Of a DNA stretch of 49,067 bases, positions 1 through 49,067 are shown one piece after another. Both the position numbers and the translations under genes were made by a program. The stretch covers positions 1 through 49,067 of the IMG/VR virus record IMGVR_UViG_3300044825_000433; one strand, given 5' to 3'. This stretch comes from a virus (taxonomy: Duplodnaviria > Caudoviricetes). The notes under the pieces were generated by a model. It ran no database searches. It saw nothing but the letters and a program-made list of their open reading frames with translations, and was not told where the DNA came from. The first letter of the stretch is position 1. Each line of letters starts with the position of its first letter.

Positions 1-1
1 C

Positions 2-553
2 TCTGTACAAGTTGATGACATTGTCATTCCAATAGGTGTTGAAGGCACCGGCGCGATAGGCAACGTCAGCATCCTTACGGGCGTAGTTGTAAATGTTTCT
101 GGTGTATCTGGAACAGGTTCATCGGGGACGGTAGTACCCAAAGTTTTGCCCAATGCAGTAGGCGTTAGCGGAACGGGTGCTATTGGTTCGGTTTCATTTG
201 CAATAAGTTCAACCATTGTTGTTACAGGGGTTGAAGGAACCGGAGATGTAGGACAGGTAGATACGTTCTTTGGTGTAGCAGTTGAAGTCACTGGAGTTAG
301 TGGCACAGGTTCTGCGGGAACAGCAACCCCAACTCCAAAGAAGATTCCTACAGGAGTTTTTGGAACCGGCGCAATAGGCACGGTTTCAATTAGGACAGAT
401 GATGTATTAGTGTTAACTGGCGTATCTGGTACGGGCCAGATTGGAACAGTAACAATAGGTGGATGGACAATAGTTGACGATTATCAGAATCCCAATTGGT
501 CTGCGGTCGGAAACTACCAAGATCCTAATTGGGTCGAAGTTCAAGTGGCATAA
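2..553 (+). CDS. Virion structural/tail protein, 5'-truncated, with repeated GVxGTGxIG beta-strand motif
   Basis: Frame is open from base 2 (SVQVDDIVIPIGVEGTGAIG...) to TAA 553, so the track's TTG start at 146 is internal. Contains many GV(S/E)GTG repeats and is followed by tail genes. Confidence 0.7.
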   Translation, partial: SVQVDDIVIPIGVEGTGAIGNVSILTGVVVNVSGVSGTGSSGTVVPKVLPNAVGVSGTGAIGSVSFAISSTIVVTGVEGTGDVGQVDTFFGVAVEVTGVSGTGSAGTATPTPKKIPTGVFGTGAIGTVSIRTDDVLVLTGVSGTGQIGTVTIGGWTIVDDYQNPNWSAVGNYQDPNWVEVQVA

Positions 554-562
554 GGAAATAAC

Positions 563-1501
563 ATGGCTAGTACATACAGCAATCTCAAAATTGAACTGAT
601 TGCCACTGGTGAGCAGTCAGGTACGTGGGGTAGTACAACCAACACGAACTTGGGAACTGCGCTTGAGGAGGCGGTTGTCGGTTCTGCTGACGTTACCTTT
701 GCCAGCGCTGACGTTACCCTAACCCTTACAGATACGAACGCTTCCCAGATAGCTCGTAACTTTCGTTTAAACCTAACTGGGACTTCTGGCGGCGCAAGAA
801 ATTTGATTGTCCCGGCAATTGAGAAGTCCTATGTTGTTTACAACGGTGTAGCCGACACGGTCACGGTCAAGAATTCGACGGGTACAGGTATCGCAGTCCC
901 GTCTGGTAAGACCATGATGGTCTACAACGATGGCACGAACGTCGTTGATGTCACAACCTATGCATCCTCCATGACACTAGGTTCTGCCCTGCCGGTAGCT
1001 TCCGGTGGTACTGGAATTTCTTCTGGTACGTCCGGCGGGGTTCTTTATTACTCAGCAACTGGAACGCTGGCAAGTTCAGGTGCTCTGGCGGCAAGTGCGC
1101 TGGTTGTAGGTGGTGGCGCGGGTTCAGCCCCATCAACCATCACAACTGGAACGGGAGTCACGACCGCGCTAGGTGTAAACGTAGGGACGGCAGGAGCCTT
1201 TGTAGTTAATGGAGGAGCACTAGGCACTCCAAGCTCAGGCACTCTGACCAATGCAATGGGGCTTCCTCTTTCTACAGGTGTCACAGGAACTCTACCGGAA
1301 ACGAATGGCGGTACAGCACAAAGCACCTACACCACGGGTGACATTCTGTATGCATCAGCATCTAACACCCTAAGCAAGCTTCCAATTGGTAGTAATGGGC
1401 AGGTTCTTACCATTTCGTCTGGTATCCCTGCGTGGGGCGCATCAAGTGGTGGTATTTCAACAGGTAAAAGTATCGCTATGGCGATGATTTTTGGCTTCTG
1501 A
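563..1501 (+). CDS. Tail fibre-like structural protein
   Basis: AAGGA RBS. N-terminus MASTYSNLKIELIATGEQSGTWG and a Gly/Thr/Ser-rich body with LPxxxGGT and GDILYASA fibre-type repeats. Confidence 0.7.
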   Translation: MASTYSNLKIELIATGEQSGTWGSTTNTNLGTALEEAVVGSADVTFASADVTLTLTDTNASQIARNFRLNLTGTSGGARNLIVPAIEKSYVVYNGVADTVTVKNSTGTGIAVPSGKTMMVYNDGTNVVDVTTYASSMTLGSALPVASGGTGISSGTSGGVLYYSATGTLASSGALAASALVVGGGAGSAPSTITTGTGVTTALGVNVGTAGAFVVNGGALGTPSSGTLTNAMGLPLSTGVTGTLPETNGGTAQSTYTTGDILYASASNTLSKLPIGSNGQVLTISSGIPAWGASSGGISTGKSIAMAMIFGF

Positions 1502-1512
1502 GGAGTTATTAA

Positions 1513-1920
1513 ATGGCTAACCCAAACATTGTCAACGTAACGAGTATTTACGGAAATACTGCCTACGTTATCCCTTCATCTGCGGCTACTCCCACGACTT
1601 CGTGGACGTACAACGGCACTACTTCTTTGACAGGTTTGACCCCAGCGGCAAATACGGTCAACCGTGTGACTTCAATTACCGCATCGAATACAACGGCAAG
1701 TGCTGCCACTGCGACTATTGCGGTTGGTAATAATCCAACTTTTGCTTCTTCTACGGTGACTACCTACCCGGCATACCAAATCTCTGTGCCGCCAAATGCA
1801 ACGCTAGTGATTGTGGACAAGACCAATTCTTTGTATATCACCGAGAACCAGTCAGTCGCAGCATTTTCCGGCACGGCATCTGCCTTGACCTTCACCGCGA
1901 CGTTTGAAGCTATTACCTAA
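1513..1920 (+). CDS. Small virion structural protein
   Basis: GAGGAG RBS. MANPNIVNVTSIYG start; beta-rich and Thr/Ala-rich; lies among tail genes. Confidence 0.6.
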   Translation: MANPNIVNVTSIYGNTAYVIPSSAATPTTSWTYNGTTSLTGLTPAANTVNRVTSITASNTTASAATATIAVGNNPTFASSTVTTYPAYQISVPPNATLVIVDKTNSLYITENQSVAAFSGTASALTFTATFEAIT

Positions 1921-1930
1921 TAGGTGAAGT

Positions 1931-2794
1931 ATGCCCCTGCGCTCCATCCCCGGTAACTTCGTATCTGCTTCATACAACCCAAACTTTACCCCGCCTCCTA
2001 CTGGGGCTACGCCTTCTGTAGAGTACTTGGTCATAGCTGGTGGAGGTGCAGGGGGCTATTCAACTCCCGGCGGTGGCGGTGCTGGAGGGTATAGGTCTTC
2101 TGTTTTTGGGGAGTCTTCTGGCGGTGGGGCGGCGGCAGAAACTCCACTAGCTGTGACTGCGGGAACCGCGTATACCATAACTGTGGGTTCGGGAGCAGCA
2201 GGACGAAGCACTGCGGGTCAGGGTGCAAATGGAACCAATTCTGTGTTTGGCTCAATCACTTCTACTGGTGGCGGGGGTGGTGGCGGTGGAAGCACTTCTG
2301 CGGTGGGTAGTTCAGGTGGGTCTTCTGGTGGTTCAGCGGAAAGTAGCGCAACTACAACTGCTGGAACTGCAAACCAAGGTTATGCTGGGGGTGCATATAA
2401 CGGTGGAGGCGGCGGCGCGGGGCAGGCAGGAGCAACAGGTTACGGCGCTGGCGGTACTCAATCTGGTATTGGTGGAAATGGTGTTTCATCTTCAATCACT
2501 GGAACCGCTATAACTATGGCGGGGGGTGGCGCAGGATACGGTAGGTTAAGTGGAGGCAGCCCACTTCTTGTAAGCGGAGGCGTTGGTGGTGGAGGAAGCA
2601 CTAATGTAAGTGGTCTTGCTAATACGGGGGGTGGCGGCGGCGCTGACGGAGGAGGTGGTGGTTCTGGCGTTGTCATTCTCCGTTGGTCAAAGAACTTTAG
2701 AGACTGCGCATCAACGACAGGTTCTCCACAGATAATTGCCAGCAATGACTATTACATCTATCGTTTTACTGGTAACGGATCAATAACATTCTGA
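1931..2794 (+). CDS. Glycine-rich domain tail-associated protein
   Basis: VEYLVIAGGGAGG...YTITVG...GGSGVVILRW pattern of phage glycine-rich domains. Confidence 0.7.
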   Translation: MPLRSIPGNFVSASYNPNFTPPPTGATPSVEYLVIAGGGAGGYSTPGGGGAGGYRSSVFGESSGGGAAAETPLAVTAGTAYTITVGSGAAGRSTAGQGANGTNSVFGSITSTGGGGGGGGSTSAVGSSGGSSGGSAESSATTTAGTANQGYAGGAYNGGGGGAGQAGATGYGAGGTQSGIGGNGVSSSITGTAITMAGGGAGYGRLSGGSPLLVSGGVGGGGSTNVSGLANTGGGGGADGGGGGSGVVILRWSKNFRDCASTTGSPQIIASNDYYIYRFTGNGSITF

Positions 2795-2802
2795 GGCAGA
2801 AT

Positions 2803-3225
2803 ATGGCGCATTTTGCAAAACTTGATGACAACAATGTAGTTATTGAAGTCAATGCTGTTAACAATGCCGAGCTTATTGTTAAAAAGACTACAGTCACAGA
2901 TGACGGCTTTATTAATGTTTCCACTATTGAATCCGAAGAAAAAGGTATTGCTTTTTTGATCGAATGGTCTGGCGGTTATACAAACTGGAAACAAACCAGC
3001 TACAACGGAAATTTCCGTGGGAAGTACGCAGCTATTGGAGACATATATGACGCAGAAGCTGGTGAATTTCGCTCTCCTGTCGTGGCTCCTAGCGCTGATG
3101 TTCCTGTCGTCGCCCCTGCTATGGAAACTCAGCAAGAGGTGGTTTTGGAGACACAAGCGCCGGTAGTATTAGAGTCAACAGACATACCTGCCATGACCAG
3201 CGAACAGATTTCCGGATTGGAGTAA
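2803..3225 (+). CDS. Conserved phage protein accompanying glycine-rich fibre genes (possible fibre chaperone)
   Basis: MAHFAKLDDNNVV...WKQTSYNGNFRGKYA motif; GAGG RBS. Confidence 0.6.
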   Translation: MAHFAKLDDNNVVIEVNAVNNAELIVKKTTVTDDGFINVSTIESEEKGIAFLIEWSGGYTNWKQTSYNGNFRGKYAAIGDIYDAEAGEFRSPVVAPSADVPVVAPAMETQQEVVLETQAPVVLESTDIPAMTSEQISGLE

Positions 3226-3228
3226 ACC

Positions 3229-5322
3229 ATGCCGCAGTACCAAGGTGTATGGAACCTAGCTCAACAAGCGCAGGCACAAGTTAATCAGCAGTGGGTGACT
3301 GATCCTCTGTTTGACTACACTGCTCTTCTCCTGCAAGCGGATGGAGCAGCGAATGGCGCTCAGAACAATCTTTTTCTGGATGCCAGTTCTAATCAATTTG
3401 CTATTACCCGCAACGGCAATACGACCCAAGGCAGTTTCTCGCCATTCAGCTTACAGCCGGGAGCTTGGAGCGCTTATTTTGATGGCAACGGTGACTACAT
3501 TACAGCGCCCAACAGCAGCAATTATTCTTTTTCTACAAACTTTACTGTTGAGTGTTTTGCCTATCCAACAGCATTTTCTAACACTCCAGTTCTGTTTGAT
3601 ACACGTACCGCTGCCGGTAATACGGCAGCTATGTATCTTTACATAAATACAAGTGGTTACCTAGTGTTTATTGCTGGCGGGACTACAATAACCACAACCA
3701 CAACTGTTGCGCTTAATACATGGCAACATTTCGCTGTCGTCAGAAGTAGCAATACAGTAACTGTTTACATAAACGGTATAAGCTGTGGCAGCGCAACGAT
3801 AAGTACGAATTTGGCAGACACCGGGCTGACTATAGGCGCTCCTATAGACCAAAGAGGCGCTACTACAACCAATAAATATGCTGGGTACATGTCAAATCTG
3901 CGGTTCAACAATACAACCGCGATATACACAAGCAACTTTACCTCCAGCGCTTTACCATTTTCTCCTGCTTCTGGTGTTACGTTGCTTACCCTACAGAGCA
4001 ATCGCTTTGTAGACAATAGCACCGCCGCTGCAACATTGACTCCTAATGGCACCACTTCTGTTCAAGCTTTTTCCCCGTTCGCCCCGCAGTATCAATATAC
4101 GCCAACAGTAACCGGCGGGTCTGGGTACTTTGATGGAACAACGGATTATTTAAGCATTGCAAGGAACTCTGTATTTTTCCCGGCAGCTAATACTGACTTT
4201 ACTTTTGAAGCATGGATTTATCCAACAGCAACGCCCGGAGCGCAGGGTGCAATTATTGTTGGAGCGGGTGAATATGGCTTGGATTCTGACTGGGACTTGG
4301 ATATAAATTCCAGCCTACAGCTTGCCATGTATATGAACTCAAGCCCTGCTACTTCATATAGGAATACAACAACCACCGTAAGATTAAACGCATGGAACCA
4401 TGTTGCTGCGTCAAGATCAGGAACAGGATCAAACAATCTTAAAGTGTTTGTTAATGGTGTTGGGCAGAGTTTTACAACAAATCAAACTACTGTTGGAACT
4501 GGTAATCGCGCACTTACGATTGGTGGAGACCAGAATGGTGATGAGGCAAACTACACTGGATACATTTCTGGCTTGCGCTTAATTAACGGTCAGGGTATCT
4601 ATACGGCTGACTTTACCCCGCCTACGGCTCCTCCAACGACGACATCCGGGAGTGTTACAGCATCTAATACTGTGCTTCTCATCAACTTCACCAACGCCGG
4701 TATCCTCGACGGCACGATGAAAAACGACTTGGAGACAGTCGGCAACGCGCAGGTCAGTAGCAGTGTCGTGAAGTATGGCAGTGGGAGTATGTCTTTTGAC
4801 GGCACGGGAGATTATCTACAGATCCAGCCTAACCCTGCAATAGCTAATAACTTCGTATTTGGCACAGGGGACTTCACTATAGAAGCATGGGTATACCCAA
4901 ACTCCCTGTCAGCAGCACAGGATATATGCACATATCGCAAGGACTCTCCTGCGGCAAACTCTGATATAGGGTTTGATATATATGTGGGGGCTAGCAATGC
5001 CTCCAATGAAGCAGCTATATATAACAGCACCACCAAGTACGCGGTTACAGGGTGGTCCTTGGTTGCAGGGCAATGGCAGCACATCGCTTTTGTCAGAAGC
5101 AATGGATACCTGTTATTTTTTGTCAACGGCTTACAAATAGGGTCGCCTGTAGCGGCAAACGTGTCAGTGAACAATGCTTCTACGTGGTACATGATTGTTG
5201 GAACGTACACAGCAGCGTCCAGAAACTTTAACGGCTACATCGACGACCTACGCATTACCAAAGGCATTGCCCGTTACACAAGAAATTTCACACCTCCGCA
5301 AGTCGCACTACCGAGGCAATAA
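3229..5322 (+). CDS. Tail/receptor-binding protein with three LamG (concanavalin A-like) domains
   Basis: Three repeats of the type YFDGxGDY...FTxExWxYP...W(Q/N)H(F/V/I)AxxR...YIxxLR. Confidence 0.85.
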   Translation: MPQYQGVWNLAQQAQAQVNQQWVTDPLFDYTALLLQADGAANGAQNNLFLDASSNQFAITRNGNTTQGSFSPFSLQPGAWSAYFDGNGDYITAPNSSNYSFSTNFTVECFAYPTAFSNTPVLFDTRTAAGNTAAMYLYINTSGYLVFIAGGTTITTTTTVALNTWQHFAVVRSSNTVTVYINGISCGSATISTNLADTGLTIGAPIDQRGATTTNKYAGYMSNLRFNNTTAIYTSNFTSSALPFSPASGVTLLTLQSNRFVDNSTAAATLTPNGTTSVQAFSPFAPQYQYTPTVTGGSGYFDGTTDYLSIARNSVFFPAANTDFTFEAWIYPTATPGAQGAIIVGAGEYGLDSDWDLDINSSLQLAMYMNSSPATSYRNTTTTVRLNAWNHVAASRSGTGSNNLKVFVNGVGQSFTTNQTTVGTGNRALTIGGDQNGDEANYTGYISGLRLINGQGIYTADFTPPTAPPTTTSGSVTASNTVLLINFTNAGILDGTMKNDLETVGNAQVSSSVVKYGSGSMSFDGTGDYLQIQPNPAIANNFVFGTGDFTIEAWVYPNSLSAAQDICTYRKDSPAANSDIGFDIYVGASNASNEAAIYNSTTKYAVTGWSLVAGQWQHIAFVRSNGYLLFFVNGLQIGSPVAANVSVNNASTWYMIVGTYTAASRNFNGYIDDLRITKGIARYTRNFTPPQVALPRQ

Positions 5323-5325
5323 GAC

Positions 5326-8300
5326 ATGAGCAAATATCCCGGAAACATCATCACCACCGGCGCGGATGCTGGGTACTCTGTTTTCTTTGACGGGACGGGG
5401 GATTATTTAAGTATTGCGGATAATGCCGCATTTCAATTTGCCGGTGATTTTACGATTGAGTTTTGGATTTACGCCAACAATTTGTCTGCTACTCAGCGCG
5501 TGTTGGTCAAAGGCAATTCTGCTGCCTCTGATTACAGCATAGACTTAAACACCGCAGGAACTTTTTCGTTTAATAACAATACGGTTATTAATACGTCTAC
5601 CGCGTCGATAAGAGCTAACACATGGAACCATGTAGCAGTTACTCGCAGCGGGTTATCCACAAACAACTGCACGTGGTGGATTAACGGCGTTGCGTCTAAC
5701 ACTTTTACTACTGCGCAAAACTACAACAATACCAGCGCGCTTTGGTTTGGACAAAACCAATCAACCGGCTTAAATTTAAACGGCTATCTGTCAAACATAC
5801 GCATTGTAAAAGGAACCGCTCTCTACACCGCTGCATTCACCCCTCCGACTCAGCTATTCAGAGTTACCAACACTAGCTTGCTGACCTGCAACTCTCCAGC
5901 AATTGTTGACCAGAGCACCAACGCATTTGCTATTACCGCCAACGGCAACGCAGCAGTCAGCACGTTCACACCATTCACTGGCTACCAAACTTACAACCCA
6001 GCCCTTGGCGCTGCGACTCCGGGAATTTGGACAGTATCTGACGCACAGCAGGCGGCACAGACTCGCCTGTGGAATATGTACGATCCGTACTTCACTAGTA
6101 CGTCGTCAAAGATTTCTGGCAATCCGGGCACGAACGTGCCAACGTGGATTACAGATGCAAGCTCCAACAACTTCACCGTAACTTCGGTGGCTGATGCAAG
6201 AGCGGCAAGGTTGTCTCCTTTCTCAGTAACTACATATCCTTACTCTGGTTCTGGGTACTTTGACGGGACGGGGGATTATTTAACTCTTGGTGGGCAGAGT
6301 GCTTTTGCGTTTGGCACAGGGGACTTCACTATAGAAGGTTGGTTTTATGTTACTACCACGGCTGCGGCACAAATACTGATTGATTTTCGCCCTGCTAGTA
6401 CAGACGGTTTGTACCCGATGATTTTTGTCGCGTCTGGAGGAGGGTCAATTCGGTATAACGTAAGTAACGCAGATCAAATTACAGGCACAACAACAATTTC
6501 AACGAATACGTGGTATCACGTAGCGGTGGTGAGAATCAGCGGGTCTACCAAAATGTATGTTAATGGAACGCAGGTTGGTTCTACATACACAGATTCAAAT
6601 AATTATTTGGTAGGTGCTTCTCGGCCCGTTATTGGCGCTGGAGCTTCCACTATTGGAGCAACACCGCTGACTGGTTACATGTCTAATGTGCGCTTAGTTA
6701 AAGGCGTTGGTGTTTACACAGGCGCATTTACTACACCCACTGCGCCGCTTACCTCAACCCAATCCGCAGGGACAAACATTGCCGCTATTACGGGAACCAG
6801 CACATCCCTGTTAACCCTGCAAAACTGGCAGTCATCGAACAACAGTGCGTTCCTTGATTCGTCTACCAACAACTTTTTGGTATCTAGGACAGATAACCCG
6901 ACTCAGGGGTCGTTTAACCCGTTCAGTCCAGCCATCTATAGCGGGTATTTTGTAAACAGCACAACCAACTTTGTAACCAACAGCGCAACCAACCTATGTG
7001 TTATCGGCACCAATCAGTTTTGCTATGAAGCATGGGTATATCCAACTGCGTATCCAGCAGGCGGGGGCACCATTTTTGCCAACTTTAATACCTCAACTGG
7101 CGCAAATGGAGTAAATTTTTGGGTGAGCAGTACCGGGGTGCCGGGAGCTGGGGAAAACTCCGGGGTAACACTGGTCACCGGAGGGTCAGCGCCACTAAAT
7201 ACTTGGACGCATATTGCGGTTGTGCGCACCACTACCGCAATCAATCTGTATGTCAACGGTATTCTGGTAAACACCAATACCAATTCTACCTATGTGACAA
7301 AGAACTACACCAGCGGGAAGGTGTTTATTGGTGGCATATACCCAGTTGATACGCTGCAAAACGGGTACTCGTTTACCGGATATATCAACAATCTGCGTGT
7401 GACTATTGGTGAGCCTGTATACACATCAAACTTTACCCCAAGCAGATTTCCGCTCCCAGCGTTGTCTAACACCAAGTTGCTGTCTTGCCAAAACGGGGTA
7501 TTCAGGGACAACAGCTCTCAAAACATAGCCCTGTATTCTGGAGGCGGCGTTGCCACTATCCCATTCTCCCCCATATATGCAAATACTGCATATGATTCAT
7601 TAGTGTATGGAGGCAGTGCATATTTTGATGGAGGGGCAACAGACCGATTAACTTTCCCTGCCAACTCCGCTTTTGCGTTGGGCACTGGTGCATGGACTAT
7701 GGAGGCTTGGGTATACCCAATAACACTAGGGACATCCAACAGGGGGATCATGGGGGTCAGTGGAAGCGGGGGAAACACTGATATTTCTATATACGCATCT
7801 AATTTGAGTGGCGTAGTTTTGTCCACCACTAGTGCGCAGATATTTAACACCGCCAATTCTAGTCTGTATTTTTTACGAACAAATATATGGACTCATATAG
7901 CCGTTACTCGTAATGCAAGCAACACCGTCACTCTTTGGATTAACGGATATCAAATAACCACCGCAACAATGACGCAAGACACCACGTCAAACGTCGGATA
8001 CGTTGGCGGTGGCAATTGGGATGGCTACATAGCGAGCGCAAGGTTTGTTAAAGGGTTGCAGGTATATACAGGGACTTTTGTGCCCCCTGCATTGCCACTG
8101 GAAGCGACCCAATCCTCTGGCACAAACATCGCCGCCATTACTACTCAAACTTCAGGGCTATTAAAGTTTGCCAACGCGGGTATTGTAGATGCGACGACTT
8201 ACAACAATTGGGTTACCGTGGCAGATGCGAGAATTAACACTGCGGCAAGTAAGTTTGGTGGCAGCGCTATGTATTTCGATGGGACAGGAGATTATATATT

Positions 8301-8781
8301 CCCGTCTACTAGTAACTTGGGGGCTTTCGGAACGGGGGACTTCACCATTGAGTTCTGGATTAACTTCAATACTGTCTCTGCAAACCAAGTAATTATGGAT
8401 TTTAGATCCGCGACGTCTACGGTAGCCCCTGCTATTTCCCTGACGAGCGCAGGAGTTATTTATTACTACACTGGAGGCGCGTCTCCCGGCACCCGAATAA
8501 CAGGGTCCACGCTAGTGGTGAACACTTGGTATCACATAGCGGTTTGCAGGGCGAGCGCTGTCACTAGACTTTTTGTAAATGGAACACAGGTTGGCTCTAA
8601 CTACGCCGATACAAACAACTATGTCGGCGTTCTTGGTCGCCCGTGGATAGGTGGTCTTGCTGATGGCACGACTCCTGCACAGTGGGTAAATGCTTATGTA
8701 CAAGATGTACGCATAACCAAAGGTTTTGCAAGATACCCAAGCAACTTTACTGCACCAACTTCATTATTGCAGAATCAGTAA
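5326..8781 (+). CDS. Tail/receptor-binding protein with about five LamG domains
   Basis: Repeated FDGTGDY/GDFTIE/WxHxAVxR/GYxSNxR units; paralogous to the upstream gene. Confidence 0.85.
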   Translation: MSKYPGNIITTGADAGYSVFFDGTGDYLSIADNAAFQFAGDFTIEFWIYANNLSATQRVLVKGNSAASDYSIDLNTAGTFSFNNNTVINTSTASIRANTWNHVAVTRSGLSTNNCTWWINGVASNTFTTAQNYNNTSALWFGQNQSTGLNLNGYLSNIRIVKGTALYTAAFTPPTQLFRVTNTSLLTCNSPAIVDQSTNAFAITANGNAAVSTFTPFTGYQTYNPALGAATPGIWTVSDAQQAAQTRLWNMYDPYFTSTSSKISGNPGTNVPTWITDASSNNFTVTSVADARAARLSPFSVTTYPYSGSGYFDGTGDYLTLGGQSAFAFGTGDFTIEGWFYVTTTAAAQILIDFRPASTDGLYPMIFVASGGGSIRYNVSNADQITGTTTISTNTWYHVAVVRISGSTKMYVNGTQVGSTYTDSNNYLVGASRPVIGAGASTIGATPLTGYMSNVRLVKGVGVYTGAFTTPTAPLTSTQSAGTNIAAITGTSTSLLTLQNWQSSNNSAFLDSSTNNFLVSRTDNPTQGSFNPFSPAIYSGYFVNSTTNFVTNSATNLCVIGTNQFCYEAWVYPTAYPAGGGTIFANFNTSTGANGVNFWVSSTGVPGAGENSGVTLVTGGSAPLNTWTHIAVVRTTTAINLYVNGILVNTNTNSTYVTKNYTSGKVFIGGIYPVDTLQNGYSFTGYINNLRVTIGEPVYTSNFTPSRFPLPALSNTKLLSCQNGVFRDNSSQNIALYSGGGVATIPFSPIYANTAYDSLVYGGSAYFDGGATDRLTFPANSAFALGTGAWTMEAWVYPITLGTSNRGIMGVSGSGGNTDISIYASNLSGVVLSTTSAQIFNTANSSLYFLRTNIWTHIAVTRNASNTVTLWINGYQITTATMTQDTTSNVGYVGGGNWDGYIASARFVKGLQVYTGTFVPPALPLEATQSSGTNIAAITTQTSGLLKFANAGIVDATTYNNWVTVADARINTAASKFGGSAMYFDGTGDYIFPSTSNLGAFGTGDFTIEFWINFNTVSANQVIMDFRSATSTVAPAISLTSAGVIYYYTGGASPGTRITGSTLVVNTWYHIAVCRASAVTRLFVNGTQVGSNYADTNNYVGVLGRPWIGGLADGTTPAQWVNAYVQDVRITKGFARYPSNFTAPTSLLQNQ

Positions 8782-8782
8782 T

Positions 8783-9487
8783 GTGGACCCAATCACTATT
8801 GCGGCAGCGTTTAAAGCAGCCACGACGGCGATAGAACTGGCAAAGAAAGGCATAGCGTTTTACAAAGAAGTTAAGAGTACAGCGGGGGAAGTCGGAGGGG
8901 TTTTAAAAGACTTAAAGGAGCAGTATCACAAGATAGTCAGCCCCTCCCCAGAACAGACCCGGCAGTACAACGAGGAAGTCAAGAGAGTACAAGAAGTATC
9001 AAAGGCGCATCCACATGATGCCCTGACAAGTATCTGGGACCATCTTGGGACCTTTATTGATGAGTATGACCGTTTGGCGAAGGCTTTTATAGAAGAGGAG
9101 GCAAACGCCAAGAAGCTGTACAAGGGGGATGAGTCCTTAGCCCGCAGGGCATTGAGAAGAATACAAATAAGGACTCAGTTGGATGCCATGCTGGCAGAGG
9201 TACGCGAAATGATGGTGTACCAAACGCCGCCGGAATTGGGAGATGTGTGGACGCGCTTTGAAAAGATGTGGCAGCAGATAGTTCAAGAACAGAACGAAGC
9301 TTTAGCCGAGGAAATGCGCAAAACACAGATCACATTATGGCGACGCAGAAGGGCGGTAAACCAACTAAAGGCACTGGCAATATGGATTGGAGCAGTCCTG
9401 TTCGTAACGGCGTGGATGTGGGGCGTAATGGGTCTGATAAGAACGAGTCAGACGTACCGTGGGTTATCGTCATATGTCTTGCCATAA
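8783..9487 (+). CDS. Coiled-coil protein with C-terminal transmembrane helix
   Basis: GTG at 8783, just after the previous stop, gives MDPITIAAAFKAA. Hydrophobic LAIWIGAVLFVTAWMWGVMGLI near the C-terminus. Precedes the lysis genes. Confidence 0.65.
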   Translation: MDPITIAAAFKAATTAIELAKKGIAFYKEVKSTAGEVGGVLKDLKEQYHKIVSPSPEQTRQYNEEVKRVQEVSKAHPHDALTSIWDHLGTFIDEYDRLAKAFIEEEANAKKLYKGDESLARRALRRIQIRTQLDAMLAEVREMMVYQTPPELGDVWTRFEKMWQQIVQEQNEALAEEMRKTQITLWRRRRAVNQLKALAIWIGAVLFVTAWMWGVMGLIRTSQTYRGLSSYVLP

Positions 9488-9621
9488 TGGCTCTGACTTT
9501 CGTAATTGCAATTCCTCTTCTAGGCATGGCATACCTTGATATGCATAATGCAACAGTTATAGCTGTGGAGGAGATAAAGAAAATGCGCGATTTAAGAGCT
9601 AAGATTTTGATGGGGGAATGA
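9337..9621 (+). CDS. Single-TM membrane protein (holin/antiholin candidate)
   Basis: TM segment VPWVIVICLAIMALTFVIAIPLLGM. ATGA overlap with the endolysin start. The start codon is uncertain (9268, 9337 or later). Confidence 0.5.
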   Translation: MATQKGGKPTKGTGNMDWSSPVRNGVDVGRNGSDKNESDVPWVIVICLAIMALTFVIAIPLLGMAYLDMHNATVIAVEEIKKMRDLRAKILMGE

Positions 9622-10259
9622 TGCTTACCTTGAGGCAGTTTAAAGAGTTTGCCCCGCATACAAAGTATCCAGAGCAATGGCACGATGCTTTGTTCGGTCT
9701 ACAGAAGGAGTTAAACGGCAAGACCCTTCTGGATGAGTACGACATCAACACGCCCGTCCGGGTTGCTGCCTTCCTAGCCCAGTGCCACCATGAGTCAGGT
9801 GGCTTTGTCTATCTGTCTGAGAATTTAAACTACAAGGCAGCAGGTCTTTTAAAGACATTCCCTAAGTACTTCCCAGACATGGAGACTGCCAAGAGGTACG
9901 AAAAGAATCCCAGAGCCATCGCCAATAGGGTCTATGCCAACCGCATGGGGAACCGGGATGAAGCATCGGGAGATGGCTGGCTACACGCCGGACGGGGGAT
10001 TATCCAGCTTACCGGGGCTGAGAATTATAGAAACTTCGCCATGAGCCTTGAGATCACGGTTCAGGAAGCCTCTGAATATATGCAGACCTTCGAGGGTGCA
10101 GCCCAGAGTGCATGTTGGTTCTGGGAGACTAATGGTTTAAACAGATTTGCCGACTCAGGTGACTTTGTAACCTTGAGCAAGAGGATCAATGGTGGGACAA
10201 AGGGTATGGACGACAGGGAGCTACAACATGCGCGTATTCGCCGTATTCTTGGTATTTAG
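9618..10259 (+). CDS. Endolysin, glycoside hydrolase family 19
   Basis: GH19 motifs AAFLAQCHHESG, ENLNY, GRGIIQLTGxENY, SACWFW and KRINGG. Confidence 0.9.
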   Translation: MMLTLRQFKEFAPHTKYPEQWHDALFGLQKELNGKTLLDEYDINTPVRVAAFLAQCHHESGGFVYLSENLNYKAAGLLKTFPKYFPDMETAKRYEKNPRAIANRVYANRMGNRDEASGDGWLHAGRGIIQLTGAENYRNFAMSLEITVQEASEYMQTFEGAAQSACWFWETNGLNRFADSGDFVTLSKRINGGTKGMDDRELQHARIRRILGI

Positions 10260-10464
10260 CCTGTTCGGGTGTGGGGAGCATTTCCGATACCCCTGTCAGG
10301 ACCCTGAGAACTGGGAAAAGAAAGAATGTAAACGCCCCTTCTGTTCAGCCACAGGAACTTGCCCAGATCAACTGACCAAGCCAGAGGACATGAAAGATGA
10401 ACCCATTAAAGCTGATAAGCCAGTTCCTTGCGCTGACGCAGGAACAGCACGATGCAGTAATTAA
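10228..10464 (+). CDS. Cys-rich lipoprotein in the lysis cassette
   Basis: AGGGAG RBS before ATG 10228. Signal MRVFAVFLVFSLFG-C (lipobox), then YPCQDPENW...C...C...GTC. Confidence 0.65.
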   Translation: MRVFAVFLVFSLFGCGEHFRYPCQDPENWEKKECKRPFCSATGTCPDQLTKPEDMKDEPIKADKPVPCADAGTARCSN

Positions 10465-10837
10465 GTTCTGCATTGCCATCACCTTCTGCTTCACCGTGGT
10501 GATCATGGTGGGCATCAGTCTATATAGTGTTGTCTTTGTGACACAACCTATGTCGGGGATGGCTCCGGCAGACAAGCAGTTTTTTTTGATCCTCTCAGAC
10601 ATGTCCAAGTACATCTTGGGCAGTCTTGCCACCCTTCTAGCGGTCAAGGGTAAGGATGCTCTGCCTGCGTTTACACCACCCGGTCTGTCCACCAAGGAAG
10701 AGCGGGAGGACAAGCCCACTCCCCCGGTTAAACGCGTAGAGCCAACGCTTGACCCCATATCCTCTGCCCCGCAAGTGGTGGTTGGGTATAAGGGTAAGCC
10801 CGGTCCTGTCCAACCCCCTCACCCGGAGATTGAATAA
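10397..10837 (+). CDS. Holin-like membrane protein (2 TM)
   Basis: Hydrophobic segments FCIAITFCFTVVIMVGISLYSVVFV and YILGSLATLLAV; Pro-rich tail; located in the lysis cassette. Confidence 0.55.
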   Translation: MNPLKLISQFLALTQEQHDAVIKFCIAITFCFTVVIMVGISLYSVVFVTQPMSGMAPADKQFFLILSDMSKYILGSLATLLAVKGKDALPAFTPPGLSTKEEREDKPTPPVKRVEPTLDPISSAPQVVVGYKGKPGPVQPPHPEIE

Positions 10838-10992
10838 TGAAGAAGCTCGTTGCACTTATTGCATTTGTCCCGCTGGTTGCCTTTGCTGGTGGTGAGATGA
10901 AAAAGGTCTGCATCGATGATGCCAAGACCAAGAAGCAGATTTGCAAAACTGTTAAGGTCCACAAGAAGTTGGAAGGCACCAAGCCAAAATGA
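10837..10992 (+). CDS. Small exported basic protein (51 aa; absent from ORF track)
   Basis: MKKLVALIAFVPLVAFA-GGEMKKVCIDDAKTKKQICKTVKVHKKLEGTKPK. Signal peptide ending AFA; coupled to both neighbours by TAATG and ATGA overlaps. Confidence 0.7.
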   Translation: MKKLVALIAFVPLVAFAGGEMKKVCIDDAKTKKQICKTVKVHKKLEGTKPK

Positions 10993-11447
10993 ACCCGTAC
11001 CTCATAGCTGGATCAGTTCTGGCGGTCGTCTTTGCCTATGGCGTGGGTCATTGGCAGGGCGACGAGGCTGGGCAGGCTAAAGTCCAGCAGGAATGGGACA
11101 AAGAACGGGCAGACTCCCTAGTCAAGTACACCGAAGAGGTTGAGAAAGCTAGGGAAAAAGAGCAGAATTGGCAACAAGCTGCGGACAATATTAGGCAGGA
11201 AAAAGACCGTGAACTCAAGAATATTCATGCTCGTAATACCGCTTTGGCTAACATCGTGCGCGACCGTCAAGCCCGTCCCAATGAAGGCAGTGCCGTGCCC
11301 AGTACTCCCGGCGTTAGACAAAGTGGATGTACCGCCAAAGAGCTTTACCGAGAGGATGGAGAGTTTCTTGTCAGGATCGCTAGAGAAGCCGACGACCTCA
11401 GAGCCGCCCTCAAACAATGCTACGCCCAATACGAATCGGTGAAATGA
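10989..11447 (+). CDS. Inner-membrane spanin (Rz-like)
   Basis: N-terminal TM helix followed by a coiled coil; contains an embedded lipoprotein gene. Confidence 0.75.
   Translation: MNPYLIAGSVLAVVFAYGVGHWQGDEAGQAKVQQEWDKERADSLVKYTEEVEKAREKEQNWQQAADNIRQEKDRELKNIHARNTALANIVRDRQARPNEGSAVPSTPGVRQSGCTAKELYREDGEFLVRIAREADDLRAALKQCYAQYESVK
11227..11442 (+). CDS. Outer-membrane spanin (Rz1-like), fully embedded in the i-spanin gene
   Basis: MLVIPLWLTS-C lipobox and a Pro-rich mature part (CATVKPVPMKAVPCPVLP), in the +1 frame inside the Rz-like gene. Confidence 0.75.
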   Translation: MLVIPLWLTSCATVKPVPMKAVPCPVLPALDKVDVPPKSFTERMESFLSGSLEKPTTSEPPSNNATPNTNR

Positions 11448-11448
11448 A

Positions 11449-13764
11449 ATGCCATTAAAGAAACTTCTTTTCAAGGCAGGTGTAAACAGGGAAAACACAC
11501 GATATACCAATGAGAATGGTTGGTATGACTGTGACAAGATCCGTTTTCGCCAAGGCACACCTGAGAAAATTGGGGGTTGGGAAAGAATTTCTGAGAGCAG
11601 TTTTGATGGCGTTTGCCGCTCCTTGTGGAATTGGGTGACCCTCAATGGAACCAACCTGATCAGCCTTGGGACGAACAAGAAGTTCTATATCTCTCAGGGC
11701 GGGGAATATTTTGATGTCACCCCCATCAGGGATTCTGTGACGCTGACCAATCCCTTTGACACAACCAACAACTCCTCAACAATCACGGTTACCGATGCAA
11801 ACGGCGGGTATCAAACTGGGGACTTTGTAACGTTCTACGGAAGCTCTGCCACAGGGAATCTAACCATTCTTGGGGAACATGAGATTCTTTCCGTCAATGG
11901 GAATGATTACACCATTGCAATGTCTTCTGAGGTTGTCATTGCAGCGGGGAGCCCTGCTGTGTTTACCTCTACGTTTAAACTGGCAAACAACACGCCGGTT
12001 GTTCTTTCCACCACAGGATCTTTGCCTCCTCCTTTTGTTGCAGGCACGACCTACTACGTTGTAAACACAACAGACTACACGTTTAACCTAGCTGCCACTT
12101 CCGGCGGTCCAGCTATTTCTGCAATTGGTAGCTCTCAGTCTGGGGTTCATACGGTTACTGCCAAGGCGACATCTACGGTGACCAACGGTGGCGGCACGGT
12201 TCAAGCTGTCTATCAAATCAGCGTAGGACCAGAGATCGCTGTTCCCATCACAGGATGGGGCGCAGGCGAATGGGGTGTGGGACCGTGGGGCATTGGTTCA
12301 AACTCCCAGCAAGCACTTCGTCTTTGGAGCCAGACCAACTTTGGTGAAGACTTGGTCTTTGGTCCAAGGGGCGGTGCCCTTTATTATTGGGATGCAACGA
12401 TTGGGGTGTTTGGCACAACAGCCTCTATTACGATCGCCAGCCCTGCCGTTCTCACGCTGGGTGCCATCTTGTCTGATGGCATGGCAGTTACCCTAACCAC
12501 TACAGGCAGTCTGCCTACAGGTCTTCTACCCGGCGTTGTCTACTACGTAGTTAATGCTTCCAGCACAACCTGCAATCTTGCAGCGACCCCCGGTGGAACG
12601 CCAATTAATACATCTGGTTCCCAATCGGGAAGCCACAGGATCGCATCAAGAGCAATTGCGGTGGCTGATCTTGATGGGGCCTCCGATGTGCCACTCGAAC
12701 AGAATTGCATCACGGTCTCGGATATTAGCCGCTTCACCTTCTGCTTTGGCGCAAACGATTACCTTGGAACAACATTTGACCCGATGCTGGTCAGATGGTC
12801 AGACCAAGAAAGCGTTACCAACTGGACTCCATCGCCAACAAATCAGGCAGGTAGCGTAAGACTCTCGCACGGGTCAGAGATTGTTACTTCCCTCCAAAGC
12901 CGTCAGGAAATCCTTGTTTGGACAGATGTCTCCTTGTATTCATTGCAATATGTCAATCCACCGATTGTGTGGGGGACTCAATTGCTAGGGGATAACCTTT
13001 CTATCATCAGTCAAAATTCTGCTGCCTTGGCAAGTGGTACGGCTTTCTGGATGGGTGTGGATAAGTTCTACAAGTACGACGGTCGGGTTCAGACCTTGCG
13101 TTGCGACTTAAGAAAGTTTATCTACAACGACATCAACCGGGATCAGGTTGACCAGATATTTTGCGGGACGAACGAAGGCTTCAACGAGGTCTGGTGGTTC
13201 TACTGCACGGCAGGTTCTACCGTCATTGACCGGTACGTTGTCTATAACTACTTGGAAGACATCTGGTACTACGGAGACCTTGGCAGGACTGCATGGCTTG
13301 ACTCCCCGTATCAGCAGGGCCCGATTGCCACAACCTACATCCACAACACGGTTGTTCATGAGATTGGCAACGATAACAAAGAGACAAGTACAACGGTTCC
13401 CATTGAGGCATACATCAACTCTGCCGAGTTTGACTTGGACGATGGGCACAACTTCTCGTTTGTCTGGCGTGTTCTCCCAGACATCACGTTTAACGGTTCA
13501 ACAGCTTCCAGCCCAACGGCGACCATGTATTTAAAGCCGATGAAGAACTCAGGATCGGGATATACAACTCCTCCGTCCGTTGGTGGGTATGCAAGCAGGG
13601 ATATTGTCAGAACCGCAGAGATTCCCATTGAAGAGTTCACCGGGCAGATTTACACGCGGGTTAGAGGAAGGCAGATAACTCTGGAGCTAAGGTCAACCGA
13701 GGTTGGCGTTGCTTGGCAGCTTGGCTCTCCAAGGCTGGACATCAGACCTGATGGGCGCAGATGA
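11449..13764 (+). CDS. Tail tubular/DNA-stabilisation protein (P22 gp10/T7 gp12-like nozzle)
   Basis: 771 aa, beta-rich, with VRWSDQE, FWMG..FYKYDG and EVWWFY motifs. Two inserted LxTTGSLP..GxxYYVVN..NLAATxGG repeats. Confidence 0.65.
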   Translation: MPLKKLLFKAGVNRENTRYTNENGWYDCDKIRFRQGTPEKIGGWERISESSFDGVCRSLWNWVTLNGTNLISLGTNKKFYISQGGEYFDVTPIRDSVTLTNPFDTTNNSSTITVTDANGGYQTGDFVTFYGSSATGNLTILGEHEILSVNGNDYTIAMSSEVVIAAGSPAVFTSTFKLANNTPVVLSTTGSLPPPFVAGTTYYVVNTTDYTFNLAATSGGPAISAIGSSQSGVHTVTAKATSTVTNGGGTVQAVYQISVGPEIAVPITGWGAGEWGVGPWGIGSNSQQALRLWSQTNFGEDLVFGPRGGALYYWDATIGVFGTTASITIASPAVLTLGAILSDGMAVTLTTTGSLPTGLLPGVVYYVVNASSTTCNLAATPGGTPINTSGSQSGSHRIASRAIAVADLDGASDVPLEQNCITVSDISRFTFCFGANDYLGTTFDPMLVRWSDQESVTNWTPSPTNQAGSVRLSHGSEIVTSLQSRQEILVWTDVSLYSLQYVNPPIVWGTQLLGDNLSIISQNSAALASGTAFWMGVDKFYKYDGRVQTLRCDLRKFIYNDINRDQVDQIFCGTNEGFNEVWWFYCTAGSTVIDRYVVYNYLEDIWYYGDLGRTAWLDSPYQQGPIATTYIHNTVVHEIGNDNKETSTTVPIEAYINSAEFDLDDGHNFSFVWRVLPDITFNGSTASSPTATMYLKPMKNSGSGYTTPPSVGGYASRDIVRTAEIPIEEFTGQIYTRVRGRQITLELRSTEVGVAWQLGSPRLDIRPDGRR

Positions 13765-15161
13765 GTACACAAATTGTCATTACAGAATCATTGGAGCTTT
13801 ATTCAACCAAAGCTCCAGCATTGCCGTATGCTCCTGATGTATACAACAAGGAGTACCACAATCAGTTAAACAACATCCTGCGTCTGTATTTCAACACGCT
13901 GGATCAATACTTGGCGCAATTTATGGCTAACGGATCAACACTACCGGTATCAATAGGGGGCACCAACACGGATGCTTTTGGGCGGCTTCGGGTAAGCCAG
14001 CCATACACCCTGTTTGACAGCCAGAACAGATATGCTGCCGACAACCAGTTTGATGTAGCTACAACCGGGACAGGGACAACAACCTACTTGTCCAACGAGG
14101 CTGCAATCAAGATGGAGGTTACTGCCGGGGGCGTGGGATCAGTTAAACGGCAGTCTTATAGATCGTTCCCGTACCAGCCCGGTAAAGGCTTGCTTGTCTT
14201 GGCGACTTTTGTCATGGACAGCAGCCAAAACGTCAACCTGACCCAGCGGGTTGGTTACTACAATGACAATAACGGTGTGTTCTTTCAGCGTGTGGATGGT
14301 GTGTATTCATTTGTCCTGCGCTCAAGCTCTACTCCGACACCGGGCACACCCAGCGACATCCGCACAGTTAATCAAGATGATTGGAACGGGGACAAGCTGG
14401 ACGGTACAGGGACGAGTGGTTTAACGCTAGACCCATCCAAGGCTCAGATTCTGTGGATGGATTTTGAATGGTTGGGTGTGGGGTCAGTCCGTTGCGGTTT
14501 TATCATCAACGGTGAATACATTGTCTGCCATACGTTCAACAATGCTAACGACATCACATCCGTTTACATGACTACAGCTATCCTGCCGGTACGGTATGAG
14601 ATAAGCACTACCTCTGCGATTGCGGCGTCAATGAAGGCTATCTGCTGTTCGGTAGTATCAGAAGGCGGGTTTGAGCAAATATCCATAGACCATGTAGCGC
14701 GGCGCACTACAGTTTTTACCAACATCGACACGGCAGCGACGTTCTACCCTATTGTGTCCATCCGTTTGGCAACAGGTCGCACGGGAGCAGTAGTATTGCC
14801 AAATAGAGTGCAGTTCTTGCCATTGACTAATCAAAACTATGAGGTGGCTCTTTTAAAGAATCCGACATTGACGGGCGCTACATGGGCTGCAACGGTTCCA
14901 ACAGATAGCAATGTTGAATACGATGTTGCGGCAACAGCAATTACCAATGTTGGAACTATTGTGCAAACTGACTACATTACATCGACCGGTAGCGGCGGCA
15001 CTCAAAACACCGAAGCTCCCACGGGATACAACTGGGATTTACAGCTTGGTGCTTCTATTTCTGGAACGAGCGACGTTTACACGCTTGCGGTGCGCACCGT
15101 AGATGGGGCAACCAAGGGAAGTGGTGTTGGCTCTCTGTCTTTCTATGATCTAACCCAGTAA
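13761..15161 (+). CDS. Virion protein with beta-sandwich/lectin-like C-terminal region
   Basis: ATGA-coupled to the previous gene. APALPYAP...ILRLYFN N-terminus and a DAFGRLRVSQPYTLFD region of the kind seen in phage structural proteins. Confidence 0.55.
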   Translation: MSTQIVITESLELYSTKAPALPYAPDVYNKEYHNQLNNILRLYFNTLDQYLAQFMANGSTLPVSIGGTNTDAFGRLRVSQPYTLFDSQNRYAADNQFDVATTGTGTTTYLSNEAAIKMEVTAGGVGSVKRQSYRSFPYQPGKGLLVLATFVMDSSQNVNLTQRVGYYNDNNGVFFQRVDGVYSFVLRSSSTPTPGTPSDIRTVNQDDWNGDKLDGTGTSGLTLDPSKAQILWMDFEWLGVGSVRCGFIINGEYIVCHTFNNANDITSVYMTTAILPVRYEISTTSAIAASMKAICCSVVSEGGFEQISIDHVARRTTVFTNIDTAATFYPIVSIRLATGRTGAVVLPNRVQFLPLTNQNYEVALLKNPTLTGATWAATVPTDSNVEYDVAATAITNVGTIVQTDYITSTGSGGTQNTEAPTGYNWDLQLGASISGTSDVYTLAVRTVDGATKGSGVGSLSFYDLTQ

Positions 15162-15171
15162 AGGATATATC

Positions 15172-18100
15172 GTGGCATACACCGCTGTAAAACTGGCAGA
15201 TGTACAGAAAGCAATTAATGCAATTGATGATGCAGAGAAAGCCTATGCAGACGAAAAGGCAAAGCTTGTCCCCTCAAAAACAGCGCTAGAAAATGCCATT
15301 AAAAATAGGGATACAGCCCTTGCAAAGTTTAACGATATTAAAAATAACCTAGAGAAAACTGTCAAAGAAGACTCTAGGTATGTAACAGCATCCAAGGCTC
15401 TCCAAGAAAAGAAAGACGCTTTAACCAAAGCACAGCAATACTACGACTCAAAGCAATACCTAAAGGATAACTCTGCTTATCAAAACGCTTTGACTGCATA
15501 CAACAATGCAGTTACTGAAGCCAACAAGATAACGCAATACAGAGACTCTGGCGACTACCTAAGAGATGACAAGACATATCAAGGCGCTTTAAACCTTTTA
15601 AAAACTCGCGAGGAAGAGCTTAGAAAAGCCAACGACTTTAGAAATTCTTCAGACCGAATCAACAATGATTCTGATGTCAAATACAACCGTCAGAAGGTTG
15701 AGGATTCAAAAAGAGCAATTCAAATTGCGCAAGATGATTTAAACAAGTCGAGCGAAAGAGACAGGGGTTATTACGAGGGCAAGCTTAACGAAGCCAAGTC
15801 ACAGTTAAGCAAATGGGAGAACGAGCTTCAGGCCACCATCAATAGATCTGAAGAGAAAGCCACCTCGGAAGTAAATAAATTTATCAAGCTTCGCGATGAA
15901 GCTGATAAAGCAATGGTCGATGCCAAGACCGCTGCCGACAATTCAATAAATTCCAAGATAACTGCTGCCCAGTCCACAAGAAACACAGCAGATGCGAATC
16001 TTGTAAAGGCAGAAACCTCTGCGACTGCTGCCGCCAAATCTTCTTATGACGCTGCAAAAACAGCATTTGATGCGGCAGATTCTAACTTTGGCAAAGTTAA
16101 TGATTTGGTCAGAAAAGAGTACGACACCAAACTGGTCGTGCCTGCGCAGAACGCATACAACAAAGCTATTGAAGATGTTTCTGCTGCCGAAACCAGTTAC
16201 AACAAGATAAACGACAGTCTCGAAGGTTTACAAAAAGCAGTCCCTGAAAGAATTCAGGATGTAAACAATTATCTTAATACTTTTAAATCCAGTATTGAGG
16301 ATATTAAAACTACTTCCGATGCAACTGCTGCTCAAGCAGTTTTGGATGGGATAAAAAAGTCTATCCAAGACTCTGGAAATGAACAATTAAAAAAAATCGC
16401 TGGCGTTACTATTGCTGATATTAATCTGGCTCAAGATAAGCTAGAAGTCAATACGTATCGGATTGAAGGCGCAATGCCCAATCTGTTTCCTAACACAGAC
16501 CCAGAAACAGGTCTGCCAATACTTGATCAAAAGAAGCTAGATGCCGCATTGAAATCAAGTAACTATGCAAATAAAAACCAAATAAGGAACTTTGGTGGTT
16601 TTGGCTGGAGCATGGCATCTGACAATGCCGTAGTCATAAGGGGTCCTGCTGTTGTTGGAATTGACGAAGGTAGTGTAAACACCGGTACTGGACTTCAGTT
16701 TGCTAGAGGATATGTAAAACCCGGAACTAACCAAGCTGCTACAGATGAGGACTTTAAAAAAGCAACAGAACAGCTTGGAATAAATTACGAAGATTATGTA
16801 AAGCCAGTTAAGTTTGTTCCTTCAAGCGGTGGATATGGAATAACAGAAAAAGCCACAGCACAAAATTCCAAAGAATATACAGATCCTGTAACAGGAGAAA
16901 CGTATCTTGCTAGATTGTCTAATGGAGAATATCTAACAAAGCTTGATCGTGACAATTTATACAAAGACATTTCTGACAAAACAAAAGATTTTTATCTTGT
17001 ATCAAACGCTTTAGAAAATATTGGAAATAATAAGCCAACCAAACATGCTTCAATTTTGTTTAAAGCAGATGGGTCTGGCAATCTAACGCCTGTAGTCAAT
17101 CAACAGGGCGCTCCTGTCGTCAATTACTATACAGCCACTAGGAACGTCACTGGTGAGACTTGGTACGGCGATCTACTTCCTGTTGCTGCCATTGGGCTTT
17201 CTTTGGCGCTTCCCGGAATAGGTTCGGCAATATCATCAAGCACATTAGGCGCTTCTTTAGCCACCACTCTTGGAAGTCAGGTTGCTGCCAACGCAGTTAT
17301 TAATGCCACATTGAGCGCAGCATTGTCTGCTGCGACAGGTGGTGATCCTATTAAAGCAGCCATCACTGCGGGACTGGGAACAGCAGTCACTGCAAATATT
17401 GGGGATATTGCAAAAGCAGTTGGCATTGATGACGATGTAATAGGTTCGATTACAAGCGCAATTAACAATTACGGCGGCAATGTAACGGATAAAGATATAA
17501 AAAATATTATTGGTAACGGGCTTACTACTGCTCTTGTAACTGGAGCAACAGATAGCGACAAGATACTTGAGAATGTCCTTACCAGTGTTGCCGGTAACTT
17601 TGCTGATGCCAATGTAAAAAACTATGTTGCAGACTCTCTGGCAGATTCAATCGACAGGCAGAAACTAGCTTCCGCAGCAGATGCCGCTGGAAATGTGGCG
17701 AACGTAGCTACAAACGCACTTATTTCTGGCGTTGACATAGAGACTGCCTTGACCAAAGCAGCCCCAAGCATATTGGCAAGTGCATCAACAGCATATGATA
17801 ACGCTTTAAAAGGCAAAGTTGCTTTAAACGAATCTGAGTTATCCCCCGAAGCCAAGAAGATCTATGACAACTACATTGCCAGTGGCATAGACCAATCTTC
17901 TGCGCTTGTAGCGGCTTCTGCCGCCGATCCCAAGTTTAAAGCACTTGAATACGGTAAACAGTTTGGTCCTGCGTTGGCAGAGCTTGATCTAAGCAAGCTG
18001 CCACAAGTCTTCCAAAACATCCCGAAGGATACCAACCTAAGATATGTTGGTAAGGATGCTGATGGCAGAGATCAATACGTAATCACTGACAAAGAAGGTG

Positions 18101-19683
18101 GTCAAGGTTTATACACAATACAACCTGACGGCACAGCAACCATCTCTACAACTGTGCCTTCAGAGATTGCTGCCCGCGCAAAAGACACATTGACCCTTGA
18201 TGAGGCTTCAACTGCAAATGTTCTGCCGCCCACATTAAAGAAAGAAACCGGCTTCTTTGATGACCTAGGTGGTGTTATTTCTACCGGAACATCTTCTTCA
18301 TTTGGTCAATCTCGCTCCCTAGTTGGCAAACTTGCAGATGAGTTTGAGGTAAAACTTGAACCAACTGGTTCCACAATAATTAACAAAGCCACTGGCAAAG
18401 AAATAACCCCAGAGCAATATGACGATCTTCTTAAAGCAGGAAAGATTGTCGGAGGGTTTAAATTCATTGCCGATGATGTCTTCGTGGAGTTCGGAGACAA
18501 AAGTAAAAACATAGATGAAAAGATAGTTTGGTATGACCTACAGCCGCCAGATATTAAACAAAAGATAAACCAAAGAATTGCAGAAAATGTAGACAACTAC
18601 ACAAAGCAAGTTGAGCAGGAGTGGCAGCAAACCCCGCCAGAGCAAAAGTTCAATGTAACTCCTCTGGATGTACAGAGAACCATAAAGGATTACGAAACCT
18701 CCACTTCTGAAGGTGGTGGTGGCGCTCAACAGCCTTCCCCCGAACCTCCGGGAGAAGTTGCGCCTGTTGCGAAGCCTGCGTTTAAACCTTTTGAAAGTCA
18801 GACCTTTGAGGCAATTCAAGAGGCTCTAAGAACGTCGCAGCCTCAGGCAGAAACCGCCCTTTCTAAAGCTGTCTCCAGTGTTAGCATTGCCAATGATGCA
18901 ATGCCAAATGCAGATATTGTTTTAAAACAATACGCAAAAGATCCTGCTGTCAGCGACTATTACACTAGCGCTGCAAAAAAGAATTTTGATTTGATGGGTG
19001 TTCAGCCCACAGAGGATCAGATTAGCCAGAATGCTGCCAATCTTTATATGAGCGATTTGAAGGAGATATTTGCTCCTTCAAGCCAAGCTCCAACCCAGCA
19101 AGAGCCAACGCAAGCTCCACCACAGCCTACTGCGCCTCCTAGTTCTACGACCCAGCCTTCACAAGAGCCGGGAGGCGGTCAGCAAGGAGTCTCTGGAGAA
19201 ACCCCCGGCTCAACACCGGGGCCAAGCACATCTCCAACTCAAGGGACTGGAGGAACGGGAACTGGCACGGGCACAGGGGCAGGTACAGGAAGTGGTACAG
19301 GAACAGGTTCTGGCGCGGGATCTGGAGCCGGGACAGGTACAGGAACAGGAACAGGTGGCGGTGTTACCACCGTCACCCAGCCTTCAGGAATTGCCAGTTT
19401 GTTTGGTGCGCTTGCTCCTTCTGCGCAACCCCAAACCCAAGGTGGGCAACTACCCTTGGCATCTGTCTTTTACTACGGCAAAGAGTTTGGATCACCCCGA
19501 CAAGAGGTGGGACAGGGCGGTCAATTGTTGCAAGAAATGTATCGCCCTTTAAGTGTTTCCCAACCGGGACCTGAACTTGCTGCATCTGGAGAAAAGGGAG
19601 AAAATGCCATAAGTGCATTACTCCAATCCATATTGGCAGAAAAAGGCGACGAGGAAGATATTCTCAATATTTTAAGAGGTTAA
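15172..19683 (+). CDS. Large internal virion/ejection protein candidate (1503 aa)
   Basis: About 400-aa N-terminal coiled coil, an Ala/Gly-rich hydrophobic middle, and a PQ-rich plus (GT/GS)n linker near the C-terminus. Confidence 0.55.
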   Translation: MAYTAVKLADVQKAINAIDDAEKAYADEKAKLVPSKTALENAIKNRDTALAKFNDIKNNLEKTVKEDSRYVTASKALQEKKDALTKAQQYYDSKQYLKDNSAYQNALTAYNNAVTEANKITQYRDSGDYLRDDKTYQGALNLLKTREEELRKANDFRNSSDRINNDSDVKYNRQKVEDSKRAIQIAQDDLNKSSERDRGYYEGKLNEAKSQLSKWENELQATINRSEEKATSEVNKFIKLRDEADKAMVDAKTAADNSINSKITAAQSTRNTADANLVKAETSATAAAKSSYDAAKTAFDAADSNFGKVNDLVRKEYDTKLVVPAQNAYNKAIEDVSAAETSYNKINDSLEGLQKAVPERIQDVNNYLNTFKSSIEDIKTTSDATAAQAVLDGIKKSIQDSGNEQLKKIAGVTIADINLAQDKLEVNTYRIEGAMPNLFPNTDPETGLPILDQKKLDAALKSSNYANKNQIRNFGGFGWSMASDNAVVIRGPAVVGIDEGSVNTGTGLQFARGYVKPGTNQAATDEDFKKATEQLGINYEDYVKPVKFVPSSGGYGITEKATAQNSKEYTDPVTGETYLARLSNGEYLTKLDRDNLYKDISDKTKDFYLVSNALENIGNNKPTKHASILFKADGSGNLTPVVNQQGAPVVNYYTATRNVTGETWYGDLLPVAAIGLSLALPGIGSAISSSTLGASLATTLGSQVAANAVINATLSAALSAATGGDPIKAAITAGLGTAVTANIGDIAKAVGIDDDVIGSITSAINNYGGNVTDKDIKNIIGNGLTTALVTGATDSDKILENVLTSVAGNFADANVKNYVADSLADSIDRQKLASAADAAGNVANVATNALISGVDIETALTKAAPSILASASTAYDNALKGKVALNESELSPEAKKIYDNYIASGIDQSSALVAASAADPKFKALEYGKQFGPALAELDLSKLPQVFQNIPKDTNLRYVGKDADGRDQYVITDKEGGQGLYTIQPDGTATISTTVPSEIAARAKDTLTLDEASTANVLPPTLKKETGFFDDLGGVISTGTSSSFGQSRSLVGKLADEFEVKLEPTGSTIINKATGKEITPEQYDDLLKAGKIVGGFKFIADDVFVEFGDKSKNIDEKIVWYDLQPPDIKQKINQRIAENVDNYTKQVEQEWQQTPPEQKFNVTPLDVQRTIKDYETSTSEGGGGAQQPSPEPPGEVAPVAKPAFKPFESQTFEAIQEALRTSQPQAETALSKAVSSVSIANDAMPNADIVLKQYAKDPAVSDYYTSAAKKNFDLMGVQPTEDQISQNAANLYMSDLKEIFAPSSQAPTQQEPTQAPPQPTAPPSSTTQPSQEPGGGQQGVSGETPGSTPGPSTSPTQGTGGTGTGTGTGAGTGSGTGTGSGAGSGAGTGTGTGTGGGVTTVTQPSGIASLFGALAPSAQPQTQGGQLPLASVFYYGKEFGSPRQEVGQGGQLLQEMYRPLSVSQPGPELAASGEKGENAISALLQSILAEKGDEEDILNILRG

Positions 19684-19685
19684 TC

Positions 19686-20456
19686 ATGGCTGACTATGAT
19701 TGGACAGGCGGCACAACAATTACAGGCGACTCTGGCGGTAGCACATCTAGCGGATCAGGCGGTTCCAGTTGGAGTGACATTTGGAACACGATAACAAGCA
19801 GTGACCTTGTTTCTTCCGGCGGGAAAGTCCTAGACTACATCAGCGGTGTTTTGGGTGGAGAACAAGGCAAGGGCGCTCAAGTTGGCGGTATAGCTGCTCT
19901 TTCCTATTTGCTAAATCAGATGGGGGGCAGTGGTCAGCCCAAGTATTCTGGATACACCGGCGGCATTCCCTCCTACACCGCAACCAGAGAACAGAATGTC
20001 ATCCCGACAACTGTTACCACACCATCTGGTCAGACCGTCCCGCGTCGTCCCGGATCTGGCGGCATTTCTTACTTTAAACCTATCACATACACTCCAAAAG
20101 CAGCAGAGGGTGGTTTGATGGAAGGATACCCATCTGAGCCTGTTATCAAAATGGCAGATGGTGGCATTGCTTCACTTGGTGGGTACTCTGATGGTGGTCG
20201 TCTTTTGAAAGGACCCGGCGATGGAGTTTCTGATTCTATCCCTGCTGTTATTGGCGAACGCCAGCCTGCTCGTCTTGCTGATGGCGAGTTTGTAATCCCT
20301 GCGCGGATCGTGTCAGAGCTTGGCAATGGAAGCACCGAGGCTGGTGCCAGAAAGCTCTATGCCATGATGGATCGCATTCAGAAACAACGTAAAAAGACAG
20401 TTGGCAAAGGCAAGGTTGCTGTCAATTCCAAAGCAGACAAACACTTGCCAGCATAA
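19686..20456 (+). CDS. Internal virion protein candidate
   Basis: GAGG RBS. C-terminal GPGDGVSDSIPA...RLADGEFVIPA domain of the kind found in phage virion/tape-measure-associated proteins. Confidence 0.6.
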   Translation: MADYDWTGGTTITGDSGGSTSSGSGGSSWSDIWNTITSSDLVSSGGKVLDYISGVLGGEQGKGAQVGGIAALSYLLNQMGGSGQPKYSGYTGGIPSYTATREQNVIPTTVTTPSGQTVPRRPGSGGISYFKPITYTPKAAEGGLMEGYPSEPVIKMADGGIASLGGYSDGGRLLKGPGDGVSDSIPAVIGERQPARLADGEFVIPARIVSELGNGSTEAGARKLYAMMDRIQKQRKKTVGKGKVAVNSKADKHLPA

Positions 20457-20465
20457 GGAGTAATC

Positions 20466-21308
20466 ATGGCTTCTACCGGACAATCTGGTGTTGGCGCTCT
20501 AGGCGTTACAGCACAAACAAATGCCCCAGTATCTGACGTTTCAACCCTTTCCTCTTGGGCAGGGCCTTATGTCACCAAGATGCTGGGTAAAACTGAGGCT
20601 TTAGCTGAATCCCCGTATCAGGTCTATCAAGGCCCGATGACTGCGGGTGAGTCAGGATTGCAGTCCAAGGTCTTCCAAGGTCTTGGCTCTCTTTCTTTCC
20701 CCGGAAACTACGGTCAATCCTTTACAGGACAAGCTCCAGAAGGGGCGGTGGATGCCTCTGGTAAGCCAATGACGGGTCAAGGCATTGTCTCTCAATACAT
20801 GAATCCGTATCTCCAAGCTGTGCTCAACCCACAACTGGATGAATTACGCCGTCAGTCTCAGATTACCCAGATGCAAAACGCTGCCAAGGCAACCGGTGCG
20901 GGTGCGTTTGGTGGTTCGCGTCAGGCATTGATGGACACCGAAACGCAACGTAATTTGATGGATCAGATGAACAAGACTGTTGGTCAAGGATATGCCACGG
21001 CATATGACAAAGCCATGCAGCAATTCAATACAGAGCAAGCTCAAGCCAAGAGCTTGGTTGATACCTTGGCAGAACAAGGCGCAGCACAAAGAGGCATTGA
21101 GCAGCAAGGCATCACGGCAGATTACAACGAGTTCCTTGCACAGAGAGACTACCCACAGAAGATGCTTCAGTTCCAGCAATCCATGTTGCAAGGTCTGCCT
21201 ATCTCTACACAGGTTACGCAGCCGGGGCAAATGTCTACATTGGGTCAGCTTTCTTCCACAGCCGGTGGTCTTATTGAAGCATTAAAAGCACTTGGCGTAA
21301 AAATTTAA
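20466..21308 (+). CDS. DNA ejection/pilot protein candidate
   Basis: AAGGAG RBS. Gln-rich, with YMNPY and GAFGGSRQ motifs typical of podovirus ejection proteins. Confidence 0.6.
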   Translation: MASTGQSGVGALGVTAQTNAPVSDVSTLSSWAGPYVTKMLGKTEALAESPYQVYQGPMTAGESGLQSKVFQGLGSLSFPGNYGQSFTGQAPEGAVDASGKPMTGQGIVSQYMNPYLQAVLNPQLDELRRQSQITQMQNAAKATGAGAFGGSRQALMDTETQRNLMDQMNKTVGQGYATAYDKAMQQFNTEQAQAKSLVDTLAEQGAAQRGIEQQGITADYNEFLAQRDYPQKMLQFQQSMLQGLPISTQVTQPGQMSTLGQLSSTAGGLIEALKALGVKI

Positions 21309-21320
21309 ACTGGATCAGCC

Positions 21321-22784
21321 ATGAATCTCATCCAAATCCAAGAGCATTTAAAAGAGATCCCTATGGATGCTCTTATACAGTATGCGAATCAATCTAACCC
21401 GGAGATTCCTCCTTGGCTTGCGTTAACTGAAATCCAGCGCAGAAACAAGGTACAAGAACAGGTTCAGCCTCCGGAAGCTTCTGTCAAAGAACAGATTGAG
21501 CGTAAGGCTGTTGAGCAGGGCATCAATCAACTTGCGGCAGATCAAGCTCGTCAACAACAGGCGGGTCAGCAACTTGCCCAGCAGATGACGGAACCTTCAG
21601 GGCAGGTGCCAGAAGGAGTCCCAGAGCCAGTTCAAATGGCAAGCGGTGGGATTGCCAGCGTTCCCGTTGGTGACATATTTAAATTTGATGGTGGCGGTAT
21701 TGTCACATTTGCAGGCGGCGGTACAGATTCCATCAAAAATCCTTTTGAAGAAGACCGCCCCAAAGAAGAGAAGAGAGAAGAGAAGCCACGCACTCGCTCT
21801 GTTCGCCCCCGCCAAGAGGTTGCCCCACAACAACCAACCTATCTTCAAGAGGCAGAGCAGCGGTTGAAAGGCATGACTGTCCCAACCATCCAAAGCCCAC
21901 AAGAAGCTTTGGCAGAAGCAGCTAAGGCTAACCCTGCCCTACAGCAGCCTGCCGGGGCTGGATATGAAGCTGTCCTGAAGAAGATTGCAGAGCAGGACGA
22001 AGCTAACCAAAGAGCCTTTGAGGAAAGAGAGAAAGCGGCTTCCGGTCGTTCTCTGTCCCAAGCTTTGATTGAGGCAGGAGAAGCCACTCGCGGTGGCGGC
22101 GGCATTGGGTCTCTGTTGGGTGGCTTTGGTCGTTCCCGTGTTGCCGCAGGTCAGGCAGCAGATGAGCGTCGTGCTCGTCAGGAAGCCCTGCGCCGTGAGC
22201 AGAGTTTAAACATGGCAAAGCTGAACTCGGAGATCGAGAACCTGCGCCGTGCTGAAGCCCGTGGTGATGTGGAAGCAGAACGCAAGCATCGTGAAAACAT
22301 TGCCAAGCTTGAACTGGATATCAAAGCCAAACAAGCAGAAGGTTTCAAAGACTTGGCGCAAACTCAACAGACAGGGCAGTACTATAAAGATATTGTCGAT
22401 GTTCAAAGAGAGCAAGCTCGTCGCGCAGGCGCTCAGGCAACTCCTGAGTTTGCCCGGTTGGCTGAATACTTCAAGAGCAAGAATCCAAATCTCACTAACG
22501 AGCAAGCTTATGAAATGGCAGCTAAATACAGCCGTCAGGGTATTGCTGGGGAATACGGTTCCGATAAAACCAAAGCTCAGATCATCCAGAAGATTCAAGG
22601 AGATTTCATGCCTCAAATTGCTATGGCAAGACAGGCAAAGAACACTGCTCTGGAACAAGCTTTAACTGAGCAAATGAATGATGCAATTCGTCGTGCTACT
22701 AGCGGCATTGCAAGTCAGGCACCGGGTGAACCGGCTCCGCAAGGAGGTAAAGGTTGGGGTAAGGCTGAAAAAGTTTCTCCTTAG
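21321..22784 (+). CDS. DNA ejection protein candidate
   Basis: Helical and Q/E/A-rich, carries MASGGIAS-type motifs, and lies between ejection-like genes. Confidence 0.55.
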   Translation: MNLIQIQEHLKEIPMDALIQYANQSNPEIPPWLALTEIQRRNKVQEQVQPPEASVKEQIERKAVEQGINQLAADQARQQQAGQQLAQQMTEPSGQVPEGVPEPVQMASGGIASVPVGDIFKFDGGGIVTFAGGGTDSIKNPFEEDRPKEEKREEKPRTRSVRPRQEVAPQQPTYLQEAEQRLKGMTVPTIQSPQEALAEAAKANPALQQPAGAGYEAVLKKIAEQDEANQRAFEEREKAASGRSLSQALIEAGEATRGGGGIGSLLGGFGRSRVAAGQAADERRARQEALRREQSLNMAKLNSEIENLRRAEARGDVEAERKHRENIAKLELDIKAKQAEGFKDLAQTQQTGQYYKDIVDVQREQARRAGAQATPEFARLAEYFKSKNPNLTNEQAYEMAAKYSRQGIAGEYGSDKTKAQIIQKIQGDFMPQIAMARQAKNTALEQALTEQMNDAIRRATSGIASQAPGEPAPQGGKGWGKAEKVSP

Positions 22785-22794
22785 AAAGAATTAA

Positions 22795-25700
22795 ATGGCG
22801 CTCTATCAGATCAAAGCACCTGACGGTAACACTTATCGTATTGAGGGTCCTGATGGGGCTACTCAAGATGATGTCATCCGGGCTGTGGTTGCCCAGCATC
22901 CTTATTCGGGGTTCGCCACAGAAGAACTCAAGCAGCAGCCTAGAGCACCCATGTCCCTTGGAGACATTGGTCGTGCCGGGTTGTCTAGTCTTGTAGGTGC
23001 CACCGGGTCTATTGCTTCAGCCTTTGGGGCTGAATCTGCCCCTGCCCGTGGTCTACGAGGGCTTGCCCAAGAAATCCAGCAGGGCATGACACCTGAGCGG
23101 CAGGAAGAGATGCGCCGCCGGGAAGAGATCATGAGCAGGGCAGAGAAGGAAGGAACTCTCTCTGAAATTGGGTCTGGCGTTGGCGCTGTCACTGAAGCTC
23201 CAGTTCAAGCTATTGCATCAGGCATTGGTTCGTCCGTCCCGGCTATCGCAGCAGGGATTACAGCGATGGTGGCAGGTGCTCCTTTTGCTATTGCTGGAGC
23301 AGTTGCACTTACTGCCAAGCTTGCCATCGGTGCTCTGCAAGGAGCCGGTGAAGCCAAGGGCAGTATCTTTGAGAGCGTCACCCAAAAGCTGATGGAAGAG
23401 AAGGGTTTGTCCCGTCCTGAAGCAGAAGCCCAAGCCATCAAGGCACAGGAATATCTGGGCAAGAATGCTCCGGGCATCATGGGTGGCGCTGCTGCCGGGA
23501 TGTTGGATGCAGTCTTGGGTGTGGAATCCATGTTTGGCAAAGCTGGGAAAAAGGCAGCTACTCGTCCTCTGACCCAGCCAAGCATGGCAAAGACTGCCGG
23601 GATAACTGCTCTGGGCGAAGCTGTCCCAGAGGCTATCCAAGCCGGTGTCGGTCAGGTCGCAGAGAATGTCGCCCTCCAAAACGCAGGGATAGATACCTCC
23701 ACCTTCCAAGGTGTCTCTGGAGCGGTCGCAAGGGATGCCCTAATGGGTGCCCTAACCGGCGGGGCAGTCTCTCCCCTCCAAATGTCCAGCTTGCGCAAGG
23801 AGTACGCCCAAGAGAAGGAGAGGCGTTTAAACGAAGAGCAGGCAAAGATTGACGAGCAGATCCGCAAGGAAGAGGAGACTCTGCGCCAACAGCAGGAAGC
23901 AGCCGCTGCGCAGGAACGTGCCAAGGAAGAGGAGATGGTTTCTGCTCCTCCGGTTCAGGTCAAGGCTCCCACTAACGTCCATCCCATTCGTAACCCGCTT
24001 GGGAACATAGAGAAGGAAAACTTCCAACAGGAAGGGATTGATCCCTATCTCAGCCAGCACATCGATGAATACAGGAAGAGCGCTGGGCTTCCTCCCATCA
24101 AGTCTTATTCCATCGAAGACATCGTTGACTCCATGCCCGGTGTAAACCCGGTAGAGGAGCAGAAACAGATTGATACCCTCCTTGCTGCCCGCACCGGATA
24201 CCAAGGAGAGCGTTTAACTGCCAAGGATATTCTGGATCAGGCAACGGCTAAACAGATCCCCATAGACCAGTCTTTCTCCGACTTTTTAAACAGGACGACT
24301 GGTCAGGCAGATCCCAAGTCTATGTCTCAGGCGCAGTTGTTTGCTGCGTTTAAATCTATCCAAGCCCTCCCGGAGAAGGCAGAGCTTGAGACCGGCAGCA
24401 ACGCCATCCGGTTCACAGACAAGCAATACAACGCCGCGATCAAGTCCTTGGACAAGAAGCTGGGCGAGGAACCCGTTCTTGTCTCTGATGCATTGTCGGA
24501 TATTAAGTTATCCACAGGTCTCTCAGAGGATATGTATGCCAAGTCTATTCTGGACGAGGCTGTACGCCGTGGGGATGTGGACAGGGCAGGGGAGAAGATC
24601 ACTGCCCCCACAACCGCTGAAGTCCTGCCCGAAGGTTATGAGATCCAAGAAGGCATGTTTGAGCGCGGGGAGAAGCCAGAGGGCTTCCAAGTCCAGATGG
24701 GCGAGAACATCCTGCCTGATGTCTATGCCACCGAGGAAGAGGCAACCAATAAGTCAAACGAGCTTATCAAGGGTCAGGGCAGACTTGCCAAGGAACTCAA
24801 TAACCGGATTGAACAGAACAAAGCTGCCATACAGAAAGCAGAAGAGAAGTTAACTGAATTACAAGCAGCCGGTCAGGAAGGTATTGCCTATGACAGGATG
24901 GTCGCCAATGTGACCAACCTTCGTAACAAGACCTCCGAGAACATCGCCCGTTTAACCGAGCAGCTAGACAGGATTGATCCAACCAAGGTTTCAACCACCG
25001 TCGTCCCCGCCAAGGCTAAGAAAACCAAGGGCAAGGGCTTCACCCTGTTTAAAAACAAGAAGGCGGTCAAGGTATTCAAGACGAGGGAAGAGGCTGAGAG
25101 GGCTATTGTCGAGGGTCTCCCGGAAAAGGAGATCCAAGCTCTAACCCAAGTCAAGGGTCGTCGAACGCTCAAAAAGCGGGCAGAAGAAGAGATAACCCGC
25201 CGGAAACAACCAAAAGAGCCTAAAGTTGAGCAGAAGAAGCCTGAGTTCGAGCCTGCCCTCCGTGCTCTCCTTGACCGCTTTGGTTTAAAGGATGTGGCTT
25301 TAAAGATAGAGAAGGACATGAAAGCCGACGGGGAGTATTCCAAGGCTGTCATTAAGGTCGCTCTGGACTCGGCTAATCCCGTCAGGACGCTACGCCATGA
25401 GTCCATCCATGCCTTGAAAGAGCTTGGGTTCTTCACGCCCCAGCAATGGAAGGCACTGGAGAGAGAAGCCAAGACCAAGTGGATAGACACCTATCTCAGG
25501 CAGAGAAACATCAATGGTGACCCCTTAGAGGCTGGTCAGCAGTCCCGGTACGACGCATACATGAACGTCTACAAGGGCGATCAGGATGCGCTTATCGAAG
25601 AAGCCATCGCAGATGCCTTTGGCGACTTTGACATGACCAAGGCTCCTCCGGGGATGATGTCTGCCATCTTGAAGCGTTTAAAGCTGTTCTTTGAGGCGCT

Positions 25701-28700
25701 ACGCAATGCCCTAACCGGCGCAGGATTCCAGACCTACGAGGATGTATTTGGGAAGGTCGAGCGTGGGGCATTGAAGCCTGCCAAGCCTGAACAGGTTAAA
25801 CCATCCGAGCCTAAGTTCGACCAGACGGACGCTTGGCAAGCCACGCCCAAGGAGCGTCAAGAAGCCTTGGAGATGTATGACGAAGACGGGTTCCTGCCTT
25901 ATGTATCTCAGGGTCGTTTAAACGTACCTATTGATGATGTTAAGTACAGCCTCCAAAAGTTTAATCCTGAGAAACATTTGGACTTTGACTCGACGTTGGG
26001 TGTGCCGATCAACAAGGACGGCACGGTAACCATGTACTACCACACGACCAAGGCAGAGTCCTTGGCGATCAATACGTCCAAAGTTATCCCGGCAAACGGC
26101 AGAAGCCGTATTTACCTGACCAATGAATCTTCCGGTGCGAAGGTCATCCCCAACAAAGGGAACATGGAGCAGGAGATAGACGGCAGCACGGTGCTGGTCT
26201 ATGTGACCCCCGACATGCTGCAAGTGGATACGAAGTATGACGATGGCAGGGTAGACCTGTACATCCCTGTGGCGCAGGGAGAGTACTTCAACAAGAAGAT
26301 GAAGCAGCACTCCATCCAGAAGGCAAGGACTGAAGCCATTGCCAAAGAGTTCAGCTACGAAGACCACGAAAAGCGCATTACCGACTCCATCAAGAAATAT
26401 CAAGCTGCCAGCCAGAAAGAACGTGCTGCCATGCTTAAACAGGCAAGGGGTGTGTTAAAACGTGAACACAATATTGGTTCTTTGCTAACAGAGAACGGCA
26501 AGCTAGAGAAGACCCGCATTGGCGACTACAACCTGTCGTATGACGGTCTGCCTGTTGCTTCCCAAGGTCTTGGTTTGGCATCTGCCCAGAAGATCACTGA
26601 GAAGGTTTCTACTTGCCCCCGCTCTTCAATCTGCGAGGGGCTGTGCTTGGGCGAGACATCCGGCGGCAATTTCATGTTCGGCGGGGCAGCGGCAGAAGAT
26701 GTTGGGGACATCCAGAAGAGTGCCTTCCGCGCTGGCGCACGGATGATCCAGTACCTGAAGACCGAAGCCTTGATCGTCAACCCTGAAGCTTTTGCCGTTT
26801 TGCTTCAGGCTGAGATTGACTCCTTGAAGCGTTGGTCAGCCTCCCCGACAGTCAGGAAGAAGAATCCTGAAACCGGCAAGGTGGGCATGGTTCCAAAAGA
26901 CATCTATGCCCCAGCAGTGCGTTTAAACGTCACATCCGACTTCAAGCCCAGCATGTTCCGGGGCGTGATCGATGGCAACAAAGATGTGATGTTCTACGAC
27001 TACACCAAGATCAACAGCGACACGATTGCCGAAAACCACCACCTTACTTATTCCTCCACAGGATTTGGTCAGATTGTTGACGGCAAGCCCGTGTTCTTCA
27101 AGAACAAGGCTGGCAGGTACGACCACAACTGGGAAACAGTGAAAGACCGTTTAAACAATGGTTTCAATGTGGCGATGGCTTTCTCAAGCAAGTCTGCCCT
27201 GCCCAAGTTTTTGAAAGACGAGAAGAGCGGCAAGACCTATCGCATCTTGGATGGTGATCTGTACGATGCCCGTTACCTAGACCAGTACAGCAAAGAGAAG
27301 GAAGAGTCTGAGGGTGCAGGGGTCATTGTTGGTTTACGCAACAAGGCAGGCACATTAAGCGAGAAGAACGCCACAGAGAAAACCGATGGCTTCTTTGTTA
27401 AATATGATCCAAAGACTGATGGAGACACCGTCGTTGCCCCAGATCAGGATCAATTTAAAACGGCAGAACCGCCAAAGCCTGAACCAATTAAAACAATTCC
27501 TATCGCCAAAAAGAAACTTAGCCTGCGCGACACGCCACAATTTAAACAATGGTTTGGCGACTCGAAGATAGTCAACGAAGATGGCACTCCCAAGGTCATG
27601 TACCACGGCACTGCCCGTGACATCACTGTCTTCCAGCCTAAACAGGCGAATGCTATTTTTGTAACTGAAGATCCTAAGTTTGCAGAAGTGTTTGGCGACA
27701 CTAGCGAAGGCTACATGGTAGGAGAGTTTTTTAACAAAGCTACTCCAGAAAAGCGCAATCAAATAATCATGAAGGCTGCACAACGTGCGCTTGATAACAA
27801 AGATATAAGTAAAAAACAGTTTGATGAAATACAAAGAGAATTCAAGGAAATGGATGTCACCTTTGGTCTCATCCCGACTTCCATAGAATTAGATATTCGC
27901 GACATCATAAATGATGAGTTGCCTTCCCGCGCCAACATCATGCCTGTGTATGTCAGCGCACAGAATCCTTTTGATTATGCAAATGAAGACCACAGAAAAA
28001 AACTTTCTCCAATATTAAAAAAGAATTACAAATTAGAAAATCAACCTAATATACATGCGCGGGATATGGGTCTTCTTGCGCAAGGAAGTTGGATGTTTAT
28101 AGAAGCCCAAAACACCCAAAAATCTATTCGTGAAGCTGGCTTTGACGGATTCTACGTCCTAGAAGGCGGCAGGAAGAACCTAGCTGTCTACAACCCAGAA
28201 CAGATCAAGTCTGCCACTGGCAACTCAGGGATGTATGACAAGTACAACCCTGACATCCGGTACAACCTGCGTGACACTACTGACCCGGCTATCCGGGCGG
28301 CAGTGGATCAGGTTACGACCGCACGGGACGACAGAACCCATGCCGAGCGCATCACTGGTGCCTTGAGAGATAAGAACACATGGTCTAACTTCCGTGCCCA
28401 AGCTTTAAACAGATACAACCGTCTGGCTGACTATGACAAGGAGCTTGTGCGTCGGATGGGTGGAGCAAAGCTCTTGGCTGACTCCAGTGCTGAAGCTGCT
28501 GCCTTGATGTCTGATCTGGGCGCAGGGCTTACAGCCTCTGCTCTTGGCGTTCATGACCGGATCGGTGGTATCCCCGTCTACAAGAACGGTGTGACGACCG
28601 TGACCAATTTAAACAACACGGTCAAGGGTCCTGTAGCTATCTTTGCCCCGCTGTCCAAGTACGGTGATCCCTACATCTACCAGCTATATCAGTTCTGGGC

Positions 28701-30816
28701 AGGAGCCAAGCGCGGCAAGAGACTATTGGCAGATGGCAGGGAGCAGACTTACACCCCAGCCATGATGGCTTACGCCCAGCGTCTGGAGCGGCAGTACCCA
28801 GAGTTTGACCAGATCCAGAAGGAATGGATCAAGTACAACAACGGTCTGGTTCAGTTCCTTGTGGATACAGGTGTGCTCTCCAAGAACAAAGCTGATGAGT
28901 TCACCCGGTACAGTGATTACGTCCCCTTCTACCGTCAGTTTGAGGGCGAGCAGACTATTGGTCCCAACCTGTTTGCTTCCATCTCCGGAGTCAAAGGTCC
29001 CAAGAAGTTGAAGGGCGGGGAAGCTCCTCTGGCAGATTTCCTAGAGACAATTGTCAGGAATACCCAATCTTCAATCCAAATGGGTATCAAGAATGTCGCA
29101 GCCCAGAGAGCCGCTGATGTAGCTACCCAGATTGGTGAGGCTACCCGTTTAAACCATGTGGCTTCCGGTCCTGAGATATTCACCGCCATTGAGAATGGCA
29201 AGCTTGTCTATTACCAGAGCCATGACCACCTGTTTATCAATGCCATCAAGAGCCTGAACCTGCCTGACCTGCCGTTCATTGGGCTACTTGCTGCCCCGGC
29301 AAACTGGCTGAGAAACCTTGTGACCAAAGACCCAGCCTTTATGCTGGCGAACATGGTCAGGGACTCTATGTCGGCGTATGTGACCTCCGGCGCTAACTTT
29401 AAACCGGTAGTCTCCACCATCGCCAACTTCGGTAAGTCGATTGCCGGGACATCTCCTGAGTACGAGAAGCTGTTAAACGCAGGTCTGATCGGGGGCTATG
29501 AGTTCTCCCAGAATGTCGAGCAGTCCAGCAAGACGATGGAAGAAGCCATGCGGATCAAGGCTGGCATCAAGTCTGGCAAGGATTACGCCTTGGGTGTCTG
29601 GCAAGCCTTGGAGAAGGGCACGACCGCATCGGACGCAGCCACTCGTATTGAGGTCTACAAGTCCACAATGGCTGAGACAGGGAATGAGGCAGAAGCTCTG
29701 TTCCGAGCGATGGAGGTCATGAACTTCAACCGTAAGGGAAGCTCTGCCGTTATCCGTGTTCTGACCGCCGCAATCCCCTTCCTGAACGCTCGTATGCAGG
29801 GTCTGGATGTCCTGTACCGGGCGGCTATCAGACCGACCATCCAAAGACTGACCGGCGATTATGTGTCGGGCACAGAGGCTGAAAGGCAGAGAACCTTTGT
29901 GGTTCGTGGTCTGACCATCGCAGCCCTGTCCTGTATGTACTGGGCACTGACCCATGATGACGATGAGTACAAGAAGCAGGAACAAGAGGTCAGGGATAAC
30001 TACTGGCTAGTCCCATCCCTTGGGGTCAAGATCCCCATCCCGTTCGAGGTGGGTATCATCTTTAAGGTCATCCCTGAAAGAATCATGGCGTATTCCTTCG
30101 GGGACGACACCGGGAAGGACTTTGCCAAGTCTATGGGTAAACAGTTGATGAATACCCTTGCGTTTAACCCGATCCCCCAAACTGCCCTGCCTCTCGTTGA
30201 GAACATCACCAACTATTCCTTCTTCACCGGACGAGACATTGTCCCGCAGGGTTTAAAGGATGTAGCTCCTGAGTTCCAAGTCGGTCCCGGCACCTCTCTC
30301 TTTGCCCAGTGGTTAGGTCAAGGTATTGGTGCATCCCCCATGAAGATTGACCATCTGGTCAAGGGATATACAGGGACAATGGGTGGCTACTTGGTAGATG
30401 CGCTAGACATGGTCATGGACTTCAACAATGACTCGCCCAAGGTCTCCAAGCGTCTTGAGCAGATGCCCTTCATCAAACGCTTTGCCCTAGACCCAGAGGC
30501 GCGGGGCACGGTCACAGCCTTCTACGAGATGAAGGATTCGGTAGATGAGGTTACCCGCACAATCAACCTCTTGGAGCGCACAGGGGACTACGAGGCTTGG
30601 GGTGAGTACTACCAAGACAACATGAACATGTTGGCAACGAAGGACTATATCCAAGACTTAGAGAAGCAAATGAAGGAACTCCGGGAGATGAAGAACCTGA
30701 TCCGCAATTCCCAAATGAGTGGCGATCAGAAGCGGGATGCTATCTTGGACATTACCAAAATGGAAAACCAGCTTACCTCAAACATGCAGCAACTCAAGAA
30801 GCTGACCGCAAAATAA
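22795..30816 (+). CDS. Large polyvalent virion protein (HExxH peptidase-like, ART-like, GP88-like, ART-PolyVal, LPD38)
   Basis: LRHESIH...EEAIADAF at about 25390-25620. YYHTT...IYLT at about 26030-26120. CPxxxxCxxxCL...RLNVTSD...FYDYTK...DGDxYDARYLD at about 26600-27350. FKQWFGDSKIV...MYHGT...GFDG...QIKSA at about 27540-28260. LPD38-like IPIPFEVG...NYSFFTGRDIVP at about 30000-30300. Confidence 0.85.
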   Translation: MALYQIKAPDGNTYRIEGPDGATQDDVIRAVVAQHPYSGFATEELKQQPRAPMSLGDIGRAGLSSLVGATGSIASAFGAESAPARGLRGLAQEIQQGMTPERQEEMRRREEIMSRAEKEGTLSEIGSGVGAVTEAPVQAIASGIGSSVPAIAAGITAMVAGAPFAIAGAVALTAKLAIGALQGAGEAKGSIFESVTQKLMEEKGLSRPEAEAQAIKAQEYLGKNAPGIMGGAAAGMLDAVLGVESMFGKAGKKAATRPLTQPSMAKTAGITALGEAVPEAIQAGVGQVAENVALQNAGIDTSTFQGVSGAVARDALMGALTGGAVSPLQMSSLRKEYAQEKERRLNEEQAKIDEQIRKEEETLRQQQEAAAAQERAKEEEMVSAPPVQVKAPTNVHPIRNPLGNIEKENFQQEGIDPYLSQHIDEYRKSAGLPPIKSYSIEDIVDSMPGVNPVEEQKQIDTLLAARTGYQGERLTAKDILDQATAKQIPIDQSFSDFLNRTTGQADPKSMSQAQLFAAFKSIQALPEKAELETGSNAIRFTDKQYNAAIKSLDKKLGEEPVLVSDALSDIKLSTGLSEDMYAKSILDEAVRRGDVDRAGEKITAPTTAEVLPEGYEIQEGMFERGEKPEGFQVQMGENILPDVYATEEEATNKSNELIKGQGRLAKELNNRIEQNKAAIQKAEEKLTELQAAGQEGIAYDRMVANVTNLRNKTSENIARLTEQLDRIDPTKVSTTVVPAKAKKTKGKGFTLFKNKKAVKVFKTREEAERAIVEGLPEKEIQALTQVKGRRTLKKRAEEEITRRKQPKEPKVEQKKPEFEPALRALLDRFGLKDVALKIEKDMKADGEYSKAVIKVALDSANPVRTLRHESIHALKELGFFTPQQWKALEREAKTKWIDTYLRQRNINGDPLEAGQQSRYDAYMNVYKGDQDALIEEAIADAFGDFDMTKAPPGMMSAILKRLKLFFEALRNALTGAGFQTYEDVFGKVERGALKPAKPEQVKPSEPKFDQTDAWQATPKERQEALEMYDEDGFLPYVSQGRLNVPIDDVKYSLQKFNPEKHLDFDSTLGVPINKDGTVTMYYHTTKAESLAINTSKVIPANGRSRIYLTNESSGAKVIPNKGNMEQEIDGSTVLVYVTPDMLQVDTKYDDGRVDLYIPVAQGEYFNKKMKQHSIQKARTEAIAKEFSYEDHEKRITDSIKKYQAASQKERAAMLKQARGVLKREHNIGSLLTENGKLEKTRIGDYNLSYDGLPVASQGLGLASAQKITEKVSTCPRSSICEGLCLGETSGGNFMFGGAAAEDVGDIQKSAFRAGARMIQYLKTEALIVNPEAFAVLLQAEIDSLKRWSASPTVRKKNPETGKVGMVPKDIYAPAVRLNVTSDFKPSMFRGVIDGNKDVMFYDYTKINSDTIAENHHLTYSSTGFGQIVDGKPVFFKNKAGRYDHNWETVKDRLNNGFNVAMAFSSKSALPKFLKDEKSGKTYRILDGDLYDARYLDQYSKEKEESEGAGVIVGLRNKAGTLSEKNATEKTDGFFVKYDPKTDGDTVVAPDQDQFKTAEPPKPEPIKTIPIAKKKLSLRDTPQFKQWFGDSKIVNEDGTPKVMYHGTARDITVFQPKQANAIFVTEDPKFAEVFGDTSEGYMVGEFFNKATPEKRNQIIMKAAQRALDNKDISKKQFDEIQREFKEMDVTFGLIPTSIELDIRDIINDELPSRANIMPVYVSAQNPFDYANEDHRKKLSPILKKNYKLENQPNIHARDMGLLAQGSWMFIEAQNTQKSIREAGFDGFYVLEGGRKNLAVYNPEQIKSATGNSGMYDKYNPDIRYNLRDTTDPAIRAAVDQVTTARDDRTHAERITGALRDKNTWSNFRAQALNRYNRLADYDKELVRRMGGAKLLADSSAEAAALMSDLGAGLTASALGVHDRIGGIPVYKNGVTTVTNLNNTVKGPVAIFAPLSKYGDPYIYQLYQFWAGAKRGKRLLADGREQTYTPAMMAYAQRLERQYPEFDQIQKEWIKYNNGLVQFLVDTGVLSKNKADEFTRYSDYVPFYRQFEGEQTIGPNLFASISGVKGPKKLKGGEAPLADFLETIVRNTQSSIQMGIKNVAAQRAADVATQIGEATRLNHVASGPEIFTAIENGKLVYYQSHDHLFINAIKSLNLPDLPFIGLLAAPANWLRNLVTKDPAFMLANMVRDSMSAYVTSGANFKPVVSTIANFGKSIAGTSPEYEKLLNAGLIGGYEFSQNVEQSSKTMEEAMRIKAGIKSGKDYALGVWQALEKGTTASDAATRIEVYKSTMAETGNEAEALFRAMEVMNFNRKGSSAVIRVLTAAIPFLNARMQGLDVLYRAAIRPTIQRLTGDYVSGTEAERQRTFVVRGLTIAALSCMYWALTHDDDEYKKQEQEVRDNYWLVPSLGVKIPIPFEVGIIFKVIPERIMAYSFGDDTGKDFAKSMGKQLMNTLAFNPIPQTALPLVENITNYSFFTGRDIVPQGLKDVAPEFQVGPGTSLFAQWLGQGIGASPMKIDHLVKGYTGTMGGYLVDALDMVMDFNNDSPKVSKRLEQMPFIKRFALDPEARGTVTAFYEMKDSVDEVTRTINLLERTGDYEAWGEYYQDNMNMLATKDYIQDLEKQMKELREMKNLIRNSQMSGDQKRDAILDITKMENQLTSNMQQLKKLTAK

Positions 30817-31105
30817 GGTAGGAGTTTTCAAAGAGCCAGCCCACTGTCTTGCGGTGGGCGTCTTCCCATACGTTTAAACGCTCTTCTTTGGAGAGCTTAT
30901 GTCCCTGATCTATTTCGTGATGGCACTTGTAACACAGGGCAGCGATTCGGTAGTCGTGCGCTTTGATGCCTTTGCCTTTCCCGTCCCGAAGCTGGTTACT
31001 GTGAGCCGCCACGACGGTTCCATCTTCTGCCCCGCAGTGCTGACATGGTGAGTGTCTGACGGCTTCAAGAAGTCTCTTATCCCTATAGATCACTTCTCTT
31101 TCCAC
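30794..31105 (-). CDS. Zn-binding HNH-like putative nuclease (YbcO/DUF1364-like)
   Basis: PCQHCG...VVAAHSN...GKGIKAHD...LCYKCHHEID. Confidence 0.75.
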   Translation of the reverse strand: MEREVIYRDKRLLEAVRHSPCQHCGAEDGTVVAAHSNQLRDGKGKGIKAHDYRIAALCYKCHHEIDQGHKLSKEERLNVWEDAHRKTVGWLFENSYLILRSAS

Positions 31106-31332
31106 TTCTTCTCGGACGGGGTTACGACCGACGGATTGAACTGTGGCGCAGGTCTGCCCAAGCTCTCAATACCCTGTGCGGTCATGATGCGGAAGTCTGC
31201 CCATTTCTTTTGATAAGAAGGATCTTCTGTCGGAGGAACCCAACCTGCCTTGCGCCAGCGGATCGTGATGTCCGTCGTTGAGGGCGTGTAGACATAGTTG
31301 TCGTTTAAAGTCATTCCGTTCTTGGTGTTCAT
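31090..31332 (-). CDS. Hypothetical protein
   Basis: Overlaps both neighbours in a tightly packed operon. Confidence 0.55.
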   Translation of the reverse strand: MNTKNGMTLNDNYVYTPSTTDITIRWRKAGWVPPTEDPSYQKKWADFRIMTAQGIESLGRPAPQFNPSVVTPSEKKWKEK

Positions 31333-31562
31333 TTCTGCCTCGTCTGATCAATCAATCTACGTATCTCAGCTACCGGGATGTCCAACTTCTCATGAATCAA
31401 AAGAATCATGTTGGCAGACACCGACATCCTTCTGTTACGTATCTTGCTAATGACTGGGGGTAACACATCAAAGTACTCAGCCAGTTGCCTGTCGTTCTTT
31501 AAACCTAACTTCTTCAACAAGTAATCGACCAATGCGTTCGGTTGCAGTTTCTTCTCTTCCAT
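31329..31562 (-). CDS. Small HTH DNA-binding protein
   Basis: PNALVDYLLKKLGLKNDRQLAEYFDVLPPVISKIRNRR, an XRE-like HTH. ATG 31562 with a GAGG RBS. Confidence 0.75.
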   Translation of the reverse strand: MEEKKLQPNALVDYLLKKLGLKNDRQLAEYFDVLPPVISKIRNRRMSVSANMILLIHEKLDIPVAEIRRLIDQTRQK

Positions 31563-31563
31563 T

Positions 31564-32115
31564 TCAAGCCTCATTATGTGTCGTTTTCTCATACGATCTT
31601 GGAGGTTTAACAGCCTGAATGATGAACGCGAACTTGTCATTGTTCTCATCGATCATGATGGGAACAAAGTCAGCCTTATATATATCACGAAAATCACTCA
31701 TTGCCGTTTTCCCAACACCAGCTTCGTATGCTTCTTGGTTTAGGAATATCAATTGCTCTTTTTGCATTATGCGAGTATGGCTTGGATCTCCCCATGCCCA
31801 CACAGAATGACGAGAAGGACAAGTAGCAAGTAGTCTCCCGCCGGGTTTCAACAGTCGCCAGAACTCAGAGAACTGTTTAAAGAAGAACTTGTAATCCCCC
31901 TGTGCCCCGGTATGCTCCAACACCTCATATGCATGTATCTCATCAAAGGTATTGTCATCAAACGGCAGAGGCATTTCCATCAAGTCCCAAAGGACATCTG
32001 GATTATGAAGTTCGCAGTGATCAAGGGTGGTCACATTGCTCCATTCCTTGGACCCATCGGCAGTTAGTTTCTTTCTGGTGTCGGAACCGCAACCGATCAA
32101 GAGTTCTCTTTTCAT
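31564..32115 (-). CDS. Class I SAM-dependent methyltransferase (type 11-like)
   Basis: LLIGCG motif I, LPFDDNTFDEI...VLEH and RLLKPGG. No NPPY or PC DNA-MTase motif. Confidence 0.85.
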   Translation of the reverse strand: MKRELLIGCGSDTRKKLTADGSKEWSNVTTLDHCELHNPDVLWDLMEMPLPFDDNTFDEIHAYEVLEHTGAQGDYKFFFKQFSEFWRLLKPGGRLLATCPSRHSVWAWGDPSHTRIMQKEQLIFLNQEAYEAGVGKTAMSDFRDIYKADFVPIMIDENNDKFAFIIQAVKPPRSYEKTTHNEA

Positions 32116-32213
32116 TCGACGAAATTAGAAAATATGTAGACGACACCCATGACGATGAGCAACCCAATTCCAAGAGCCATCAAGGTAAGTCCTATGTATT
32201 CAAAGGCGTTCAT
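32112..32213 (-). CDS. Small membrane peptide (33 aa)
   Basis: MNAFEYIGLTLMALGIGLLIVMGVVYIFSNFVE, with ATGA overlaps on both sides. Confidence 0.55.
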   Translation of the reverse strand: MNAFEYIGLTLMALGIGLLIVMGVVYIFSNFVE

Positions 32214-32419
32214 GATTTCTCCATCCAGTTTTTCATCTTCTCTCCAATCCAAAAACCAGCCTCGTTCTTGGACATCCCTTTCTGCGTCATCTCCTCTGGT
32301 GTCAGACATCTCCTGCCCTCCCCGTACTTGCCGGTTCTGTGTTTGTCAAACGCACCAAGGCTATTGAAGTATTCCTTACACCCTCCGCATTGGTTCCTAT
32401 TCCCCTTCAATAACTTCAT
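32210..32419 (-). CDS. Zn-binding protein with FDxHR motif
   Basis: CGGC...FNSLGAFDKHR...RRCL. Confidence 0.7.
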   Translation of the reverse strand: MKLLKGNRNQCGGCKEYFNSLGAFDKHRTGKYGEGRRCLTPEEMTQKGMSKNEAGFWIGEKMKNWMEKS

Positions 32420-32705
32420 TTTTGATTAACCTTTCCAAGTCTTCGTTAATCAGTTCCGCAAAGGATTTCCCTGAGGGGAAGCGCATCTTGGTGGCGTTGT
32501 TCTCTTCTACAACTATCATCGCTTTCTTCACCGCATCGTTGAATCCAGCGACGTAAGGATTCTCTTCAGTCATCCTTTGTTCAACGCCCTCCCTGATTAA
32601 CTGGTTCATAGACATCCCATGCTTTTTGGAAAACTGTTTGATGCGCCGCATGGTTGCTTCATCAAAGTAGACAACAAATTGTTTATTTAAAAGGGTCGTC
32701 GCCAT
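32397..32705 (-). CDS. Ribbon-helix-helix DNA-binding protein
   Basis: QFVVYFDEATMRRIKQFSKKHGMSMNQLIREGV fits the strand-helix-helix pattern. Confidence 0.65.
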   Translation of the reverse strand: MATTLLNKQFVVYFDEATMRRIKQFSKKHGMSMNQLIREGVEQRMTEENPYVAGFNDAVKKAMIVVEENNATKMRFPSGKSFAELINEDLERLIKNEVIEGE

Positions 32706-33078
32706 ATTTAAAGTCCTCGTATTCCTTGACTAGTGAGTCAAAGATTTGCTTGGCGTGTTCGTTCCCATGAAGTTCAGTGCGAGATTGAATGCCACATCGT
32801 CGGCAAAGTTCATTCGCCGCATTGTCTTCTGAGTCAACGTCGAGGAACTCCCAGAAGCTTTCATCCCGGCAGAGCATTCCTGCCTTCTGCGTCCTGTTGT
32901 TGTACTTCGTGGGAGACTCATCATCCTGAATCCTGACCAGCGCACACCCATACCTTGCCCCGACAAAATCCCTCAACAACTCTTCAGGGATCTCGTCAGG
33001 GTGTATTGCCAAGGTGAGAATGAAGCCGGTTCGGTCCTGCTTTAAAGCAACCTTCCTTGCTTCAAACTGGAGTGCCAT
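32683..33078 (-). CDS. Conserved hypothetical phage protein
   Basis: Coupled to neighbours; C-terminal LCRRCGIQSRTEL motif. Confidence 0.6.
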   Translation of the reverse strand: MALQFEARKVALKQDRTGFILTLAIHPDEIPEELLRDFVGARYGCALVRIQDDESPTKYNNRTQKAGMLCRDESFWEFLDVDSEDNAANELCRRCGIQSRTELHGNEHAKQIFDSLVKEYEDFKYGDDPFK

Positions 33079-33437
33079 CAGCGACCCCCCATCTTGTGTT
33101 CGAGGTAGCTGATCACGGACTCATACCCGGTTGCCTGATGATGCAGGTTATCAACTTGTATCTGAAGCTCTGCAATCTTGTTGGCTTGTCTCTCGATGAT
33201 CTCGTGTAAACGCACGATCTCATCTGCCGCAACTTCCTTAACTTTGGTCATGATTTTCTTCTTTCTTCTTTTAAATTTCCGCACCTTCGGATGTTTTTGT
33301 TTGTACCGCCAGTCAGACAACCATGAACGCGCATATGACAAAGGCATCCCTTCCACTGCCGCTGCGATCTGCTCTGGCTTGGCATCAGGGTTTTGCTCCA
33401 TGAACTCTCTGGCGCGTTGTGCTTTAGTCTTCTCCAT
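33078..33437 (-). CDS. Hypothetical protein (basic N-terminal half, coiled-coil C-terminus)
   Basis: AAGGAG RBS; TGATG coupling to the next gene. Confidence 0.6.
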   Translation of the reverse strand: MEKTKAQRAREFMEQNPDAKPEQIAAAVEGMPLSYARSWLSDWRYKQKHPKVRKFKRRKKKIMTKVKEVAADEIVRLHEIIERQANKIAELQIQVDNLHHQATGYESVISYLEHKMGGR

Positions 33438-33446
33438 GATGTCTCC

Positions 33447-33593
33447 TTAGAAACAATTGGTTGTGCAACTAGCCCCATAGCAGCAGGTAGTGCAGATGAC
33501 TGTCTTACCGTTGATGAAGTAGGTATGGGAAGTGCAGTTAGCCCAGACCAGCGTGGCAGTTGTCATTGCCCAGATTGCGATTAATGCTTTCAT
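33447..33593 (-). CDS. Small secreted six-cysteine peptide (48 aa; absent from ORF track)
   Basis: GAGGAG RBS. MKALIAIWAMTTATLVWA-NCTSHTYFINGKTVICTTCCYGASCTTNCF. Confidence 0.7.
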   Translation of the reverse strand: MKALIAIWAMTTATLVWANCTSHTYFINGKTVICTTCCYGASCTTNCF

Positions 33594-33603
33594 GGTTGTC
33601 TCC

Positions 33604-33885
33604 TCAGAAAGGGATTGGGTCGTTCATGTCATCATCCTTGGCTTGGTTCACATCATCTTTGCCCCTGCGTTTAATCGACAGAGACAGGTAGACATTGCCA
33701 GCCTTGGATGTTTTCTTCCAGCCAGACAGCGGGAATACGTAGTAACCATCAGGTGTCTTGGTTATGTTTGTCATGTCTTTCACATCGATGCAAAGCTCAC
33801 CCCAGTAATCCGGGGAAGTATCCTTGAGCTTGGACTTCGCTGCGTTGAGTCGTCCGTTGTCCTTCTTGTGTTCAAAGTCACTCAT
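33604..33885 (-). CDS. Single-stranded DNA-binding protein-like
   Basis: PDYWG...LSGWKK...YLSLSI and an acidic DDDMNDPIPF tail typical of SSBs. Confidence 0.7.
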   Translation of the reverse strand: MSDFEHKKDNGRLNAAKSKLKDTSPDYWGELCIDVKDMTNITKTPDGYYVFPLSGWKKTSKAGNVYLSLSIKRRGKDDVNQAKDDDMNDPIPF

Positions 33886-34108
33886 CTGCTTTCTCCTTCT
33901 TCAGTTGTTTAATTTCTCTCAACAAATCTTCAATCATCTTCAGATGCTCGTTGTGCCTTGCTTCCATCACTTCGCACACCCGTTTAAAGTCAAACTCCCA
34001 AGACTTCATTTGGAGTAAGAGCTTTTCCTTGTGCCACCAGACATAGTCGTCGGTGATCCCCTCAACCTTTATGCTGTCCTTTATTTCAAAAATCTTGTCT
34101 TTATCCAC
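33878..34108 (-). CDS. Hypothetical protein
   Basis: Operon-coupled ORF with a GGAG RBS. Confidence 0.5.
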   Translation of the reverse strand: MDKDKIFEIKDSIKVEGITDDYVWWHKEKLLLQMKSWEFDFKRVCEVMEARHNEHLKMIEDLLREIKQLKKEKADE

Positions 34109-34289
34109 TGTTCTTCTCCGGTTTGCTTTCCATACTTGCTCTGTAAACTATAAAGTTATGCTTATGTCCAAGCTTTACCATTTCTTCAGAAATAGCTGTC
34201 ACCACTTCTTGCTTTGCTGCGCTGCTTAAAGGGTAAAAACTAGCTATGCGAACGGTTATGACTACATCGTCTGTGGTTGCTTGGGTCAT
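34101..34289 (-). CDS. Hypothetical protein
   Basis: AAGGAG RBS and ATGA coupling. Confidence 0.5.
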   Translation of the reverse strand: MTQATTDDVVITVRIASFYPLSSAAKQEVVTAISEEMVKLGHKHNFIVYRASMESKPEKNSG

Positions 34290-34783
34290 GCGTTCTTCTC
34301 CTTCAGCTTGGCTTCGATGGCGCGGGTAAATGATCGCAGTCGTTGATCCACTTCCGTCCAGCAGGCATCTTCAATTTCCTCATCCGTCAGCCCTATGAAC
34401 TTGCGCTGTGGTGGGGCGGTGTAAAGCGGTTCACCATTGTCAACGCGGAATCCACCCTTGCCATCTCCATAAAAAAGGTTCGGTTTTTTAGTTGAGACAA
34501 GATAATCATCTCCCTCACCAATCGTATAGCGCCACGCCACCGGCTCCTGCTTTGGCTGCGCTGCTGATTCCAATTCCTCGATGCGCTTTGCCATGCGTTG
34601 CTGTTCCTCAACCATCACAGCCATCGCATCCCAGTCAGGATTGAATTCGTTCGCTAGTGCTGCGCGGAGGGCTTCTATTGCATGAGCGCTGCGGTAAAAA
34701 GCCGTTGGGTCGTCAATATCAATAGGCTTGCTTTCTTGAAGCGCATGCAGCGCCATCCGTGCCGCTTCTCGTAGCCCCGTCAT
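34286..34783 (-). CDS. Hypothetical phage protein (EPVAW...PLYTAP family)
   Basis: QEPVAW, PLYTAPPQR and GLTDEEI motifs common in proteobacterial phage accessory genes. Confidence 0.65.
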   Translation of the reverse strand: MTGLREAARMALHALQESKPIDIDDPTAFYRSAHAIEALRAALANEFNPDWDAMAVMVEEQQRMAKRIEELESAAQPKQEPVAWRYTIGEGDDYLVSTKKPNLFYGDGKGGFRVDNGEPLYTAPPQRKFIGLTDEEIEDACWTEVDQRLRSFTRAIEAKLKEKNA

Positions 34784-35505
34784 TTCTTGACCTTGGCTTT
34801 TGCCTGTTTAAATAGCTCAACCACCTCCCCATGCAGCTTGGGCAGAGCAGCCTTCAATTCATCAAGCTGAACCTGATTGTTTTTCCAGAAGGAAATCAGG
34901 TCTTCCTCGGTCTTGGACTCGCCAATGAAATCCCGGATGCCTTGGACAAATAATTCCAGCGAAGCAATGTCCTTGGCAGCATCCTGCGCGTCAGGGCTAT
35001 TTGCAGCCTTTGCCGCTGGCGTAGGAGGCGTTTTCTCCACATCCTCGGGTAGGTCCTCACCCGCATAGATATAAAGCCCCAAACCATGCAACGCTAAAGC
35101 CTTGGTCAGGCAGCGCATTATCGTTTTGTTAACCTCGAACGCATCAGGATCAGCAATGCATTTGTTCTTGAAGTCCATGATGGGCAGGAAGCAGGTCATG
35201 GGCTTGTTGAACATGGTGACTGTGACCCAGACCATGCCGCCGCCGTTAACATTCATATAAGGCTTCCCCTCGAACATGTGAACCATGAAGTTCGCCGTCG
35301 GGTCTGCCTTTAAAGCTTCTGCCCATGCCCATGCCCAAGATAGGTAGGTCAGGTTGCCTTTCTTCTCGGTGTGACTATTGACGTTCAGCTTCAGCAGTTC
35401 CACCGGGCTGCTTGCCCAGCCATTGGGAATATTGGTCACAATACTCTGCGACTCCACAGAAGTTTCCTGCGCAACGTCTTGGTTCTCCAATTCTTGATTC
35501 GACAT
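34780..35505 (-). CDS. Single-strand annealing protein, Sak3/DUF1071 family
   Basis: LNVNSHTEKKGNLTYLSWAWAW and MRCLTKALALHGLGLYIYAGEDLP. TAAGGAG RBS precedes ATG 35505, overlapping the exonuclease 3' end by 131 nt. Confidence 0.85.
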   Translation of the reverse strand: MSNQELENQDVAQETSVESQSIVTNIPNGWASSPVELLKLNVNSHTEKKGNLTYLSWAWAWAEALKADPTANFMVHMFEGKPYMNVNGGGMVWVTVTMFNKPMTCFLPIMDFKNKCIADPDAFEVNKTIMRCLTKALALHGLGLYIYAGEDLPEDVEKTPPTPAAKAANSPDAQDAAKDIASLELFVQGIRDFIGESKTEEDLISFWKNNQVQLDELKAALPKLHGEVVELFKQAKAKVKK

Positions 35506-36268
35506 AACCTTTCTCCTTAATCGCCAGTTCATTGGCTTCATCTAATGATTTAAACAAACGGATGGCAGTCTTCCTGCCCTCTCGCTTCACTGCATACACG
35601 GTCTCTGACATCCACCGTTCGGCATCGGAACACTGGGGCAGGTTCTCCCCTAGTTCCATTTGCATCTTAGAAAGCTGGTGCTGGTGCAATCTTTCCTTGA
35701 CGAATCTTTCAGTTACCTCAAAGTCCCACAGTGGGATCTCCAGCATATGGATGGGTGAGTCTGGGTAGTCTTCCCTTTTGTCATGGCGGGAGAAGTCGCG
35801 GATCATGGCGCAGATCTTCAGCCCTGCGACGGGCTTACCCTTGACCTTTTGCAACAACCACGCATAGACATTCAACTGCTCTTCCCACTCCACCTTGTCT
35901 TGCATCACCGCCCACGCGCTGGTGAACTTGTAGTCAATGATCACCACGCCCTCTGGGGTTTCCTGCTGGACATCAATCTGCCCAGAGATGGTCACCCCAT
36001 CGACCTCGCAGAAAAGACGCTCCTCTGTCACGAAGCCGGGGGATTGGCTTCTTTCAAACACGACATGGAGCGCAGAACCTAACAACTGCCACAGCATGTC
36101 AGCGACATCCTGCTCAATGTTCTCATTGTGCTTCTCCCTCAAACGCTTGACTCGCGGGGGAGAAAGCAACTCGGTCACGCTGTACTGCGACTTGCCTTTT
36201 GTGTAGTATTCTCTGGATGCAAGGGTGACCAGATTGTCTGGGACACCATACCGATTTGTGATCTTCAT
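35375..36268 (-). CDS. PD-(D/E)XK exonuclease (Cas4/RecB-like)
   Basis: GSALH, EERL, GQID, IIDYK and QLNVY motifs with C-terminal Cys cluster; adjacent to Sak3 and SSB. Confidence 0.85.
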   Translation of the reverse strand: MKITNRYGVPDNLVTLASREYYTKGKSQYSVTELLSPPRVKRLREKHNENIEQDVADMLWQLLGSALHVVFERSQSPGFVTEERLFCEVDGVTISGQIDVQQETPEGVVIIDYKFTSAWAVMQDKVEWEEQLNVYAWLLQKVKGKPVAGLKICAMIRDFSRHDKREDYPDSPIHMLEIPLWDFEVTERFVKERLHQHQLSKMQMELGENLPQCSDAERWMSETVYAVKREGRKTAIRLFKSLDEANELAIKEKGYVESRIGEPRRCAGNFCGVAEYCDQYSQWLGKQPGGTAEAERQ

Positions 36269-36284
36269 CTACCCTCCTACTTGT

Positions 36285-36728
36285 ATGTCCAAAGATAATA
36301 GTACTAGCTTCCCTCCAGCGCAAGCAATTTCTTTCACTATTTTTGGTGAGCCTGCCAGCAAGGCAAATTCAAGGCGGGTGGTACGGATCGGCGGGTCAAT
36401 GCGGGTGATCAAGTCGGAGAAGGCTTTGTTCTACTCCGATAGGTTTAAACAGCAATGCCCGCAGCATGAGTTGATTGAATGCGCTGTTGCCGTAAAGATA
36501 AAGATTTACTACGCCTCGCGTAAGCCAGACCTAGATGAGTCTTTGATTCTGGACTTGATGCAGGGGCTGATCTACCGGAACGACCGTCAGGTCAAGGAGA
36601 AACATATCTACTGGGCACTGGACAAGGAATGTCCAAGGGCAGAGATACTGGTTGAGCCTCTCCAAAAAAAAGCCTCCGAGTCACCGGAGGCTGAAGGAGA
36701 AAGAGCGGGTGACAAGCCCGCCCAGTAA
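36285..36728 (+). CDS. rusA: Holliday junction resolvase, RusA family
   Basis: GEPASKANSRR...PDLD...ILDLMQGLIYRNDRQV...PRAEI. The start codon is uncertain. Confidence 0.8.
   Translation: MSKDNSTSFPPAQAISFTIFGEPASKANSRRVVRIGGSMRVIKSEKALFYSDRFKQQCPQHELIECAVAVKIKIYYASRKPDLDESLILDLMQGLIYRNDRQVKEKHIYWALDKECPRAEILVEPLQKKASESPEAEGERAGDKPAQ
36295..36323 (-). promoter_or_regulatory. Sigma70-like promoter for the leftward recombination operon
   Basis: Minus strand TTGCGC-17 nt-TATTAT upstream of the exonuclease AGGAGG RBS; contains the palindrome TAGTACTA. Confidence 0.55.
36664..36692 (-). terminator. Intrinsic terminator (minus strand)
   Basis: AGCCTCCG-GTGACT-CGGAGGCT hairpin followed by a T run on the minus strand. 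Confidence 0.7.
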
Positions 36729-36892
36729 GTTTAAACGATCATTTTCTTTTTGCCAGAATGAAGGGGGGATGCGACCGTCCGCACCGTCCGCATGCCGTTT
36801 AAACGCAGGCTCATCCTGTGAGCCACCCCCAAATAAAAAAAGTGAGTTATGCACATCGATGTAAAAATAGGTTACCGCCACGCAAAAAAGTA

Positions 36893-36922
36893 TTGACAGC
36901 CCAGATTCCTCTGGAAAATAAT
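36893..36922 (+). promoter_or_regulatory. Sigma70-like rightward promoter
   Basis: TTGACA-18 nt-AATAAT. The spacer contains the inverted repeat CCAGA-TTCC-TCTGG. Confidence 0.55.
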
Positions 36923-36929
36923 GCGAACA

Positions 36930-37046
36930 GATCGATGTCGTGGAAACCATCGAGAGAAAACCGCTAGTTCAGACTCCGACCCCGTCTGGGGTGTCTCATC
37001 CGTAAGGTTGAGTTTTCCACCGGGGTCTGACCTAGCGGTTTTTTTT
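36930..37046 (+). ncRNA. Structured leader/antisense-type RNA with pseudoknot potential, ending in a U run
   Basis: Hairpin 36932-36953 with loop GTGGAAA. 22-bp stem 36957-36978/37021-37042 encloses two hairpins (one with a GTAA tetraloop) and TTTCCAC, which is complementary to that loop. Confidence 0.6.
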
Positions 37047-37323
37047 CGCCCCTCCATTACGTCCATCTCGGACTCCATCCGTCAGTAAGAACCTATCCCG
37101 GTTGCGTGGAAGAAAAGGGTACACGGTATGCCACTTCGGTGAGCGGGGGCAGATCCTAAACAATCCGTGGGACTGGTCGAATCGTCAGGTCTGGGGGCGC
37201 AGCGAAAGCTGGCATGACGATGCCTGTATAGGCGGGTGATACCTCTCCTCTCTTACTCTTGTTTGGGGTAGGGGGGGTCTTTGGGGTGATAAGTAATAAT
37301 TTATTAACATTCAGGGGAAAGAC

Positions 37324-37542
37324 ATGGGTCATGATGCAAAGGCAGAGCTTATTACTGCGCCGGTTTATCGCTTGGGGGAAGTCATGTATGTCCCGCACTA
37401 CCAAGATGACAGCAAGTTTGTTGGCCCCGGCTATAACTTGGTTAACTTCAGGGAGTACAGGTGGGATGAGTTGTTAGTGATGGGTGCTCGCAGGGATTCC
37501 TATCCTCTTCTGTCTCGCGGGAAAGCAAAGAAACATGGATAG
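37324..37542 (+). CDS. Hypothetical protein
   Basis: AGGGG RBS; first gene after the non-coding region. Confidence 0.5.
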   Translation: MGHDAKAELITAPVYRLGEVMYVPHYQDDSKFVGPGYNLVNFREYRWDELLVMGARRDSYPLLSRGKAKKHG

Positions 37543-37765
37543 GGAAACCATCATCCGCATGGTGCATGAGAGCGCATCTCAGATTGAAGACTATGAACAA
37601 TCCGATGAGCTACCAGAGGATGCCATTGAGTTTTTCATGCGCTTTGCCGAGCTAGTCGTAGAAACAGAGCGCGATAAGATGGCAAACCTTGTTGAGCAGA
37701 TGGGGATTGAGGGTTACGGAACTCTCGCCATCGCCGCAGCTATCAGAGCAAGGGGAGAACAATGA
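37535..37765 (+). CDS. Hypothetical protein (MDRETIIRM...AAIRARG type)
   Basis: ATG 37535 overlaps the previous stop; similar to 38045-38314. Confidence 0.6.
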   Translation: MDRETIIRMVHESASQIEDYEQSDELPEDAIEFFMRFAELVVETERDKMANLVEQMGIEGYGTLAIAAAIRARGEQ

Positions 37766-38043
37766 AAATAGTTATTAACAGAGATTACGGTGGGTTCAGT
37801 TTATCTGATGAGGCTACAAGACGATACGCAGAACTTAAAGGCGTTGAGGGCAAAGGATGGAACTGTCGCGGCGTGGATCGTGATGACCCAGTGCTAATCA
37901 AAGTAGTGGAAGAACTAGGTGACGCAGCAGATGGACAGTGCGCAAGCTTGGGCATTGTCGAAATACCAGATGGTGTTCAATGGCAGATAGAAGAATACGA
38001 CGGCAGGGAATGGGTTGCAGAAAAGCACAGGACTTGGAGTTGA
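37762..38043 (+). CDS. Conserved hypothetical phage protein
   Basis: MKIVINRDYGGFSLS...RDDPVLIKVVEELG...VEIPD...IEEYDGREW, a widespread phage family pattern. Confidence 0.75.
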   Translation: MKIVINRDYGGFSLSDEATRRYAELKGVEGKGWNCRGVDRDDPVLIKVVEELGDAADGQCASLGIVEIPDGVQWQIEEYDGREWVAEKHRTWS

Positions 38044-38044
38044 T

Positions 38045-38314
38045 ATGAACAGAGATGACATTATCCGCATGGCACGGGAATCTGGAATGCGTTTTCATAA
38101 AGAAGCGCCGACAGAAATTGAATATTTTTATGTGTACCCGGATGCGCTAGAACACTTTGCCAACCTAATCGCAGCAGCCGAGCGCAAAGCAGTGCTTGAA
38201 ATGATTGACGAGTTCGTTGGAATGGAGCGCGACAGAAACACCATGTTTTCTGATGGGCATGACTACGCTCTGCATCAAGTCACAGAATTCGTTCTCGCAA
38301 GGGGGCAGGGATGA
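38045..38314 (+). CDS. Hypothetical protein (MNRDDIIRMARE type)
   Basis: GGAG RBS; LEHFANLIAAAER motif. Confidence 0.6.
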   Translation: MNRDDIIRMARESGMRFHKEAPTEIEYFYVYPDALEHFANLIAAAERKAVLEMIDEFVGMERDRNTMFSDGHDYALHQVTEFVLARGQG

Positions 38315-38493
38315 CTGAGAGTGAAATTTTGAATTTGCCTAGATACAAACGTCCTATTTGCCGTTATTCAGTAATCAAAAGATGGTCGGCAGTCCCTTGG
38401 GAGTGTCACCATCGTGCTAAAACTGTTTATGATGGTTTGCCATTTTGCGCAACCCACGCAAGAATTTTAAGAAAACAAAAGGGGCAGGGATGA
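38311..38493 (+). CDS. Small Cys/His protein
   Basis: C...C...FCATH; ATGA-coupled on both sides. Confidence 0.5.
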   Translation: MTESEILNLPRYKRPICRYSVIKRWSAVPWECHHRAKTVYDGLPFCATHARILRKQKGQG

Positions 38494-39017
38494 TCGTTAA
38501 TTTAAATGCTCATGATCTAATCATGGCAGCACACCACGCAGGGGTCATCGAAGGTGTAAAGGCTACCCAGTTAAACCACGGGCAGGTAAACAACAATCGC
38601 ATCTCAAACCAAAGTGACTTTGCTATCCACTACGCAGGCATGTTGGGGGAAGTTGCAGTTAGCAAGGCACTGTTCATACCTATTAAAACAGAGATAACTA
38701 TAGGTGGGGATGGGAACGTCGATATGACCCATCACGGACAGACCATCCAAATAAAAACCAGCACACATCCTTATGTGCAGGGGGATAGATATTTAATATT
38801 CAACAGGCGAGAAGATTTTTCTACAGACTGGGCAGTTTTATGTTCCATTCAATCGCCAGCAGTGGTAAAAATACATGGGTTCATCAGCCAAAAAAAGTTT
38901 CTTCTTAACGCAGAGCAGTCTGATTTTGGCTATGGCATGAGATGTGTTGTCGCAGAAAAACATTTAACCAACATCGAACGATTTCATGAGGCAGTGAGCC
39001 ATGCGAAATTACCGTAA
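38490..39017 (+). CDS. Putative PD-(D/E)XK restriction-endonuclease-like protein
   Basis: GMLGEVAV...GDGNVD...IQIKTS spacing resembles the E...D...(E/Q)xK active site. Confidence 0.5.
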   Translation: MIVNLNAHDLIMAAHHAGVIEGVKATQLNHGQVNNNRISNQSDFAIHYAGMLGEVAVSKALFIPIKTEITIGGDGNVDMTHHGQTIQIKTSTHPYVQGDRYLIFNRREDFSTDWAVLCSIQSPAVVKIHGFISQKKFLLNAEQSDFGYGMRCVVAEKHLTNIERFHEAVSHAKLP

Positions 39018-39240
39018 AGAATACGACAATTACCAAGGTACAGAAGAGCAGAAGAAGAACCGGGCGCAGCGCAACACAGCCCGCCGTCAAGCCAAGGCAA
39101 AGGGTTTAAATGTCCAAGGCAAAGATGTGGCGCATGTCAAAGCCCTGTCCAAGGGAGGCACCAACAAGGACGGGGTCACTCTCCAGCCTCCATCGAAGAA
39201 CCGTAGCTTTAAACGAAACAAAGACGGCAGCATGAAATGA
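39001..39240 (+). CDS. Small basic HNH-like protein
   Basis: RNYRKEY...RAQRNTARR...KDVAHVKALSKGGTN...NRS, a degenerate HNH fold. Confidence 0.55.
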   Translation: MRNYRKEYDNYQGTEEQKKNRAQRNTARRQAKAKGLNVQGKDVAHVKALSKGGTNKDGVTLQPPSKNRSFKRNKDGSMK

Positions 39241-40934
39241 TTGCTGACGTAATTGCCCATTACCCGTTTGACCAAACTGCCCGCATCTCTTGCCCCGAAT
39301 GTACCCCGGAGCGGAGGAAGCAGCGGTCAAAAGATATGACGTTGACCCGCAAGCCCGATGGCGCAATCGTTTACCACTGCCATCACTGCGGAGCCAATGG
39401 TTCAGTACAACCCAAGAAACAGGAGATAACCTTGTCTGCCGTTCCATCGAAAGTAATAACCAGCAATAAGCTGGAAGAACGCCACTATGATTGGCTTGCC
39501 TCGCGGGGAATATCCAAAGAAACCGCAGACAAGATGGGGCTGTTTGCAGCAGACAGATGGTTTAACCGGCTGGACAAGAAGTCCGATGCCATTGGCTTCC
39601 CCTACTACCGGGACGGTGCGTTGATCGCAGCCAAGTATCGATCCTTCCCAGAGAAAGACTTCACCCAAGACCAAGGCGGGGCGCATGACTTCTTTGCTTT
39701 GGACAAGGTAGAGAAGGGCAAGCCCCTGATCATTGTCGAAGGTGAGATAGATTGTTTAACCCTGATCGAGGCAGGAATACAGAACGTCGTATCAGTCCCA
39801 TCAGGTGCGCCCATCAAGGTGGCAGATGGGAAAGTTTTACCCAGCGAGGACAAGAAGTTTTCTTATGTCTGGAACGCCAGAGAAATCATTGACGCAGCAC
39901 CGTACATCATCCTCGCCACAGACCAAGACCCTCCCGGTCAAGCACTGGCAGAAGAGCTTGCACGAAGGATCGGCAAAGAGAAATGCAGGATCGCAAAGTT
40001 CAACAAGAAAGATTTGAACGAGGTGTTTCTGTCAGACGATGACCCGACACAGACACCCAGTGAGATCATTGAGGGCATCCTCGCAGACGCGCAGCCCTAC
40101 CCCATCGCCGGTCTCTCCGAACCAACGGCGTTCAAGGATCGTTTAAACGACCTGTACACGAAGGGCACGGGCAAGGGGTTCAGCACGGGCTACGGATCAG
40201 TCGATACGATTTACACGGTAGCACCGGGACAACTCACGGTAGTCACAGGTTATCCATCATCGGGCAAATCCAACTTCGTCGATCAACTCATGGTCAATCT
40301 AGGGAAGAACCATGATTGGAAGTTCGCGGTCTGCTCGTTTGAGAACCAACCTGAGATCCATATCTCCCGACTGATGGAAATTTACACAAAGAAACGGTTC
40401 TTCGAGGGCAAGGGCAGGATGACGGATCAGGAGCGGGACGATGCGTTTAAATGGGTGTCGGATCACTTCCTGTTTATCGATAACAACGGGGAGGAACCCA
40501 GCACCCTCGACTCCATCCTCGAGCGTGCCCGCATAGCGGTTAAACGCATGGGCATTCGGGGGCTGGTCATCGACCCATACAATTACATTGATCTGGATAA
40601 GACCAACAGCACAGAGACTGAAGCGATATCCAACATGCTCACGCGAGTGCAGCGGTTCTGCAAGGCTCACGACGTACATACATGGTTCGTGGCTCACCCA
40701 TCAAAGATCAACCGCTCTGGAGTCGAACAACCCCGCCCTGACGGTATGTCAATCAGTGGATCAATGGCATGGTGGGCAAAGGCAGACTGCGGCTTGACGG
40801 TTCACAGGCTGGAAAACCATGTTGAAATCGCAGTGTGGAAATCACGCTACCGCTGGGTGGGAACTCAAGGGGAAACGACCCTGCTCTACAACCGCGTGTC
40901 AGGTACATACGAGGAGCAAATCGATCATTTTTGA
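39237..40934 (+). CDS. Primase-helicase (T7 gp4/Twinkle-like: Zn finger, TOPRIM, SF4 helicase)
   Basis: CPEC...CHHC zinc finger; IVEGEID and ATDQD TOPRIM motifs; GYPSSGKS Walker A; VIDPYN; VAHP; ISGS. Confidence 0.92.
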   Translation: MIADVIAHYPFDQTARISCPECTPERRKQRSKDMTLTRKPDGAIVYHCHHCGANGSVQPKKQEITLSAVPSKVITSNKLEERHYDWLASRGISKETADKMGLFAADRWFNRLDKKSDAIGFPYYRDGALIAAKYRSFPEKDFTQDQGGAHDFFALDKVEKGKPLIIVEGEIDCLTLIEAGIQNVVSVPSGAPIKVADGKVLPSEDKKFSYVWNAREIIDAAPYIILATDQDPPGQALAEELARRIGKEKCRIAKFNKKDLNEVFLSDDDPTQTPSEIIEGILADAQPYPIAGLSEPTAFKDRLNDLYTKGTGKGFSTGYGSVDTIYTVAPGQLTVVTGYPSSGKSNFVDQLMVNLGKNHDWKFAVCSFENQPEIHISRLMEIYTKKRFFEGKGRMTDQERDDAFKWVSDHFLFIDNNGEEPSTLDSILERARIAVKRMGIRGLVIDPYNYIDLDKTNSTETEAISNMLTRVQRFCKAHDVHTWFVAHPSKINRSGVEQPRPDGMSISGSMAWWAKADCGLTVHRLENHVEIAVWKSRYRWVGTQGETTLLYNRVSGTYEEQIDHF

Positions 40935-41061
40935 GGGGATACGCATATTCCGCGCCCCTCGTCGCGTCTGAAGGTTTCGGACAGGCAAACCGCTTGAATG
41001 CCCAACCTGTCCGACCACATAAAAAGTCGCATATGCGAGGCTCGTTTAAATGTGCTTATGA

Positions 41062-41250
41062 TTACTGGGCATTCATTTCTTTGGCGATTCGTTTATGTCC
41101 CTCAATCATGTGGTTTCGTAACTTCTCGTCATCAAGTATCTCAAAGATCATCTGCTTTGCCAGACTAGCGTCACGATAAAAATGTAGGGCAACCAATGAT
41201 GCACCCAGTGCCCACAATAAAAGAAAAACTTCCGCGATTGAAAAAGTCAT
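41062..41250 (-). CDS. Small membrane protein
   Basis: N-terminal hydrophobic helix; coupled in the operon. Confidence 0.5.
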   Translation of the reverse strand: MTFSIAEVFLLLWALGASLVALHFYRDASLAKQMIFEILDDEKLRNHMIEGHKRIAKEMNAQ

Positions 41251-41486
41251 TTCATCGATCTCCCATAAAAAACTGCTCGTCCAAGGTTCTCAAATCGACC
41301 CATCATTCTAGGTGGATCTGCCATTCTCCACAAATCCCACGCCCCATCATCCCATCGGATGAACGGCTCACCGCGTTTGATGAACCGCTCGTCGTTCTGT
41401 AGATCGATAAGTACATCATGCTTGTAAGCTTCTTTCAAGAAGCGAGGGTGCCTGTTGGTGATGCATTTGATTCGTTTAAACATCAC
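41247..41486 (-). CDS. Hypothetical protein
   Basis: Coupled ORF within the operon. Confidence 0.5.
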   Translation of the reverse strand: MMFKRIKCITNRHPRFLKEAYKHDVLIDLQNDERFIKRGEPFIRWDDGAWDLWRMADPPRMMGRFENLGRAVFYGRSMK

Positions 41487-41740
41487 AGCACCGCAAGGTA
41501 TTTACGCAGCACTTCGTAATGTTCTTCTGGTATCTCTTGGTATCCATCATCGCGCACGATAGTGCAGTCAGACCAATAACCGCCCTGCTCTTTGTCGTAA
41601 TCGCCTTTACTGCATCCGCGCCAATCTCTGGCAAGCTTGTCCATGTACTTTTCAGGACTACCTTTGGTTGAAAATAAAACCTTATCGCTGTATTCCATGC
41701 CGCCGTTAATCTCTTCGATTTTGCCGATGTAATATTTCAT
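41483..41740 (-). CDS. Hypothetical protein
   Basis: AGGAGA RBS within the direct repeat. Confidence 0.6.
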   Translation of the reverse strand: MKYYIGKIEEINGGMEYSDKVLFSTKGSPEKYMDKLARDWRGCSKGDYDKEQGGYWSDCTIVRDDGYQEIPEEHYEVLRKYLAVL

Positions 41741-41950
41741 GATCTTTCTCCTGTTTAAATGTCATCGCACACTACGTTGATGCAGTCCTCTGAATACCGC
41801 TCTTCGCTGTTATCTGGCATGACGGTAAAGAAATGATGCGCTTCCTTCACCGCTAGTTCTTCGTTCTCTGCTTCGACCACATATGTTTTTGTGACTGTTG
41901 CTCTGATCGTGACTGAATATTTTTTCATGATCTTTCTCCTGTTTAAACGT
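41735..41950. repeat. 28-bp direct repeat pair flanking the 57-aa gene
   Basis: TTTCATGATCTTTCTCCTGTTTAAA(T/C)GT at 41735-41762 and 41923-41950. Confidence 0.85.
41755..41928 (-). CDS. Hypothetical protein (57 aa; absent from ORF track)
   Basis: AGGAGA RBS. MKKYSVTIRATVTKTYVVEAENEELAVKEAHHFF... Confidence 0.65.
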   Translation of the reverse strand: MKKYSVTIRATVTKTYVVEAENEELAVKEAHHFFTVMPDNSEERYSEDCINVVCDDI

Positions 41951-41962
41951 ACATAAGAATAT

Positions 41963-42181
41963 TTACTGCATTGGCAGATCTTTTACGTCTGCCTTGATGA
42001 ATGCCTCGATTTGATACACGGTATCTGCCGCCCTCAGGTAGTCAGCCCGACTCATTCCAGAGTAAATCGCGCCCAGTGCGGCAAGCTTCATCAAGATGCT
42101 GAATGCCTGAGCGGTATCGACCTCGCTCTCGCTGATAACCTCAGACAGTTCATTGAACAAATCCACGACAGGGTTTGCCAT
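41963..42181 (-). CDS. Hypothetical protein
   Basis: GGGGGAG RBS before ATG 42181 (MANPVVDLF). Confidence 0.6.
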   Translation of the reverse strand: MANPVVDLFNELSEVISESEVDTAQAFSILMKLAALGAIYSGMSRADYLRAADTVYQIEAFIKADVKDLPMQ

Positions 42182-42201
42182 ATCTCCCCCTTCTACTATC
42201 A

Positions 42202-42273
42202 TCAAATGCCAGTGATACAGAGCACGACGATGCACATAACACAAGCCAGCATCACAATGTAGTCAACGTCCAT
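42202..42273 (-). CDS. 23-aa hydrophobic peptide
   Basis: MDVDYIVMLACVMCIVVLCITGI with a G-rich RBS, filling the gap between genes. Confidence 0.4.
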   Translation of the reverse strand: MDVDYIVMLACVMCIVVLCITGI

Positions 42274-42282
42274 AGTCCCCCC

Positions 42283-43812
42283 TTATGCGGCAAGTTTGAT
42301 TCGGTTGAATGATGCTGCTGCGAGATCATTCAGATTGTCAACCCGAATTGAATCAGGGTATACATGCCCGACACTCTCCATGATGCCGATGCCGACAGTG
42401 GTCACACCTGCGCGAGTTGCAATGTCGATTTGTTTTCGGGCTGATGCTGGTCTGCCCTCGCCATCGGTCAAGGCAAAGACTACCTTGCGCGACTCAGGGC
42501 GACGCAGGATGATCTGGTGCGCGTGACGCAGTGCTTCGTAGTCTGCCGTCGATCCACTGGACTTGACCCGGCTGATAATGTTCCTCGCCTTGCTCACTGG
42601 TGTACCGAATGCAACCGGCACAGATACGTTGTGATTGAATGCGACGACTGACACAGATACACCTGCGCGGCTCAGGGTTTCGTACAGTGCAGCAGCAGCA
42701 TCACGCGCCACATTAATTTTTTCGGAGCGGTTATCCGACATACTGGAAGATACGTCCAGCAGGATCACAACGGCAGAGTCGATGCCCTCATGTTCCTGAT
42801 GACGTTTAAACAGTTTGTCGCTGGTATTGATCCGGTGCAATGCGGTCACGTTCAGAGACCCTGATTTGCGGTTCACTGCAAAGTCATCGAACGCAGAGTT
42901 CTCAAACAGGCGGCGCACCTCAAACCGCAGCCGACCTGCATTGAATGGTTTGATCGGGTAAGTGATTGCGCCCAGATGGTCACCCGGCTCGCCCAGATCG
43001 TCCGGTCTGAAGTCAGGCTGTTTTGAATCGCCATCGACCTTGAGTGTCGGCTCGACCTCCATCGATTCAGCATCCTCGCGTACAGGTTTGCTAGGCTGAT
43101 TGACAGTGGGCTGCTCTGGGGTGTTTTGCTCGTCGCCCTCAGTCTGACCCTCGTCGCTGGATTCATCGCCTTGTGCGCCCTCTGGTGAGGTCTCAGACCC
43201 ATTGTCGGGCTGCTGCTGCGACTGCTGATTGATCTGGTCAAACACCCACCGGGCAATCTCCAACGTATCGCTGCTGTTTAAACAGCCATCGATCCTGCGC
43301 TGCGCCTCGTTAAAGATCGGGGCAAGGTTCGCCGGTACAGGTACACGCTTGCAGAATCCACGCGCCCACAGTGCCAGTGCGAATGGGTACTGCGCCGGGG
43401 CAGACCAGTCAACAAAGATATCAGCCAGTGCTTTGTCGGCGAGACCATCAGCCAGTGTGCGGAGCAGGGTTTCAATATTCCCGGTCAGCCCGACGGCGAT
43501 CGCCTTGCGTTCGATCCACGCATCTTCCAGTGCATTGTGCAGACGATCCACATAGGCGCGACCATCACGCGCCCGAAAGTCAGTGAATTTACGATGTAGC
43601 AACTCATGCACAATGTAACCGGCATATTGATTTACTAACTGCTTGCTGACGGTTGCATCATCTGCAACATTCGCCAACAGGATATTGCCATGCTCGCTGA
43701 TCGCAGCAGTCTGAATATTTGTCCAAGTAATCGACACTGGATTCAGCCCCAATGCGGCGCAGGTCTTATGCGCCATTGATTCGATGCCTGCTCTGAATTG
43801 ATATCCGCGCAT
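42283..43812 (-). CDS. vWA-domain protein with N-terminal HExxH region (CobT-like partner of the AAA+ ATPase)
   Basis: HELLH...NALED at the N-terminus, an acidic linker, then MIDAS DVSSSM, ST and LTDG. Confidence 0.85.
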   Translation of the reverse strand: MRGYQFRAGIESMAHKTCAALGLNPVSITWTNIQTAAISEHGNILLANVADDATVSKQLVNQYAGYIVHELLHRKFTDFRARDGRAYVDRLHNALEDAWIERKAIAVGLTGNIETLLRTLADGLADKALADIFVDWSAPAQYPFALALWARGFCKRVPVPANLAPIFNEAQRRIDGCLNSSDTLEIARWVFDQINQQSQQQPDNGSETSPEGAQGDESSDEGQTEGDEQNTPEQPTVNQPSKPVREDAESMEVEPTLKVDGDSKQPDFRPDDLGEPGDHLGAITYPIKPFNAGRLRFEVRRLFENSAFDDFAVNRKSGSLNVTALHRINTSDKLFKRHQEHEGIDSAVVILLDVSSSMSDNRSEKINVARDAAAALYETLSRAGVSVSVVAFNHNVSVPVAFGTPVSKARNIISRVKSSGSTADYEALRHAHQIILRRPESRKVVFALTDGEGRPASARKQIDIATRAGVTTVGIGIMESVGHVYPDSIRVDNLNDLAAASFNRIKLAA

Positions 43813-43814
43813 GA

Positions 43815-45311
43815 TTACACCTTGAAAATGTTATTGTTTAAATGAGCAGCCTTGATTGCGTTGATTGCAATCTCTGATTCACCCGGCTGACGCGCAGCGA
43901 TACAGGTGTCGAATGCCTCATCTGCGCCCAGCACTGGGAGTGCCCGAATGAACGCGACGATCTGCCTGATTGACGGTGCATCGACGATATTGCCAGCATC
44001 GACCTGCTGACGGCAGACATTTACCATTTCGATAACTGCTTTGGCGAGGTCTTCAGTGCAGCCTGTGTGACGCTGGACGGCTGAGACCTCATGGTAAAAG
44101 TCCAAGTGTTTAAATGGTACGACGCGGCTGAAGCGGTCAGCCAGTGCAGAGTTCATCTGTTGGGTGCCTGAGTACCTGCCGCTCTGGTCACCATTGGTCA
44201 GGGTGTTGTCGGCTGCGATGATCATCACGCCCGGTGCTCTGCGCCTTACCTTGCCGCCGATGGTCACGGCTGCGCCCGGTTCCAGCAGGGCATTCAGCGG
44301 AGCGAGTTCACCGGGGGCTGCGTTGGTGATCTCGTCCAGCAAGATCACCGTGCCGGGTGTTTCGTATGCGCGCAGGAAGTCGCCCTCTGCAAACACGGTA
44401 TTGCCGTTCACCAGCGCGGTGCTCCCGATGTATTCTTCCGCAGTCGTGTACTTGTGGAAATTGATACGGCAGAATCCGCGCCCGGTGCGAGCGGCAAACT
44501 GCTGCGCGGTTTGGGTTTTGCCTGCGCCCTTCTCTCCACCGAACCAAGCATTCTCGCCGGTCTGCTCAGACAGGATCAGATGGCGCAGGATCGTCGAACG
44601 CCAGATAAAGTTGGGATCAACGGCAGGTGCAGCGGGCGAGTTCCAGAGTTGCACCGACATGTCACTGCCAGCGGCATCAGGCGCAGGGCAATCGAACACG
44701 TTGTATGCGGCATCAGTCCCGGTTATATGCACCGCCGACAGGTCAGCGGCAACCTGCTGCAACCCGGCTTCCTCAATTGCGCGTTTAAATGTACCGAACT
44801 CAGCGGATACAGCAGACGCGACGACAGAGGCGATTTGCGCCGCATCGACCTTGAAAGACCCGGCAGTGCGCTGCGCGGCAGCGACCTTGGATTCCAGATC
44901 GGAAACTTTGGCAGCGGTATCAGTGCGGATGGAATCCAAGCCCTTGACGGCTGCATCAATCCCATGATCGAGGCGATTCATCGCCAGCGACAGGGTGTCA
45001 ACCTGAGTGCCGATGCGGTTCAGGTCAATCCCAACAGCATCGATGATGCGGTCTTTCATCTGACGTAGTTTGCCGTCAACGTCAGTGGCGGCAGGCTGCG
45101 TGGCAGGCTGCGCCGGGGCGACGGTGTTCGGCTTGTACTGCCTGATCTGATCCAGAGTGATCAGGCCAGCATCAACCCGCGCTGCGAGTTCCTGCGCGAT
45201 ATCGCGTTTGGTGCGATTGCCTACCAGCCCGACATTGTTCATGTATGCGCTTTCCACTACCGGCAAAGGGATACGCATAATTTGATCCAGCGTGGCGATT
45301 AGTGTAGCCAT
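43815..45311 (-). CDS. MoxR/CobS-like AAA+ ATPase
   Basis: Walker A GEKGAGKT, Walker B ILLDE, ADNT sensor and ALADRF arginine finger; coiled-coil N-terminal extension. Confidence 0.88.
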   Translation of the reverse strand: MATLIATLDQIMRIPLPVVESAYMNNVGLVGNRTKRDIAQELAARVDAGLITLDQIRQYKPNTVAPAQPATQPAATDVDGKLRQMKDRIIDAVGIDLNRIGTQVDTLSLAMNRLDHGIDAAVKGLDSIRTDTAAKVSDLESKVAAAQRTAGSFKVDAAQIASVVASAVSAEFGTFKRAIEEAGLQQVAADLSAVHITGTDAAYNVFDCPAPDAAGSDMSVQLWNSPAAPAVDPNFIWRSTILRHLILSEQTGENAWFGGEKGAGKTQTAQQFAARTGRGFCRINFHKYTTAEEYIGSTALVNGNTVFAEGDFLRAYETPGTVILLDEITNAAPGELAPLNALLEPGAAVTIGGKVRRRAPGVMIIAADNTLTNGDQSGRYSGTQQMNSALADRFSRVVPFKHLDFYHEVSAVQRHTGCTEDLAKAVIEMVNVCRQQVDAGNIVDAPSIRQIVAFIRALPVLGADEAFDTCIAARQPGESEIAINAIKAAHLNNNIFKV

Positions 45312-45313
45312 AA

Positions 45314-45901
45314 TTAAACCTCCGAGTTGTCAAGATTGAATGTGTCACCGCAGACGCAAGTGGGGAGACCCTGCTGCGCCCATTTTTGGGTGAGTCGGAT
45401 CGTGTACTGGCACGACGGGCAAACCGCTTTGAGCAGACGAGTCGCCTGCTTTTTGCGCGTGTTTAAACTGAGTTGTGCATGGGGATACGCGCCCAAAGAC
45501 CCGATGATCTCGCCATACGATTGCAGGAAGTCAGCCGCTTGTTCGGTGGCTTTCCACGCCTGTTTGCCTGAACCGCAGGGGCGCAGGTGCATGGCTGCGG
45601 CGAACTTTTGAAACGTTACACCGTGATTCATCGCGCCCGGCAAGGCATGGCAGAGTTCATGCACGAGCACATCAAACACCCGATCAGGGTTATCCAGTAC
45701 CGGGCTGATCAGAATTTCAATCGTCTTATCAGCAGACGCAGTATCAGCCCAGCATTCACCGATGGCATTGCTGCGACGGGCATTCGATGGGAAACCACAA
45801 GCGACGCGGATTTTTTGTGGGAGCGGCGCAGCCCACAGATCAAACAGTGGGCGCAATTCTGTGACGGCTGCGGTCAGCCAATCCTCGCGTGTTGAATACA
45901 T
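45314..45901 (-). CDS. SprT-like zinc metalloprotease
   Basis: GAGGGG RBS before ATG 45901. VLVHELCH...HG..F and C-terminal CPSC...CVCG. Confidence 0.75.
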   Translation of the reverse strand: MYSTREDWLTAAVTELRPLFDLWAAPLPQKIRVACGFPSNARRSNAIGECWADTASADKTIEILISPVLDNPDRVFDVLVHELCHALPGAMNHGVTFQKFAAAMHLRPCGSGKQAWKATEQAADFLQSYGEIIGSLGAYPHAQLSLNTRKKQATRLLKAVCPSCQYTIRLTQKWAQQGLPTCVCGDTFNLDNSEV

Positions 45902-45911
45902 GACAATCCCC

Positions 45912-46241
45912 TCAGACGTTGTAGTAAGTGTGCAATTGAACCGAATATTCGCGGCGGGAAATGCGGCGAACATCGACGTAGGTGCGAGGGCATCCGCAGC
46001 AATCATGCTCATGACGGCAATTCGATCCGCCCATAGTGTCGGCAATTGCGTTGGACAGGTTAGTGCCGCGCAGCGCAGCCGGGGCAATGACCAGTGTCTT
46101 ATGGGACTTGCCGTCGATGCCATCGTCAGCCAGCCGCTGGTAGCGCAATACTTTCGCCGCGCCGATGTATTGGTGCTGATCTTCTCCGCTCCAGCCGTCG
46201 CTGTATTGGTGGGTGAGTCTCTCAAATAGATCGATTTTCAT
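45912..46241 (-). CDS. Hypothetical protein with CxHxHDCCGC motif
   Basis: GGAGGT RBS; first gene of the leftward operon. Confidence 0.65.
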   Translation of the reverse strand: MKIDLFERLTHQYSDGWSGEDQHQYIGAAKVLRYQRLADDGIDGKSHKTLVIAPAALRGTNLSNAIADTMGGSNCRHEHDCCGCPRTYVDVRRISRREYSVQLHTYYNV

Positions 46242-46299
46242 AAGACCTCCGAGTTATCAAGTTACTACGTTTAAATGAATGTGCTACTGAGCGAATTAC

Positions 46300-46340
46300 A
46301 TCATAGTACTAGCACCGATGCAAGCACTAGTTACTAGCAC
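46300..46340 (-). promoter_or_regulatory. Leftward promoter/operator region
   Basis: -10 TATGAT preceded by GCTAGTAC, a 13/14 match to 36295-36308. TACTAGCAC occurs twice. Confidence 0.5.
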
Positions 46341-46415
46341 ATACCAATTATTTTTACTTACATCAATGGCAACTCATGAGATATACGATTTGTTTATCGT
46401 ATGCAACATGGCAAC

Positions 46416-46607
46416 TGTGGATAACTAGTTGTCAAAGGATAAAAAAACCGCGCAGGTTGAACGAACGCAGGTCGGGTGAGGGTGAGGTAGCCTGAACGGA
46501 AAAAACGGCTCAGATCGCCTCTGGTGAGGTCTGAGGGGCATTTTCAGTATTGACAACAAAATCAGGTGCGTTGTTCTACTTGCATCTGTGTATAACTCTG
46601 TGGATAA
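46416..46607. promoter_or_regulatory. Three DnaA boxes
   Basis: TGTGGATAA at 46416-46424 and 46599-46607, and TGTGTATAA at 46587-46595; all fit TTWTNCACA on the minus strand. Confidence 0.65.
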
Positions 46608-46608
46608 T
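46580..46608 (+). promoter_or_regulatory. Putative terS promoter overlapped by two DnaA boxes
   Basis: TTGCAT-17 nt-GATAAT. Confidence 0.5.
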
Positions 46609-46678
46609 GCGAACGAAGGTATTTAAACGATCAGTGCGCGGTGATGGTGCTGAATTGTCAATTGCAAGTGAGGCGGAC

Positions 46679-47266
46679 ATGGGAAAGACGACGCAAGGCG
46701 AGTATCTGGCGGCATTGGAGGAAGCGAATCAGTGCATCGACGAGGGTTATCAGGATGACAATGCGCCGGGGTTCGATAGCGAAGCGGAACGGATCGCAGC
46801 ATCACTCCCACCAAAGAAGCTAAAGAACATCAATAAGCCACTAACAGAACAGCAGAGGGCATTCGCAACGTATGTCATACAGGGCAAAACCCGCAGGGAA
46901 GCGTATCGTCTGGCATATAACACCAGCATGAGCGATAGCGCAGTCAGCAGCAACGCGGCAAAGCTAGCAGCAGACCCACGCATCGCCAGCATGATCAGTG
47001 CTGCATGGGACGAGACCATTGAGCACCTAGCAGATGATGTGGCGAGTACTAGAAGGTATGTGTTGAGGAAGTTGGTTTCACTGAGCAAAGAAGGCAAGCA
47101 GGAAGGTTCACGTTTAAAAGCACTGGAACTGCTAGGCAAGTCCATTGGGCTATTCACTGGCATCGAAGAGAAGACCGACAAGGCTGTTGCACCAGAGCAG
47201 TTGAAGCGGGAACTGTCGCAGCATCTGAAGCTACTCGACAATGTGAAGACATTGAAGGTGAAGTGA
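46679..47266 (+). CDS. terS: Terminase small subunit
   Basis: LTEQQRAFATYV...EAYRLAY HTH and RLKALELLGKSIGLF C-terminal motif; upstream of TerL; GAGG RBS before ATG 46679. Confidence 0.75.
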   Translation: MGKTTQGEYLAALEEANQCIDEGYQDDNAPGFDSEAERIAASLPPKKLKNINKPLTEQQRAFATYVIQGKTRREAYRLAYNTSMSDSAVSSNAAKLAADPRIASMISAAWDETIEHLADDVASTRRYVLRKLVSLSKEGKQEGSRLKALELLGKSIGLFTGIEEKTDKAVAPEQLKRELSQHLKLLDNVKTLKVK

Positions 47267-47453
47267 TCATGTTTAAACGATCCGACACTGTGAGTCTGCG
47301 CCCCCGACACCCGTTGTGTGTGCTGGGCGTGACCCCACCGTACCCCGACCCCCCACTGTGGCACAGATGGGACCCGTCACCGCTTACGCTGTAATCCACA
47401 CAAACAAATATGTACCCCCACCCAATGAGAACAATGTATTGCCCCCACCCCCC

Positions 47454-47469
47454 TGTTTCACGTGAAACA
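47454..47469. promoter_or_regulatory. parS: Perfect parS palindrome
   Basis: TGTTTCACGTGAAACA is identical to the canonical chromosomal parS consensus; intergenic. Confidence 0.8.
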
Positions 47470-47512
47470 TAGGAAAAGGAGGTAAGGTTTTTAGACGGGG
47501 GGTATATATATG

Positions 47513-47541
47513 TTGAGAGTTTAAATGTTCTCATTTATAGT
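47513..47541 (+). promoter_or_regulatory. Sigma70-like promoter for the RNA array/terL operon
   Basis: TTGAGA-17 nt-TATAGT. The predicted start at about 47547 coincides with the first RNA stem. AGTTTAAATGTT occurs twice, 21 bp apart. Confidence 0.6.
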
Positions 47542-47546
47542 TTAAA

Positions 47547-47893
47547 TGTTGGGAAAGCAGATGCTGCAATTTGATTAACTCTGGTCAGTGGTCAAGCAGT
47601 GGAGCGAGTACCAACACGCATGGGCATTTGCCAGAAGGTAGACCGCACCTCTACCGACGAGAGAGATGGTGAGTGTCCAGTCGTGTTGGTGGCTGTGCAA
47701 CCAAGCACAAGGCGTTCACGGGGTAGTGGTGGGGCTACCGTTCGACTCGGTGGCTCGGCGCTGTTGGGATGCCGCCAGCATGACACCTCGGAAAGACGAG
47801 GGCTAACACGCATGAGGATTGGCGGGTTGAACTCCCGAGTGATGCGGTGACCGAATCCGCACAATCTGGCAAAGCAGTCCTCAGCCGTGTTGG
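47547..47893 (+). ncRNA. Array of structured RNA modules
   Basis: Five stem-loop modules with many G-U pairs on the + strand, including a bulged-G (AGUA/GAA) motif, a T-arm (TTCGACT loop) and two copies of one closing stem. Confidence 0.6.
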
Positions 47894-47900
47894 GGTGGAT

Positions 47901-48131
47901 ATGACTGAAAGAAAAAGGCAGATATTGGAGTTCATCCGGGCGTACATCAAGATTCATGGTGTGGCTCCGTCGTATGACACCATCGCCAAGGGCATAGGGA
48001 TGAAGGCTAAGTCCAATGTCCACAGGCTGGTCAGAAGGCTTCAGGAAGATGGGATTCTTGAGGTCAAGCCAAGGAAGTTTTATGGCATCAAGCTGTTTGA
48101 CAAGACAGTGAAAGAGATTGCTTCCTTATGA
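47901..48131 (+). CDS. LexA-type winged-helix DNA-binding protein (no peptidase domain)
   Basis: MTERKRQILEFIRAYIKIHGVAPSYDTIAKGIGMKAKSNVHRLVRRL; ATGA-coupled to terL. Confidence 0.8.
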   Translation: MTERKRQILEFIRAYIKIHGVAPSYDTIAKGIGMKAKSNVHRLVRRLQEDGILEVKPRKFYGIKLFDKTVKEIASL

Positions 48132-49067
48132 CATTGCTTACAAAAAAAGAAATAGCCGATTACATGGCTGTTGTGGACAAGCTCCCGGAGGCTGAGAGGA
48201 ATAAGGTTTTTTCTCTGTTGGAGTTGGACCGGGTAGAGCGGTGCAAGGAGTCCTATCTTTTCTTTGTGACCCAGATGTGGCCTGCGTTTATCTCTGGGAA
48301 GCATCATCAGATCATGGCAGAAGCCTTTGAGAGGGTTGCCAGCGGTCAGCTTAAGCGGTTGATTATCAATATGCCTCCCCGGCATACCAAGTCGGAGTTT
48401 GCTTCTTACCTGCTCCCGGCGTGGTTCTTGGGGAAATACCCGGAAAAGAAGATTATCCAGACTGCCCACACCGCAGAACTGGCGGTTGGCTTTGGTCGTA
48501 AGGTCAGGAATTTAGTTCAATCAGAGGCATATGGGAAGGTTTTTGAGACAAAGCTGTCATCGGATTCTAAAGCCGCCGGTCGTTGGAATACTCATATGGG
48601 CGGCGACTACTTCGCTATTGGTGTGGGCGGTGCAGTTACTGGCAAAGGCGCTGACCTATTGATCATTGATGACCCCCATTCGGAGCAGGAAGCCAAACAG
48701 GGCAATCCTGCCGTCTTTGATTCGGTCTATGAATGGTACACATCCGGTCCTCGTCAGCGTTTACAGCCCGGAGGAGCCATTATTATTGTGATGACCCGGT
48801 GGTCAAAGCGAGATTTGACCGGGCAAATCCTTAAAAATGCCGAAAAAGACGGGGTAAATGAGTGGGAAGTTATCGATTTTCCCGCGATTTTGCCCTCTGG
48901 AACCCCGCTGTGGCCCGGATTTTGGAAAAAAGAAGAACTTGAAGCCCTAAAAGCCGAACTTCCCGTCGCCAAATGGGAAGCCCAGTACCAACAAAACCCC
49001 ACTTCCGAAGAAGGAGCCATTGTAAAGAGGGATCAATGGCAGATTTGGGAGAAGTCCGACCCACCCT
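48128..49067 (+). CDS. terL: Terminase large subunit, 3'-truncated
   Basis: Open from ATG 48128 to the window end. LIINMPPRHTKSE Walker A region, TGKGADLLIIDDP Walker B and IVMTRW motif. Confidence 0.92.
   Translation, partial: MTLLTKKEIADYMAVVDKLPEAERNKVFSLLELDRVERCKESYLFFVTQMWPAFISGKHHQIMAEAFERVASGQLKRLIINMPPRHTKSEFASYLLPAWFLGKYPEKKIIQTAHTAELAVGFGRKVRNLVQSEAYGKVFETKLSSDSKAAGRWNTHMGGDYFAIGVGGAVTGKGADLLIIDDPHSEQEAKQGNPAVFDSVYEWYTSGPRQRLQPGGAIIIVMTRWSKRDLTGQILKNAEKDGVNEWEVIDFPAILPSGTPLWPGFWKKEELEALKAELPVAKWEAQYQQNPTSEEGAIVKRDQWQIWEKSDPP

Follow-up and report, generated by a model that had tools for sequence, protein, structure and literature searches.

The 49,067-nucleotide stretch of DNA from a lake phage analysed here (the window) is dotted with one short palindrome, and this raises the question of what maintains it and what reads it. 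A preliminary description had noticed the iterated GTTTAAAC, likened it to HIP1 and proposed that selection acts at the DNA level, for a dimeric binding protein or for site-specific modification, nicking or recombination.

Excess, form and conservation of the palindrome

The recount agrees with the earlier one: GTTTAAAC occurs in 21 exact copies, 4 in the first 22 kb and 17 beyond, and the 10-bp form CGTTTAAACG occurs six times, at exactly the positions first listed. All nine one-mismatch sites named earlier are present. The five R-L-N readings in the polyvalent gene, the F-K readings elsewhere, the sites after stops (36729, 47271) and those before ribosome-binding sites (41753, 41941) are also as originally described. 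Excess was measured against shuffles that preserve codons and amino acids (300 genome-wide, 300 per gene). Seventeen coding copies of GTTTAAAC were observed, where the shuffles predict 1.07 and 1.42 and never exceed 5 and 4, and the shorter words GTTTAAA (69 against 7.4-8.4) and TTTAAA (71 against 14.5-15.4) were over-represented in the same way. Comparable words showed no excess: ATTTAAAT was found 2 times against 0.6 expected, TTTTAAAA 3 times against 0.9, AAATTT 11 times against 15-17 and GTTAAC 7 times against 11. The excess claimed in the preliminary description thus holds, and the shuffles rule out codon bias or A+T content as its cause. An artefact of a PmeI linker or of assembly is ruled out too, since the sites fit the reading frames and recur in relatives at homologous positions. 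Separately, GGCC is avoided in the window (9 copies, 144 expected in shuffles).

Although the excess is real, the 8-mer is only the centre of a degenerate family, and the true unit is the 10-bp dyad YGTTTAAACR, dispersed from 765 to 47547. The window holds 21 copies of GTTTAAAC, 21 of GTTTAAAT, 17 of GTTTAAAG and 8 of GTTTACAC, about 67 sites with tolerated variants; 22 lie in the first 22 kb, and just 4 of these in the tail-fibre region before 8.7 kb, where sites are sparse. Their density is about 1 per 0.7 kb over the window and about 1 per 0.55-0.6 kb after 8.7 kb. In related and other carriers the motif is conserved and often quasi-regularly spaced, whereas spacing over the whole window is not even (p=0.67) and becomes so only without the first 8.7 kb (p=0.017). 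A flank test on 252 sites from nine genomes gave 140/97/15; an independent dyad predicts 141/95/16 and a polar site 126/126/0. The information of the site is confined to the 10-bp dyad, with none beyond, and strand bias is absent in the window's phage family (227 sense and 202 antisense sites). The flank test and the lack of strand bias rule out polar signals such as a primase site, a nick site or Chi. The traits of a LexA operator (SOS box) are likewise absent, since there is no spacer and 54 of 78 sites in the window's phage lie deep inside long ORFs.

Two sites in the primase-helicase gene illustrate the constraint. At 40140..40149 (+ strand), CGTTTAAACG is read R-L-N and is the gene's most constrained 9-mer; 35 of 36 relatives keep the codons CGT-TTA-AAC, where 2.3% would be expected. 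At 40444..40452 (+ strand), CGTTTAAAT is read A-F-K-W and is kept by 36 of 38 relatives (5% expected); in the GTTTACA lineage it is read A-F-T-W. Amino-acid changes at sites still keep a variant of the motif, and individual sites last across relatives 60-100% identical in protein. Because of this synonymous constraint, and because a motif variant outlives amino-acid change, selection on the DNA itself is supported. This part of the earlier proposal stands, and the dyad is of the kind that a dimeric binder needs; the proteins named as binders are not supported. The HTH protein at 31329 was rejected, having a homologue in fewer than two of ten related genomes. The ribbon-helix-helix protein (32397..32705, - strand), a core gene product, was rejected as well, because its beta-strand varies widely among lineages that share one motif. 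The third candidate, a winged-helix protein, is weighed below. The best partner is a gene absent from that list, encoding an SprT-like protein.

An SprT-like gene that accompanies the motif

The gene (45314..45901, - strand) encodes a 195-aa SprT-like zinc metallopeptidase with HELCH at 45647-45661. It lies in an early operon behind a small ORF (45912-46241), and the nearest upstream site, the variant GTTTAAAT at 46269..46276, precedes the operon about 370 bp from the SprT start. The C-terminal part (45317..45487, - strand) is a four-Cys zinc domain with a Q-A-T-R strand at 45437-45448, the predicted DNA-reading module. The window's protein matches Pfam SprT-like (PF10263) weakly, below the curated cut-off, and 9 of 14 family members give a match; the model of one member (pLDDT 85.6) has SPRTN 6MDW as top fold match (E=0.036). 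By Pfam and the model, the SPRTN/Wss1-like traits are present, namely an HExxH zincin fold and a C-terminal zinc domain. That domain had no match among solved structures (best Z 3.3) and only generic zinc-ribbon clusters in an atlas search. SPRTN and Wss1 bind DNA by structure and are not known to recognise a sequence. The gene was matched in 164 phage and 74 plasmid records.

In the window's family, SprT is present in 16 of 16 motif-rich genomes and in 0 of 6 motif-poor or weak ones; one genome without SprT (G269) has a weak excess nonetheless (26 against 9.2). Two adjoining genes on the - strand, a vWA gene (42283-43812) and a MoxR/CobS-like AAA+ gene (43815-45311), also travel with the motif in this family. 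As partners they were rejected: neither MoxR/vWA nor primase was detected beside SprT in L390 and L383, both of them motif-rich, and MoxR/vWA was also undetected in actinophage loci and is unneeded for the motif outside the window's family. A search starting from the motif (paired GTTTAAAC) led to a group of unrelated actinophages that carry the motif about 3 times per kb, and the SprT profile matched 6 of its 7 loci. In seven actinophage loci, 20-38 sites fall in the early 10 kb and 1-4 in the late 11.8 kb. Iteration of the motif extends to unrelated phages that carry SprT and infect Arthrobacter, Microbacterium, Streptomyces and Dinoroseobacter, to freshwater actinophages and to a plasmid of Magnetospira. 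On this plasmid 19 sites (control 1) occur in 31 kb, one of them 77 bp upstream of the SprT gene.

Starting from the gene instead, 11 cultured SprT phages were scored by strand counts of motif and control. The motif is abundant in KeAlii (23 vs 0), LazerLemon (42 vs 0), Pan1 (33 vs 1), R5C (37 vs 0) and Zeta1847 (23 vs 1); Mano (9 vs 1), Persinger (9 vs 0) and ep3 (15 vs 10) gave lower figures. Dismas, CN1 and Epa43 have neither the motif nor the Q-x-T-R strand. The cultured relatives by terminase (023Pt_psg01, DSL-LC04 and MinM2; 50 kb each) showed no motif excess, and nucleotide searches of cultured phages gave no match to the window. Of 29 loci lacking a nearby MoxR-type motif, 21 have a site in the 150 bp before the gene (4.3 expected); for the window's own family a crude grouping gives 20 of 93 with a site directly upstream of SprT, no excess over the 18.4 expected.

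Covariation of the zinc domain with the motif

Among distinct C-terminal domains, the motif is enriched at p<0.001 in 130 of 138 with Q-x-T-R, a sample drawn mostly from two clades, collected in part by the motif and amounting to about 10 independent lineages. The eight loci without enrichment at this threshold are L388, L389, L392, L400, L636, ep3, Mano and Persinger. Where unrelated strands occupy the Q-x-T-R place, the motif is enriched in 0 of 5. R-N-T-N domains show this enrichment in 0 of 5 and are accompanied instead by GTCTTAAG (13-26 copies, 0.5-1.6 expected), and with the two Q-S-T-N domains the palindrome shifts to ATTTAAAT. Within one actinophage genus the motif switches along with the residues of the phage protein. 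From these residues, an R-N-T-N domain is predicted to favour TGTCTTAAGACA over GTTTAAAC. The rule is not strict: the Magnetospira protein is Q-S-I-R, yet has many sites, pSWIT01 has Q-K-T-R and 4 sites in 310 kb, and pRI-2 has no sites. G259, G270 and G273 keep Q-x-T-R intact with 1-2 perfect palindromes and 20-34 copies of GTTTAAAT, for which the protein gives no explanation.

Of 38 Q-x-T-R members without HExxH, 37 retain the motif, and in some actinophages nothing but the zinc domain of about 55 aa is left. Judged from these sequences, the protease site, and even the whole protease domain, appears dispensable for the motif.

Proposed function, rival explanations and known systems

We propose, with a probability of about 0.65, that the palindromes are binding sites of the phage's own SprT-like protein, which would coat and probably shield phage DNA. 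That this protein physically binds the palindrome is the firmer part, and we are fairly confident of it; we infer in addition that it dimerises and regulates its own gene. The C-terminal zinc domain would read YGTTTAAACR as a dimer, and the protein, an early product of infection, would sit on phage DNA at intervals of 0.3-5 kb. There it would probably guard against DNA-tracking defences of the host and also repress its own promoter. Proteolysis would be optional, and in HExxH-bearing members the sites may also tether the protease to self DNA. Purpose is the least certain part. Given binding, shielding is held tentatively, at somewhat under even odds; a transcriptional roadblock is possible but doubtful, and compaction or segregation quite unlikely. 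Shielding is favoured because the sites are mostly genic (in Zeta1847, 16 of 22), without strand bias in the window's family, evenly spaced and dense in the early region, and because ArdC offers a precedent. Packaging of the SprT protein in virions would matter here, as the protein may otherwise arrive too late for entering DNA.

The same protein might instead use stoperator-like sites, blocking initiation at promoters and elongation in genes to time early genes or keep a prophage quiet. Sites upstream of SprT and before the ribosome-binding sites of early genes point this way, as do arrays before the wHTH/TerL unit in many relatives; in the window, two variant sites 21 bp apart (47519..47547) lie upstream of this unit. 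In 12 of 13 genomes site density also rises 1.3-2.2-fold outside long ORFs, the asymmetric GTTTACA runs mostly one way in KeAlii (19:4) and Zeta1847 (17:6), Mano and Persinger have only about four palindromes, and in AZ phages the SprT gene is near the integrase (bioRxiv 2025.05.26.655371). However, most sites lie deep in genes, including the primase gene needed in lytic growth, spacing is even over the whole genomes of R5C, Pan1 and LazerLemon and on the plasmid, no integrase is among the window's annotated genes, and strand bias is lacking in its family, so that we consider this reading unlikely. Far less probable is binding, in the window's family, by the LexA-like winged-helix protein upstream of TerL (47901..48131, + strand), named in the preliminary description. 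Its gene belongs to the core, being present in all 10 full genomes; many lineages have sites 10-15 bp before the start, and its helix partly co-varies, being SCGGTYR in the clade with GTTTACA and RGNxxRKM in a sister clade that lacks the motif. Clade and co-occurrence evidence speaks against it: near-identical helices go with a strong motif and with a weak one or none (G270 vs G269; L330), the L253 clade carries the motif without a site ahead of the wHTH gene, the sister clade bears a different dyad there, and the protein was not found in five fragments (21-49% complete) of the unrelated motif-rich actinophages.

The two remaining explanations dispense with a phage-encoded reader. That a conserved host protein binds the palindrome, the SprT gene merely travelling with phages that exploit it, would fit the host-type DnaA boxes and parS in the window's family and the modest excess in one Burkholderiales chromosome (G066, 38 vs 7). 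Yet the hosts span Actinobacteria, Alpha- and Betaproteobacteria, the motif switches with phage residues within one genus, and iteration on this scale was not found in 251 Burkholderiales genomes and 4 bins, which may not include the true host; the 251 chromosomes reach at most about 41 sites per Mb, against about 430 per Mb in the window. The candidate host chromosomes are not enriched, and a host reader is hardly plausible. A mutational or methylation-linked process of the HIP1 type, writing the palindrome without benefit at each site, is scarcely credible. Slow accumulation predicts that recently exchanged tail-fibre genes should be poor in sites, as they are; but sites persist in relatives of 60-100% protein identity and survive amino-acid change, their intervals are often more regular than chance would give, and the 49-kb window, which lacks about 12-15 kb of the genome, yielded no DNA methyltransferase. 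Like the window motif, HIP1 (GCGATCGC) is an 8-bp palindrome of very high abundance that runs through coding frames and is both conserved and quasi-periodic, and it is reportedly recognised by the methylases DmtA and DmtC. It marks the host chromosome, however, whereas the window motif is a mark of mobile DNA, shows no iteration in the sampled chromosomes and tracks a non-methylase gene; the likeness drawn earlier is superficial.

Other known systems share parts of the proposed arrangement. The stoperators of Cluster A mycobacteriophages (L5, Bxb1; PMC6550527, PMC9283540) provide tens of sites for one phage-encoded protein, with a site upstream of its own gene and a motif that varies with protein sequence. 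They are 13-14 bp, asymmetric and oriented with transcription, number 20-30 per genome and are read by a monomeric HTH repressor. In the window system the sites are many and covary strongly with a phage protein that is predicted to bind them, and the asymmetric oriented site and the two-domain HTH repressor are lacking; it consists of a 10-bp dyad in both orientations in the family, at up to 3 per kb, its predicted reader is a zinc domain on an SprT-like protease, and it spans three bacterial groups and a plasmid. ArdC of plasmid R388 likewise joins a DNA-binding domain to an SprT-related metalloprotease on a mobile element, its activity being dispensable; it binds ssDNA without sequence specificity through its N-terminal domain, has no cognate repeat, and blocks restriction by DNA binding without need of the protease site (PMC7213743). 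In the SprT protein it is the C-terminal zinc domain that covaries, with a dsDNA palindrome; the protease domain begins at the N-terminus, and 14 family members gave no ArdC Pfam match at E 0.1. In chi-rich lambdoid phages, too, enrichment of an octamer goes with whether certain phage genes are present or absent (PMC12315714), but Chi is polar, abundant in the host, read by host RecBCD and goes with absent phage recombination genes. The window motif is neither polar nor host-abundant, by strand counts, dyad form and chromosome counts, and the phage has Sak, an exonuclease and RusA. For the phage "SprT-like protease" of Arthrobacter AZ and Microbacterium EB/EH, SPRTN-like crosslink repair or a lysogeny role has been proposed, and the accessible text names no target sequence or genome-wide repeat (bioRxiv 2025.05.26.655371); the same preprint mentions repeats as data not shown. 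The openly accessible literature covered links the motif neither to phages nor to SprT.

More broadly, and only tentatively, these elements may represent a mobile self-marking system common to phages and plasmids across phyla, in which a sequence-specific SprT-family protein with a readable residue code, together with evenly spaced cognate palindromes written by the element into its own genes, would place on self DNA either a roadblock or a protease held there by tethering, and thereby stop or strip off the host's DNA-tracking defence and silencing proteins. The function of HIP1 has been open for decades; here, unlike HIP1, a reader is predicted and the system is present in cultured phages whose laboratory hosts are harmless, so that it is directly testable; KeAlii grows on Arthrobacter globiformis, Zeta1847 on Microbacterium, LazerLemon on Streptomyces griseus and R5C on Dinoroseobacter shibae. 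The domain of about 55 residues, with its switchable specificity, could serve as a tool. If the proposal is true, a widespread and unexplained phage and plasmid gene would gain a target sequence, an SprT-family protein would be a sequence-specific DNA binder, and mobile elements would reshape their own coding sequence around a protein that they encode.

Form and constraint of the iterated palindrome

The preliminary description had counted 21 copies of GTTTAAAC in the window, and on recount this number and every coordinate were correct. Against a codon-preserving shuffle, 17 coding copies were seen where 1.1–1.4 were expected; similar A+T words stood at expectation, with no equal excess, and GGCC was strongly avoided in the same comparison. 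The motif is a degenerate 10-bp dyad, YGTTTAAACR. Among 252 perfect sites from nine genomes, the flanks choose Y and R independently (140/97/15 seen versus 141/95/16), a pattern not expected of a polar site, and conservation ends at ten bases with nothing kept beyond. By reading of word counts, the four top-ranking 6-mers include a motif-family word in 79/79 primase relatives (some of them near-duplicates), in one of three dialects: the perfect palindrome, GTTTAAAT or GTTTACA. In three genomes (G259, G270 and G273) the perfect GTTTAAAC is nearly absent (1–2 copies) and GTTTAAAT abundant (20–34); perhaps a host 8-base restriction enzyme causes just the perfect 8-mer to be shunned there.

Selection at the DNA level, as had been proposed, is also seen in the primase gene, where two motif sites show the strongest constraint among 145 conserved tripeptides. 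Their motif codons are kept in 35/36 and 36/38 cases (2% and 5% expected) among 45 of 57 sequences, the other 12 being the outgroup and 11 that use a different dialect. The GTTTACA lineage changed R-L-N to R-V-N and A-F-K-W to A-F-T-W and retained its own variant. Of 28 related loci, 24 have sites spaced more regularly than chance predicts (11 of them at p<0.05), and the window as a whole does not; the motif is denser in the early and replication half.

Gene content of the window and candidate host chromosomes

The window covers 49 kb of an uncultured tailed phage. It carries genes for the tail and for ejection, a polyvalent protein of 2673 aa (22795–30816; GP88, ART-PolyVal and LPD38 domains), Sak, exonuclease, RusA, a T7-like primase-helicase, an early vWA/MoxR/SprT block, TerS, a LexA-like wHTH gene and the start of TerL; full-length relatives are 55–66 kb. 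By reading of annotation, an unrelated phage (L390) has a stand-alone GP88-like gene in the neighbourhood of SprT. Across the whole window GGCC is strongly avoided (12 copies) and CCCGGG, CCATGG, CTGCAG, GGCGCC and GGATCC are absent, which together point to heavy restriction pressure. A perfect parS palindrome of the chromosomal type stands at 47454–47469, between TerS and the wHTH gene, and through it the phage may recruit host ParB; near-matches occur in 11/83 related loci. DnaA boxes stand at 46416 and 46599, with clusters in six relatives (L010, L021, L034, L042, L057 and L064), and in many relatives such boxes sit between the early operon and TerS. No DNA polymerase was found in the window, and this interval is a possible host-DnaA origin.

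The sole hint of a host is that related primase genes occur on contigs binned with betaproteobacterial genomes. Enrichment in candidate hosts was not found: on the 251 Burkholderiales chromosomes sampled (the unpublished G027 taken only as a count row) the motif is not iterated at such a density, GTTTAAAC reaching at most about 41 per Mb versus about 430 in the window and usually being rarer than its reversed control. The suggested likeness to HIP1 holds for appearance, and fails in that the motif is off the chromosomes sampled (PMC5861425, PMC13756078). One Burkholderiaceae bin (G001, contig C52, 402–1729) has eight GTTTAAAC in 1.3 kb, probably another mobile element. A Burkholderiales chromosome of 39.5% G+C (G066) has 38 YGTTTAAACR versus 7 control words, at a density about 20 times lower than in the phages with the motif.

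The SprT-like gene and its zinc domain

Three small proteins had been put forward as the binder. The HTH protein (31329) is not core among relatives, and the strand of the RHH protein (32397) varies while the motif stays constant. The wHTH protein (47901) looked favourable, being core, with sites just upstream of its gene and a helix that differs in the GTTTACA clade, but was set aside because near-identical helices accompany motif presence and absence alike. Upstream of the wHTH gene, a motif-free sister clade (L245, L285, L295–L304, L308–L318) has one to four copies of a different dyad, RTAACA-(1–3 bases)-TGTTAY, likely the operator of its own wHTH protein.

The SprT-like gene (45314–45901, minus strand, in the window) was found in 16/16 motif-rich and 0/6 other genomes or large pieces, and this association was examined from two opposite directions. 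From motif to gene, a paired-palindrome scan of 5/64 parts of the viral collection yielded a freshwater actinophage group in which exact sites number about three per kb and are regularly spaced in 5/6 loci. The SprT profile matched in 6/7 of its loci, in which no gene of the window family reached the similarity cut-off; the group has a TerL 50% identical to that of Streptomyces phages such as Manuel and, by reading of annotation, a WhiB-like gene. From gene to motif, cultured phages were selected by the SprT gene alone, before the motif was counted. KeAlii, Zeta1847 and LazerLemon carry it as GTTTACAC, R5C and Pan1 as GTTTAAAC, with sites evenly spread in 4/5. Sites are few in Mano, Persinger and ep3, yet one stands immediately upstream of the SprT gene; Dismas, CN1 and Epa43 have practically none, and Manuel, without an SprT match, has 2 versus 1 control. 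Four of 74 plasmids were checked: one carries 19 sites over 31 kb, and the others have 4, 2 and none. On three of these four (L721, L722 and L723) a ParA-family gene is the next one downstream of the SprT-like gene.

The C-terminal zinc domain begins with a Q-x-T-R strand, which is missing from Dismas, CN1 and Epa43; in two of the three, the first cysteines of the domain are lost as well. Motif enrichment accompanies Q-x-T-R in 130/138 distinct domains and other strands in 0/5. Five further domains, which read R-N-T-N and belong to the same actinophage group (L599, L600, L645, L656 and L660), go with a different iterated dyad, TGTCTTAAGACA and variants; L624 and L640 iterate GTTTAGAC. Q-S-T-N accompanies a G to A shift at the first motif base, consistent with the preference in DNA contacts of Arg for G and Asn for A. 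HExxH is absent from 38 Q-x-T-R members, and the motif persists in 37 of these. In several actinophages the zinc domain alone is encoded. The predicted structure of a family member comprises a zincin, nearest in fold to SPRTN (weak E of 0.036), and a separate small domain, for which the fold search gave no clear match among solved structures. Among loci that do not belong to the MoxR-bearing family, 21/29 have a site no more than 150 bp upstream of the SprT gene (4.3 expected); within that family there is no excess (20/93 versus 18.4 expected), the split being a crude pattern match with a few loci misplaced.

Possible shielding or repression by the dispersed sites

Taken together, the motif is selected, dyadic and often evenly spaced, and tracks a single protein domain and the residues in it through about ten lineages. 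The SprT C-terminal zinc domain would bind YGTTTAAACR, acting on the palindrome as a dimer, and the protein may repress its own promoter in genomes that have a site at that position. As the role of the dispersed sites we favour shielding of the element DNA, because coding DNA is covered in both orientations, spacing is even, sites concentrate on early DNA, the motif occurs on a plasmid and there is a parallel with ArdC. The latter counters type I restriction without need of its protease site; it shares the design of the SprT-like protein and differs in having its own domain and no sequence specificity (PMC7213743).

The main rival is stoperator-like repression through the dispersed sites, which the promoter-side sites and the one-way site bias in KeAlii and Zeta1847 support. 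Cluster A stoperators are closest in working but differ in site symmetry and protein type (PMC6550527, PMC9283540); the motif is also set apart from Chi (PMC12315714). Binding and shielding are weakened as a reading by clade-heavy, partly motif-selected sampling, eight Q-x-T-R loci without enrichment, plasmid exceptions to the residue rule, a genome with weak motif excess and no SprT gene (G269) and the three genomes avoiding just the perfect 8-mer. No report of the protein-palindrome pairing was found in the open literature, closed journals and preprint supplements being outside the scope. The motif is real, and it is probably the trace of an apparently undescribed protein-palindrome system of mobile elements.
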